Assembly: GCA_004431415.1 (NCBI GenBank)
Contig: QPMI01000192.1
Coordinates: 108,873 to 172,872 of the forward strand
Source: Cyanophora paradoxa CCMP329
Taxonomy: Eukaryota > Plantae > Glaucophyta
Reading direction: 5' to 3'
Length of the DNA: 64,000 bases
Positions 1 to 64,000 of the stretch are shown here, one piece after another (the stretch's first letter is position 1; the number at the start of each line of letters is the position of its first letter). Made by a program: the position numbers and the translations under genes. The notes under the pieces are model-generated. The model made no database searches. It was not told where the DNA came from and was given only the letters and a program-made list of their open reading frames with translations.

Positions 1-3000
1 CGACGACATGTCCTCGCTCCACATCCGGAACTGTGAAAGAATACATTTATCGAATAAAGGCTGAAGCCCGTCGCGGCGGATCCGAACCTCAGAAAAGAGC
101 GTGTTTGACAGAAGTGCCTCGCCCCCGTAGTTATTGCCCCCGAGGTATCCGCGGGTGCCCCTGGCTAGGGCGGCGGGCAGCGCCCTCATGTCCTGCGTCT
201 TCTCGTCGAAGAGGACGCCGTCGACGAAGCCGCGGACAGTGGCGAGGGTCTGGTCCAGCCCCGAGATCGCGATGTGCACGTGGTTCCATTCCGAGAGCTG
301 CGAGATCGAATGGCATTAAACATTGGAATTGAGCTCCGAATTCGAAGTGCTGCGAAATTGAGGGGAGAAGGTCATCCTACCTTAACAGTTTTTGTGCTGT
401 TCTCGAAGAGGGTGACCGCCTGCCTGGCGCCTTGGCTATCGAGCGCTCCGATTGTGATAGCGAGAGCATTCGATAGGTCGAGGAACTCGGCGAAGACCAC
501 ATCAGTCGAATTGCTATCCGCGCCGATCTCGAGCAGGCGTGTGCCGTTTGCGGGTGCGTTGATGGGCACAATCCAGAAGTCGAGCGAGAGTGCGGTCACG
601 AGCGGCCACGTTGTGTTCGAATTCATGTTAATGCTGATCTCACCCGGAGGCTCGAGCTCTGAGAACTTCATTCCTGCGGGTACGCGGATACGTAGTCGCG
701 GTGAGCCACATTCACGTTTCGAGCTCGCTTTTGCAATACCACTTCGAACTCGACGCACCGCAAACCGGCGGCTGCTTCCCTTCGACAGGCCCCGAGTCTC
801 CACCTCCCGTGCTCGTTCCGTCATCGGTCGGGCCGGTCGGGGCTGCGGGGTCCTCCGCCGCCGCCGGCGGTGCTCCTGCCTCGGGAATACTGCCCTCCTC
901 GTAGAAGGGGACATAAAAGTCGGCGGGGCCGCTGCTGAGCTCTGCATCGAAATCCAGCGCGACATCTATGTTGAGGCTGCTGACTTCCGCCTTGCAGCTG
1001 TAGTTGGTCGCCATCGACAAGTTCTGCAGGGTGAAGACGAATGACTTTTGCTGGCCCTCGATGATGCCGAAGGCTTGCTGAGCTTCGGTGACCCCAGAGG
1101 CGTCCGCCGTGCCATTGAGCGTGCACTTCACGCGGACGGAGACGTTCCTCCCGCCGCCCCACACGGCCAGGTTTTTGATCTGCAGCCCCTCGTCAAACGA
1201 GAAATATACAACGAGTGTGGTCGCCGTTGAAGAAACACTGTTCACCGTCACCGGAAAGTAAGAGGTGAGACCAGTTGCTTGCGCCGTGATGTTCGCTGTT
1301 CGTACGCACACGGTTATATATGTGTGTTGTTATTCGAGTCATTTGGAAAATAGCTTACCTGCGAACCAAGCGCACTTCTCCACGACAATGTTGCGGGTAG
1401 CGTTGCCGGAAACAGCACTGCATCCGAATGCCGGCCGGCTTGAACCAGTCCCTTCCGGGCTCAGCGTTTGAGCCTTTCCGTTCAACAAAGTTCCGCTGTA
1501 GTCTTTAGCGACAGCTGTAGCGCTCTGCCAAAGAAGATCAGAAGAGCGATACTTTTAGAAGGACTGGTTTCATTCTTCAAATACATTTATTTCGTTGTTC
1601 TTGAAGTACCTGCGGGCGCAATTGTCAGCATTCATGAAGAAAGCTATAGCTAGTAACTATAAGGGCTCACATGTACATGCGATACTTCCTGCATGGATCC
1701 AACCGATTCAGGACCGAGCGAATCTGGCTTCAGAACGAAGCACGCAAAAACGGGTTCTGCAATGGAACAGCGCACAGGAGCATGCGGCACGAGATGCGGT
1801 TCATGTACAAGTCCTGGATCTCCGCCTGTGTAAGCGCTTGCTTCCAAGCTTTGAACCTGCGCACGCGCCAGTGACATTAATGATACTTGCAATTTGTCAA
1901 AGCAAAACATACACCAACAGGATCCCGGGCGTGAACGGCTGAGATAAGCGCATTCGTATACGCACTCAGAAATCACGACTCCCTTGGGCTGCTCCCAAGG
2001 AACATCGGCCTCGCCGATCTTTGCCGTCGCCCTCGCGTAGCCGGACCGCATCGGAGTCATTTTGTTCAACGGGTCGCCCACCACAGGACGGGGTCCAATG
2101 GAAGCGGCGTCGTTCGGGCCACTAACAGTCATTCGGGCTCCGTTACGATAGCAGGCGAGAGATGCTACGTTTCCAGAGGTCGTCTGGCCGATGACAACCG
2201 CCTGTAACGTTAACCGCGACGAGCCTGATCAGTATGCGCAGCACCGCAGTGCAAATTGCGAGAATTCTGGAAAATTGCACGAACGCACGTAATGAATCTA
2301 CGCATGCCGCGCAACCCACATCACAACATGTCAGCAGAGCAGACTTAGCATGGTATTATGAGTAGCGCTTAAGGGCAAATTGCGCATGCGCACCCAAGTA
2401 TTTGGCTAAGTATGAGAGAAGCGCAACGAAAGATCATGCGCAGTGGAATATGAGCATTATGCAAAATGGGCTAGTTGTTCAAATGCGCGAGCACCGGGAG
2501 AAGGCCTAGCCCATTTCCAACGGAGTCGATTGTTTCGCAGCTTCTGTAAAATTCAGCGCCGTACCCCATCTGGACTTGCAATGTCCTGAACGAGCCCGAG
2601 GAGGTTGGCTTCATCCAGAACCTGAGCACACGGATTGTGATTAGCGCGCGCTCGAGGAAAGCACCAATCCCGCGCATGAGCACCAGATCTTGAAGGCGGT
2701 CCCCGCGACCGAGGGGTTCCACTGACTGAAGATGGGCCATGGAAAGAGTTGGCCTTGGGTGTTATCCACCCCGTCAACTGGGTTGACGCGATGCACCCTT
2801 CCAGTGATTGTTAGGAGGAGGGGCAATGCCAAGGGGGAGCATCAAGAGGACGACGCGCCAGAATTCAATGGTCACGGGGTTCACAAAAGTCGAGCTGTAG
2901 GCGAAGTTTGTTATTGATGCGCCTTCTAGTGCCGCAGCGCCGAACGCGGAGCTCCGGAATCGGAGCCCTGCGCCAGAACAGCCGAGGAATTTGAGCTTCT

Positions 3001-5858
3001 ATATATACACTATATATTGTGAGAGAGTCGCGATTGCGCACCGCAGGGTGCGCTCTTGTGCGCGGGTACGCGGATTGTCGGGGTCGGGGTCGACGACTTC
3101 AAAACAGTGTTACCTCGCCCTATCTTTGCGCTGCAGTTGTAGCCCTCGCTAGCGACCATTCTGAGGTGCAGTTGCGGCGCGCGCGTCGGATGCCGGCGAG
3201 TGCGGATCGAAAGCTTGGGCCGCGGGGGCTCACTGGTCTGCCTCGGTAATGGTGACCTTCGCCTCGCCGCCGCTGGCAGCGACGTAGGCGACCTTCACGT
3301 TTCCATACGCCATCGTGTTGAAATTGTTGCCCGTGGTGCCGACGCGCACGCAGTCGACCCACACCGAGACGGCGGCGTCGGAGGCCCCAGTATTCTTGAC
3401 GGTGATCTCGAAGTGGGCGGTTTTCGCAACAAGCCGGTACGAGTCGATCACGACGTCGAGGCCCAGGCTTCCCGTCGGGAAGCAATTCGCGACGGACACT
3501 GCCGCCCGAGTACCCGCCGAACATGAACCCACGGGGGGCTCATCGTAAGAAAGGGCGGGAACGACCATCTGCAGGCCGCTCCCGCTCGAGTCTGCAAAAG
3601 ACGTAGCGGTCTGAAGGCCCGGCGCCCCCCAAGCCGGAAGATAATGAATATCTCTGATCGTGAAGCGGGGCAGAACATATATATAAAAAACTCGAACGCA
3701 CGTTGATTTCGTTGAACTTCGGGTGCGAACATCGCAACGTGAGCGGGGGCCGTATGCGTGAGGGCGCGCGTGCTGGGAGCACTGCGAGCGCAGACACACC
3801 TTCCAATAACTGACGAGAAAACCAATCAGCTCAAGGACGTAAACAGGAATTCGATATCGCGGGCGCACTGGTAGAGCTCATGCTTCCTGAAGTAGTCGCA
3901 GGAGAATGCATTGTTGTACAGGTCCCCGACTTCTGCTGCGGTGAGGGCTGCTGCCCACATGCGGATCTCGGCAAGGTCCGTGTTCACGAGGCTGAAGTCG
4001 GCTCGGTAGATGGCCGTGAGGGACGCTGCTAGTATCTGTGAAGTGGCCGCAGAGTTTAGCGGTCGTCTGGCGGTCGATGTCGAGCGGCAGCGGCCGGTAC
4101 TCACGGGGTTGGCCGTGGGGCGGTCGCGGAAGGTTTCGCCGATGAGCCCCGCTCGAATCCCGAACCGGTCGGAGTATGTTCTGTCCGAGCCCGTGCCCGT
4201 GACATGCAAGTAGTATCGGTCGATGTTAGTTGTCGACCAGAGCGGGGGCTGTGCGTCATTGCGTGGATTAATGCAGATCGATATTGATACATGTGCACTG
4301 CAAATGGACGTGATGACTGCATTCACCAATTTGTGTCTCGTATTGGGATCGCTAAGAAACGATCCCCGCGCCGAAAAGCCTCCGGCAACGCCATTCCTAG
4401 GCGAGCCAAAAAGTCAGTTACAGTCGGGCTGGAGTAATACCTGAGCCCAGATCCGCAACGAAGCGCGAGCGCGCCTGTACCAACGGACTTGCGCCTGGTT
4501 GCTCGCATCGGTTGCCTCTATCACTATAGCCTGTTCTCGACGTTAGCACGGGCGCACACGTAGTCAACTATATATAGCTAGTGACAGTGCACTTACCACA
4601 TGGTACTGCGCCGTCATGAAAAATCATATGCATGCCAGGAATAAGCGGTCAATTGCAAGCGATCGATGAAGTCAAAGATTATATAATTAGTTGTAGAATT
4701 AATATTGCATTGAACGCACCCAGCTACCATCCCGCTATAATACACGGATAGAGATGCATAGGGTGTTAGAATCAGTCAAAGCAAAAATGCAAATTGAGAT
4801 CTTGATGTGATGACGAAGCGCACCGGGATCGCATCGCTTGCAACGCCACCGTACAGAGTAACAGACCCGCGCGCTGTGCTTGCAAGACTTCCGTACTGTT
4901 CTCGTAGGCGATCGTGATCGCGCGTTAATTTGATCAGGCTCTCTGTTCTCGCATATGCATGTGCATGCGCTCTCGACGGACCGTCATGTTAACATTCAAA
5001 AAGTTTCGGTTAACGTTGTTGTGCCGATCGTAGCCGAATGACTGTGAGTGCGCGCGAGGACGGATATCGATCAGACGCGATGGCCTGAGATCGGCCGAAA
5101 ACGGCGCCTACCACGGAGAACTCATCGTCCTACGCCCAATGGGCCGCAAGTCAGAGCTGAAAAGCCGCTTTGCAGGGGGCGCCGACCTCGTCATTGCCGA
5201 ACGCGATGATTCCCGATGGATTTACCATGTAATCGCCCGTCCCGAGATTGCTCTTTATCCTGCATGCGCAGGCCCATCAGCAGCTTCAGCATTGAGGAAT
5301 GATCAGACCTGGAATACAATAGCGAGACCTCACCAGAATTCCTAAGTCACCAACCACGTGCGTATGAAGGAGAGATTTCAGAAGCGTTTTTTAAGCACGA
5401 GAACAAACGGAAATACGCACCAACGTCATGGGATTCGTGTAGCGGATCTGAAAAAGGCCGCAGCCGGCGTTATCGTTGGCTTCGATGACCGTTAACAAAT
5501 GCCGCGATCGCGACGCACCTTGGGGTAAGAGTTGACGAGAGCCACTCTTGCTGTTTCAGAAGAAGCCAACTCCGACGGTCGCAGCAGGCGCATTGTGGTG
5601 TACTTGTCGAAGCCAAAAGCCGACCCCGGCGCCGTTCTCCCGAATTTGAGACCTGTCGCGCGCTCAATCCAAGACGATGAGGGGATGCATATGCACATAT
5701 TCTATCGATCAGGGTCGTCGATCATGGCCGGCTTCAAGCTCACCGCATGTCGGCGGAGCCTGGGCGCTGGCGCTCCGCACGGCGGCGAGCAGCACAATGG
5801 CAAGAAGCACGATGCTGCAGCTGAACCCTGCAGCTGCTGCTGCGCGCGTCGGCCCCAT
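1..5858 (-). CDS. Spliced host gene (or tandem paralogues), secreted/surface protein with LamG-like and Ig-like domains; exon structure not resolved, runs off the left edge
   Basis: ATG at 5858 gives signal-peptide-like MGPTRAAAAAGFSCSIVLLAIVLLAAVRSASAQ, then a GTGAG donor at 5743. Exon-like segments read LAEIRMWAAALTAAEVGDLYN and ALSLDFW (LamG-like) and FEITVKNTG (Ig/CARDB-like). Confidence 0.45.
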
Positions 5859-6978
5859 ATGCAATGCGTTCGAGCAATTGCAAGTTAAGCTGAAGGATGT
5901 GTATCAACCCGAGATTTAGACCCGGAAAGTCGACCCGCGGCCGTGTCCTGCAGTAGACGCTGAACGTTAATTGCAACTGCACATTGAGTACTAGTGCATG
6001 CGCACACGCTCCGATATCGAATCTCGAAAACTCGTCATGATCACACACACCTGGCTGCGACCGTACGTACTACGGTATACGTACACGCGCGCGTCAGCCC
6101 CGACACGCCGCACGCGTACGATGCTCGGCCCTTGCAGCTGCAGCGCGAGCTGCGGAGCAGTAGCAGCCGCTGAGCCCACCGTGGCACTAGCAGGGACTAA
6201 ATAATGATAGCTAAGGCCTAATTCAATCATTATGTTAGCCCCTTATATAATTACGTATACACTGTGACAGTACTGTAGACCGTCGACGTCGGACAGTAGT
6301 ACTGTACTACGCGTAGAATACTATATATAGGCTATAATATAGCTAGTACCGTGGTACTACGGTAGTACGTCCAGAGACTCCATCCCTAGAACTTTAATTT
6401 TGACGACTGGCAAATTGGACGTCGACTCCGGCGGGCGCATGTCCGCCGTTGTCAGTGACTTGCTACTGTCCGGAGTCCAGCCTTTTTATTATCCACTGGC
6501 CAGGTTCCGAAAAGTTCCGGAACGTTTACTCTTACTAGTTAATTAGGGCACTGGCCGGGCCCGGCGGGGGGTCTCGCATCGCCGAGAGTCGGCCGGCGGC
6601 CCAGCCCAAGCCGCCGAAGTTCGGCCGCTGGCCCGGGCCCCGGGGTTCCGGGCTGGCCGCCACGCGCCAGCCTCCAGGCTCCAGCCAAAACTTGGCCAGC
6701 CGCCTCCAGCTGTCACAGTGCTGTGATCCGATGATCGTGTACATGAACACACCGACTAAGTCGAGGCCCTGAGGCTCGACGAGCCGGCTCGCGCTCGCGG
6801 CTCGAGAGTCGAGACTCGTGTCACAGACTCACAGTGTACCGGTATACCCCGGCCCTTGACTGCATCTGCTTCGACTTCCAAGTTACGCGATTGGCTGCGC
6901 GACGGCAGCGCAATTTGAATTGGCTAGCCGTTAGGCTGCTGCATCATGGACTGCGAACCGAAGCTAGGTGCCTAGGTT

Positions 6979-6984
6979 CAGATG
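6979..6984 (+). repeat. Left 6-bp target-site duplication (CAGATG) of element 1
   Basis: Identical CAGATG lies immediately outside both TIRs (6979-6984 and 31664-31669). Confidence 0.9.
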
Positions 6985-7503
6985 GCTCGCATGCAGGTCA
7001 CCCCCACCAATTGCGCGCCCTCATCTTTCCTTCCCCACTACCATTCTCAGTAAGCCCATTATCCATTTTCAAATTTCTCAGTAAGGCTCAGTAACAAATT
7101 ATAAATTAGCACTGTATTTTTCAAACATCTAACCCTTCCTTACTGAAACCAATCGCGAAACCCTTTCATTCTTCATTTTTCTAATCTCTTACCATTCCCA
7201 GTAAGCCCTTAAACCCTCCCTCGATTTCTCAGTAAGGACAGTAAGACCCCTATTTTTACGAAATGTTCCCGATCGTTTCCAAACTGTTTTCAGTTAACAA
7301 ATTGAAAAATAAAGGTGACCCCCACCGATAGCCTTAATTCGGGTTAATAAAATACGAAATCAAGGTGAACCCCACCGATAGAGTATGATGAGTGCGCAAG
7401 TTTGTCCTGCCGAAAATGCCCACCTGCACAAACTTGCGCACTCCACAGACGATAGACCACGTTAAAATAAACTCGCGCCCCGCCCACTATGCAAGATACA
7501 TGC
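6985..7503 (+). repeat. Left TIR of element 1 (519 bp)
   Basis: Reverse complement of 31147-31663; the differences found are two single-base homopolymer indels near 7220 and 7250. Confidence 0.95.
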
Positions 7504-7789
7504 AAACAACATGCGAGTTCTATGAAAAATAAACAATTCAGTCATGTATATATTTCGTATATATGTCTGAACCTCCGTGTGTGTGATCCCGCACAGCTTT
7601 CACTTTTTGTTTTTTCTTTTTTCCCGCAAATTCCGACATATACATATATACAGACCGGCGTCACCGACACATATTCGGGGTCATCACATCGCGGCGATTC
7701 CGAAAACATATATAGGATGCCACAAAGTAGTATTTTTACTTTCCTGACCAATCAGAACCGATTGCAAGTGAAAATCCTCATTGATACTG

Positions 7790-7918
7790 TTTTGTGGACA
7801 CCGGGGATACCCATTTTGTGGACACCGGGGATACCCATTTTGTGGACACCGGGGATACCCATTTTGTGGTCATTTTGTGGACACCGGGGATACTCATTTT
7901 GTGGACACCGGGGATACC
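7790..7918 (+). repeat. Tandem repeat, 24-bp unit TTTTGTGGACACCGGGGATACCCA, about 5 copies plus an 11-bp partial
   Basis: Directly visible; no spacers between units. Confidence 0.95.
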
Positions 7919-8626
7919 GGAAAGGAGAAAACGCCATACAAACCGTTCAGCGCTTGTCTCTCTTCACCAGGTCATCACCTTGCAAAACTGAAAATAGCGC
8001 CGTGACCGTCTTGACGAGGCTAGCACGTCCATATAAGTGTCATAGGCTCAATAAATTATGTGTAAAAGCATTTTTTATGAAAAATGCGATCCTCACGGCG
8101 ACTTGGCAAGGGAACCGGCTACTAATAGACCTTAGTAAAGCGCCATTGTAGCTGAACCTTGTAGTAGGGCTGAACCTTATAGTAGGTCTGTTATACCTTG
8201 CAAATTCTCAGTTAGAAGCATAATATCCGCCGGCAAATATTTACCATAACATCGCGATCGCGAATTCGCGGAGACCCCCTTCCGTTTTCCGGGCATAACT
8301 TTGGACAGGAAGCCGATCTCGGCGCGTTCTTAAATGCTACGTGCTCACACCTTGATTCCGGGCATGATGGTTATGCTTTGACTAGCTAAGCCTACCGTGG
8401 AGCAAAGACCGACCTCGATTTCTGCACAAGTGCCCGAAAACGGAGGTGTCCGCTACATTCTGAGCGCCGGCGCGCGTTCCCGGAGGGCTCCACTAGTCAT
8501 ACTTTGCATCTGTATGCGTATAGAGTAGTTCTACACTACTACAAAGCGGCGCGGTCTGATTCGCAAAGGGCGCGATTTGGCGGCTACGAAACCACATAGC
8601 TCACAAAAATATCGACTTAAATAATA

Positions 8627-9019
8627 ATGGATTCCCGATACCGCGGCTACCACGTTATGCTCGACTATATAACCGACCCGTTTACTGAGTCCCCGGAGGC
8701 ATGCGCCGAGTGGATCACAGCGAACCTATCGCAATATATAACAGATCGCAAGATGCGCATCGTGCACCAGCACACATGCATTTTCGATGGCTCTATTTCC
8801 CCTCCCGGTTTCGCGATTGGCTTTCTATTAGATGAGTCGCATGCCACAGCTCACTCTTATAGCGACCAGGGGCTATTAGCGATCGATATCTTTACATGCG
8901 GCTCAAATGCCGAAGCGAAGACAATGGGTATAGCACAGGACATTAACGATCTCATACAGGAAAGGCTGAAAGTGCGAAAGTGGGACTTACAGGTCGAGCA
9001 AAGGTTCCCAATTTCATAA
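8627..9019 (+). CDS. speD: S-adenosylmethionine decarboxylase proenzyme (prokaryotic class 1B-like, pyruvoyl-dependent)
   Basis: 130 aa; self-cleavage motif LLDE|SHATAHSY and catalytic-Cys motif AIDIFTCG. Confidence 0.88.
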   Translation: MDSRYRGYHVMLDYITDPFTESPEACAEWITANLSQYITDRKMRIVHQHTCIFDGSISPPGFAIGFLLDESHATAHSYSDQGLLAIDIFTCGSNAEAKTMGIAQDINDLIQERLKVRKWDLQVEQRFPIS

Positions 9020-9044
9020 AAAATGAAAAAAACGACAGATATAT

Positions 9045-9359
9045 TTAATGCTCCTTGATCGGAAACTTGCCCATTAGCGGGTGATCGAGACCCATGACAT
9101 ACCAGGATTTCATAACGGGATCCCAGCGGGCTTTCTCAGCCTTCGCTTGATCCTTAAATTCATAAGGAATATCGAGGTAAACCTTCACGTTTCTTTGATA
9201 CACTTGCTCATAGCTTAGAGTTTTGAACTGAGAGCATAGGGGGTGATCTTTCTTTATGACATACCAGCATGAATTCTCACGATCCCACTTTCCACCGAGG
9301 GATTTCGCAACGTCTTTTTTATCAAACGGAATATCAACATAATACTTTTCACCCTCCAT
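9045..9359 (-). CDS. Tandem DUF5710-like domain protein
   Basis: Two repeats: YYVDIPFDKKDVAKSLGGKWD..WYV and YLDIPYEFKDQAKAEKARWD..WYV. Confidence 0.75.
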   Translation of the reverse strand: MEGEKYYVDIPFDKKDVAKSLGGKWDRENSCWYVIKKDHPLCSQFKTLSYEQVYQRNVKVYLDIPYEFKDQAKAEKARWDPVMKSWYVMGLDHPLMGKFPIKEH

Positions 9360-9372
9360 CTCTTTTATATTT

Positions 9373-9392
9373 ACCGGAGAAAATAATTTCGG
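9373..9392 (-). promoter_or_regulatory. Putative viral promoter motif CCGAAATTATTTTCTCCGGT
   Basis: Identical 20-mer at 15133-15152; variants at 15702, 21200, 54472 and 55005, each 8-31 nt upstream of a minus-strand ATG. Confidence 0.7.
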
Positions 9393-9398
9393 GGTTTG

Positions 9399-10781
9399 TT
9401 ATGAACGAGATGACCGAAGAATGCGCGTAGTAGGGGCTGTATAGCTTGCGCTCTGATTCTTGAATGATTTATACCACCGCTGACTGTTTACCTCTGAGAG
9501 CTTCTCAGTGCCGGCAATCGTTAATTTCGCGAGCTCTCTAAGCGCCCTCTTAGTCTTCTCCGCGCGATCTTCCAATAGAGCGCCTTTCGGAACACTTGCG
9601 GCGACATCTATGCCTTCTTTTTGAACCTGCCGAATAGAGGCTGCCTCTATCTCGGCTGCTTTAATTGCATTTTCTGCGGGCTCGACCACTGCCTCGACCT
9701 CTGTAATAATCTGCAATTCGTGCGGCTTAAATAGCTTCGGCATGAGGTATCCGGCTGCATCTTGCACCTCTATCGCGTTTCCTCTCCTTCCCGCAATTTT
9801 GTAGACCTCTCGGCTATACCTTTGTGTTGCTCCTTTATCAAACTTTGATCTTGGCAATAATACACGGACATGGAGACCCGGCTTAAAGTCGCTGAATATA
9901 TCCTTTACGATTGTGTTCTTCTTTGAAATAATAGCCGCTCGGATCCGCTCCATATCAGAAAGCTTAACATCTGCGGGTTTCATTCCTATGGTTCGGTGAA
10001 TCGTGTTGTTATAATTGAAAACGAAGTCGTCCAGCTTGTCCATAAATCGCACAGTGTTATAAGCGACACAGTAATTATTTATCATCGTTTTTAAGGTCAA
10101 ATGAAAGCGATTCATTATTCCCAGCGAAGTGTGATCTCCGACCTGTTTAAAGCGGTGTTCTATTCCGTTATTTTTAACGACCTCTTGGAACTCCTTCGCG
10201 ATGAATTCCGAACCGTTATCTGTCTCCAATCGAATCATCGGAGCCGGGAGCTCTGTAAGCATCTCCGCAAAAGCGGCGGCAACACTTGCGCCCTCCTTAT
10301 TCTTTAACTTCTTGGCATATGCTTTTCGACTTGTCATCTCGATGAGAGTAAGGACTGCAATGTAGCCGGAATTATAGCTGCCATATGAAAGATAAAAGAT
10401 GAGATCGGCTTGGTAGCACCACGGCGGGGCTGTGATGGGAATAAAAGCGGTTTGGGTCGGTGCGGGGGGCTTCTTGTTGATCTGCATAAATTCCTGTTTC
10501 GCTGCGACATCTTGCACTTCTTTCAATGTGAGGGTCTTGTCCTCTTTTCTCAGTTCTTCGTATATTGCGGATGGGTTCTTAAAACCTGTCTTCGGGTCAT
10601 ACATGCGGCGCACGATCTTAGAGGACGGGTTCGCAATGCTAAAAGGAACATCTCCTAATAAATTTGATTTTGCTTGGCGTTTTGTGATTTTTTGGGGGAC
10701 TTGTTCAGTCTCAGGAACCGCGATAGGTAGTATGGTGGTCTCTGTCTCCTCTCCCGCTACCCTTCTGACGATCCGTGACAT
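9399..10781 (-). CDS. Retroviral-like (rve) integrase, Polinton type, D-D35-N triad
   Basis: YQADL, LETDNGSEF, IMNRFHLTLK, YNNTIHRTIGMKP. Confidence 0.92.
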   Translation of the reverse strand: MSRIVRRVAGEETETTILPIAVPETEQVPQKITKRQAKSNLLGDVPFSIANPSSKIVRRMYDPKTGFKNPSAIYEELRKEDKTLTLKEVQDVAAKQEFMQINKKPPAPTQTAFIPITAPPWCYQADLIFYLSYGSYNSGYIAVLTLIEMTSRKAYAKKLKNKEGASVAAAFAEMLTELPAPMIRLETDNGSEFIAKEFQEVVKNNGIEHRFKQVGDHTSLGIMNRFHLTLKTMINNYCVAYNTVRFMDKLDDFVFNYNNTIHRTIGMKPADVKLSDMERIRAAIISKKNTIVKDIFSDFKPGLHVRVLLPRSKFDKGATQRYSREVYKIAGRRGNAIEVQDAAGYLMPKLFKPHELQIITEVEAVVEPAENAIKAAEIEAASIRQVQKEGIDVAASVPKGALLEDRAEKTKRALRELAKLTIAGTEKLSEVNSQRWYKSFKNQSASYTAPTTRILRSSRS

Positions 10782-10800
10782 TTCTTCTAATTAAACCTGT

Positions 10801-12303
10801 TTATTTTTTGCTGCAATTGCACCCGTGATGCGCGAGTTGACAATTGTCTTTAAGATGTGGGCGCCTGTTGTTAATGCGATCCACGACGAGCCTGTAATTC
10901 GGATCTTGCGGCTCAATCGGAATAGGAAGGGAACAGAGCGCACAGGCGCCCTTCTGTTGCTTCTTGCGCTCTAATATCCACTCCGGCGTAATATAATCCG
11001 CCTCGTCGAAATCGCGCCCGGCACGCTGATCCTGGCATTTATAACCGCGGATCTTCGTTTTCAGATATTCGATGTAGTCGCTCTTTCCTTGGAACTTGTG
11101 AATCGGTGTATAAATCAGCACAGTGGACAGATCGCGGTTACGAGTTAGCGCGGTATAGAACCATTCGCGAGTGGTATAGCGGAACGTAGCCTCACAAATG
11201 ACAATGCCCGAATCAAGTGTGAGACCTTGCGTTGAATGACCTGTTCCTGCATAAGGGAGAGAAAAATGTTCTAACATCGCGCACGGAACCTCGAACGTGA
11301 CGCCATCGAAAACGTCAGTTAATGTGACCATTTGCTTGGTGATTTTGGTGATTCGATAGGTGTAATTCGTGTATGCATTAATAGACTCACCCTCAGACCG
11401 CGAAATGCGTAGATACCTGCGACAAACGACTTCCAGACCCTTGTAGAATTTGATGCCATTGACCTCTACGGTTGGGATATTTACTTTCCGTCTATCGTGC
11501 ATCAGTTTGTTATAGGCTAAGGTCATTTCGTTTCTGTAAGCGATGCCAAAGTAGCCGTCGGGGATAGCGCTTAGATCATTAATTGTCGGCAACCCGTATT
11601 TCGAGATAATCTGTGCGGCTTCGAGTCCGTTTTCGAAGAGATCCTCTTTGATCGCCCGAATTAATTCACGGTCTGTCTCCTTCTTGTGCCGCTTGTTAAT
11701 GCGTAGACTCAGGACGTTAGGGAACATGCTCTGCACAGCGCGCTTATAGTAGCCCTTGCGATCAGAAACCGAGAGCTCGTCATTAATCGGTTCGTTCTGA
11801 TAGGTATCGCCATTAGCCAAATATTTGATATCCGGGTAGCGATCGATAAACGACTTGATCTTAGCGAGATCTTTTACAGAATACGCGAATATCTCGTCGA
11901 ACATAATGTGGCTGAACTCGGAGACAAACGCCCTCTGGTCTTTTTCGCTCATAGCCTCTTCGTAGGTCTGATCATTTGAGACACGGATCCCGAGAACATT
12001 ATACAAAGTGCGAACGGTAATATTCTCGATTCCGCGGACTTTGAGAGAGTCCCTCAGCTCTGCGCACTGTTTGTTATAGGGGCAAATGACTAAGCAATTT
12101 GACTTTTGAGAGGCAAAGCAATTAATACCGAGGGTCGACTTTCCACTTCCGGGCATGTCAGCAAGGACAAGCATACGATTATGGAGCTCCGCAACCCAAT
12201 TAAAGCACTCCGGATTAAATTCGTCCCTCAGCGAGAACCGGTTAATGAGTGTCTCGGGATCCTGAAATTCGAGAGTTACACCCGTGGTGGGCGGAGTGCA
12301 TTC
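10801..12303 (-). CDS. SF1 (RecD/Pif1-like) helicase with C-terminal HNH/EndoVII-like domain; probably the C-terminal part of the PolB ORF
   Basis: DMPGSGKST, MFDEIF, GDTYQNEPI, TGHSTQGLT, YTALTR; C-terminal CALC..VDRINNRRPH..NC..HGCN. The frame is open upstream to 12303 and overlaps the end of the PolB ORF. Confidence 0.85.
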   Translation of the reverse strand, partial: ECTPPTTGVTLEFQDPETLINRFSLRDEFNPECFNWVAELHNRMLVLADMPGSGKSTLGINCFASQKSNCLVICPYNKQCAELRDSLKVRGIENITVRTLYNVLGIRVSNDQTYEEAMSEKDQRAFVSEFSHIMFDEIFAYSVKDLAKIKSFIDRYPDIKYLANGDTYQNEPINDELSVSDRKGYYKRAVQSMFPNVLSLRINKRHKKETDRELIRAIKEDLFENGLEAAQIISKYGLPTINDLSAIPDGYFGIAYRNEMTLAYNKLMHDRRKVNIPTVEVNGIKFYKGLEVVCRRYLRISRSEGESINAYTNYTYRITKITKQMVTLTDVFDGVTFEVPCAMLEHFSLPYAGTGHSTQGLTLDSGIVICEATFRYTTREWFYTALTRNRDLSTVLIYTPIHKFQGKSDYIEYLKTKIRGYKCQDQRAGRDFDEADYITPEWILERKKQQKGACALCSLPIPIEPQDPNYRLVVDRINNRRPHLKDNCQLAHHGCNCSKK

Positions 12304-15110
12304 TCAGGGCATCTTTTCCCGGGAATATAGCTGAATTTGCCCATGTTCTCAAACGCATTTCGGTCGAACTCTTTCTTACTTGTCCATGAACCTTCGATAT
12401 ATAGGCAATCCGTTCTGATCCCGGCAACCTTGTGCCCGCGCGCTGTCAGGCGCTTGTATTGCGCAAACATATTAGCACGGTTGCGATCGTAAATATGAAA
12501 GTGGATAGGAAGGAATCCGTTAACGAGCTCGCGGTGGGAGCTGATCTTAACGAAATAGATGTGACCTTCGAATTCGCTAAGAGTTTTGACACGTTTCGAA
12601 TTCTTAGGATTGAAAGTAAACACCTCTACTGTTCCTCCGCATTCTTGGGCGAACCTCTCAGCCTCGGCACGGTTGTAGAACATTTTCGTGGATGTTTGCG
12701 AGTCTTGGAATTTGCCGAGCATTCCGATCTCTTTCACTAAAATATGCTTCTTATCTGTGGTTTGAATGTCGCTTGACAGCACTTTTTGCATCTCAGCGAT
12801 CGACGTATTGGGCACCAAATGCGAAGGCTCCGCGACCGCGATAATCTCTATCTTGTCCTTTACGTCCGCCCAATGCATGGAGAGAGTGTAGCCTGTCATG
12901 AAATTATAACAGCGACCACTCACGGAAAATGCGCGATCCAGAATAATTTCGATTCCATCAATCTTGCGAGACATGGCGGCATCATAATCTACATCCTCAT
13001 CGTCGGCGAAAGTCGCTTGCTCTCTCTCAAACGCAACGACACGCACGTAGTAGATCGCGTATTCGAGAATATCGCTTCCCGCTTTAAAGGGAACGAAGTC
13101 ATCAAACACATTGTATTTCGGAAGATATTGCATGCCTTTCAGTATCGAAGGGTAGCACTTCGCCATATCGACAGCTGTGTAGGTGGCTTTCGGGTTCGGC
13201 TTATAGAAAAAGCCGCTTAGTGCGGATCGCTTGTAGTGCGTGAGAATTTCGCGCATGTTCGGGCTGTAATGTGAGATATTCGTCGCATTTAGAAGCGACT
13301 CCCGGAATCCCTTCCCGATTTCACAGACCTTATTATAATACTCCTCTGTTTCGAAATCTTGCTCAATAAAGTGGTCTGTTGTGCGTGGATCTTTGATAGA
13401 GAACATCGAGCCATTGGCTTTGAATGTGATGCTGTCGATCTGTTTCGATGGTGTTAGCTTCACAGCGGGCTCATATCGCATTTTCAGGAACGTAAATAGA
13501 AGACCTTCCAGACCTTCGCGCCCAGTATAAAGAATGCGGATGAAACTGCGCTCGTCGGGCGATAGTTTAAGTTGCGTGATCTTTACCAAATCCTTGGATG
13601 TGTGCGCGAAGATATCGTGAGTAAGACACGTCGGAATTTTATAGAGTGCTAACGAAGAGTTCGACTTAGGAACATGACTATCGAGCTCTTCGACCTCCAT
13701 CTTCGCCATGCGCATTTCGAGCGACTTGATGTTATCGTTGAATATATAGATGTGCTTGTTGTGAATCATAAAGTGAATATTGCGGGGAAAGATGTTTTTG
13801 TTAATTGATTCCGCCGCGAATTTGTGTATTAACTTTCCGTCGACATCAAAGACGCGGAAGCCTGTCTGAATTCTCTTACAGAATTTCTCGATATGGCGGA
13901 GGGTGAGAGCCAGAGAGTCGCCAGGTGTGCGTTCGCGACCGTGAAAGAATTTATAGAGACCGTCATACGACATAGTTAAGTCAGTATATCGCGGTTTTGG
14001 CGCCTCCTGACACTTCTTAATGGACGCTCCCCATGTGGATATGATCATATCGTAGCCGCAAGCGTTAGATGTCGATGATTTGGGAAGCTCAATAATATCT
14101 TCGAACTCAGACGCGTTTGGATTTAATGTGTAGTCTGTGAATTTGCTCATAATCGCGGTGCATCGCATACTGTCCATTAGCTCCTCATCCAGAAATGCAT
14201 AGCGATTTCCAGGTATAGCACCGGCTCCGTCATCTTCGACACCTTCGTCCCCATCGATCGCGACCTCATGAACAGTTATAAAGGCATCATCGACACTGCC
14301 GCCAAAATCATCGAAACCTTTGCGTAGTTTTTTCTGTTCCTCGGTTGGTGGTGTCTTAAAGAAGAACATCTCGTATGCTTGTCCGAAAGTTCCCAGACCA
14401 ATCTTCAATTCATCGTAGTTTTCGAGTAAATCGAAGATTGAATCTCTCTCTTCCGAATAATAACGATTTTGAGCGGTGAGAATTCCATACACTCTATCGA
14501 TTTTTGCCAGAGCAAAGTTTCGCAACACCCTCACCGAAACTGTCTCTCTTATATTCTGGTAGGTGACAAAGGTTCTGTCTTTTATATATGTTCCGGGAAT
14601 TCCGGGAATAACAATTACCTCCGACGACCGAGCACCGGATCCAGGTCCCCATAGCTTGAACGTAATTGTTGCGAGAGTTTCCGGATCGTATGCGGCGATT
14701 GGATCGAGAATAGTGCGTTTAATCGCATCCTCTACCGCTTTTAGTTTACCTCTCTGCTGCTTCGCTTCGAGTTTCGCTTCTTTCGCCCGTTTCTGTTCTC
14801 GTTTGCGATCGAAGCGCTGTAAACGCTTCGCCTCTTGTTCTTTTTGCTTTTGCTTTTCTATATTAACTTGGGTGCGAGCGGCGCGCTTCTCTTTCCGCTC
14901 TGCCCTGCGGAAAACGCGGGGATTAATGATTCCATTCAGAGTGTCCCGAATGTCGATCAGCGTTTGGAGCTTGGGCTTCCGATTCATTGTGTTGTGCATC
15001 GCCCAATGCGCCTGTTCTTCGGTTAGCAAATCCTGACTCAATCCCTGCATAATGTATCCGATAATTTCATCCCGAACATTGTTAGCGATTCTGTTGGTTG
15101 CGCGCGGCAT
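12276..15110 (-). CDS. Divergent family B DNA polymerase-like protein
   Basis: Motif A-like AVDMAKCYPSIL, motif B-like KHILVKEIGMLGK, motif C-like GIRTDCLYI, in the correct order. Confidence 0.7.
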   Translation of the reverse strand: MPRATNRIANNVRDEIIGYIMQGLSQDLLTEEQAHWAMHNTMNRKPKLQTLIDIRDTLNGIINPRVFRRAERKEKRAARTQVNIEKQKQKEQEAKRLQRFDRKREQKRAKEAKLEAKQQRGKLKAVEDAIKRTILDPIAAYDPETLATITFKLWGPGSGARSSEVIVIPGIPGTYIKDRTFVTYQNIRETVSVRVLRNFALAKIDRVYGILTAQNRYYSEERDSIFDLLENYDELKIGLGTFGQAYEMFFFKTPPTEEQKKLRKGFDDFGGSVDDAFITVHEVAIDGDEGVEDDGAGAIPGNRYAFLDEELMDSMRCTAIMSKFTDYTLNPNASEFEDIIELPKSSTSNACGYDMIISTWGASIKKCQEAPKPRYTDLTMSYDGLYKFFHGRERTPGDSLALTLRHIEKFCKRIQTGFRVFDVDGKLIHKFAAESINKNIFPRNIHFMIHNKHIYIFNDNIKSLEMRMAKMEVEELDSHVPKSNSSLALYKIPTCLTHDIFAHTSKDLVKITQLKLSPDERSFIRILYTGREGLEGLLFTFLKMRYEPAVKLTPSKQIDSITFKANGSMFSIKDPRTTDHFIEQDFETEEYYNKVCEIGKGFRESLLNATNISHYSPNMREILTHYKRSALSGFFYKPNPKATYTAVDMAKCYPSILKGMQYLPKYNVFDDFVPFKAGSDILEYAIYYVRVVAFEREQATFADDEDVDYDAAMSRKIDGIEIILDRAFSVSGRCYNFMTGYTLSMHWADVKDKIEIIAVAEPSHLVPNTSIAEMQKVLSSDIQTTDKKHILVKEIGMLGKFQDSQTSTKMFYNRAEAERFAQECGGTVEVFTFNPKNSKRVKTLSEFEGHIYFVKISSHRELVNGFLPIHFHIYDRNRANMFAQYKRLTARGHKVAGIRTDCLYIEGSWTSKKEFDRNAFENMGKFSYIPGKRCPENALRPPRV

Positions 15111-15132
15111 CTCTATTAGTTCTTTTAAAATA

Positions 15133-15152
15133 ACCGGAGAAAATAATTTCGG
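15133..15152 (-). promoter_or_regulatory. Putative viral promoter motif upstream of the PolB-like gene
   Basis: Identical to 9373-9392. Confidence 0.7.
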
Positions 15153-15279
15153 CGCAATCTACCAAATTCTCCTTTTCATACCCTTGTCGCCAATTCTTTA
15201 AGTGCTTTTTTGACGGATGCGGGGAATAAAAAGGGAGTTAAAAAATTAATCATTTTTTGCATCGTGCGGATACTTTCCG

Positions 15280-15693
15280 CTACGAAGTTTTTGCGTTCTC
15301 GACGACATGCTTTCGGGGTCTCCCAGCGGGCTTTTGCGGTTGGGGTTTAGCGGGCGGATTCAGCTTTCGTTCCGCTCTTTTCCTGCGTTGGTATTCCCTT
15401 GCCTTCTCTCGGATTTTCTCCCGATACTCTTCATCGTCTTGGTATCGCTGCTGTTTACGAATTGCGATCTTTTGTAGCTGTTCCGGTGTGAATATAGTAG
15501 CCTCTCCGGCGGCTAATCGCTCTTGCTTTTGTCTCTGATGCTTGTTTCGCTGCCGCTCGGCGTCTTTTTCGCGTTTCAGTCTTAATCTCTCCGCCTTCTC
15601 CTCTTCTGTGATCACCTTCTTCGGTCGCCCGGGTCTGCGCTTTTCCTGCTGTGCCGCCATTGCCTCTTGGTTTGAAATCTTGGGTTTCGCCAT
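15280..15693 (-). CDS. Basic AT-hook-like (GRP) coiled-coil DNA-binding protein
   Basis: RRPGRPKK and PAGRPRK; clear homologue at 54658-54984. Confidence 0.7.
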   Translation of the reverse strand: MAKPKISNQEAMAAQQEKRRPGRPKKVITEEEKAERLRLKREKDAERQRNKHQRQKQERLAAGEATIFTPEQLQKIAIRKQQRYQDDEEYREKIREKAREYQRRKRAERKLNPPAKPQPQKPAGRPRKHVVENAKTS

Positions 15694-15817
15694 TTACTTT
15701 AACCGGAGAAAATAGTTTTTTGTCACTCTGTATTATTTCCCTTGCCCTTATATACCTTTTACCGAAACCTTCATTTTTTGCCCTCGGATCGATAAAAGCG
15801 CCACCGAAATTCACCGC

Positions 15818-16231
15818 TCAATAACCGTTCCAGACGGTTTGTTCTTGTTGCTGAGGATATACATAAGGGTTTGTTAAGCTGTCATCGTCGCCTAATGCCA
15901 TTTGATCCAATCTATACATCGGATAAGGGGAGTCAGCGCGAAAATGCCCTTCCACAAATTCAGGACATGAGCGCCTTCTAATATGCTCTACATGCACGTC
16001 CTCTATCTGAGCGGTTTCGATATTAGAACTCATAGCCGCGGGCACAGGCGAGGGCGATCGAGATCGTGGGTGGTTGTGATTGTCGCTGTGGTTAGAATAT
16101 ACAGAGAGGCGCCTACCTCCATGGTCTTCATCGGTAATATCAACCTCTACGGTTGTGTCGCAACATCCGGACTTACAGTGAGATATAAAATGTAGATGAA
16201 ACATTTCAATGCATTGTGTTATGAAATTCAT
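15818..16231 (-). CDS. Conserved small viral protein with N-terminal CxSGCC motif
   Basis: EMFHLHFISHCKSGCCDTTVE aligns with EMFSLHVVSNCHSGCCETTVE in element 2. Confidence 0.75.
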   Translation of the reverse strand: MNFITQCIEMFHLHFISHCKSGCCDTTVEVDITDEDHGGRRLSVYSNHSDNHNHPRSRSPSPVPAAMSSNIETAQIEDVHVEHIRRRSCPEFVEGHFRADSPYPMYRLDQMALGDDDSLTNPYVYPQQQEQTVWNGY

Positions 16232-16262
16232 AGATCCTACAAAGAATCAATTTATAAATTTC

Positions 16263-17198
16263 TCACATGTTGGCTAAGAACCGCTCAATCGCATCTTTAA
16301 TATCCGTCTCAGTGTATGGAATGCGAAGAAGCTTAATGTCATTGGCTTCACAGAACCGCTTTTTGATTCCATCACGAATCTGTGTCTTCTTGAAGCCCTC
16401 TTCACCTCCAAAGAACTCAATTGCTTCAAAGTGCTGTTTACCATCAAATTCAATTGCAAGTCTGAGAGAAGGGACATAGAAGTCAAACTTTAAGGGATAT
16501 TTATGACGGCAATCTTCAAATGAAAATTGTTGCTGAAATTGAATCCCGAGACCCTCTAATATTTCACTAATCTCAGACTCGCCTTTCGAAACTCGGCAAA
16601 AGGGGCAACCACACTTGAAGTGAACGACTGGAAACTGTTCGAAAACCCCATTACATTTCTTGCACTTGATAGTGACTCGACTTGTGACAGTTTCAAATTT
16701 GACCAAAGAATAATCAAAGGCATCGCCATGTGCATCTTTGAATCTTCGGAGTATTTCTTCTTGTGTGATCCTCCTTTGTAGACCATTTTGCCTGTCAGCG
16801 CACTTTTTGCAGCCTGACCCTTGCGTGATATGTGAGGCTAATGTCTGTTGGTTCTCAGCTCCGCAAGCTTTGCACTTGATGATTACCTTGCTCGTCCATC
16901 CTTTGTAGTCTACCTTTGAATAATCAAATTTATCACCATGAACAGCTGTCGCTTTTGCAATGACCTCATCAATACTTAAACGATTCTTCTCAGCTAATCT
17001 CTCAGGTGCGCATTTATTACAACCACGTCCCCGCATGTGACATGATGGTGCCTGAAAGAAAAATGCATCACACCTCTTGCAGAATATTTGGACTTTCTCT
17101 TGACTGTGTGTGTATTCAACACTCTCATATCCGTATTTATCTCCATGTCGAAGTCTTGCTTTCGCAATGAAATCGTCCTTTGTTAGTTTTGGAGGCAT
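16263..17198 (-). CDS. Freestanding homing endonuclease: three Zn-ribbon (DUF723-like) repeats plus Vsr-like PD-(D/E)xK nuclease
   Basis: Repeats HGDKYGY/HGDKFDYS/HGDAFDYS with CxxC..H..GCxxC; SKGE..LKFDFYVP..IEFDGKQH. Absent from the syntenic site in element 2. Confidence 0.8.
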   Translation of the reverse strand: MPPKLTKDDFIAKARLRHGDKYGYESVEYTHSQEKVQIFCKRCDAFFFQAPSCHMRGRGCNKCAPERLAEKNRLSIDEVIAKATAVHGDKFDYSKVDYKGWTSKVIIKCKACGAENQQTLASHITQGSGCKKCADRQNGLQRRITQEEILRRFKDAHGDAFDYSLVKFETVTSRVTIKCKKCNGVFEQFPVVHFKCGCPFCRVSKGESEISEILEGLGIQFQQQFSFEDCRHKYPLKFDFYVPSLRLAIEFDGKQHFEAIEFFGGEEGFKKTQIRDGIKKRFCEANDIKLLRIPYTETDIKDAIERFLANM

Positions 17199-17465
17199 TA
17201 TGTCAGCTCACATATGCATTATGCTATTTCTTTAAATCATTTTTTGTGTGATGAAATTCATCGACCCTACAAGGACGCAACGTATTAAATATGTGAGAAA
17301 ATAAAAGGGAATGAGGCTATTGCTTGCTCGTGTGTTTCCTTATGAGCTGGTCGACCTTATAATGCTGTTTATGGAGCCGACGTGCCCGTTTTGCAGGGGA
17401 GTCCACATAAAGACCCGCTCTAAATACGGGCGGGTTCAGCTTTGCCTTGCGGATATTCACAGTCA

Positions 17466-18149
17466 TTAGCGGATATGGCGTTTACCACCGAGCATTGCGG
17501 CATAATTCACGGGTGCGGTCGGCACAATATGTGCATATTGCGGGGCAACCGATTGCTGACGAGTAACGGCTTGTGCATCTGTTTTTTCCTCCTTTTTAAT
17601 CTCCTCTACGTCGACTTTTTGCTTTAATCCGAGTTTGGAGATCTCTTTCTTCACGAGCCCCTTTAATTTCTTGCGTTCGTTATAATCTTGCATCCATTTC
17701 TCGTAGTTTGACACTTTCATTTCAAGGTCTCGCACTTTCTCTTCAAAGCTCATGACAACGTCGACAGGAACCGTGTGTTTTTGATAGGATCCGCGCTTTT
17801 TAAGCTCAGTTTCGGCGGCTTTCGGGACGTCTTGCGTTTTGTGCTGGCTTGCGACAACTTGCGCTTTAATTACTTTGTCGGTTGCTTCATCAACAGAGCC
17901 GCCTCCAATCTGTGGTTTTACAGTAGCTAAATCGTCCATTTGGCGTTTACCGCTATCTTGGTTTCCCTTGTCCGCGGTGGCACTCGCAATAATCGCCTCT
18001 TGCTTGGCGACCTCCTCTGGCGAAGTGTCTATAAGATATTCGGGCATTTCGAGACCGCCACCCGACGTTAACCCAGACTCTTCAAGTCCGCGATTAGGAT
18101 TACCAGAAGCGACAGTTTGAATGGTTTGAGGCTTCTTTCGGTAGACCAT
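17466..18149 (-). CDS. Conserved viral protein of unknown function with coiled coil
   Basis: KVRDLEMK..ERKKLKGLVKKEISKLG matches KLKDLEAK..ERAKLKEMLRKEVYKMG at 55670-56404; syntenic. Confidence 0.75.
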   Translation of the reverse strand: MVYRKKPQTIQTVASGNPNRGLEESGLTSGGGLEMPEYLIDTSPEEVAKQEAIIASATADKGNQDSGKRQMDDLATVKPQIGGGSVDEATDKVIKAQVVASQHKTQDVPKAAETELKKRGSYQKHTVPVDVVMSFEEKVRDLEMKVSNYEKWMQDYNERKKLKGLVKKEISKLGLKQKVDVEEIKKEEKTDAQAVTRQQSVAPQYAHIVPTAPVNYAAMLGGKRHIR

Positions 18150-18151
18150 GA

Positions 18152-19018
18152 TTATCTTCTCTTACATTTGATTAACATTTTCTTTTTCTTAGGCGAAATT
18201 TGCGAAAGTTTGGGGATACCTTCAAGCTCACGCTCAAATTTGGATAAAGTTTTGCATACAGTTGTCGAATCTTTGACAGGCGGCGGTTTTGATGCTTGCT
18301 CTTCTTGTTGTTTGCGCTTCTTTTCTTCAAAAGCCGCCCGCTTGTGGAATTTAGTAAACGGATGTTCATCGATCATATCGGCTTTTTCGACCCACCATCG
18401 CACAGAATACCCCGTATTATCGTGAATGATCGCTTGGTAGCTATGACAGAATTCTTGGAACATGCGCTTGAAACTCTCTTTATCCATGTTCCCGAACTCT
18501 TCGTGATATGCTTCAAACTCTCGCATGTTTGACCAGCTTAGGAATATGATATACTCCGCATTGCTGCGAATGATCGTTGAAAGCTTTGTTAGTTTCTGCG
18601 ATATTAGAGCCACGGAACAAAACGTATGACGACCTTGCGCCATCAATTTATTTAGCAAATGATCGCGCGAAAGATCGATAGTTCCGGACTCCAAACAATC
18701 GTCGAGCACGATGAGAATATTCTTTGGTTTCTTACCCGCAATGATGGCTTTTTTGCGGGCTTCTATGATCGACTCTACATATTCCGGTTTCCAGGTGTCA
18801 TGCACTTCGTCTGTAATTTGTCCCCAGAAACCGTTGAAACTCGTTGGACAAAAGACCAGAACGTATGAGATCTGATCTTCGAGTTCTTTGATCAGCCACT
18901 TCAAGAATACCGATTTACCACAATTGGTTTTCGCCAATAGGAGAAATCGTGCGGGAAGTTTCACCCTCTGTTTCGGGTTCCATTCTTCGAGATCTATGGG
19001 CGTCGTCCCTTTTTGCAT
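18152..19018 (-). CDS. Genome-packaging ATPase (A32-like, FtsK-HerA superfamily)
   Basis: Walker A AKTNCGKS, Walker B IVLDD, QGRH, LISQ, IRSN. Confidence 0.92.
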   Translation of the reverse strand: MQKGTTPIDLEEWNPKQRVKLPARFLLLAKTNCGKSVFLKWLIKELEDQISYVLVFCPTSFNGFWGQITDEVHDTWKPEYVESIIEARKKAIIAGKKPKNILIVLDDCLESGTIDLSRDHLLNKLMAQGRHTFCSVALISQKLTKLSTIIRSNAEYIIFLSWSNMREFEAYHEEFGNMDKESFKRMFQEFCHSYQAIIHDNTGYSVRWWVEKADMIDEHPFTKFHKRAAFEEKKRKQQEEQASKPPPVKDSTTVCKTLSKFERELEGIPKLSQISPKKKKMLIKCKRR

Positions 19019-19068
19019 TCTTTCACTATAAAAACAATAGAAAAATAAGACTGAATGTGGTAATTGGT

Positions 19069-19785
19069 TTAGATTTCGTTTAGGATCGCTTTATCACCCA
19101 GAATTTCGGCGGCTTTCTCATTGTAAAATCGAGCTGCGTCTTCCTTTGTGTCACATATTTTTCGCCATCTCTGTTTGTTATGCATGAAATTCGCTTCCCA
19201 CTTTCCAGATCTCGTTTGATTGACACCACGATAACCACTCGAATTCGTTGATTTCAGCAATCTACGAGTTAGATTTACAGGATCCACATCATTAAGAACC
19301 GCAAGATCGCCGAACAGTTCGGTTGCTTTTGCATTGTATGCTGCTGCGGCTTCTTCTTTCGTGTTAAAGCATCCGAGATTATAAGAAATTCCGTTCTTTT
19401 TAATTTCAGCTTTCCATTTTCCAGTGTCTTTTCTCTGCATCACTCCTTTGAGACCTGACTTATTTGTTCGTCTCACGCCAGTGTGAATAACACTCTCTTG
19501 TGGAGTTAAGAAGCGAAGATTGCAACGCCTATTATCCAGTTTGTCTCTACTGATGTGATCTACAAAGAGTCCATCGCGGCTTCCCATAATCCACTTGTGC
19601 ATGTCAATATTCTTGCCCTTTCCAACATAGCCCCATGCGTAACCTCTGACATTATGAAAATACCACTTACTGATTTTAGTGACATGCTCATAGTCTGCTT
19701 CATCGACAAGCGCAAAGTTGCCTTCTCCATGCTTTCCATTAAGTGCAATTCGCCTAATGCCTTCCATTTGTCCGCCGTATTCCAT
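19069..19785 (-). CDS. HNH-AP2 homing endonuclease (two AP2 domains)
   Basis: MHKWIM..VDHISRDKLDNRRCNLR; SGLKGV..KWKAEI..LGCFNTKEEAAAAYN; second SGYRGV..KWEA..EDAARFYN. Confidence 0.9.
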   Translation of the reverse strand: MEYGGQMEGIRRIALNGKHGEGNFALVDEADYEHVTKISKWYFHNVRGYAWGYVGKGKNIDMHKWIMGSRDGLFVDHISRDKLDNRRCNLRFLTPQESVIHTGVRRTNKSGLKGVMQRKDTGKWKAEIKKNGISYNLGCFNTKEEAAAAYNAKATELFGDLAVLNDVDPVNLTRRLLKSTNSSGYRGVNQTRSGKWEANFMHNKQRWRKICDTKEDAARFYNEKAAEILGDKAILNEI

Positions 19786-19857
19786 AATACTGTAAATTGT
19801 CTTGTCCTTAAATGGGCAAAAGATAAAAAGAACGTCCTTTTTTGTCCGACGAATTCC

Positions 19858-21171
19858 TTAGCTACTTACACGACGGATACCGTCGGCACCAATTATCATT
19901 ATGTTATGAGCGAGGGCAATGCACTGAATTTGCATCTTCTGATACGCGGAGCCCGCATACCACTCCTCATTACCGACTCCTCCGGCTGTGACACCGTTGA
20001 ATTCGAAGACCAGATCGAACGCCGATGTGCCTGTGGCATCGATGTAGCCCGTGTTCTCTTGGTTGAGAAGCGACGCCTTTCCGTTTCCAGCACCGAAGTA
20101 AATGCCAGTGAGAGCGGGGTAGCTTGTGCTCTCGGTAAAGATCGCCGAATTATATTTATCTTGAAGTTCGGTCGCGGCAATCATGAGAGGAAGCGAAGTA
20201 TTCGAGTAAAGGCGGTTATTGTTGAGTTCCACATAGAAGCTTACGGCGTTGGTTCTGAGCGCACGAGGAGCCAGAACCGAGAGAGTTCCATTGTTCACCT
20301 TCGTCTTCGCGTTTTGGCGCACAGAGAATACGAGAGTGTGGATGAGACCCGCACCTGTGAGTTGCGAGAGATTGACTCGCGAACCGGAGGCGGTCGGCTG
20401 GAAATCTGTGTGTAGGAAACCGATTTCGTTGTAGGGGATCGCGATGCCAGTCGATTTAACACGGGCAATGGTCTCAGATACAACCGCCTCATCGGCATTT
20501 ACGACCTTGCAGATAATGCGGGGTTTCAGCACTTGAAGGGAAGCACCACTGTTTACGACCGAAATATTGCCAACATTGTTTACATCCTCAATGATACCAT
20601 CACCAATCGCCTTGAATTCGATTTCGACCACGATCTCAGAGTTCAGAGCGCAAAGTGGGAACATCGCCTTCTCGAAAGGAGAGGGTAAATCGATTTCGTA
20701 GGTTCCACCGACAGTGTTACCAGCGGTTCCGACAAGACCACCCACATAGCGAAGTTTCTTATCGAGTTCGCCCTGTTCGGTCATCAGTAGAAAATACTGA
20801 GTGACGAAATCCTCTGGGACAACGTAGCGGAATGAAGCGTGAGAGATTTCGATGCGCTTAATCAGCGATCCAATAACGCGAAGGTAGCCAGTGGTTGCAG
20901 CAACCCCATTCGTAAGATCAGTGAGGGTGATTGGGTTAAGATCGAGTTGCAGCGCGAGACCATTCAGGAAATGGTAGCGGGGGATTTTGAAGACAACTCG
21001 GTTGCCGAGAGCGCTGGGTGGCTCAGTGTCGGGGGCGACCAGAACTCGAAGTGGCTTAGTGCCAGAGGACGTTCCAATGACCAGCGACTTGTTTAGGAAA
21101 TAATCCTTGTAGTCATCGGTGGTGAGCATAGATTTCAGCGTTGGGCGCTGGAATTGGCTGTTAGTCTCCAT
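19858..21171 (-). CDS. Major capsid protein (double jelly-roll, PLV type)
   Basis: 437 aa, beta-rich, between ATPase and minor capsid genes; N-terminal VVFKIPR..L.L.LDL and C-terminal IALAHNIMIIGADG typical of DJR capsids; homologue in element 2. Confidence 0.75.
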   Translation of the reverse strand: METNSQFQRPTLKSMLTTDDYKDYFLNKSLVIGTSSGTKPLRVLVAPDTEPPSALGNRVVFKIPRYHFLNGLALQLDLNPITLTDLTNGVAATTGYLRVIGSLIKRIEISHASFRYVVPEDFVTQYFLLMTEQGELDKKLRYVGGLVGTAGNTVGGTYEIDLPSPFEKAMFPLCALNSEIVVEIEFKAIGDGIIEDVNNVGNISVVNSGASLQVLKPRIICKVVNADEAVVSETIARVKSTGIAIPYNEIGFLHTDFQPTASGSRVNLSQLTGAGLIHTLVFSVRQNAKTKVNNGTLSVLAPRALRTNAVSFYVELNNNRLYSNTSLPLMIAATELQDKYNSAIFTESTSYPALTGIYFGAGNGKASLLNQENTGYIDATGTSAFDLVFEFNGVTAGGVGNEEWYAGSAYQKMQIQCIALAHNIMIIGADGIRRVSS

Positions 21172-21218
21172 GAGCGTTTCTTCTCTTATCTTTGGGATCA
21201 GAAAATAATTTAAAGGGC

Positions 21219-22145
21219 TTAGTAGAAATTCATTTCGGGCGGTGCGTCGTAGGTTTCGATCTCAAAAGTGAAATAATGCGCCCAAACCCCGAAATCTAAG
21301 AGAGCGCCATCATGGTCGATGAGTTTAATCGTCAAGCGGTCGAACGATTTTAATTCGCGGAATTCTCGAATGAGAGGCACCGTAGTGGACGTGTCGAAGT
21401 GGTAGATATCACCATGTTCGAGTTCCTGTGGGATTGGAATGCGCATGAAATAACCATCGACGTGCTTGTTGACTGAGCGAATAAACGGCGCAAATTCGTC
21501 AATATATAGCCAGATCATCGCCGCCGGGGTCTCATCTCCACGAGTATAGCCGCGAATGCGCCGATTGAGTGTCACAGTTCCCGTCCCAGGATTGAATACA
21601 AGGAATGTATCGCTTGCAAAAGGGGTAAATGTCTCGTAAACATATAGCTGAATATCTTTGAAACCGAATATTGCGAGTTTCTTAGCGATTGCTTTGCGGT
21701 TACTGGATTTTCTGAGTGTTTCAGGGGAAGCTTTGGAGAACTTGAACCAAAAGTTACTATCACTGAAAAACTCATAGATCTTTGAAGTAGTATTATAGCG
21801 GCATTTAATATATTTTCCACCGAAATCTGAAAGGCGAGCTGCTTCGAGTCTTTCTGTGACTTTTGCGGCAAGGTCGTCTTTGGTGTAAAATCCTTTGGGG
21901 ATTGTGATGGTCACGAATCCGGAATCCGAAGCTGTGACCGAGAAATAGAGTTCCATGCGCTCGATGGTTGCACCAGTGGCGTCTATATCGTTTGTCACGG
22001 TCGAAAGAACATTGGGAACCGTTGCCTGCACCAGGCGCACCGATTTTACGTTGTCATAGCGACGAGGTAATGTCACTACATACTGGTTTGGCTGAGTAAA
22101 CTCCTCATCGCGATCATCGCTCGAAAAGCTCAGGTATTCTTTCAT
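21219..22145 (-). CDS. Minor capsid (penton) protein 1
   Basis: SSDDRD..YVVTLPRRYDNVKSVRLVQATVPN and FDRLTIKLIDHDG.LLDF..HYFTFEI; start set at MKEYL by homology. Confidence 0.75.
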   Translation of the reverse strand: MKEYLSFSSDDRDEEFTQPNQYVVTLPRRYDNVKSVRLVQATVPNVLSTVTNDIDATGATIERMELYFSVTASDSGFVTITIPKGFYTKDDLAAKVTERLEAARLSDFGGKYIKCRYNTTSKIYEFFSDSNFWFKFSKASPETLRKSSNRKAIAKKLAIFGFKDIQLYVYETFTPFASDTFLVFNPGTGTVTLNRRIRGYTRGDETPAAMIWLYIDEFAPFIRSVNKHVDGYFMRIPIPQELEHGDIYHFDTSTTVPLIREFRELKSFDRLTIKLIDHDGALLDFGVWAHYFTFEIETYDAPPEMNFY

Positions 22146-22161
22146 CTTACTATAATAGATT

Positions 22162-23007
22162 ATGAAAAGAATAACAATAAATTGCGACAGTAGAGACCTT
22201 GAAAACGGCGTGCTGCACTTGAAAACGCGCCTTAATAATGTAAGGCGATTTCGTGTGCTATCAGCTGAGATTCCCAATAGCTCTTATGTTGTTCCGCCCG
22301 ATCAGACAATAACTATAACGCTTCTTAACGAAGAGCCCACAGTAATCCCCGCATCCAAAATGATAGCACCGATTCCCAGCGTAAACGATTATTATTACGT
22401 CGATGCTGATAACGAACGATATCCGAAAGAGAGAGCTTTAAACAGTGATGCTTTACTCGGATTTGCGGGCGGTTCTTTTAATCCACTCGGTGTCTTCCCG
22501 GTTTCCTATTCTCTCGCTCTATCTACTAACCGCTTCGTGTTCTCGTCTCCAAACAGCCCGTTTACATTAGAGTCCTCCGACCAGGAGCTCTGTGATTGTC
22601 TCGGCATAGAACCCGGAGTGGTTTACGCCAGCACACCAGAACCAGTGACGGTTCCACTCAGAGATTACCCGAGTCGCTACGCGATTATATGCCCGAAAAT
22701 GGTCGACTTTAATGCAATTCCATATATTTACCTTGATATCGAAGAGCTCCGCCCGTTTACCAAATTCGCAGCGGTTACTGGGAGACAGAACAATTTCGAC
22801 GACTCCTATCTATTGCGAATTCAGATGAACTCGGACTTTGGTAGATATTCCTTTTACCACGAACCGAGCGCAAGCATCCCTTTCGTAAATGTCACATCGC
22901 AACTCGATTTAGATCGTCTCACAATATCGCTTCGAAAATGGCGGGGCTCTGTTGCGGATATAAACGGTCTCTCATACTCGTTCCAGCTCGAAGTGATCAC
23001 CGATTAA
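22162..23007 (+). CDS. Minor capsid (penton) protein 2, paralogue
   Basis: INCDSRD..NVRRFRVLSAEIPNS and LDRLTISLRKWRG..DINGLSYSFQLEV. Confidence 0.75.
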   Translation: MKRITINCDSRDLENGVLHLKTRLNNVRRFRVLSAEIPNSSYVVPPDQTITITLLNEEPTVIPASKMIAPIPSVNDYYYVDADNERYPKERALNSDALLGFAGGSFNPLGVFPVSYSLALSTNRFVFSSPNSPFTLESSDQELCDCLGIEPGVVYASTPEPVTVPLRDYPSRYAIICPKMVDFNAIPYIYLDIEELRPFTKFAAVTGRQNNFDDSYLLRIQMNSDFGRYSFYHEPSASIPFVNVTSQLDLDRLTISLRKWRGSVADINGLSYSFQLEVITD

Positions 23008-23013
23008 GCGCTG

Positions 23014-24507
23014 TCACACGTAATAGCCCTCGAAATCAATTCGGCATGCCGAAGCTACGTTCGTCGAGAGCACCCAGATTACGAGGGTTCTCACAGATCT
23101 CGGGTTTGCTAAGAAATGTTCGTCAGGATCGGCACTTCCGGCTATTTGATTTGCATTGGTAAACACTCTCGTCGCGCCGGCTTCTGTGTATGTTACAAGC
23201 GCCGAAACTCCCGGAGTTAATTGGTAATCGATCTCAAACGTTTTAATGTAGTTTCCATTCGCAGCCGGCTTCATTTTTATAGAGGAAAGCATAAACAGAC
23301 GCGGGAAATCGATGCGTAAGTAATTGCCTCCCGACCTACTACCTTGCGGCGGGTTAGTAAATCCCACCCACCCCGTAGCATTTGACCAGCGGGCATCAGA
23401 AGCTGTGCCAAATTCCGCAATAAAGGCGCTATTATCGAGCGGCACCCAGTTAGACTCCGGGGGTGCGCTTACATCTGTGCACCCGGACAGATTAATAATG
23501 GGAACGTCTCCCTCTGATATATTCATCGTCAGCACTGAATACATCGCATTAAAATACGTTTGCTGTGCGGAAACAAACGCGAGCGCTTCCGTTTCTAAAT
23601 ATTGCAAGTGCGTCGTTGTGATAGTATCGAGGGTCATTTTATCTTTCGGTAAAGGAACGCTCAGCTTATAGTAGCGATCGTAATTCTGATCATCGTTTCT
23701 GGGTAAAAGTTCCAGTAGCTTTACGTGGGCGTTTAGATCACTCGACTCTAAGAACATGCTGAGAATTGGCGATCCTGTGGCGCTTAGCATCCATTGCACG
23801 ATCCCCCAATTTTTCATAGTGTCGTACGAATATCCAGATGTCGCCTTATCAGAGTCTTGGACGTGACCCGCCGTAATCGAGACCACGATAAGCTCCTCCT
23901 CGCAAGAGTTTCCGAATAAAGTGCGGGCGAATGTGTAGCCGCAAACCCCGGGCGAATTATTTCCACTCATGCAACCATCAATTAAACAGTATGTTCTTCC
24001 GGCGACTGTGACTTGTTTCGGCTCGAAATAGGTCGGAGCAGCCGAGGTAGCCCTTGCAGCATCGCGCACAAGCATCCCATTAATATCTTCATCATTGCTT
24101 GAAATAAAAACGGGGGACATTTGAACCGTGTCGAACGCAGTCACGATGGTGGGTTTATAGAGATCCGCCATAGTCGCTGAGCCGCAGAGTTCCAGAGCCA
24201 CAGCTTCTAAATTCGTGGCTTCATACTTGGGGCGTTGCACAATCGATGTAAGCACTCGTGGATTCGCGAAAATCAGCGGTAGTTTCGCTTTGTAGAGCGC
24301 CAGAATATCAGTAGCAGTATATTTAGGGGCGCCATCGGTTCCCTTGATATTCAAAAGGAGCGCGATTAATCCACCTGTGGATGTTCCCGCAAAGCAGTCG
24401 AATAGCTGTTGGATTCGTTTACCGGTTTGGGCTTCAATCTGTGCCAGTATAGCAGCCTCGATTATTCCACGCGACCCTCCACCACTCAGACATAAAACGG
24501 TCTTCAT
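23014..24507 (-). CDS. Patatin-like phospholipase with C-terminal discoidin (F5/8 type C)-like domain
   Basis: LSGGGSRG, AGTSTGG, RATSAAPTYF, LIDG; C-terminal NYLRIDF..YIKTFEIDY..CRIDFEG. Confidence 0.88.
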   Translation of the reverse strand: MKTVLCLSGGGSRGIIEAAILAQIEAQTGKRIQQLFDCFAGTSTGGLIALLLNIKGTDGAPKYTATDILALYKAKLPLIFANPRVLTSIVQRPKYEATNLEAVALELCGSATMADLYKPTIVTAFDTVQMSPVFISSNDEDINGMLVRDAARATSAAPTYFEPKQVTVAGRTYCLIDGCMSGNNSPGVCGYTFARTLFGNSCEEELIVVSITAGHVQDSDKATSGYSYDTMKNWGIVQWMLSATGSPILSMFLESSDLNAHVKLLELLPRNDDQNYDRYYKLSVPLPKDKMTLDTITTTHLQYLETEALAFVSAQQTYFNAMYSVLTMNISEGDVPIINLSGCTDVSAPPESNWVPLDNSAFIAEFGTASDARWSNATGWVGFTNPPQGSRSGGNYLRIDFPRLFMLSSIKMKPAANGNYIKTFEIDYQLTPGVSALVTYTEAGATRVFTNANQIAGSADPDEHFLANPRSVRTLVIWVLSTNVASACRIDFEGYYV

Positions 24508-24550
24508 TATCTTATATACTTCTTATATATCTTCTTTGTTTATAAAGAGG

Positions 24551-27500
24551 ATGTCGTTCCTGAATCCGCGACCAGACGCACGAGTTATTAATTCGACCAC
24601 TCAGATAGAGGACACTGATCAGGTAAACACTGAAATTCGCGGGTCTCTGAAAATAAACTTCAATGCAGACCGCGAAGATCCAGTCAGTGGAACACCGAGC
24701 AGACCCGCAGCTTTGCAGTTAATGAACGTCGAGAAAGGGGATCATAAACTTGGAATCGACTTTTTACTTGATGATAACGAACGAAACAGAGTCGCCAGCA
24801 TTCAGGCAACCCGCCAGCTACCGAAAACGGTGCGATATAATCGTAGGAACATCCCGAAAGCATTCGATAGAGGTCGCTTAAACTTCTTCATTCAAGATGA
24901 GAGCGGTTTCCAAAATGCAGCTATGAGAATCGTGGATAATAGCACACTTATAGCGGGAGTATCCACACGGAAAACAAAGGTAGAGGTCGTCCATGATCTC
25001 TCAGCAGGTAATCTAACGACGAGTAACATTACAGCAAGTAACATCACTACGGATACCCTAAATGTAAACTCGCTCAACTCCGAGTCGTTTTTCGCCACCA
25101 ATGTCGCAACCTGTAACCTAAACATCGAATCCTTTGTGATTCAGAAGAGCGAATCGGTTCCCCAGATAACAGAGGGTGTTTTCACATTAGACCCCGCGAA
25201 ACCGACCTTAGAAATTGTCGAAAATGGGAACGTTGTCGATATAATTGGCGCCAATGCTCCGAATGTGAGATCCTTAGCACTTGATAAAACGACTATATCA
25301 TTTGCAGAAGAAATTCCGGCTTTTACCACAGAGAAACAGGCACTGAGAACAGACCATGTTCACATAACCAGAGACAATATAAACGATCTTTTAGGCAAGG
25401 ACATCGTAAAGGCGTTTTTGGAGTTTGAAAGGAGCAAGAACACCAAAGATTCCAGCCAGGATGGAACCCTCACGACCCACACAACCGAAATCGCGGCTTT
25501 GCAATCAGAAATTAATGCTCTGTTTGCAGCAGATGGAGCGCTTGCAATTACCTTAGCCCATATTCTGTCGAAAAGGAACATATACCCCGCGACTGACAAC
25601 ACATACCGAGTTGGTTTATCGAATCTGAGATGGTCAGAGTTGCATGGAGTTTCCATGTTTGCCTCCAATTTAATCCTTCCATTTAATCACTCACTCCGAC
25701 CCAATCAGATTCTCACCAGTGATAATGCACTGATCAGCTACACTGACTTTAATAGTAACCTTTCCCGATCAGTTTCGCGAACTGAGACCTACACTGTCGA
25801 GGGATACCCTCAGCAGATTGCGAATGGGGTCTTTGTCGCTTATGTAGGCAAACCTACATATACATTCACTTGGGATCAGTTGGGTGTCACAGGTTTCGAG
25901 ACGACTATACCCACTGTTTCATTGGTGGATCACACTACTTATTATAATCCTATCACTAACAATAATGAATCGAATAAAGCATTTATTCAAAATGTCACCT
26001 CCACAGGGTTTCAGGTTTCGTTTGTCATTAACGAGACATACAATTTACTTATCATCCGAAACAACTTGTTGACTTCCGAAGCTACTATTAGTTTCACTCT
26101 TAACATCAATTATATCACCCCTGAATTCGATAGCAAGCCCAAAGTAAAGGTTTACCGAGATTTACAAGGTAGCAATATCGTGCCCTTCTCACAGAATTTC
26201 GATCTTGGCGCGAACTCTTTAAGGTGGAACACAGTTTATTCTTTGAGTGCAAACACCTGTAATATTGTAGTCGCAGGTTCATCGGCTACTATTGGAGATC
26301 TGACCGCCCCTTTCAAAAAGGAGTATCTTAAAGAGCTGTATATTACAAAGTCTGATTTACCAGATGCTATTTCGTTGGTGCTCTCCCCGACTCCCAGTAT
26401 ATCCTATCACAATGTGAAAGACACCAGTAATGTAGTGCAGAGGGGAAGCAAAGTATTCCAGGCATCCGAGATATCAGCAACAACATATAGATACCTTGCA
26501 GCGGTTCCAGCGAATTTTAATTTCACATTTGAGACACCATTTGTTTCCCCTCCTACTATTGAAATAACTGACACGAATTTGTATGTGATCAATAATGGGT
26601 CGACCACCTCTATTAACAATGCACCAGCCGGCTACTCCCCATTTGTTGCAACTAACATAACAACCACCGGCTTCACACTTGTCGGAAATGCAACAGTGAC
26701 ATATGCTCTTACAGCATATCCTGTTGGGTTGTATTTTGCGAAATTTAATCTTTCAGCGATCCCACCTGTGTCCCTTTCTCCTCCCTTTACTATCAATTGG
26801 AAGGCAACAGGAACAATACCTCGGTTTGACTCCGAAGATCGATTAAAAATAAGGTATCCTCTCGATGTGACCGACCTCCATACTACGAGAATAAATGGGC
26901 AGAATTTCGTATTTAATGGAACCAATGCGACTCTGATCGATAATCGAGTTACAAATAATTACTTTTTCGATTCTCGATATATTAATACTTGCAACATTGT
27001 CATACAGAACACGTTTGAGAATCGAAGTAAGACCTTAACAGTCACCTTGCCCACTCACTCGAATGTCTCAGATGGATTTTACTATTACCTGTTCAATCGC
27101 AATTACACCTCTTATATTCCATATCCTCTGAGACTGTGGACATGAGCTATCCCAAAGTCACCCTAACATCGACCAATGCTCACTTCTTTGGATCCACGGA
27201 CTTTATGACCTTCTTTGCTTTCACATCCTCTACTGATGGGCTCTTAGTTTATTACACTTTCAGATATGATGCTGTTTGGACTCAGCTTGACAGCCACCCA
27301 AATACAGATGTAATCGAAGTGGGCGATAAGAAATATATAAAAACCGCTTCCCCATGGGTGTGCACTGTCCGGCTCGATGACAGATACACTCCCAACCTAA
27401 ATAACATTGGAATGCACTCGACTTGCAATATTTATGTGCAAGGTGCAATTTCGGCTACCAAATATTTCGAGGGTGGGAACTGTGATGCAGCCCATAGGTT

Positions 27501-28271
27501 GCTATCGAGAAATGGGCTCTTTGAGTCATTTAGTGGGACAGCTCTACCGCCATTTATCAGGGACACAGTCTATGATACTACATGCAATATTTGGGTGTGC
27601 CGATCTGTGAGCAATCCACCTGTGACAAAGGAATTATATAAATATCTCTCAGATACCTATGGTGCAATTACAGGGTCTTCAACAGGAAATCCAGCAACGG
27701 CTCCCATCGTGTTTGCGAATGCATACACAGCGCCGACATCATTAGCAGGGTCGACAGAACCGCCACCAAACGATCCCAATCCAAACACACCTAAGCCAGA
27801 TCCCGATTCAAAAGATCCCCTACAACTGATCCAGATCCGAACACGACACCTAATAATCCCTCAAATCCTACAAATCCAGTCGGATCGCCAGGAATGGATC
27901 CAGGAACGTTAGTGCTTCTCATTCTCTTGCCGATTCTCGGTGCTCTTGGACTTGTGCTTGCATACAAATTCCGAGCTCTATGTTGTGCTTGCATAGACAG
28001 AACCATTGCAGGAGCAGGTAATAAATACTCAACACCAGAGCTTAATGTGACCCAAACAGCCGAAGGAGATGTGGGGTTAGAGGTGAGGTCAGCCGAGGGG
28101 CATGGTCTTAGTGTTGTGAGAACTGATCAACCACCAGCAAGTAGGGCAGCACCCAAAAAATCACGAGCAGAACGAATGGCTGAATCAATAATAAAAGATA
28201 ATGCAGACTTTATGTCGGAGATTGCACAGCGGGAAGGACGAGTTTATGAGCATGTTCCGAATGTTATGTAG
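24551..28271 (+). CDS. Large fibre/spike-like protein with Pro-rich stalk and C-terminal transmembrane helix, split into 3 ORFs by two probable single-base deletions
   Basis: ORFs 24551-27145, 27136-27912 and 27894-28271 overlap. TCNI repeats span the first two; the Pro-rich linker continues in the third frame from the CCCC run at ~27817; fibre-like motifs IYP..YRVG..RW and IVP..FDLG..RW. Confidence 0.65.
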
Positions 28272-28309
28272 CGATCCTAATTTTTGTAGTATGCCTTAAT
28301 AGAGAAATA

Positions 28310-29773
28310 ATGACGGAACCCATAGTAGAAACGACAGTAAAGAATGCTGTATTGGATAATCAATTTTATATAACCCATGCCAATATACCCAGTGAATCCA
28401 ATGACCTAATTGTTAATCTAAAAGGCTATGTGATGGGAGCTATGGCTTCTAACCTATGGAATGACCTTTTCGGTTACGAGTTTGGTCACATCTATGACAT
28501 TGCAAATGGGATTGGCTATGTGGATGCAATGGCAGGCACAGCCTTTCGCAATTTAAATTGCAACTGTGTGGGAGGGTGGATGTTTCAGATCTGTTCAAAT
28601 GTCGATCCTACTATTGATCCCGCCACGATTACCTTTGATTGCAATCTGTTTGCCCCCAAAACGATTTTCTCCATCACTTGCAATCTCGTTAATTCGGATG
28701 TGCCCATTGTGGCACCTGTAATAGGTGCATCAAATATGTATATCCAAAGAAATCCGGTCGTGCATACAGGCGCCGAATTTATATTAGGCGACAACACCCC
28801 AATTAGTCGACTCGAATTGCCCACGAATTTCACCTTTAATCTCGTGGATGAGTTCCCTAACAGTCAAAGTCTTATGTATTTCACCTCTGAAAATCGCCTT
28901 TCGGGTGCATTCTCACCCATTGAGCTGTCTATACCGAAACAAAAGGTGAGCTATAAAGAGCTTACAGATGTGCCGGCGGGATTTAGTGGGAAGTGGAGTG
29001 ATATCATTCAGAAGCCGACTTGGAGTAGTGTAGCATACACAGGAAATTACTATGATCTTGTAAATCCTCCCGATTTCACAAGCTATATACCTCGTTGGAT
29101 TGATCAAGGTGTAATTATATCAGAATCTACACTCCCTTTCAATGGGACATGGGATAGGTTATTTACTAAGCCGAATTTGCATGCTGTTGCCACAAGTGGT
29201 GACTACAACGATTTAACTAACACCCCCAATGCACCGACCTTGCATGCTGTGGCTACAAGTGGGAGCTATACAGATTTAGTTAATACACCTAACCTCCACG
29301 CTGTGGCTACAAGTGGAAATTATGATGATCTGATTAACACACCTACTTCGCCACCCACTCACAATCACAGCATAGAGTTGCTCACGAATTTCGGTAGTTA
29401 TGTGAATCCAAATGCATATGTGCAACAAGGGACAGCGAATGTAGTTTTGGAAAATAGAATATACAATGCAGGAGAGACCTTTCAGTTATCGGGAACGGTC
29501 GTATTCTCTACCCCATTTTATAGTGATGCAGTGATTACTACCTCTATCGAGAATAGCTACAACTCTGTAAATTGGGAAATGACCAACTGTGTGTATATCG
29601 GACCTGAGTATGTTAATAATGAGAGAGTAGGACTAAAAACTAAGTTTACATGGATCGTTAGATTCACAGCTTTCGCATCGACTAATTTCACAAATGTCAC
29701 AGCAGCAAATCGCACCCTTAAACTCCATTGGATTGCTGTCGGACCTCTCCAAAACAATAATATTCTCACATAA
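28310..29773 (+). CDS. Fibre protein with phage tail-fibre-like LHAVATSGxYxDLxNxP repeats
   Basis: Three clear and further degenerate repeats; C-terminal GTVVFSTPF..HWIAVG head domain. Confidence 0.75.
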   Translation: MTEPIVETTVKNAVLDNQFYITHANIPSESNDLIVNLKGYVMGAMASNLWNDLFGYEFGHIYDIANGIGYVDAMAGTAFRNLNCNCVGGWMFQICSNVDPTIDPATITFDCNLFAPKTIFSITCNLVNSDVPIVAPVIGASNMYIQRNPVVHTGAEFILGDNTPISRLELPTNFTFNLVDEFPNSQSLMYFTSENRLSGAFSPIELSIPKQKVSYKELTDVPAGFSGKWSDIIQKPTWSSVAYTGNYYDLVNPPDFTSYIPRWIDQGVIISESTLPFNGTWDRLFTKPNLHAVATSGDYNDLTNTPNAPTLHAVATSGSYTDLVNTPNLHAVATSGNYDDLINTPTSPPTHNHSIELLTNFGSYVNPNAYVQQGTANVVLENRIYNAGETFQLSGTVVFSTPFYSDAVITTSIENSYNSVNWEMTNCVYIGPEYVNNERVGLKTKFTWIVRFTAFASTNFTNVTAANRTLKLHWIAVGPLQNNNILT

Positions 29774-29794
29774 TAAGTAAAGAACAATCAAAAG

Positions 29795-30826
29795 ATGTCG
29801 ACTGTATTCACACCTGTGTTTTCCTTATCAGCCAGTGCTGTCCATAATGTGCAACACACAGTCTATGATTTATCTCCGAGCCACCCTTCGACTGAGACAG
29901 CGAAAACCGATTCTTTTAATGACCAAAGCATACTCAGAGTCAAAGAACTCAGAGCTGACAAGATTGATGGACTCGTTAAAGCTACTCAAATGATCGTATC
30001 GAATCGACCCGCAATCTCTTCGGGGCTGGTCACCAAAGAAAATCTATATGAAGGTCAACAGGATTCCAAAACGGCTTTTAATCCGGCTGATAGGAATTCG
30101 GCGGCTTTCCAAGTTTACAGTGGCGGGGCATGGATTGGGACTGGACTGAGTGTGAATGGGACAGTGACAGCAACTTCTTATGGGGCTGTGAATGCAACCA
30201 CTGGTGGATTTACTGGGCTCCTAACAGCAAGTGGTGGAATCAAAACGAATTCAATTGATACTGTGGGTGCAAGTGATAATGTCGTGATCAAGAGAGGTGG
30301 GGCAAGCATTGCTTCTACATTTACAGCCACTACAACTAATTCAACATCCGGAGCAGTTGCAGGAACTTACACTTGGAACGGTTTATCTATTAATGGAACA
30401 AACTCTTATCTTGGGACTCCAAACCATCCTCGATTTTTTGCGGCACTTAATTCAATTAAAAGCACGGTTGGGGATGTTTCTTGGGGTCATGTTTTTCTAA
30501 ACAATGGCAACCATTTTAATTCAGGATCCGGAGTATTTACAGCACCTGTTACAGGTTGCTATAGATTCCTTCTGAATGGAACAACAGGAGCTTCCACAGA
30601 ATCTGTGTCAGTTTCGATAAAAGTAAATAATGCGAATCCAATATCTGTTAAAAATACTGCAATTGTAGGTTCAGTGGGAGTAAATGCATATAGATCTATC
30701 AACCAAACAATGTTAATCAACTTATCTGCGGGTGATACTGTGAGACTATATCTCGACGGTGGTTCATTGATTGGAAGTGAAAATGCACATACATTCTGGA
30801 CTGGTGAATTAATTTCGGCATTATAA
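29795..30826 (+). CDS. Fibre protein with C-terminal C1q-like domain
   Basis: PRFFA..NNGNHFNSGSGVFTAPVTGCYRF..LSAGDTV..TFWTGELI. Confidence 0.82.
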   Translation: MSTVFTPVFSLSASAVHNVQHTVYDLSPSHPSTETAKTDSFNDQSILRVKELRADKIDGLVKATQMIVSNRPAISSGLVTKENLYEGQQDSKTAFNPADRNSAAFQVYSGGAWIGTGLSVNGTVTATSYGAVNATTGGFTGLLTASGGIKTNSIDTVGASDNVVIKRGGASIASTFTATTTNSTSGAVAGTYTWNGLSINGTNSYLGTPNHPRFFAALNSIKSTVGDVSWGHVFLNNGNHFNSGSGVFTAPVTGCYRFLLNGTTGASTESVSVSIKVNNANPISVKNTAIVGSVGVNAYRSINQTMLINLSAGDTVRLYLDGGSLIGSENAHTFWTGELISAL

Positions 30827-30834
30827 GTAAAAGA

Positions 30835-31098
30835 ATGTCGAACATCTACCAAGTGGTTCTAACTGATACTGAGAAACTGGGAATGGAATACTGTGCCTAC
30901 TCTGTTCAGGATTGGATCGATAATGCTGCTCATAATAGGGCGAGAATCGCGATTGATGAGATTGTGGACAAAGAAGTTAAATCGTGTATTGCCGCTGGAA
31001 TTCCGATTCCACTCACAAAGGAGGCGATTGTAGAGCAAGCATTTAATCGGGGGACTGTTCGAAAGGCAAGCGAAATTCCTGTGAGTGCTCCTATGTAA
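30835..31098 (+). CDS. Small protein resembling marine phage proteins encoded next to C1q-type fibres
   Basis: LTDTEKLGMEY..DWIDNAAHNRARIAIDEI; recognised from memory, not searched. Confidence 0.6.
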   Translation: MSNIYQVVLTDTEKLGMEYCAYSVQDWIDNAAHNRARIAIDEIVDKEVKSCIAAGIPIPLTKEAIVEQAFNRGTVRKASEIPVSAPM

Positions 31099-31146
31099 AG
31101 AGAGATGGGGTTTATTGTTATTTTTCATAGATCATGCATAAGAAAG

Positions 31147-31663
31147 GCATGTATCTTGCATAGTGGGCGGGGCGCGAGTTTATTTTAACGTGGTCTATCG
31201 TCTGTGGAGTGCGCAAGTTTGTGCAGGTGGGCATTTTCGGCAGGACAAACTTGCGCACTCATCATACTCTATCGGTGGGGTTCACCTTGATTTCGTATTT
31301 TATTAACCCGAATTAAGGCTATCGGTGGGGGTCACCTTTATTTTTCAATTTGTTAACTGAAAACAGTTTGGAAACGATCGGGAACATTTCGTAAAAATAG
31401 GGTCTTACTGTCCTTACTGAGAAATCGAGGAGGGTTTAAGGGCTTACTGGGAATGGTAAGAGATTAGAAAAATGAAGAATGAAAGGGTTTCGCGATTGGT
31501 TTCAGTAAGGAAGGGTTAGATGTTTGAAAAATACAGTGCTAATTTATAATTTGTTACTGAGCCTTACTGAGAAATTTGAAAATGGATAATGGGCTTACTG
31601 AGAATGGTAGTGGGGAAGGAAAGATGAGGGCGCGCAATTGGTGGGGGTGACCTGCATGCGAGC
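31147..31663 (-). repeat. Right TIR of element 1 (517 bp)
   Basis: Reverse complement of 6985-7503. Confidence 0.95.
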
Positions 31664-31669
31664 CAGATG
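31664..31669 (+). repeat. Right 6-bp target-site duplication (CAGATG)
   Basis: Matches 6979-6984. Confidence 0.9.
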
Positions 31670-33401
31670 CAAAAAAAGTCTGCATTGCCTTGCCTTGACT
31701 AAATTCACTTGAAACTATGCAATGCAAGGCAGGCCAATCATGCGAAAGGCTGCCAGATGCAGATGCACGGTGGATCACGCTCCCGGCCCGAGTCCCGGGC
31801 CTTGAGGCTTGCCAAGTTGAGCCGAAGTTGCAATTGAGCGCTCGGCTTGCCCAGCCTTGCCGTCGAAGTTGCCGACTCGGCGAGTTCGAGCTCGAGGAAC
31901 TTCCGAATAGGGCACTGGCCGGCGGCCAAGCCGGCTAGCTAGCCGGCCAATTTGGGCGGGGGGCGCCTGGGCTAGGCAGCCGAAACCCCGGCTTGCCAGC
32001 CCAGGGGTTTTGCCGGTTTTCCCCGGCTTGTTAGCCAAGTCAGCAAGCCCGGGGCTCGCAATCGAGCCGGCGAACGAAGCATAGGTGAAGTAAGCACGAG
32101 CTGCACCAAGCCAGACCAAGCCGCGCTGGCCACTGGTACCATAGTAACTGGCAAGCCGCTGGCAAGCCAGCCGAAATTTTGGAGCCGCCAAGCCGCTAGG
32201 GCCAGCCCCGGTGCAAGCTTTCGGAATTTTGGGCCAGCCCCGGTGCAAGCTTCTAGACCCGCCGGCCAGTGCCCTACTTCCGAAGTTCGAGCCGACCGGG
32301 TACCGGATCGCGGAGTGCTCGCGAATAAGCTTGCATGCGCAATTGCGGCTAGCGAAGTCGACGTCGGAGTCTCGGACACGTGCTGTCGACGTCGACGGTA
32401 CGGTCTGTCGTCAAATATTAATGGACGTCAAATTGACGTCACTGAGTCAATCTGTCCATGTCGAGCCGGCGCGAACTTCGAAACTTCGAACTTCGAGTTC
32501 CGAAAGTTCGGAAGTCTAGCGTTCGGAACTCGAAGTTCGGCAATTTAACGACTCGGCAATATTGCCAGCAAGTTGCTGGGGGTACCGGTAGGTATTTGCC
32601 TAGTCCCCCATAAAGCAGAATCTGGATTCGGCAATTGATCGACTCGGCCATTCCGGTTTTGTCGCCAACCGGCTGGTCGCCCGATAAAGCCGAAAAAGGC
32701 TGGCCCGGGCCGCCCGGCTGGTCAACAAATCGGGCGGCTGGGCCAGCCTAAAAGTCCAAAACCAGCCAGCCAGCTGTTCGGCCGGGCCGCTGGCCAGCTG
32801 GCAGTGCCCTACTGTCAAGCCATGATGCATATGATTTAGTTAAGTGTCTTCAGCTAGCGCTTTGCATATGATCTGCAAATATGCTTTTCGATTGCTGGTT
32901 CGAGAAATGATAATATATGCACAAATATACCGGATTCACAAGCTCACTGAATAATCGATATCGATATCAGTTGAACAGACACTATGCATATTTGACAATA
33001 TATACACAGTACCTGGTACTTGTTAAACGTTTAGGATACCGATAATTAATACTAGCATAATTCCGATCGATCATGCCCCACCTTGCCTGTATACGCCCCC
33101 ACAGTGCTGGAGTAGACTAGAGGCTGTGGCCGGTAATTCACCAAAAATAAAAGATAATTAATACTATCGTACCAGACGCTCAGCGGCTACCGGTACTGTA
33201 GGACGGCTTTTTTTATAACTGTGGCATATATATACCGGTATATGCATATGGTCCATCTAGATCTGTACTACGTTAGAGAGACTAGTACTGTGGCCGGTAC
33301 TACGGTAAATCGGCGGTAATTCACCAAAATAATAGTAAGTTGAAGTCACATGTACTGTGTCCGGCGCCGATCGCGACCGTAGCAGCCGGGCCGGGTAGCT
33401 A

Positions 33402-33598
33402 CTGTAGGACGGCTTTTTTAGCCGTCGTTTTATTTTGCTGTAAATTGCCGAGAGGCCGGACGGCAATGTTGTGGGGGGTAGAGAGTTTCCGAGTCCCCCA
33501 TAGAGCGAATGTCTGGATTCGGCAATTTATCACCACGGCAATTCCGGTTTGGGCGAATTCGGCAATTTTTCACCACGGCAATTTAAGCCGTCCTACAG
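33402..33598. mobile_element. Putative Tc1/mariner-type MITE
   Basis: 14-bp TIRs CTGTAGGACGGCTT / AAGCCGTCCTACAG flanked by TA on both sides; a further left-TIR copy at 33196. Confidence 0.55.
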
Positions 33599-33855
33599 TA
33601 TATATACTAGTATCATCGAGAACCAGGACCCGAGATGCTCTCGGCGGGGGCTGTTTGGAGGAAAGTTAAAGGGGTATAAGGGGGGGATTAACCCGGAGTT
33701 AGGTGGCGCGCCGAACTTTCCCGGAGTCAGGCATGGGGAGCAGTAATAGTGGTGTGAGCCTCGAAGGCAGTGGGCATCTCATAATATAATGCATCGCAGA
33801 ATGTACATATATAGCAGAAAGTACGTGCAAATTGGACTTGAAATTTGGACGCCCT

Positions 33856-34313
33856 GCCCTGCGGACTGCGGGCGCGCGCTACGTATACGGAGGCCATCTG
33901 CGGACATATACTTCAGAGACCGTTGCGAGAGCCTTCCGGCCGCGCCGCCAGCTGCAGCTCACCTGGCCCAAAGAGCGAGGCCCGCCGGCCGGACGTCGAC
34001 GGGCCTCGAGCAATCGATGCGCTTGGGCGCCCTGCGGACTGCGGGCGCGCGCTACGGAGGTCATGATCATCTGCGGGCGGATAGCTCAGAGATCGTTGCG
34101 AGAGCCTTCGATTCCGGCCGCGCCGCCGGCTCACCTGGCCCGAAGAGCGAGTCCCGCCGTACGGGCCGCGAGCAATCGATGCGCTTGGGCGCCCTGCGGA
34201 CTGCGGGCGCGCGCGACGGAGGACATCTGCGGGCGGATAGCTCAGAGATCGTTGCGAGAGCCTTCCAGCCGCGCCGCCAGCTCACCTGGCCCAAAGAGCG
34301 AGGCCCGCCGGAC
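33856..34313 (+). repeat. GC-rich tandem repeat, ~165-bp unit, about 3 copies
   Basis: GCCCTGCGGACTGCGGGCGCGCG at 33856, 34029 and 34191, each followed by GTTGCGAGAGCCTTC and GCTCACCTGGCCC. Confidence 0.85.
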
Positions 34314-37086
34314 GGTCCCCAAGCATTTGATACGTTTAAATTTGGCGCGTTCGATTGCGCGCCTCGACGTGCGCGCGCGCGACGCTAGCGCTGCTGTCAT
34401 GAAAGCTGTTTTGGCCCTTGAGGGGGGTACGCTTAGCCCTTTTTGGCCTTTTTTTGGCCGTGCAAACGGTTTTTTTTTTTGAAAGTCTGCTGCATTCGTA
34501 CACACTTGACAACAGTCCCCCACTCCGGCGGCTCCACGCCTACCGGATACTGAGATGCTGACTGCAAGAGGAGATAGATAACAAGAGTGCTACAGCTAGT
34601 AGTCGTGTCGAGCTAGTGCCTTAGCTGTAGTCTACCGAGTCGTCTCCAGAACATAATATGCGCCGGTCCTCTAGCAGTGAGCGCGGCAGAAAGATGTAGG
34701 CCCAGAAAACCGGAGCCCCGTTAGTTAGGGCCCGGATGAAAAACTGGTGGTCGCGCAGCAAGAGCCGCGCTCCTCAGCCGCCTCCACGGCGAGCGCTGAG
34801 TCCAGAGTCGCCGCCAGCCGCCGAGCTGCAGCGCCGCGCAGCGAGCCGCGCGTCAACATCGCGGGCAGCTGCAGCTGGGCGCGGCATCGCCAATGCCCGG
34901 CGGGAACCCAGGCTGGTCGGCGGGAGCCGAGCAGCACGCCATCTCCTCCAGAGCCCGAGCACCGCGCCCTTCTCTGCGTCGCTCCTCCTACTGCCGCGGC
35001 CAGCTTGGTCCGCCCTCGCTAGATTTGCGCCTAGACATGCTGGAACGCGCGGGCGCTGTTGCGCAGAGCGGCGCCGACGCAGAGAAGCCCGAACTAGAGG
35101 CAATGAGCACTGCTGAGACCGCTGATCTGACCTGGGGGCCGCACGCCCAACCGCGCCCGCCGACGAACGAATCGCCTAACGGACACTGCGGCTAAGCGGC
35201 TAGAAGCGCTTCTAGACCTTACTGAGGCGACCTGTGCCCTCCGGGCGCGCGCCCGGCGGGCGCTTCTCCCGCCCCGCCGACCTACGTTGCGCGCCCTTCC
35301 CGGGGTACACAGCGGAACGGCGTTGTGTGGCGCCATATACGCTCAAGCTTAATTATTCTGAGTCAAGTCTCTTAGAGCTCATTATATATATGGAAAATAT
35401 TCAACTTGGAAAATTAACCGGGGGGAAGAAGTCGGTTTGCAAAAAAAGCCGTTGGAAAAAAGTCGTTTGAACTTCGCTCCAGAGCGAATCGAAAACGGCC
35501 AGACGGAATCGCGGTCCAGCGCGTCTATGCGTCGCTCAATGATTGATGCACCAGAGTTTTGCATGGTGGCGCTGGATTTTGCATTCTGAGCGAGCTCGTT
35601 GCGCCGCGCGGCGCCGCGACCAAGTCAAAAAGGGGGGTACGTTAAAGTTCAAGTCGAGTTCGCCCAGTTTTGCAGTAACGCGAACACACGATTTAAGATA
35701 ACGATTTACATAGAAGACTTTTTTCCTTCGGCGTATAGGGCGCCATACAACGCCGTTCCGCTGTGGTACAGAATCCTGGCCGTGCAAACGGGCGAGGGCG
35801 ATCTCAGCTGCTGCCGCTCGTTGAGGGCTGCCGCTCGAGAATTCACTTCGTATAGAGCTCATCGACATTTCCGTCGCCCAGGCTGCGCTCCGCGACTCGG
35901 CGACCGCCCGGAAGCGAGTGTATATATGTCGATATGCAATCCCGAGGTCCGGTCGCTTAGGACGCGTCTTTCAGCCGCTGAGCGGCGCTGGTCGGGGCTA
36001 TGAGGTCCTTAGACTTGGGACTATCCGGGAACTGGTGCCGTTACGCGGGCGTTGAAGTCCCCGTCTCAGGAAGTTGGGTTCCGTTAGAAAAAAACCCGAG
36101 AACCCAGCGAAAACTAGAAAAAGTTATCGGATCCGAGACTATTACTATGTATAGACTTCATAGTATAGGAAGTTAGTGCGGCCGGTATATACCGTATAAT
36201 ATACGCAGCGTACAGTCACTACAGTGTACTGTGTACGTGTTCAAGCGGCGTATATATTAGTAGTAATTTAGTACAGTATTACAACTAATTTTTTTGTTGC
36301 GCACTGCGTACCTGTAGTAACGGTACTACGCGTACGGTAGTAACTCGAGCTCAGGCTGTCATTCCAGCCCGGGCCTGTCAAAGCCTGCAGCTGTCAATTG
36401 CAACTGGCCCGGACACTGCGGACAGTCGGACGGACTCGGACCGTCGCGCGGTCGGAGCCGATCATCGGATCATCGGAGCCGAATCAGCCGATTGGACAGA
36501 TTCGGACTCCGGAAGTCCCCAGTCACTGAGTCCCGACTCCCGACTCCCGATTGGACTCATGCGATGATCAGTGATCATTGGACATACAAGTTACAACTAA
36601 CAGACAAAGTTACCCGGTGACCGCACCGTAGTACTAGTACCTACTAGTACGGTAGTACTACCGTAGTAGGCGCCGCTAGGCGGTAGGCTGCCAACTAGTG
36701 CCAACACAGTGGCAACACTGCCAAGTTGCACTGCCAAACGTTGAACTGGCAAGACATGTACAACTTTCAAGTTTACTACCGTAGTACTTGACAAGTCAAT
36801 GACAACGGTCACGGTAGGTCCGGGCCCGGGCCCCGGGGTAGCCTGGGTAGGACAGCATAGTACTAGTAGTACCGAAGTCGGCGCCAAATTTGCGGCCAAA
36901 ATCGCCGCCAATTGCGGGAGCTTGAGCACTGCGGCAGCCCGCCCGCGGCCCTCCCGGCGAGTCCCAGGTCCCGGCGCCGGCCTTGGCAGACGTGCACGTG
37001 CCACGGTGCATCGGGTTGCCTTCTAGGCTAGGCCTGCAGGCGCACCTCTCGCCATGAGTAGGCCGAGACAAAGACCAGCAGCGGCA

Positions 37087-40000
37087 ATGCCGGCGGGAGG
37101 GCGCGCTCTGCTCCTTACGCTCTTCGTGCTGGTGAGCATCGCGGCATGCGTTGAAGCGAACCGCTACGCCAGAAACGGTGCGACTTGGCGCCGAGGCCAG
37201 ACTTGCGATTCTTGCAATTGCCTCTAGATCTTGCTTCGAGGTTGCACTGCTGTGCATGACTTGTACATGTCTCATTGCTGCGCAGCGTGGAAAAAGCTCG
37301 CGTACGCTCCCGGGGAGCGCTTCACCGCCCGCCCCGGGCACATCAAGGCGCGCTCTGAGGAGGAGGTCTACCGAGGCTCGAAGGTGGACCCGGCCACCGG
37401 CCACCGGCACTGGGATGTCGAGGTCGGCAGCGCTGCGCACGCCGCGAGCTCGCCCGAGCGCGCAGCCGTGGCACACGCAGCTGATCGTGCACGTGGCTCC
37501 GGGCAGGACTTCCGCGTTCACCCGGGAGGGAAGCGTTCGCGAATTCGGATGCGAGGCGTCCAGGTCAGGGAGACCATCCTCCTCGAAGACGAGACGAGCA
37601 TCGTCGCTGTCCACTGGTTCATTCTGTTTGTTGTACCATGCATATGCAGTCTTAAGCTTGCAATTCTATGCGGCCGCACGGTGCCTTGAATTCGAGGCGC
37701 GTCTCATCATCCGCGCAGCGCGCACGCGCCGCACGACGCGGGGATGGCGGAGGGGCCGCGCGTCGGGCCCGAGCCACAGATGGGCCGCGAGCTGGTGCGC
37801 CTTCTTAAATAGCTTCCGATTCGATCTGAAATGTAACCTTGCCTCGCGATCGCTCCGTTTTGACGCGCTTGCGCAATCGGCAGGGCGGGGTTTTCGTTCG
37901 GATCCTGGAGGTGCACTCGCACCAGTGCGCGGTGCCCGTGGAGGGCAAGGGCACGCACTTCGGCGTCTGCGTCGACCTGCGCACGGAGAAGGCCAGACTC
38001 ACCGATATGTTCAAGGACCTCGATTTCGGTGCATTGACGCGCGGAGAACTTGAATTTATGAATATATATGTTCACATTGTACCCGTTGAAAACTTCCGCA
38101 CTTTATCGCCACACTGAAGCCGGTTATCGCAGAGAACAACGCAGAGGACCATCTCGATCATCAGTGCGCGCTGCTTTCTCGCGCAAGCATTCCCGCAATT
38201 CTTCCAGGAAAGCGGATGCCGATGATACCACGCCCGCAGCGAGGGGCGTCGTGTCTCCGAGGACAATTTCAAGTCGCGCGGCCCAATGCGGGGCTTCGAC
38301 TTCGGCGGTGAGATTGAATGAGTTGTTTCTCGTTTCGGATTCGAGTTTGCTCCTCATGTCGGAAGCCTTGCGCAGGCTGGAAGCCACAGCGCGTCCGGCG
38401 GCAGCACAACGCGGTGGCGAACTGGCAGCCGCCGCGGCCCGACTCCAAGCTCAAGCCCGCGCACGTGGCCGACGCGGCGCACTCCGTGCGCTCCGGCATG
38501 GCGGCCGAGCAGCGGTACCACCAGGCCAAGGCCGAGCTGCGGGACCACTTCCGAGTCTACGCGGCGGGGCCGCCGCCGGTCGCGGACGACGAGCCGTACA
38601 CGCCCTCCAGCGATGCAGAGGACCCGTTCGACGAGTTCGATGCGGCAGACTCGGAGTCGAGTGCTGGCGCCGGTCCCGGAACCGCTCGCCGCGGACTCCG
38701 CTGGGATCTCTTCAAGGCCATCGGCGATGGCTTCAGGAAAGCCGGAAATGCTATCAAGAAAGGGTTTGAGAAGGTCGGGAACGCGATCAAGAAAGGCATC
38801 AACAAGGCGGTCAACTGGGTCAAGAACACAGCCGGCCCCTGGCTGAAGAAAAACATCGTCGAGCCCGCCGTGCGAAATTCTGCAGCTATATTCTCGTTCT
38901 ATTTTGCTTGTTGTGTTTACTGTTTTCCCGCAGAAAAAAGGTTACTTTTGAATTTCGTATATGCGAAGTATAATCAATTGCTGGCTGCGATCGCGATAAA
39001 CGCCAACGCACAAACCGCTCATTCTGGTTTGCGCAGCCATCGACACTGCCAAGCAGTGGGTCAAGGACGCTGCCAATGAGGCGAGGTGCGCTTCTTGTGG
39101 CTCTTGTACCTTCTCATGCACATTGCCCTTCATTTTGTATTCGTGTTATTTCGCAGGAAATTCGTCGGAAAGGTCGTTGACGGCGCGAAAGGGTTTCTCG
39201 ACGTCATCGATAAAGCGACAGGTCCGCATCCAACTGTTTTATTCACCGCTTGTACCGCTCTTCTCTGATGAACAGCGGCGTGCTGGCGTCTCCAGGCGGG
39301 ACCTTCAGCGGCGTCATCTCGCAGATGAAGGTGGGAATGGACGGCGTGAAGGCTGCTGGCGAATTCGTCGTGAATGGGGTACGTCGCTGAGATTCCAGAC
39401 CCCCCCACGTCTGACGAAGACTTCCGATTTCTCTCTCGTGCGCAGGTTGAAGCCTTGGTCAGACCGAATTTGATTTGTCGCGAGCCGCGCGCCCGCGCTT
39501 GCATTTGAATTCTTTTGACGAGTCCCGCAGGCAACGACCGCGCTGGACTATGCCGGCTTGGCGATAGAGGCAATGTCTTGGTAAAAGACTTGTACCTCAG
39601 CGCTGACGTGCACACCCTTCGAGGGCTAACGAACGAGCGCCAATTGCGACAGCCTCGCGGGGGAGTGCGCGCTACAATTCCGTGTCCCGCAGGAGTACAT
39701 CCCGTTCCCTGCGTACCCTCCGGCGCCCAAACTGTTCGTACTTCTTTCGAACTGGCCATGCTGCTTTGAGCTTCATCTCGTGTATTGATTCTTACCGCAG
39801 CAATGTCAATTTCAGTGCGCTGTAATTTCTCTTTGAGGTTCTGCAACTTTTTGATCATGATATGCCGCACGATGCCTCGCTCCCAACAGACGAGCAATTT
39901 ATGAGACAGGTTCGTTGAAGGGCTTTCGCGCGCGCGATGAACCAGGCCTGATATGACCGAACGTTTTTCTTCCTGCCTGATTATGGTATTCCATGCAGTT

Positions 40001-43000
40001 TATGAAGCTTCCCAAAATCTCTATAGGTGCGCTTGCGACTCTTAGCACGCACGCCTGATCGATATTTGCGAACTCATGATCGGATATCAGACTTCTCCGC
40101 CGGGGTAGGATCTACCCGACGGATATTGCGCAGCAACATTGGCATTTTCGGCATAATTCAGACGTCTTTATCGATATTGTGTGCAGGGAGGCAAGAATGA
40201 CGTCGGGAGCAAGAGCGACAAAAAAGAAGACAAGACGGGCAAGAACATTGCAATAAACGCGTGGGGTACAATTAGCTTTGACCCTACCGAGTTGTACGTG
40301 TGGATTGGGTCGGTTCGTGGCATGGGCCTGCTCCCCGCGTGACACGCGTACGGCAGTGCGAGTGATCGCATGCCTCCACTCTCAGGGATACAGGTTCGAG
40401 CTCAAGGTCAAAGACTACAAGTTGAACTGGATTGCCTTTATTTGTGCGCGTTAACACCGCATATGCTTGTATTTGCTTGGCGCACGAAAAGCATTGAGAG
40501 CGTATACCGACGTCGACAGATTACATGGGAATGAAGGTCAAGTTCATGTTTGTGCTTGAAATGGCAGTGTGCGTGCATATGCATATAATTTTTGACGGTG
40601 TGCTTCGAACGGGGACTGAACGCACGCGCGTAGCACCATCGAGGGCTGTGTGGAGCAAGCGCTGCCGAGGATCGAGAGGGCCATCACCTTTGTCGTGTAC
40701 GGTCCCCTGTTCGTCAATCTCACGCCCTACGTACGCCGTTCTTTATTCCCGGTTCACCCTTGAGCGAGGGGGCTAATTTTAATGGTGCCGCGTAGTTGGC
40801 CACAAAAATTCAGGCTTGCATCGACCTCACCATCAAATGGAATCCCGAAATCGGTGTCAACTTTGATGCGGGTGTTGAGGCTGGAATTGGCTTCGACGGA
40901 AAGAAGAACCAACTTGTACCGGTGCGATCGAGGGCATCTCGAGTCACGTAGCCGCCTGCTTACGTGTGCTGCCCTACGTCTATAAGATCTACGGCTGGAT
41001 GGATCGGAAGGAGCCTGTTATGGAGGTTCGTAGTCAGCTGCAGCTGCAGCGCTCGGCCGCCACGCAGACATTTAATTTCACTGCCCGCCTGCGAACACTG
41101 CGCATGCGAGCTGCTTATGTATTCTCTTTCTGCAGGCCAAGGAGCCCGTACCTCCAACTGATGTTTGTGCGCGCTTTTGTCCTTTTGCTCCTAATAGCCT
41201 TCAGCTTGTCTTTCTCGATTTAAATGACGTGCACGTGCTCTCCTTCGCATAGATATCGATGGATATATCTCCCTGGTTCCCGAGGTATGCGCGCGGGCTT
41301 ACAGATAGCTTTGAATTTTCAGATTGCTCACTTGCGTATACGCATTCTCGCAGATCGGTCTGGATTTGGGCGCGATGGGGTGTGTGTAGCGCAGGCGCTG
41401 CCGTTTCGCTGCAGGCGACCGTTTATGCGCTCTGCAGCGTTTCGTTCCTCAACTTCCAGGCGCAAGCCACAGTAAAGCTTGGCGCTACCTACAGCCCGGT
41501 CGGAAGCGCTGCGGGCTGTCCAGGGGCATTCCAAGTCTGGCTAGGGTACGACTTTTATGTTTTCCGACTATGGGAGCCGATGGTACCTGACGTGTCGTTG
41601 CAGATTCACTCCTTACTTGGGCGCAAACCTCGTCCTCGACACGATGATCAAGATGCCGGCTGGGTTGAGCTTGTCAATGCGAATTGTACGCGGCACGCAA
41701 GAGCCTCGTGGCCCATTATATATATTTGACCTAGCTTTCTCCGTGCAAATTAAAGGCGCGCTCTCCGCCATTTCCCCGCCTGAGTCTCGTCTCCGTTGTG
41801 CTAGGTTGGACAGTACTGGACGGCTGCTTCGAAGCCAATCGGTAACCCGATCGAGAAGGTCGTTCGTGCGTAACTCTAACCTTCGTCCCGCTTTCAAGAG
41901 TTCTCGCAAAGCTCAAACAACCGCCCGCGGCAGTGTTCCAGACCAAGTGCCCCAAGAATGCCATCAACGAGGGCTCTGGCTACAACAGCGCCCTAATCGT
42001 TGCGCGCCGGCACGCACTTGGAGATGGAGATGCATCGGGCTCTGCCGCCGGCGCACGGACGCTCCAGGGAAGCGTACAAGACATGCTCAAGCAAGCGGCC
42101 GCGACAATGAAACAAGCGGCCGCGGCAGCTAAGGCTGGATCCATTGCCAACACAACGAGCCTTCTGAAGACGAACAGCGTGCTGGGAAAGATCCAGGCCG
42201 CAGTGGCAAAGCTCAAGCCGAAGCCTGCCGACGATCCCTACAAGGGCTTGGAGCCGTACTTCAGCGTCCAGAATACTCGCGCGTGCGTGTCGGGCACCTT
42301 GCGATTGCAAATGAGCTCGAAGCTGCAACCGCGGGACGCCATCAAGCTCGAGAAGCTAATTCCGCGTACGTCCTGCAGGTCTTCTTACTTCATCGAGATC
42401 GGTTGGCTCTTCCCCGCATTCTCCATGCTTGACGACGACGTCGTTGGATACCGGGTCAGTCATTCGCGATCGTCTGTCAATATCAAAGACGGCTTCGAAG
42501 TCTGACGCTGCCGTTCCGTGACTGCGCCGCAGGTGCTCGTCAAGGCAATGAACCCCGACGATCCGAAGAAACAGCTAAAGGAGTGGACCGCTCACGTCCC
42601 CGGGTCTCCGATCGATGTCACGGAGGCATTCTACAACAGCGCACAGAAGCTCACCCTCGCGTCGCTCTCTGCCCTGGGCCCGAACGCCACCATGACCGAG
42701 GGCAACATCACCGTGGACCCGCTCGTGTGCGAGAAGATGAAGGCCATCCTCATCTGGGACACCGCGCTGCGGCGCGGGTACTGCCGCAGGATCCGGGGCA
42801 AGATCAACGGGATCGTGCCCGGGACGTTCCTGGCGGGCACGGTGCGGACGGTGGACATGCAGAACATGTTCAGCTACAAGCTCGAGAACCTGAACCCCGA
42901 GTCGCCATACAAGATCCGCGTCCTCGCCGACCGCATCGACGGCAAGGGGGTCTTCCTCGGCGGCAACGGCTGGGACGGCGACCTCTGGACCTTCCGTGAG

Positions 43001-45218
43001 TGCCAATGCACAGCGGCACCCACACACACATGTACACACCACAACGCAAAGCCCTGATCGATTAATGCGCAGCCGCGCCTATTCCGGCTCCCACCAATGT
43101 GAAATTCGGTTCCATTGTTCCTGACCGGGAGAACCCTGGCAAGGTGAGCCTAGGTTTTTCTTCTTGCAACTTTGCGCTCCGCGATAGCGAAAATTTCAAT
43201 GCCTCCAATCGTTTAATTTCTGAAATGCCCTCAGTTTGCTCTGACGATCTCATGGACCCACCAACTCTTGGGCACCTTCAGCCAGGTCCCGAGCTGCTTA
43301 GAATCTGCCTAAGAATGCTTTATATGGCTAGTCGGTTTAACGAGCTCATCGGACAGGTTTTGGTGACGCCGCCGCGCGAGCCGACCGTCGTGCCGAGCCC
43401 GTGCAAGGAGGGGTACTACCGCGTCGTCAACGCGAAGTGGAGCGCGCCGTGCGAGCTGGGCGATCGCGGCGGCGGCGCCTCCCAGCAGCCCGACACGAGG
43501 CTCATCGTCGACCCGCCCGCTCTGTCAGCTCCGTTCTACGACTACATCCCTTCGCCGCCGCCGCCGCCGAAGAAGCCCGCGGCGCCCGGCACCGCAGTCG
43601 ACATTGCCACCATGTTTCTCACCACGGTCACCTTGAAGATCCCGGGCCTTCTCCCCGGTGCGATCTTCCTTCGCGCGCATCCGCGGCCGGCCACGTGCAC
43701 TTTGGTCTCACTCCACTGACTGCGAACCCCCACGATTTCTATGTTTGGTTGTGGATTCCTGCAGGCATCGTGTATAAGTGCGTCAACGCTCAGCGACCGG
43801 GCTTTATATAATTAGTTTGTTCTATGTCATGAACACTCGCGGCACCGTGGAACTGAGACTCTACGTTTTTCTTGTTCAGGCTCTACGTCCAGGGCCTCAA
43901 GGGTGCCGGCAAGGACGCTCCGGATCTCTTCTTCCCCGGCAAGTTCGCCGCACCGCTCAAGGTTCAGATGCCTGGTGCGCATCTGCGGGCCGCGCCCACA
44001 ACGTTAACTCGCACCCGTCTTGCACCCGGGCATGGGGAGCGACTCACGCACTTCATCATGCGCAGGCATTCCCCGCAGGGGCTTCGTGCAAGGCAACACG
44101 ACTCTTCCCTACCAGCTGAGTGCCGAGAGGCTCGACTGCGGTGCGCACGCTTCCAGTTCTCGTCATTTTATCATACACGTACCCTCATGATCACGCTCTC
44201 GCGCAGGCGCGTACAACATCTCGTGGATCCCCGCCTCGGCTGGGTTCGGAGCTGCCATGGCCGCGCTCACGAAGGAGGTCGTCCTCACGGTCCGTGAACG
44301 TTAACGTTCTTGGCCGTCGCATCTGTCAGAATCGAAACCGCTGATGCGTGCGCGCAGCTTCGGGACGACCTGCCGAACTCGAAGCCGCTGTACAAGCGCT
44401 TCAAGATCGACCAGTCGGTCGAGTACTACTCCGTCCTCGTCAACTTCTCGACCACGGCCGTCAAGCGCGTCATCAAGCGGCAGTTCGTCCTCGGCGCCAT
44501 CACCACCGCCGGCTACAACAAGGAGGGTCCGCCCTCGCATTTTATTTGTTCTCAACGCTGCGAGTCGACGAACGCACTCGCTTGCTTTTTAATTTGCAGA
44601 GGAGGGGAGCAACACGCTGCGGATCATCGACCGCCCCTGCTCGGCGGGCCTGAACTGCCCCGTGGACCAGCTCGACGACATCTTCGTCGAGTGTCCGGAG
44701 CGGCCCACGACCGTCGCCGCCGCCGTCGGCGTGCTGCCGCAGCTCTGCTCGGCGGGCGTCTTCGTCGGGAACCGCAGCGCGAGCAACATCGCCGCCATCT
44801 GCGCGAACACTACGGACCCGCTGCCGGAGCCCATTCTCCGCCGGCGCACTCTCTCCGCCGCCGTCGCCGCGAGGATTGAAGACGAGGTCCGAAGGGGCCG
44901 TATGCGTGCGTCACGTATTTAAATTCGCTGGCATTTCTTTCGGAGACGATTCTGATTCCGCTTGGCATGCAGTGCTGGCCGACGAAAGCGAGTTCGACTC
45001 GGAGCCGCCTGCGACTCTGCCGGCGGACGATGACTTCGAGATCACGTCGCCGCTTCCCATCGAAGAGACCTTGGCCCTGGCCGCCGACAAGACGCCCCTG
45101 CCCGAGGACGAGACTGCGGTTTCCGAGAACGACGCCAAAGCCTTCTCGGCCGGAAGCGACCTCGTCCCTGTCGACCCGGAGGACCCCGTTGCTGCGGAGA
45201 CCATCCGGAGGATGCGAG
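37087..45218 (+). CDS. Large multi-exon host gene for a secreted protein (FN3-like segment, Pro-rich and amphipathic regions), interrupted downstream by element 2
   Basis: ATG 37087 MPAGGRALLLTLFVL then GTGAG; many GT..CAG introns; exons with strong GC3 bias (e.g. 42533-42996 YKLENLNPESPYKIRVLA); last visible donor GTGCG at 45219. Confidence 0.55.
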
Positions 45219-45242
45219 GTGCGAATGTTGTACACAGCGCAC

Positions 45243-45317
45243 CACACATATGAATATTCATATTTTAATCCCTCGGCGTTCCGCCTCAGGATTAAAATAT
45301 GAATATTCATATGTGTG
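45243..45317. repeat. Terminal palindrome: 29-bp perfect stem, 17-nt loop
   Basis: CACACATATGAATATTCATATTTTAATCC (45243-45271) and its reverse complement (45289-45317). Confidence 0.92.
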
Positions 45318-45842
45318 ATTCGATGTTATATCAATAAAATCGATTAATTTATTTGAATTTTCACCTGAATTTTCATATTTTTATATGCATTTTCAATTAA
45401 TTTAATCGATGTTATATCGATAAACTCGATTAATCGATATTGTATCTTAATTGTAGTTAATCGGAATTATATCAATAACTTCGATTGATCTTAATTGAAT
45501 TCTAAATGAATCTAATCGGAATTATATCAATAAATTCGATTAAATCATGTTCTTTTCCGATTAAATCAATTAAATATTTAACTTTGTTACCATAATTGGT
45601 CTAAGTTGACTCACTTTTCATAAACATTTTGAACTCTTAGTCTCCTTGAATTTCTTAAGATGACTCAACTTAGTCAACTTAGTCAACTTTGTTACCATAA
45701 TCAATCAGGGTGGACTCACTTTTAGATCAACTTTGAAATTTCAAGCAAAATCAACTTTGATTTCAAAAGTGGATCTTCTAAGTGGACTCAAAATGTTCAC
45801 TTTGTGATACATGTTAGCTCAAATCCTTACTGTTTATGGTCA

Positions 45843-46029
45843 GGGTTGACTAAGTGGGGGAGTTGACACATTTTTTGAAATCCTTTTTAGAAAACTTTAG
45901 GTCCCAAATATTTCCTGTGAAATTTGAGTCAACTCAACCCACTTAGTCAACCCTTGCATTGAATTCGTAACAAAATCCATATACTATTACTACTTTTACG
46001 ATTAATATGAGTCAACCTTGAGTCCACTT
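45843..46029. repeat. Origin-like inverted-repeat/iteron cassette, copy 1
   Basis: GGGTTGACTAAGTGGG ... CCCACTTAGTCAACCC, then GAGTCAACCTTGAGTCCACTT. Confidence 0.75.
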
Positions 46030-46964
46030 AAATATAAATATAATATAATAGGGGGAATCAAGGGGAGATGCTTACTAAATGCAGTGTTAGATTGATGGGA
46101 TCATATATGTAATTACGTTTATCAAAGCAATATAATATAGTTGATTATTCGATATCATAAGTTGATCGAAACGATAAGTATATGGTTATAAATCGCGATT
46201 TTTGAGTTATAATCGAATTTAATCGAATTAGTTTTGAATTGTGAAAATCGGTTTAATCGTAATAGCGATCTATACACATCGAGATTCGTATATGTGATTG
46301 CAAGTTATTGTTATGTATGATATATATTATTATATTCGACCGTCAGTGCATCGATTTGATAACTTCCTAGTGATCTATATTAAAAACTCACGTTTAATTG
46401 ATTTTATTCGAATTGATATTCAAAATTCAAAATCGGTTTCATTGCGATTTGGAGTCACAGGTATCGAAAATCCTAGATGTGATAGTAGCGCTGTGACCGC
46501 CTTAAAATGCTCGATTTTATGACGTTTTAAGCGCATCGATTTGAGCATGTGGTGTTGAGATATCGTAGCAAACGTGAATATTGAGTTTCTAGACGGGTAC
46601 AGCATTAATCTAGAAAAAACCGCGTTTTTTTTTTACTTTTCAAGTTTCACGGCGAACGAAGTAAAGGTTCCCGGTCGGATTTGAACCTCGTAGTTCTGAG
46701 TCAGAAATCTAGCGCTTTATTCTCTGAGCCAAAAACGGCTTGCCATCGAGTCGACTCCTGGGCTAGTGTTTCACCAAGTCTACTATGGCAAGTGACTTTT
46801 GCATCTTCAAACTGTTATATCTCATCACCAGATCATCAAAACGCAACGTTCTGCATAGCGCTGTGAAGCGCTTGAAAAGATCTACAAGACTATGTGTATA
46901 TCATATGCATATATGTATATCAGTCATACATATATTTGGAAAAAACGAGTTTTCGGCTATGAAA

Positions 46965-48350
46965 CTAGCTATTTTTGGTCCTTTCTCTTAGTGTTCTTTG
47001 AGGTTTAGGAGCTGTATATGACTCCTTAGTAGTCTGAAAGTCATTATACCATCTCTGGCTATTTACCTCAGAAAGTTTCTGTGTCCCTGCTATAGTGAGC
47101 TTTTTGAGTTCCCTATTAACTTTTCCAGCCTTCTCCTTTCTAGCCTCTATCAAAGGCTTATCTGGGACTTCATTAGCAGCTTCTATGCCCTCTCTCCTTA
47201 TAGCAGCATCAACCCTAGCTTCTTCTTTAGCTTGCTCTAAGGCATCCACTGTAGGGGTTTCCAGATACTCAACTGCATTCACAGGCAACAGCTCATGGAA
47301 AGCAAACCTGTTTTCTATGATCTCACCAGTGGGACTCCTTAGCTTAAACTTAAAGCCTTCCCTACTATCAACAGTGTAAACCATCCTAGACCAATTGTTA
47401 CCCTGTTTAGCAAAGGGATTTTTCTCAACTTTCACTCTAACAAACATGCCAGGCTGCATGGTATCAAGGTAAGCTATTGATTTCTTGAATCTTTCATCTT
47501 CTAATCCCACTATATACCTATAATGCTCCTCTGTAGTTTCGCCTGGCTTCATCTTAGTAGCTGAGTGAACTGTATTATTGTAATTATACTCAATATCACC
47601 TAACACATCAAAGAATCTAGCTGTGTTATTAGCTATGCAGTAGTTTGTGATCAGTCTCTTAATCTGCTTGTTAAAGGCTTCAATTCGACCTTGGCTTCTA
47701 TGGTCAGCAGTTCCACTCACTTGGTGTTCTATGTATTTACTAGATAAATACTCCTGGAATATTCGATTTTGGAATTCACTTCCAGCATCTGATTGAACCT
47801 TTACTATGGGTCTTGCTACTCTCATCTCAAGCTGTTTAAATGCAGCTAATGTAGTGAGAGCTGATTTATCCCTTATAGGTATAATATACCCAGTTCTCAG
47901 TGTGGATTCCATTGCAGTCATAAATGTATCATAGCCATTGTTTTGTTTCTTATAAGCTGGGAAAAAGAGCAAATCAATCACATATGTATCAAGGGGTTGC
48001 CTAATTGGGACCATGGGATCTCTCTTTCTAGATATAGCAGGTGCATTGATCTGAACTACTTCTTGTTTTTTATAGAACTCTTGCAATTGCTTATAGGATT
48101 CATCAGGTAACTCAGCCCTCATAGCTTGAAGCCCTTTGTAACCAGTTCTCACATCATAGAATCTCTTGGCAATCTTGCTGGTTTCTTTCACTGCAATAGC
48201 AACTGGGATCTCTACTGGGACAAGCTCTTTCATCTCAGACTTTTTAACAATTCGAGATTCCCCTTTTTCCTCCTTTGGAACTGTGATAGGCAGTAGGTTA
48301 CCTTGTAGTTGCTCAGTGGTTCTTCTAACTATTCTTCCAGTTGCTGGCAT
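46965..48350 (-). CDS. rve integrase, intact D-D35-E
   Basis: YVIDLL, VQSDAGSEF, RIEAFNKQIK, YNNTVHSATKMKP; C-terminus nearly identical to element 1 (KLTIAGT.KLSEVNSQRWY). Confidence 0.93.
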   Translation of the reverse strand: MPATGRIVRRTTEQLQGNLLPITVPKEEKGESRIVKKSEMKELVPVEIPVAIAVKETSKIAKRFYDVRTGYKGLQAMRAELPDESYKQLQEFYKKQEVVQINAPAISRKRDPMVPIRQPLDTYVIDLLFFPAYKKQNNGYDTFMTAMESTLRTGYIIPIRDKSALTTLAAFKQLEMRVARPIVKVQSDAGSEFQNRIFQEYLSSKYIEHQVSGTADHRSQGRIEAFNKQIKRLITNYCIANNTARFFDVLGDIEYNYNNTVHSATKMKPGETTEEHYRYIVGLEDERFKKSIAYLDTMQPGMFVRVKVEKNPFAKQGNNWSRMVYTVDSREGFKFKLRSPTGEIIENRFAFHELLPVNAVEYLETPTVDALEQAKEEARVDAAIRREGIEAANEVPDKPLIEARKEKAGKVNRELKKLTIAGTQKLSEVNSQRWYNDFQTTKESYTAPKPQRTLRERTKNS

Positions 48351-48353
48351 CTC

Positions 48354-51300
48354 TTAATTAAAAGGAACAGAATTAATACCATCTGGTAAGATGTATCTCT
48401 TTGCATCAAAGCAGTTTAGGGCAACCCTTCTACTCACAGTATCTATTATTGTGTGATCTGCCCTTCTCTTCTGCTTTGCAGTCACAGTCTTGCTGATACC
48501 TGCAAATAAACACTCCTTAAAATCATTGAATTGGAGTTCCTCAGTAGAAGTCCCAGAGAGCTTACTTCTCTCAATCTCAGCAGTTCTGAAACTGTAAACT
48601 TTGGCTCTCAGACCTACATACTCCAGGATTGCAGAACCTGGCATCTCATTTTTGTATTTACCTGGGGTCATTCTTGAATCACCTCCAAGGTCCAATGCAT
48701 AAGAGATATTCCCCAGGTCCTTTTGGAGGGTCTGAGATTCAATATATAGACAAAAGGAATCAGTATCATGGAACAGTAATTTGGCTTTGGACCATTGGGA
48801 CCTCACAGTATCATAGAAGAACTGGTAATTATGCAGTTTGGCTGCATCCAAAACATAAGCCCCAATAGCAACAGGCTTATCTAGCTTCACATGCTTTGTG
48901 TAAAACTCAAAGGCAACAGCTCTTTCGTTTATGGGGCTTGTAGATTTCACCAAAGGAGAGGCTGCATATTTCATAAATAGCTTCTCAGTATTTGCAATCT
49001 TTACCACAGATCTACCTCTGCAAGATTCAATGCATTTCCCATAGATTGAATTATTCATGAGCTTGTAGAAATCAGCCTCGAATTTATTCACTGCTTTCCT
49101 TCTCATGTCAGTATTCAGCTCAATATAGGGTTTCATTACAGGAGCCACAGTAAATGATAGGACCCTGTGAACTTTCTTTAATTTCACCCCTTTGTCCAAC
49201 AGATATTGCAGAAGAGGCTCAGAAATCACATAGTTTGTCACAGAACCAAAGGTTGCAGTTAGCTTAGGGGTCTTATCAAGCTCTTCTCCTGAAAGATCTA
49301 ATAGGCTCTTTTGATATTGTGATAATTCGGCATAATCTATTATTTTCTTGTTAATAATTAGGGGAAATCACTGTGATCTAGAAACAGCCTAATTGGGTAA
49401 TCCAGATCAACTTCTAGGAAACTGGATCTGTTATCTTGTGGGTTGAATTCGGTCTCCCATCTAAAATCACCAACTGGAATTGGCTGACTCAAACAGTAGC
49501 CATACAAGTTGTTAGCATCAAACAGCATAATGTGGGAGTTTTCACCATCAGCCTCAGCATACCTACAAGGCATTGTTGCAAAGCCACCCCTGATTCCCCT
49601 CTCAACAAATTCGTATTGCTCTACATCACTTATAAGCTCTATTTTTGCCTTGGTGGTCCTTAACATAGCATCCCAAGATAACCCAGGGGCAGATACATAA
49701 TGAACTGGGTCAAGTCCATATACTGAGTGTGAAAGCCTTCTAAAAGCCTGGAATTTGTCCATTAACTCATCTACATCAGCAGCCCCAAAGTCCATGAAAT
49801 TACTTGCATCAATGAACTTGTAAAGTCCCCATTGCAAGGAAAGGTATTGGTCAAAGTTTTTTGAAAGGATTTCGATTCGCTTTTTATCTCCCAAGCCTGC
49901 TATTTTTCTGAAAATGAATGTCCCACAGTCATCCATTTTGTCAACAACCACTGCTACTTTTGTTTGCTTTGAGATTCTCCTATGTAGATTGCAGTTTCTG
50001 CATGCAGGAGCAATATAATGACCTGTGTGGTGATCATGATCCCTGCATTTGAAGTTTTCTTTAGTGAACCTCTCACTGCAAAGGTAACAGTGTTTGGTAG
50101 CTCTGTAAATTGCTTTCTGCTCATCTGTGAGTTCATTCATGGGAATATTGGTGAACAGGAAATCGATTAGTTCTCTTGCTTTGGACTCCAAGCATTCAAA
50201 CAGACCTCCCATTGGATCCTGACCCTCAAATCGAAAATCTTGAACATCTGCCCCAGTGACTACTCTCAGGTTGACTGCTGAGACTTCCCTTTTGGATTTC
50301 GATGCATCAATGGGGATGCTTCTATGTTCAATCTTGCAGTAAACCACAACAGGAAGCCACACAGTTTTCCTGAGGTTTTTCAGTCCAAACTCTATGGTGG
50401 TCTCAGGTTTAGGGGTGATTCCCTTTGAGAGTCTCCAATCAATGCATCTGTTTGAGTCCACATGAGCAGTGAGTTTAGCCTCAGACCTGAATCGAGATAA
50501 GCATGTATCACAGTAGTGTAACTTTTGATCATTGTATGTTTCATGGTTTACTTTCAATAATCTTGAAAGGGACATGATTGTAATATAATGACCATTCCCT
50601 TCATCATCAAATATCAGCATGAGATTAACCTTATGCTTTCTGCCTGGGTTACTGGATTGATGCAGGGATAAATAACCTCTCCATCGATTCCAAATATATT
50701 AATGCTAATGCCTGCATTTTGAGCCTCGAATTTATCAATAATCTCAGCATCACAGGCAACAGGGAATGGATGTTATCGAAATTCAGAGCCAGCGGATTAT
50801 AAGCGATTGCTGAGTATTTCCATTTGCGATATTGTGAAAGCTCATTCCTCTTATGGGAGTTTATCGCTTTTCTGTGAATATATGCCAAAATTGCATTTTC
50901 GAAGCAGGAATCATCAATATTTCGAATATTCACTGTGGCTCTCTTCCTAGCAATCCACTCTGGGGTTTGTAGAAAGCATCCACCAGTTGGAGCATAACTC
51001 ATAATAGCCACTCTGAGTATTTCGATTCTTTCCAAACGATAGCTATCAACCACATTCATCTGCTCCTGACACATTTGGGCTGCTTTATTCAGCTCAGTTC
51101 GAATATTTCTCGACCTGGTTAATACAAAATAATCACTGTAAATGTATTTCGATATCCAAACCTGCGGATTGCTGACTTTTACGAACTTGCAGATAAAAGA
51201 CAAGCGAACCTTGATTGCCCTGAATTGATCTAAACCCTGCTTTAATCGATTAGGAAGGGATGTAGCAATTCTGTCCAGGAATTCAATCACATCTACAACA

Positions 51301-51596
51301 ACTTCCCTTCTGGCTCTGTAAGTGAGCCAGCGATATAATTCATTCATGGCTGTTCCATCTTCTGCCTCAGGTTCTATTTGCCTTAGGCGATCCAGTTCAT
51401 CCAAGGTTTCAATTTTATCATATAGGTTATTTGCTTTTCTGGTCAATCTGGCTAAAGTGGGTCTACCCTTTGCAATTAAATCTATTTCCCGGTCATATTC
51501 AGCCTCTGTTATTTCATGGGCTGCATAAAGTGTTCCCAGCAATCCCATGAGTTCCCATTTCTTCTCCCTTATGAGTTTGTTGGTAATTCGGGGCAT
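48354..51596 (-). CDS. Polinton-type protein-primed DNA polymerase B, split by at least 3 frameshifts
   Basis: VNIRNIDDSCF N-terminal block, Zn finger, RDHDHHTG..ACRNCNL, DANNLYG, KLMNNSIYGK, HDTDS, GLRAKVYS. Confidence 0.9.
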
Positions 51597-51655
51597 TATT
51601 CCTAACTTGTTCCTATTCTAAGGGGATATTTTATTTTAGAGCATTTTAAACGCAA

Positions 51656-51836
51656 GTGGACTAAGTGGGTGGAGTTGAGGCACTTTTTATTTCTTTTTAG
51701 GGCAGAGTCCTCTTTCAGAATCTGTGAAAAAATGAGTCAACTCCCCCCACTTAGTCAACCTAATCGATAAATAAACCATAAATAAAAGACTGTTTGGGTC
51801 TTTTATGATAAATTTGAGTCAACCATGAGTCCACTT
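51656..51836. repeat. Origin-like inverted-repeat/iteron cassette, copy 2
   Basis: Same motifs and near-identical spacing as 45843-46029. Confidence 0.75.
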
Positions 51837-51846
51837 TTGAGTAAAC

Positions 51847-54440
51847 CTAAACTTCAACATCAGAGTCATAATCTGATGCATCAGGATCAGCAGCAGGTAG
51901 GTCCTGTTTCATCCTTGGATTAGCTTCTTCCTCAATAGTCTCATCATCTACAAGCTTCATCTTTCTGAATTCCTCAAATACTTGTGGGAATAGGAAATGA
52001 TAGTATTGTTTGCCATTTGTAGTTTTCACTTGGATATATGTAACACTTCTCATTTCAGTATAATATCGGCGACTATTATAATCGTTTTTATATTTATTGC
52101 TGGTAATAAACTCCTGGAACCACTTCCAGGTTTCCACAAGGCTACCAGACTTGCATTTATTCTCGGAAATTAAGCCTCGATCCACAAGCCACTTAGTGAA
52201 CATAAGAATGATTGGAGCGCACACCTGTTGGGCTAAATAGTATTTATTTGTAAGGGGTCTATCAGCAATCCAGTTCACATCCTCACAGTCAACTTTGGTT
52301 CTCAAATAGTGGGCAATGTTTCGAATATTGCAGTGATCATTTAGCCATTTTACAAGTGGAAGGAAGTATGACCTATCCTTTGCGAATTTCTTACTAACTT
52401 CAACAACCACAAATCGCCTATCTCCAGCTTCAATTTTCACTGGAATGTTGTTATTGCTGGTGAATATAATCCTGGCAAAGTTGCTTTTTGTGTATGAATC
52501 TATCCCTTTGTGTTCAATTACAATCTTATCAGAAGTTATGAGATCTTTGAGCATATCATTATTTTCGAATGTGTCCTTGCCTGAGGCTTCATTCACAACA
52601 ATCAAGATCTTATCCTCTCTATTGTGGGCAAATCGACCAAACAGATCCTCTTTTGGCTTTCCAGTTGCATAACTTAGGGCATCTCCAAGTATCTTCTTTG
52701 GAAAGTATCAACCAACACATTTTTACCAGTTCCCTGCTCACCAATGAAGATTAAGGATACTCCATTGAGTTCCCCAGGCTTTTGCAGCATGTGGGCAAAC
52801 CATTTCAACAGATATTCATAGGTATTTTGATCCTCACCAGACATTAAGAACAAGTGATCTAGGAAAGGCTTAATCATCTCAGCAGTTACATCCTCTGGAG
52901 CATTTTCGAATTGCTGATGGTCGACCTTCATTCCTGGATAGAGATTAAATACAGACTTGCATTTTGCACTGAGAGTAGCAGGAGGGGGAAGGAAATCCAT
53001 GTAAGTTGATCTTGTGGCTGTTGGATCCACAATCCATTTCCTAAATGATTGCTCCCATTTCTCTTTCTCATTATCTGTTCCCTCATTGACAATCACCTTA
53101 TGCATCAAATGGGGGAAATGCTTTGTAGAGAGCTTCCCAATATCTTTGGGCATCCAGCAAAGTAGTTGTTCATCCCAGAGCATCACACAACCAACATTTT
53201 CAACATGATGCATTCGAGCATTGAAATACCTCTTATGCACATTGTAATGTTCAGCCAAAGGAGGGATACTTGCAGTCTTGTAATCGATTTCATCTGTGTC
53301 CTCTGGTAGGAATGCATACTTTTTGGGGAAGAGTTCCTTGAAAAGCTCATTGTTATCTTTGCTCAACCAATAAACCAAGGATTTGAAGGTCAACACTTTG
53401 CCAGGCTCAGCCTTCTTCTTGCTTCTGCGAAGCTGTGTAAACTTCTCCTGGCATTCATCATAATCATACTTGTCACTCTGTTCTGAGAATTGGTGGAAGA
53501 GTTCAGCTTGCATTTTAGGGGTGAACTTGTTGTCTTCCCCAACATTGATGATGACCAGTCCAACATCAATCCAAGTCTTATACTCATTAGCTCTCTCACC
53601 ATTCAGACCCATTATAACACTTTGTAGCAGTTCGAAAGTAACAGGATTTTCGGGTTCAGTGTCTTTTTCAGCTTCTACCTTCTCAGTCTTCACTTTATCA
53701 CTTTTTGGCTCCTTTTTAACTGGTTTTGGCTCAGGGCTATAATTTGCGAATGCAGAAATATTCGATTCATCCACAAGTTTAGTAGAAGCTGAGAAGAAAG
53801 ATACAAAGAAGTCCTCATTTCGCATTAACACTTTGTCACAGTCAACGAATTTCTTAAAGCAAACGTTTTTATCAACATCTTTCTTTGATTTATTTTGAGC
53901 ATCCAGAGTCTCACCTTTGCAGCAATTGAGGCAGATAAGGTTCTGTGTGGAGCTGTAAACTCCACTGTCATAATCCTCATTTTTCACCAATCCCATAGCT
54001 TTGAAAAGCTTGGGGATATCTTCATGTTTGCATGCAAGCGATTTAATGATAAAGTGGGCTGAGATCTTGAACTTGGTGACATCCTCCTTGATCAAATAAA
54101 CCCTTCTATGGCGAACTGCAACAGCAATATCGTTAATCGAAGTGGTCCCAGATCGCTTCCATAGCTTATCTCTCATCTCTCTTACAACAGTTTCCGCCTC
54201 AGCATAGTTTTCAGCAATGTTCTCCTTCAAATCAGCGAATTTATCCAGGTCCAGGTAAACTCTGGTGACTTGTTCAGGCTGAATGCATTCAGCCCAGGTC
54301 TTAACCTTGCTATTATCAATGGCTTCAAGGGCATCTTCGGCAGAATCAAATACATGGGTGACCTTGTTGCGATCACCAATGAGAGTACTAAGGAATGTAG
54401 CATTTTCAACAGGTGTGGCGAATTTCTCGATTTTGTTCAT
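51847..54440 (-). CDS. AEP primase + PriCT-2 + SF3 (D5-like) helicase, one frameshift near 52700
   Basis: RVYLDLD, ISAHFII, DSGVYS, YKTWIDVG, GEQGTGKN, then LFGRF..VVNEA, FTSNN, DRRF in the next frame. Confidence 0.88.
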
Positions 54441-54657
54441 ATTCGATTTTGGGGACTTCTACCTTTAACGAAGAAAATAATTTCGGAAGGAGGAATTGTC
54501 TTTTATATATATCCTATTATTTGCCAAGTCCTTAAGTAGTTTTGGGTCGGGATACTGTCTCGATAAATAGATACAGTTTTAAAAAAGAGGGAAGAAAGCT
54601 GTCATTTTTTTGCCTCCGATCAAATCGATTTCTACAAAATTTGTTTCGATCGAGAAT

Positions 54658-54984
54658 TTATTCTTCGATATATTTCCGAGGTCTTCCAACCGGTTTATGC
54701 TCTTTGGGTGTCTTGGGTTGTTCATCTTTCTTCTTGTGGTAATATTCCAGCGCTTTTGCCTTTTTCTGTTCGCGATATTCTTCATTTTCCCTGTATTTCC
54801 TCTGGTGTCTGAGGGCAATCTTTTTCAGTTCTTCTGGTGTGTGAACTGTAGCGGCTCCTTGGGATAATCGTTCCTCCTTCTTTTTATGATAGGCTTCGCG
54901 TTTTCTTTGGGCATCTTGCTCCCTTTTCAGTCTCAGCTTCTCTGCTTTTTCATCATCTGTGAGTATCTTGCGGATATTCGGCAT
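54658..54984 (-). CDS. Basic AT-hook-like protein, orthologue of 15280-15693
   Basis: EKAEKLRLKRE.DA..TPEEL.KIA.R.Q..Y..EEYRE..VGRPRK. Confidence 0.75.
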   Translation of the reverse strand: MPNIRKILTDDEKAEKLRLKREQDAQRKREAYHKKKEERLSQGAATVHTPEELKKIALRHQRKYRENEEYREQKKAKALEYYHKKKDEQPKTPKEHKPVGRPRKYIEE

Positions 54985-55136
54985 TTCTCTTTAATAGTAG
55001 ATACGAAAATAATTTTTCCTCAATACAACCTATCTACTTTTTCCTTAAGTCATTTTTTGTTGCGAACACCAGTTCCTGTCTGTAAACTTTTATAGCTGCC
55101 TCAGTAGCATACTGAGACCGCTTTTTCTCAATTATC

Positions 55137-55382
55137 TTATAGACCTGGGGGTCCATTGCTACTTTCAGTTGGCAAATAATATTTAATCGGTCTTCCTCTG
55201 GGTCTCTGCTCCTCTTTTTGGGCTTTTCTGCGATAATAGGATGCCAGGGCTTGCTGCTTTTTATACTCTCTATATTCTGGGTCCTCTCTATATCGTTTCT
55301 GCATTGCTAGAATGTGTCTAATGGAACCCTCAGTAACAGGTTCATCACTGGTAAACTCGATTAAACTAATAGTATCCTCCAT
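55137..55382 (-). CDS. Second small AT-hook-like paralogue
   Basis: QKRYREDPEYREYKK..RPRGRP. Confidence 0.6.
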   Translation of the reverse strand: MEDTISLIEFTSDEPVTEGSIRHILAMQKRYREDPEYREYKKQQALASYYRRKAQKEEQRPRGRPIKYYLPTESSNGPPGL

Positions 55383-55647
55383 TTATATTCCCAGAGAAAA
55401 CGTTTTCTGCTGACAGAGAACTTCTCCTTGGATACTCCTGTTGCTCCTGTTGCTCATATGTATACTCTGTGGGGTCTGCTGGCATTGACTCCACAGAAAC
55501 TGTAGACCTCCTTCTCTCTCTTGCTTCTGAGGCATTATCCTCATTATCTGACATCTCAAACTCCACTGTTGTCTCACAACATCCACTGTGGCAATTGCTC
55601 ACCACATGCAGACTGAACATCTCGAAGAACTTTCGTATTATGTCCAT
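55366..55647 (-). CDS. CxSGCC protein, orthologue of 15818-16231
   Basis: MDIIRKFFEMFSLHVVSNCHSGCCETTVE; start chosen by homology. Confidence 0.72.
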   Translation of the reverse strand: MDIIRKFFEMFSLHVVSNCHSGCCETTVEFEMSDNEDNASEARERRRSTVSVESMPADPTEYTYEQQEQQEYPRRSSLSAENVFSGNINGGYY

Positions 55648-55669
55648 ATCTCTAATAAAACAGAGAAAA

Positions 55670-56404
55670 TTAAAGCCAAACTCGTCTTTTATATACTGTT
55701 GGGGCAACTCCCTTTTCTACTTCAGCTTTGGTGGCACCAGGTTCAATGGTTCCCTTTTGGGTTTTTGTTTTCATTTCATCTACTGCCTGCTCATCGATTT
55801 GGTTCTCTTTCTTAGCAATAAACTGTTTATCTGGGACACCAGTAATACCCATTTTATAAACTTCCTTTCGAAGCATCTCCTTTAGCTTGGCTCTCTCTTT
55901 CTTCTCAGTAACATACTGCTCCAAGGCACTTGATTTGGCTTCCAGATCTTTGAGTTTAGCAGTCATCTCATCCCATTGAGCCTTGGGAATTCGATGAACA
56001 TTCTGAGTGGGAGCAGTCTTGTATGTGACTTCACCAGCCATAGACTGAATTACCTTGTCTGATTCCTTACTAAGACCTTCACCTTTGCGAGTCAGTGAAA
56101 GATCTTGCAAGCCTAAACCTTTATCATCAGCAGCACCAATAATTCGCCTGGCACCCTCAGCAACAGACTTCATCTTTGAGGCTTCTGGTGAGATGTTGAG
56201 TTGGTCAGCAGTTGAACTTTGTGGGGCTTTGTCATCGACTGATTCCTCATAGGCAGCATTTAGGGGGTCTTCTTGGGGTTGTGAGGGTTTGATTTCGTTC
56301 ATACCATTGAATTTCATGGGTTCAGTGTTAATAGATCCATTGTTTCCACCACCTGAATAGCCAACAGCCCCAGCTGGGATCCCTATCTTTCGTTTGGGAG
56401 GCAT
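55670..56404 (-). CDS. Coiled-coil protein, orthologue of 17466-18149
   Basis: Shared coiled-coil block and synteny. Confidence 0.72.
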   Translation of the reverse strand: MPPKRKIGIPAGAVGYSGGGNNGSINTEPMKFNGMNEIKPSQPQEDPLNAAYEESVDDKAPQSSTADQLNISPEASKMKSVAEGARRIIGAADDKGLGLQDLSLTRKGEGLSKESDKVIQSMAGEVTYKTAPTQNVHRIPKAQWDEMTAKLKDLEAKSSALEQYVTEKKERAKLKEMLRKEVYKMGITGVPDKQFIAKKENQIDEQAVDEMKTKTQKGTIEPGATKAEVEKGVAPTVYKRRVWL

Positions 56405-56432
56405 TGTATCTTTATTAGAATGAGAGATAATT

Positions 56433-57215
56433 TTATAAACCGCGTTTATATCGCATCAATTTATTGCTATGGACTTGGCTCTTCACTTCTTTGGGGGCTT
56501 CCTCTTTCTCTGGGGGTTTCAGCTCATCTTCTTTCTTTTTGGGCTTCCTGTGGAAGCGAGGGAATGGGAAATCTTTCACAAGGTCCGCTTTATCTACAAA
56601 GTATTTAACTGAGTAGCCAGCAGAGGACCAAACGATATACTGATAGGAGTGAACATACTCTTCAAACATCTTGTAGAAATCCTCTTTATTTCGCATTATA
56701 TTGTATTCTTCCTCTATGGCTTCAAGTTCTTTGCGATTAGCAGCACTCAGGAAAACAGCATAATCAGAATTAACTCGAATAGTGGAAGACACTTTTCTGA
56801 GTTTCTGTGTAATGCAGATAATGGATATTTTCGAATGGCGACCTCTGGAATACAAGGATCCGATTATTTTATCCCTTGTGAGATCGACTATCTCATTATC
56901 AATTAAATCATCTAAAACAACACACATGTGGTTGACAGGTTCACCTTTTTCGATTTTCTCCTGCCTTTCATCCAAAAGCTTTGAAATGTAACCAGCATCC
57001 CATTTACCAAGTTCTACTGTTGCAACCTCTCTCCAGAAACGATTAAAGCTGGTCCCACTCACAACTAGGACAACATCAATAACTTTGGCATCATGTAATT
57101 GCTTTAACCAATACTTTACACATTCGCTTTTTCCCGTACAACTTTTGCCTATAAAAATGGCTCTGAAAACACCTTTTATCATTTCAGAAACATTAAACTC
57201 TTCTAAATCTTGCAT
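56433..57215 (-). CDS. Packaging ATPase (A32-like)
   Basis: GKSCTGKS, VVLDD, RGRH, ITQ, IRVN. Confidence 0.92.
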   Translation of the reverse strand: MQDLEEFNVSEMIKGVFRAIFIGKSCTGKSECVKYWLKQLHDAKVIDVVLVVSGTSFNRFWREVATVELGKWDAGYISKLLDERQEKIEKGEPVNHMCVVLDDLIDNEIVDLTRDKIIGSLYSRGRHSKISIICITQKLRKVSSTIRVNSDYAVFLSAANRKELEAIEEEYNIMRNKEDFYKMFEEYVHSYQYIVWSSAGYSVKYFVDKADLVKDFPFPRFHRKPKKKEDELKPPEKEEAPKEVKSQVHSNKLMRYKRGL

Positions 57216-57274
57216 TGTTGTAGATCTTCCTAAATAAAGACAGATAAAAATAATGCAGGGAGACTGAATATGGT

Positions 57275-58636
57275 CTATAAATTGATTCTACGAACCCCTG
57301 AACCGTCTATAATGAGGAAACTATGCATTAAAGCGCGAACTTGAACATTGATTGTCTTATCTGTGGGCATGTAGAGTGTGAGGAATGAAGATGAGGAATT
57401 TGTCAGGTCAACAAATCCACTTTGAGCAATATTTCGAATCGCCTTCTCTCCATCAATGCAGAAACTTAAACCTGAAAGGACATATTTATCTGCAACCTTG
57501 TCCATGTTAGAGCATTTGAAGGCATCAGCAATTAGCTCAGCACCTTTGAGTAGGGAAATTGGTCAGTGGCATAAAGTCGCTGTCCATTAATTTCAACAGT
57601 GAATGTGATGTCTTTGGAGTTGGCATAGGTCTTAAGAACACTGTGGGAGCCATTGGATTTGTCAACAGTTTCATAATCACGAACTGAAACAAGCAGAGCA
57701 TAGACAAGACCTGAGATTTGAGAGAGGTTAATTCGATTGGGCTGGGCATTGCCCTTGGCAGGGAAAGCAATGGCATCTACAAATCCAATATCAAGGAGGG
57801 AATAGCCATGCCAGTAGTCTTTACTTTTTCAATTACAGTAGCGAAAAGCTCATCAGAAACATTAATAGCATGCATGTAAAGGCGAGGAGAAGTAATTGAA
57901 ATAGCAGGGGTTGTTGCACCAAGACTGAAAGTGGTGATGTTTTGACCAACATGGGCAAGTGTAGCATTAGCAGTATCACCAAGACCATCATCTTCTGTCT
58001 TATCAGCAGCTGTCCCACCAACAACAGGGAGAGAGCGACCACCATAGGAGTTTCAACATAACCCTTTCCAGCATCCTTAAACCAAACAGTAACAACCATT
58101 TCACCAGATAAAGCACCAAGGGGAAGATAGTGATTTAGCCAAGGCACTGGGATTTCAACGAAAAATGAGCCACCAAGTCGGTTGGTTCCATGAGCAGGGA
58201 TACCATGAACCATGCCATTGAGCGTTTCTTTTTAGCTAGTTGATCTCCGAATAATAGACCAGGGGGAATGAGCAAGGAAATCAGAAGGGATGTGGTAGGT
58301 GTAAGATCCATAGGTAATTTCAAGTCGCTGAACTAAAGCACCAACTGGGCGAGTGTATCCATTGCGAACTAGATCTTCACCAGCAAAAGTGATTTCTGGT
58401 AGATCGAAAGCAAGTTCGAGTTTTCCACAGAAATTGTAGCGAGGTAGCTTGAAGGAAATGCGATTTCCTACATTATTCTCAAAAGTATTGCTGGGATTCA
58501 CAACAACTAGAACTGGCTTAGACTTGGATTCGAGACCAAGCATAAGGGAGTTATCCAGGAAAAAGGCTTTCGCCTCCTCTGGGGTTGTTAGGGCTTCTTT
58601 CAGCGAAAGTCTTTGAAGAGTGGAAGTGATATCCAT
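57275..58636 (-). pseudogene. Major capsid protein, frameshifted in this assembly
   Basis: GNRISFKLPRY and VRALMHSFLIIDGSGVRRI match the element 1 capsid termini; several frame breaks. Confidence 0.75.
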
Positions 58637-58689
58637 GATTATCTCTTTTATTATACTGCAACATAAAAAATCTACCAATGATCCTTAAT

Positions 58690-59698
58690 TTATGCGAAGC
58701 TTGTAATTACTGGATAGGAAGGGTGAAGCTGTGACATTCGCATCTTAAAGTATTCATAAACTGGGTCTCCTGCTGGCTCATCACCATAGCGAATTTCAAA
58801 GGTCAGATGAACAGGTTGACCCTCAAAATCAATTGGTTCATTAATAGCATTTACAATATCAACCGAGAAAGTGGATAATCCAACCTTCTTATTATAGTAT
58901 TTGTAAAGTGGATGAGCCTCTGTCGAATTGTAAACTACATGCTCACCATAATCTTTGTCAGGGACCACTATTTTATGGAAGTAACCAGTCAGAAGACCAT
59001 CCCCACATTGCACCAGATCACCCAGCTCCTTTACTCTCACAAACAAAACACTGTCCCTGGTCTTCTCAGGCTCAAAAGAAGATATAATGCCATTCACTCG
59101 ACCACCAGTAAAGATTCCATCAGTGAGAGCATCATAGACCTGTGATTGGATTGGGGAGTTACCATATCTTCCAGGATCAAGACCCAGCAGTCTAGCTGAA
59201 CTCAACAGCTTTTGGATTGTTTGTTGGCTTGGGTTCACAGCTACTGAGAAAGCCAAGTAAAATGGTACTGCTGAGTGGAATATAATTCGTTTCAGTGATT
59301 CATCCCATTTGCAGCGAATGGATGGTTGGGGATTTCTGCCTTCGAATTTAGAGTTAATTACATTCACCAGTTGTTGGTGGCTTTGGATGGGGTGTTTCGA
59401 CTTATAATGAATTGTTTCCATTGTTCATAGTCAGCAGCTGGGCGAACTGTTGGAATTCCTGAGCTTCCAGCTCCAGGAGTTTGTTCAGAATAATAAATGC
59501 TAAATGCATTGTCAACTGTCACATCTCCAACTTTGGTTTCACCACTCACCATAGGGATGCTGTTATAAAATTCGGCTGATACCAGTCTCACAGCCCTCAC
59601 ATTCTCATAAGAACTTGGGAGTCTAGCCACAAAGCTTGATGTGGACCATCACCAGAGATTGTATTAAATGAGCTAACCTCGATGTAATCCACAGGCAT
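58690..59698 (-). pseudogene. Minor capsid protein 1, frameshifted
   Basis: LPSSYENVRAVRLVSAE and IDFEGQPVHLTFEI. Confidence 0.72.
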
Positions 59699-59727
59699 TC
59701 TTCTTTTATCTATATTTATATATTAAA

Positions 59728-60657
59728 ATGAATCGACTTGTTAATATTGATAGCAGGGATAGAAGCCAAGGACAAAATGAAAACTCTTACAGGGTCACTC
59801 TCACAACTCCAGTAGAGAGACCAAGGGAATGTAGGGTTCTCTATGCAGAGATTCCAAACAGTATCTATAACAGTGTGGGAACTGATCATCTAACAGTTCA
59901 GTTTAATTACAAGATGGTTCATACAATGAAATCATCACACAGAAAGTGTATCCCCTTCCCAGTGGCTACATTAACCAGGGTCATTTTGGGGTAACACACC
60001 CTTATAATTATGGGCTGAACTATTCAAGCTTCCAAACCATTGCAGGCAAAACAGTAGCTTTTGAGTTCAAGATATTCTATAACCCAACTACCTATAAAGT
60101 GGAGTTTTACAGTAACCATGAGTTTCGTTTTATTGCAAGCAACAGAGAATAGGGAAGCTTTTGGGTGTGAGTTCTACTGAATACACCAATGGTTATTATA
60201 GCACTCCTCCTGCTGGTGGATCTCCCTATCGACCTGAGAACCTTTTAAAGTATGATGGCAAACCTATTACACCTGATCACCCAGCATGGGGAATCACCTT
60301 CTCAGGACCCAGACTCTCCTCAAAGCCCTTGCAATATTATTTTGACAGCAGGAAGATGTCTGATATGAATGCTGAGCAGTATCTGTACATGCATATTAAA
60401 GAGCTGTCCCCCTTTGCCAGCAGACACAATATAATCCCGAAATCGCAACCACATAACCAGGGGGCAATCCTTAGACTGCAATTGAGTAAAGATATAGGCG
60501 GCTATGTTTACCATAGTGGTGAGCATGCCGAATTCATTCAGATAAATGACAGAAACCTGGTGATAAGGGAACTCACTGTGAGTTTAAAGATTACTTTGGT
60601 GAACTGATTGATATGAATGGAATCGACAATTCTTTTCAGTTGGAGTTTATCGAATAA
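59728..60657 (+). pseudogene. Minor capsid protein 2, frameshifted
   Basis: VNIDSRDR..VLYAEIPNS; ends DMNGIDNSFQLEFIE. Confidence 0.72.
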
Positions 60658-62185
60658 AGGCACCTGTAAAGTCCACTCTCATTGTGGGAGCATTCACATA
60701 CACAAGGGATAAATGCGAATATACTTGATTCTGAGAGAAAAACCTATGTAAAAGCATCCTTGATGCTGAGAGGAAATCCACTCAATAAAGCAACATCACC
60801 TGAGTTGTGAGCATTGTTAATGTTCTCACAGACATATATTTTGTTCTGCCCATCTGATCGAATAAAAGACCAGTTGATCCCATCAGTGGATGTTGCCACA
60901 TTGAAAGTCTTAATAAAAGCATTGGTGTCCCTGAACCATAGGCAATAACAGAGGAGAGTTCGAAAGTATATGGGAAAGCAACTTGAAGGTATTCAGTGGG
61001 GGTTTCCCATATCTGCTCAGGAGCATAGGCTCCAGCTTCCCAGCCAAATGCTGAAGGTCTAGCCATGAAAGGCTCTTTACCTGTCACAGAGGATGAGGCA
61101 GTGAAGGCATCATCTGCAAGCTGATACCAATTTGCATCCAAAGGAGGTGATGTAGTGAGAGTGGATGATATGTAAGCCTTTGAAGGGTTCTTTAATTCAT
61201 AGTTTGCTACTAGAATGCTGCAAAGCTTATTAATCATATCATTGTTTGCTGCAATGTATGTTCAGTGAATGCAAGCATGTCTGGGATTTTAGAAGTGTCA
61301 TCCAGGGAGCTTACTATATGATTTGGAAGTGGGACTGATAGCCTATAGTATCTCCCATAATCCTGATCATAGTTGTAGGGTAACAACTCCTCCATCTTAT
61401 CAAGGGCAGAAAGCTCACTTGCAGCCATGAGCATGTTAATCAATGGCTTCCATCTGTTGAGGCAATCCATGAGAGAATGCCCCAGCTGTTGACAGTCTCA
61501 TAAGCATAACCCACATAATCAGACTCTAAATGTGGGTCCACCTCTCCACAAGATATACTTATTACTATAAATCATCATCATCACTGTAAATTTCTTTGCA
61601 TGGCTGTAACCACACACACTGGGATTATTGTTTCCCGAAATGGCACCATCAATTAGACAGACATATACTCCCCGATTGAAATCAACAATGCTTACAGGAG
61701 AGAAATATGTAGGAGCAGCAGAAGTAGCCCTAGCAGCAATCTTACAAGGCATAAAGTTGTAATTGTTGTATTTGTGATAAAATTGGTTTCATATCTGAGT
61801 ATCAAAGATGTGATCACAATGTCCTTTAGGGAATCCTGTATTAGTGATCACCAGTAACTGAATTGATTGCAGTCTCCAAGGTCCCACATCATACTTTGTA
61901 TTAAAAGGGCATTTTCGATTATATTTCGAGGATTTGCGAAAATCAAGGGCAGTTGAGTTAGGTAAATATTGTGTAAATCGTTTGCTGTCAGTTTAGGTTC
62001 ACCTGGTTTATCAGGATGCCTTATATTCAAACCTATTGCAATGATCCCACCAGTGGAAGTTCCACTCACAAGATCACAAGATCGATTATTCTCCTGCAGT
62101 TCGATTTCGATTTCTTTTAGCAGCCTGGTTATGATAATGCCCCTTGCACCTCCCCTGATAAAGACAGGCAGATTTTCAAGGGCAT
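60647..62185 (-). pseudogene. Patatin-discoidin lipase, frameshifted
   Basis: GTSTGG, RATSAAPTYF, LIDGAISGNN, EYLQVAFP, ends RVDFTGAFIR. Confidence 0.8.
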
Positions 62186-62228
62186 CTTTTTACTTATCAG
62201 GAATTTTATAAATCCATATAGTAAAGCC

Positions 62229-64000
62229 ATGAGCTTAATTACCCACAAAATCTAGAACCATTCAAGATGATATGCAAGCAGCACCAAGCATGTGAACTTT
62301 GATAATATTAAAGTAAAGGGTTCAGTTTCGATTGACCACAGTTCCGATAATTCATCCAAGACTCAATCAAGGAGCATGCTTTATCTGTGAATCAAACCGA
62401 TCCAGATAAGGGGAAGTTAGTGTTGTTTACTTGGGTAATGTGAAAGCAAACCAAGTGCAGAGATCAAGCAACAAGAAGGGACCTAGGAACTCAACCAGTG
62501 GCACTCACCCAGATATACCTTCTAGGTTTGATAGTGGTCGATTGTTTCAATGTTCAAGATGAGCAGGGCAAACAGAACACAGGTTTGCGAATTTACAATG
62601 AGGGCAGCACTGCAAAAGCTGAGGTCCCCCAAGTATTGCAAGTGGTCCCATTGCCACACAAATCAGGTCTCCTACACAAATGATGTCTACCCAAGGATAT
62701 TACATATGACTTTGCAAGGAATGAGCCTTTTGGGTTCTTTACTCCAAAAGATGTCCATCAAAAAAGCCATCAATTACCAATCAACAGTAGCCCCAGTCAA
62801 CCAGTAGCAATCCATTTACATCTGATCTTGTTGAAATGGATAGGCACCTTTTGCCTTTGTATAGCAATGTGAAAGACCTTGGAATTCGAACCAGGCAATG
62901 GCGAAATATCCATGGCAGCAATGTGTATGCAAATGGTGAGAAGCTTGTAAGTGAGAAGACCATAAGAGAGATCTTGAGTATTATGGACCTGTCCCAGTTC
63001 CCTTCCTCTTCCATGGGATCCACCGGATTTAACACCGAAAAAGCAACCAGGCAGAGAGTACACAGCAACTGAGATGTAGCTTTGGGCAGCATATGTGAGT
63101 TGGGAGCAAGTTCGCAATAAACCTATAATTGAACCCAAAAGCAAATAGATGAGCAGTATTTACCTCCGAAGTCGACATATTAGAGCTTGATGAATATCAA
63201 TTCGTTCCAGATGAGGAAGAGTATTTACCAGATGGTTTTGACCCACAAGAATATGAATATGATCAGTTTGACCCAATGAGGAGGAGATACTACCAGATGG
63301 CTTAGATCCACAAGAGTTTGAGTATGAGCAGAACTATGAACCTGATGAGGAGTATTTGCCAGATGGGCATGATCCACCAGCTGTTGATTATGAGCAACCT
63401 TATGAACCCCATGAGGAATATTACCAGATGGATTTCGACCTGAGATCTGGGAGTTCTTTCCTGATTATGACAAATTAAAATAAACCTGCAAAGTATCCCC
63501 AGAGGATCACAATCATGACTGGGATGAGATCTTAGGCAAACCAAAAATCCACCAGAGGATCACAGGCATGATTGGGGTGATTGATGGGATTCCAGATAAT
63601 TTGCACAAGCAACCATGAACACACTTGGGATGAGATCAATGACCAACCAGAATTCAAAGTGGAGCCTCTTGATAACTTGGGGTTTCTCTTTACCAGACTT
63701 GTAATGTCCCTGAAAGGATCTTTTTGAATGAACACTATGTACATGTGAATGGGACACTTGCAAATTCAGCTATGAGAGGACCACTTCATATTAGGACATT
63801 ACCAGGCTCTTATAATCCACCACCTGAACCAGGAGCAACCATACCAAATATCTTTGTGTCAAGCTACATGGAGGCTGACATTCCCACAGATACATTCAGA
63901 GTCCCAACAGACCCAGCAACCTACCAAAATTACAACTCTGCTATACAGGTTCATGTAGCAGATGTAAGCAGTTTAGATGGCTCAAGACCAATGATAGTTT
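62229..64000 (+). pseudogene. Large fibre/spike gene, heavily frameshifted, truncated by the window edge
   Basis: FNVQDEQGKQNTGLRIYN..KAEV matches FFIQDESGFQNAAMRIVDN..KVEV of 24551-27145; LLP..KDLG..QWRNIH motif; syntenic. Confidence 0.65.

What the first reader, a model, noticed from the sequence alone, without database searches (positions are those of the whole stretch)
6985..64000. One PLV lineage with two interchangeable replication systems
Seen: two elements 13.6 kb apart share the integrase (near-identical C-terminus), three small accessory genes, ATPase, capsid, twin pentons, patatin-discoidin and fibre in the same order and orientation, plus a promoter motif. The slot next to the integrase holds PolB-SF1 helicase-HNH in element 1 but pPolB plus AEP-SF3 primase-helicase in element 2, and the termini are unrelated. 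Known: PLVs are mosaic. Inference: a possibly undescribed clade caught after a clean swap of replication module and cognate origin.
Basis: partly seen in the sequence, partly recalled or inferred. Interest (0 to 1): 0.85.

Follow-up and report, generated by a model that had tools for sequence, protein, structure and literature searches.

The report
Two old sister viruses, different replicases
Two virus genomes inserted 13.6 kb apart in an alga's chromosome keep the same gene order but only about one third of their protein sequence, and they carry different DNA-copying enzymes, likely because one enzyme was replaced long ago, a kind of swapping already reported in these viruses and in this alga's virus catalogue.

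Summary
Observation largely confirmed; interpretation overstated. E1 (6985-31663; 6-bp target duplication, ~520-bp inverted ends) and E2 (45243 to beyond 64000; 75-nt hairpin end) are polinton-like viruses of Cyanophora paradoxa. They share gene order and a 17-bp upstream motif. Shared proteins are only 21-50% identical (capsid 32-35, ATPase 36, integrase 37). The near-identical integrase tail is synonymously saturated, so these are deep sister lineages, not a recent clean swap. E1 encodes the known Tlr1-type pPolB-SF1-HNH fusion. E2 encodes an exonuclease-decayed pPolB plus an AEP-SF3 primase-helicase, with an origin-like repeat array duplicated on both sides of integrase-pPolB. Integrases group together while polymerases do not, so an old replacement is likely. 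Both capsid types are in Bellas 2023 Table S2, and mixed replicases of glaucophyte PLVs are counted in Bulzu 2025 Table S6. Replicase swapping, dual replicases, bracketing repeats and hairpin ends are all published. This scan noted the same theme on another contig (e1-10595630). Remaining value: an unnamed capsid clade, a possible replacement intermediate, and a D-D-N integrase.

The parts
6979..6984 (+). E1 left target-site duplication (6 bp; repeated at 31664-31669)
6985..7503 (+). E1 left terminal inverted repeat (~520 bp); no hairpin at the tip
   Evidence: z -0.33
8627..9019 (+). E1 S-adenosylmethionine decarboxylase (not found in the part of E2 in the window)
   Evidence: PF02675 E 1.8e-11
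9045..9359 (-). E1 DUF5710 protein, with the 17-bp motif upstream (9375-9391)
9399..10781 (-). E1 rve integrase, D126-D188-N224; conserved C-terminal tail at 9471-9539
10801..15110 (-). E1 Tlr1-type pPolB-SF1 helicase-HNH replicase; split by one frameshift near 12280 in the window, while the only contig over that site in each of two DNA runs differs from the window by one base there
   Evidence: architecture as in PMC5499653
15135..15151 (-). 17-bp upstream motif in front of the E1 replicase
15280..15693 (-). E1 small basic AT-hook-like protein (homolog of 54658-54984)
15818..16231 (-). E1 small accessory protein (N-terminus homologous to 55366-55647)
16263..17198 (-). E1 zinc-finger protein with a likely endonuclease C-terminus; single-copy insertion
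   Evidence: depth 0.8-0.9x host
17466..18149 (-). E1 conserved protein of unknown function (homolog of 55670-56404)
18152..19018 (-). E1 A32 packaging ATPase
   Evidence: PF04665 E 1.7e-10
19069..19785 (-). E1 HNH-AP2 endonuclease, in about a quarter of family copies
19858..21171 (-). [quoted passage not shown]
   Evidence: PBCV-1 Z 30.1, rmsd 2.8, 339 aligned
21219..22145 (-). E1 penton-like protein 1 (likely)
   Evidence: weak DUF5901
22162..23007 (+). E1 penton-like protein 2 (likely), divergently oriented paralog
   Evidence: E 1e-7 to penton 1
23014..24507 (-). E1 patatin phospholipase with C-terminal discoidin-like domain
   Evidence: PF01734 E 4.3e-22
24551..31097 (+). E1 fibre-like gene cluster (H-lectin-like, repeat-rich and C1q proteins, small ORFs)
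31147..31663 (-). E1 right terminal inverted repeat
45243..45317 (.). E2 left end: 75-nt imperfect hairpin beginning at the host junction
   Evidence: z -14.5
45575..46030 (.). E2 terminal repeat array, 10 copies of AGTC[A/C]AC in 481 bp including a dyad (likely origin)
46965..48350 (-). E2 rve integrase, D-D-E intact; conserved tail at 47046-47114
48354..51596 (-). E2 protein-primed PolB, in pieces in the window: palm motifs A/B/C intact, exonuclease motifs decayed with a ~100-aa deletion
51650..51836 (.). E2 internal direct copy of the terminal dyad array, between pPolB and the primase-helicase
51847..54440 (-). E2 AEP-PriCT2-SF3 primase-helicase (one frameshift in the window)
54469..54485 (-). 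17-bp upstream motif in front of the E2 primase-helicase
54658..56404 (-). E2 accessory genes: two basic-protein paralogs, small accessory protein, conserved unknown protein
56433..57215 (-). E2 A32 packaging ATPase
   Evidence: PF04665 E 1e-11
57278..58636 (-). E2 major capsid gene, in frameshifted pieces in the window
   Evidence: close relative
58690..60654 (.). E2 two penton-like genes, divergent, frameshifted
60697..62189 (-). E2 patatin with discoidin-like domain, frameshifted
62250..64000 (+). E2 probable fibre gene, frameshifted and cut by the window end
   Evidence: marginal

Best explanation
E1 and E2 are inserted, multi-copy polinton-like viruses of Cyanophora paradoxa from two deeply split branches of one capsid clade, and their different DNA-copying enzymes likely result from at least one old replacement in the slot between the integrase and the accessory genes. 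Shown: boundaries, synteny, 32-37% identity of core proteins, integrase and ATPase clades, different replicases, shared upstream motif, E2 hairpin and duplicated repeat array. Inferred for E1: a single pPolB-SF1-HNH protein would prime from a terminal protein at its plain inverted ends, with the fused helicase unwinding. Inferred for E2 (about 0.45 within this reading): an AEP-SF3 primase-helicase likely arrived with its own repeat origin and took the promoter slot; it would open and prime at the AGTC[A/C]AC dyad, the exonuclease-decayed pPolB would extend, and the hairpin end would fold back to finish the strand. Both would be packaged by the A32 ATPase into the double jelly-roll capsid and reinserted by the rve integrase. 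Direction and date of the replacement are not resolved.
For: Synteny and identities. Synonymous saturation in the integrase tail, 15 of 21 codons. Integrase tree E1+E2+P0003 99/98 (10 rows) and ATPase tree E1+E2+P0002 100/100 (7 rows). E2 pPolB pieces are 24-39% identical to pPolBs of 4 of 4 IMG/VR loci (L001-L004), where pPolB also sits directly before rve. A profile of E2 plus those four did not match the E1 polymerase (E 0.63). E1 architecture (motif C lacking the first Asp, SF1, C-terminal HNH) equals the Tlr1-like helicase of PMC5499653, predicted active in PMC11071308. E2 Exo I/II/III are decayed while all 4 relatives keep them, matching the published link of exonuclease loss with helicase gain. 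The dyad array is duplicated around integrase-pPolB, like the Gezel-14T direct repeat and Barth 2026 Fig 6. The 17-bp motif lies directly upstream of the first replicase gene in both elements. Depth relative to the single-copy flank: E1 integrase, replicase junction, ATPase and capsid 24-42x; E2 primase-helicase 24-35x in single contigs, terminal array 27-51x, capsid 71-74x, pPolB 101-122x.
Against: Trees rest on 7-10 rows with long branches, and no polymerase tree that includes E1 could be built because the sequences do not align. The capsid tree (8 rows) left the fork joining the E1 and E2 pairs open. No full-length relative outside this genome was found, so the ancestral state is unknown. 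Binding of the primase-helicase to the array, and hairpin priming, are untested. The tool warns that summed contig depth is not copy number: capsid and pPolB figures are sums of 2-3 contigs, except one single contig at 71x, and GC differs between element and flank. E2's ATPase depth (36-42x) is lower than its capsid depth, so the steps may partly reflect divergence below the 85% cut-off. Lower depth cannot tell an absent gene from a divergent allele.
Confidence: 0.8

Rival explanations
1. One reading: one recent lineage caught just after a clean exchange of replication module and origin.
For: Same gene order; integrase and basic-protein genes flank different replicases; shared upstream motif; unrelated termini.
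Against: Capsid 32-35%, ATPase 36%, integrase 37% identity; synonymous saturation in the conserved tail; each capsid has a ~60% relative other than the partner element. E1's modules have near-even depth, giving no sign of a second replicase under the E1 capsid.
Confidence: 0.03
2. No replacement: one ancestral pPolB diverged vertically, gaining a fused SF1-HNH in E1 and a neighbouring AEP-SF3 in E2.
For: Both enzymes are pPolB derivatives with vOTU-like Cys/His motifs (motif reading), both lie before the integrase on the same strand, and both lack a working exonuclease.
Against: E2 pPolB aligns end to end with environmental pPolBs whose integrases fall outside the E1+E2 clade, and shows no detectable match to E1's. 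The E1 fusion belongs to a widespread published clade.
Confidence: 0.08
3. E2 is a nested or chimeric insert, or an assembly join, of two multi-copy families: a pPolB-integrase unit and an AEP-SF3 virus.
For: Depth steps near 51470 and 55400; repeats bracket integrase-pPolB as for transpoviron-like units; many one-base errors in this part of the assembly; no listed contig spans the junctions.
Against: The E2 integrase groups with E1's and carries the same N- and C-terminal extensions, so it is native to this clade. All 30 bins are covered in three DNA runs, and no joint bypassing the pPolB/AEP boundary is among the 15 of 18 joints shown.
Confidence: 0.09

Closest known systems
Endogenous PLVs of Cyanophora paradoxa catalogued in Bellas et al. 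2023 (PMC10120064, Tables S1, S2, S4) and Bulzu et al. 2025 (PMC12220804, Table S6)
   Same: Table S2 holds sequences matching the E1 capsid nearly letter for letter and an E2-type capsid, confirmed by HHpred (92-98%). Table S4 lists 366 capsid hits in two unnamed clusters (272 and 94). Table S6 counts, among 156 glaucophyte elements, PF03175 pPolB 49, PF08706 40, SF1 34, rve 85, lipase 89, AdoMet decarboxylase 66, protease 0, tyrosine recombinase 0; patatin-discoidin fusions are in the main text.
   Different: The passages and rows seen give no per-element link of replicase to capsid type or terminus, no name for the clade and no end structures.
Tlr1-like helicase / pPolB-S1H of PLVs, Tlr1 and transpovirons (PMC5499653; PMC11071308)
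   Same: E1 replicase: palm motifs A and C (first Asp missing), no exonuclease, SF1 helicase, C-terminal HNH; rve beside it as in Tlr1.
   Different: Different capsid clade and host; the E1 integrase has Asn at the third catalytic position.
Polisuvirus replicase mosaicism (Barth, Ha, Aylward 2026, 10.64898/2026.10.13.758929; Bellas and Sommaruga 2026, 10.64898/2026.06.19.733378) and the end-module replacement model (Barth 2024, PMC11296320)
   Same: One capsid type with several replicases; elements with two replicases; repeats bracketing a replication module; a helicase invading a pPolB end.
   Different: Published cases include much closer pairs (70-78% nucleotide identity, or identical capsid genes). 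The 2024 model also replaces rve by a tyrosine recombinase, whereas here rve is kept.
Halocafeteria seosinensis endogenous virophages and PLVs (10.64898/2026.07.28.741278)
   Same: [quoted passage not shown]
   Different: There the dual replicases are in virophages and palindromes go mostly with non-pPolB replicases; E2 has both a hairpin and a pPolB.
Mavirus (pPolB without most of the exonuclease, separate SF3 helicase, rve)
   Same: Exonuclease loss paired with a separately encoded SF3 helicase.
   Different: E2's helicase carries an AEP primase; the capsid is not virophage-like (Z 14 against 30 for PBCV-1).

Membership tests
Polinton-like viruses (informal group) | [quoted passage not shown] | tested here: met
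   Model pLDDT 73.6, pTM 0.80; PBCV-1 Z 30.1, rmsd 2.8, 339 aligned; Foldseek E 2e-19 to iridovirus MCP
Polinton-like viruses (informal group) | A32-like packaging ATPase | tested here: met
   PF04665 in both elements
Polinton-like viruses (informal group) | [quoted passage not shown] | tested here: inconclusive
   Weak DUF5901, paralogous pair beside MCP; not folded
Polinton-like viruses (informal group) | 15-45 kb genome with terminal inverted repeats and target duplication | tested here: met
   E1 24.7 kb, ~520-bp repeats, 6-bp duplication; E2 right end lies outside the window
Maverick-Polintons (Polintoviricetes, classical) | pPolB plus rve integrase | tested here: met
   E2 has both; E1 has rve and the pPolB-S1H derivative
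Maverick-Polintons (Polintoviricetes, classical) | Adenovirus-type maturation protease | tested here: inconclusive
   No protease family hit among the 20 E1 ORFs scanned with Pfam (the 87-aa ORF only with PHROGs); 0 of 156 glaucophyte elements in Bulzu Table S6; a very divergent protease is not excluded
Gosseviruses (GKS1) | GKS1-type capsid | tested here: not met
   Bellas Table S4 puts the Cyanophora capsid counts outside the Gossevirus columns. The E1/E2 capsid profile matched no ORF of L001-L004; their GKS1 label is my recollection of the motif, not a call result
Tlr1-like pPolB-S1H replicase | Palm motifs with first Asp of motif C replaced, no exonuclease, SF1 helicase, C-terminal HNH | tested here: met
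   Motifs located; SF1 and HNH by PHROGs; fused frame supported. The palm assignment is by motif reading; no profile hit
Tlr1-like pPolB-S1H replicase | Terminal-protein and vOTU folds, polymerase activity | not tested
Nucleocytoviricota-related PLVs (Zora, Zephyr, VC218, Alpensee) / Mriyaviricetes | Capsid assigned by the 2026 profile set; Mriya48, HUH or VLTF genes | not testable with these tools
   Profiles are in a closed bioRxiv supplement. Fold and Atlas neighbours of the capsid are mostly Nucleocytoviricota, but no PLV capsid appears among the listed rows for comparison; no HUH or VLTF hit

The most novel reading that the evidence does not exclude
A glaucophyte-centred, unnamed capsid clade with giant-virus-like capsids has a fixed promoter-plus-slot cassette into which whole replicons plug together with their own origin and end type. 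E2's family is an ongoing takeover: an AEP-SF3 primase-helicase with its dyad origin and hairpin end has invaded about a third of a larger pPolB-integrase family, so protein-primed and hairpin-primed versions of one virus coexist in one culturable alga. The D-D-N integrase family may be mobilised in trans.
Probability: 0.3. Interest if true: 0.55.

Novelty: new member of a known kind. Interest (0 to 1): 0.3.

Why it matters
Replicase turnover under a stable capsid is already the accepted picture for these viruses, so this pair adds an example rather than a principle. The value is practical. Cyanophora is culturable and holds tens of copies of each family, so the published but untested idea that replicase, origin and end structure travel together could be tested by sorting copies. 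The capsid clade has almost no relatives in public protein collections (6 hits among 1.84 billion representatives) and has no name in the papers read.

Tried and rejected
No whole genome was held, so copies could not be tabulated. The single-sequence capsid fold failed (pLDDT 32); the 7-row alignment worked. Searches for full-length relatives found nothing for ATPase, capsid, E1 integrase, primase-helicase, E1 polymerase, P0007 and P0008/P0014 in viral contigs and for ATPase and capsid in metagenome contigs; only E2 pPolB gave loci (4). These scans need exact short patterns and do not show absence. A PDB sequence search with the capsid profile gave only chance chaperonin hits. Rfam gave 0 matches. 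The Atlas answered 1 of 6 tries (recognition 1773, below its 2300 mark, so weak). No RNA holder was listed. Earlier-findings searches by sequence and by words were blank. Rejected: recent gene conversion of the integrase tail (synonymous saturation). Rejected: a real split of the E1 polymerase and helicase in the family. Rejected as the main reading: that E2 is a decayed relic. All 12 indels shown (of 137) are bases the window lacks relative to short-read contigs, which fits long-read error, although private decay of this copy is not excluded. Literature searches run. None of the papers listed named this clade in the passages read; subscription papers and bioRxiv supplements were not visible.

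Full report
Layout. The window holds two low-GC islands in a 56-58% GC, intron-rich host. E1 runs 6985-31663. It is flanked by a 6-bp target duplication and has ~520-bp terminal inverted repeats that differ by two one-base gaps. E2 begins at 45243 and runs off the window. Its left junction is confirmed by a single-copy host contig with no differences in three DNA runs and by loose ends at 45243/45244 in a fourth run. The gap between the elements is 13,579 bp. Earlier scan notes named the host as Cyanophora paradoxa. I checked this: a published table lists C. paradoxa capsid genes matching E1's nearly letter for letter, and a capsid relative is labelled with this species by its source.

What is shared. 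Nine of 20 E1 genes match E2 by tblastn, in the same order and orientation; five E1 genes lie to the right of the point where E2 is cut. Identities are low: integrase 36.6%, ATPase 36.6%, capsid 35% local and 32% global, pentons 21-30% over their longer matched stretches, patatin 39-49%, and DNA aligns only in short bits. The near-identical integrase tail is 21 of 23 residues, but 15 of the 21 use different codons. That indicates long purifying selection, not recent transfer. The fibre match is marginal. A 17-bp motif occurs three times, all on the minus strand in front of genes: E1 DUF5710, the E1 replicase and the E2 primase-helicase. Looser copies precede the basic-protein gene in both elements and the E1 capsid. 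The patterns were drawn from these sites, so the shuffle controls are generous; the promoter role is inferred from position.

Capsid and clade. The E1 capsid folds as a double jelly roll, closest to PBCV-1 (Z 30.1, rmsd 2.8, 339 aligned), faustovirus and iridovirus capsids, and further from virophage capsids (Z 14). Relatives are scarce: one hit each for capsid and ATPase among the candidates scored, and 6 hits for a capsid profile among 1.84 billion representatives. E1 pairs with an unnamed protein at 61%, and E2 pairs with another Cyanophora capsid at 59%; the capsid tree left the fork joining these pairs open. Integrase and ATPase trees join E1 and E2 at 99/98 and 100/100 against the few outgroups, with long branches. 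They are therefore deep sisters in one clade.

E1 replicase. The two ORFs 12276-15110 and 10801-12174 are one frame apart. The only contig over that site in each of two DNA runs (28x and 42x host depth) differs from the window by one base there, so the family encodes one fused protein. Its motifs (A, B-like, C lacking the first Asp, SF1, C-terminal HNH) match the Tlr1-like helicase described in PMC5499653 (parts 1-3 of 5 read). PMC11071308 reinterprets that protein as an active protein-primed pPolB-S1H (passages read). E1's integrase, ATPase, capsid and penton run at 24-32x host depth, and two endonuclease genes are optional (about 1x and 7-8x). Nothing suggests a second replicase under this capsid.

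E2 replicase and ends. The E2 pPolB aligns end to end with pPolBs of four IMG/VR PLV loci in which pPolB also precedes rve. Palm motifs are intact. Exonuclease motifs I-III are decayed and about 100 residues are missing, while all four relatives keep them. A profile of these five did not detect the E1 polymerase. Upstream lies an AEP-PriCT2-SF3 primase-helicase. The left end is a 75-nt hairpin (z -14.5), whereas E1's tip does not fold. Ten copies of a short motif lie in 481 bp near the end and five in the 250 bp between pPolB and the primase-helicase, against 3 in all of E1. The two arrays keep the same dyad, order and spacing as direct repeats. Depth relative to the flank is 24-35x for the primase-helicase (single contigs), 27-51x for the terminal array, 36-42x for the ATPase, 71-74x for the capsid and 101-122x for pPolB. 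The tool warns that summed depth is not copy number, and low depth may mean a divergent allele, so this is a hint only. It suggests that this primase-helicase and this terminus go together in a subset of a larger family. E2's many frameshifts look like assembly error: all 12 indels shown of 137 are bases the window lacks relative to short-read contigs.

Mechanism. Shown: same chassis, different replicases, and incongruent integrase and polymerase affinities. Inferred: at least one old replacement in the slot between the integrase and the basic-protein gene, with the upstream motif kept. E1 would replicate by protein priming with a fused helicase. E2 likely gained a primase-helicase with its own origin; it would prime at the dyad, extend with the proofreading-less pPolB and use the hairpin to complete the end. 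Direction and timing are unknown.

Comparison with print. Barth, Ha and Aylward 2026 (parts 1-4 of 5 read) report replicase and capsid reassortment as common, elements with two replicases, repeats bracketing replication modules, and pairs far closer than this one. They also use an element from the QPMI01 assembly, which Bellas Table S1 assigns to C. paradoxa. Bellas and Sommaruga 2026 (parts 1-4 of 5; supplements not visible) state that switches among pPolB, AEP-SF3 and polB-SF1 occur in all groups analysed. The Halocafeteria preprint (passages) has pPolB plus D5 primase-helicase and terminal palindromes. Barth 2024 (passages and part of section 9) gives the end-module replacement model and the Gezel-14T direct repeat. 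Bellas 2023 (passages and supplement rows) lists both capsid types and 366 hits in two unnamed clusters. Bulzu 2025 (passages, section 8, supplement rows) counts all three replicase classes among 156 glaucophyte elements. Four searches gave no paper naming this clade in what I read; unseen supplements may do so. This scan already recorded sibling viruses with a near-identical capsid and different replicases on another contig; sequence look-ups did not link that note to these elements.

Verdict. Real, well-preserved elements showing a known phenomenon in a catalogued but unnamed clade. New member of a known kind, interest 0.3. The open points are per-copy linkage of primase-helicase, origin and hairpin, and the Asn at E1's third catalytic integrase position.

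Noticed in passing
window 10110-10112 (E1 integrase residue 224): The third catalytic residue is Asn (two base changes from a Glu codon) where E2 and three database relatives have Glu, yet E1 has an intact target duplication and about 25-30 copies; whether it is family-wide is unknown.
   Followed up: partly
window 9471-9539 and 47046-47114: A 23-residue C-terminal integrase motif is strongly conserved across lineages that are 37% identical and is also in P0003; function unknown, possibly a binding site for a capsid or host partner.
   Followed up: partly
window 16263-17198 and 19069-19785: Two endonuclease genes are optional in the E1 family (about 1x and 7-8x host depth against about 28x), consistent with homing endonucleases spreading among copies.
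   Followed up: partly
window 46390-60477 and 46544-48535 (run X16): Contigs join across 14.1-kb and 2.0-kb deletions, suggesting internally deleted non-autonomous derivatives of the E2 family.
   Followed up: no
window 6996-7438 (runs X15, X17): In two runs guessed to be RNA, contigs over the E1 terminal repeat are far deeper (205-381) than those over the genes (2-5); this could be a terminal transcript or a separate short repeat family.
   Followed up: no
window 8627-9019: E1 carries an S-adenosylmethionine decarboxylase gene; Bulzu Table S6 counts this domain 66 times among 156 glaucophyte elements.
   Followed up: partly
window 7788-7918 and 45297-45544: Short tandem arrays near the left ends (24-bp units in E1, 55-bp AT-rich units in E2), unrelated to each other.
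   Followed up: no
window 37055-45230: A long multi-exon host gene on the + strand with no Pfam hit in the ORF pieces scanned; E2 appears inserted just after a GT splice donor of this gene.
   Followed up: no
window 33400-33600, 33856-34337 and 35308-35765: Small host inverted repeats and ~160-bp tandem units, probably short non-autonomous transposons.
   Followed up: no
window 54658-55382: E2 has a second paralog of the small basic-protein gene that E1 has once.
   Followed up: no
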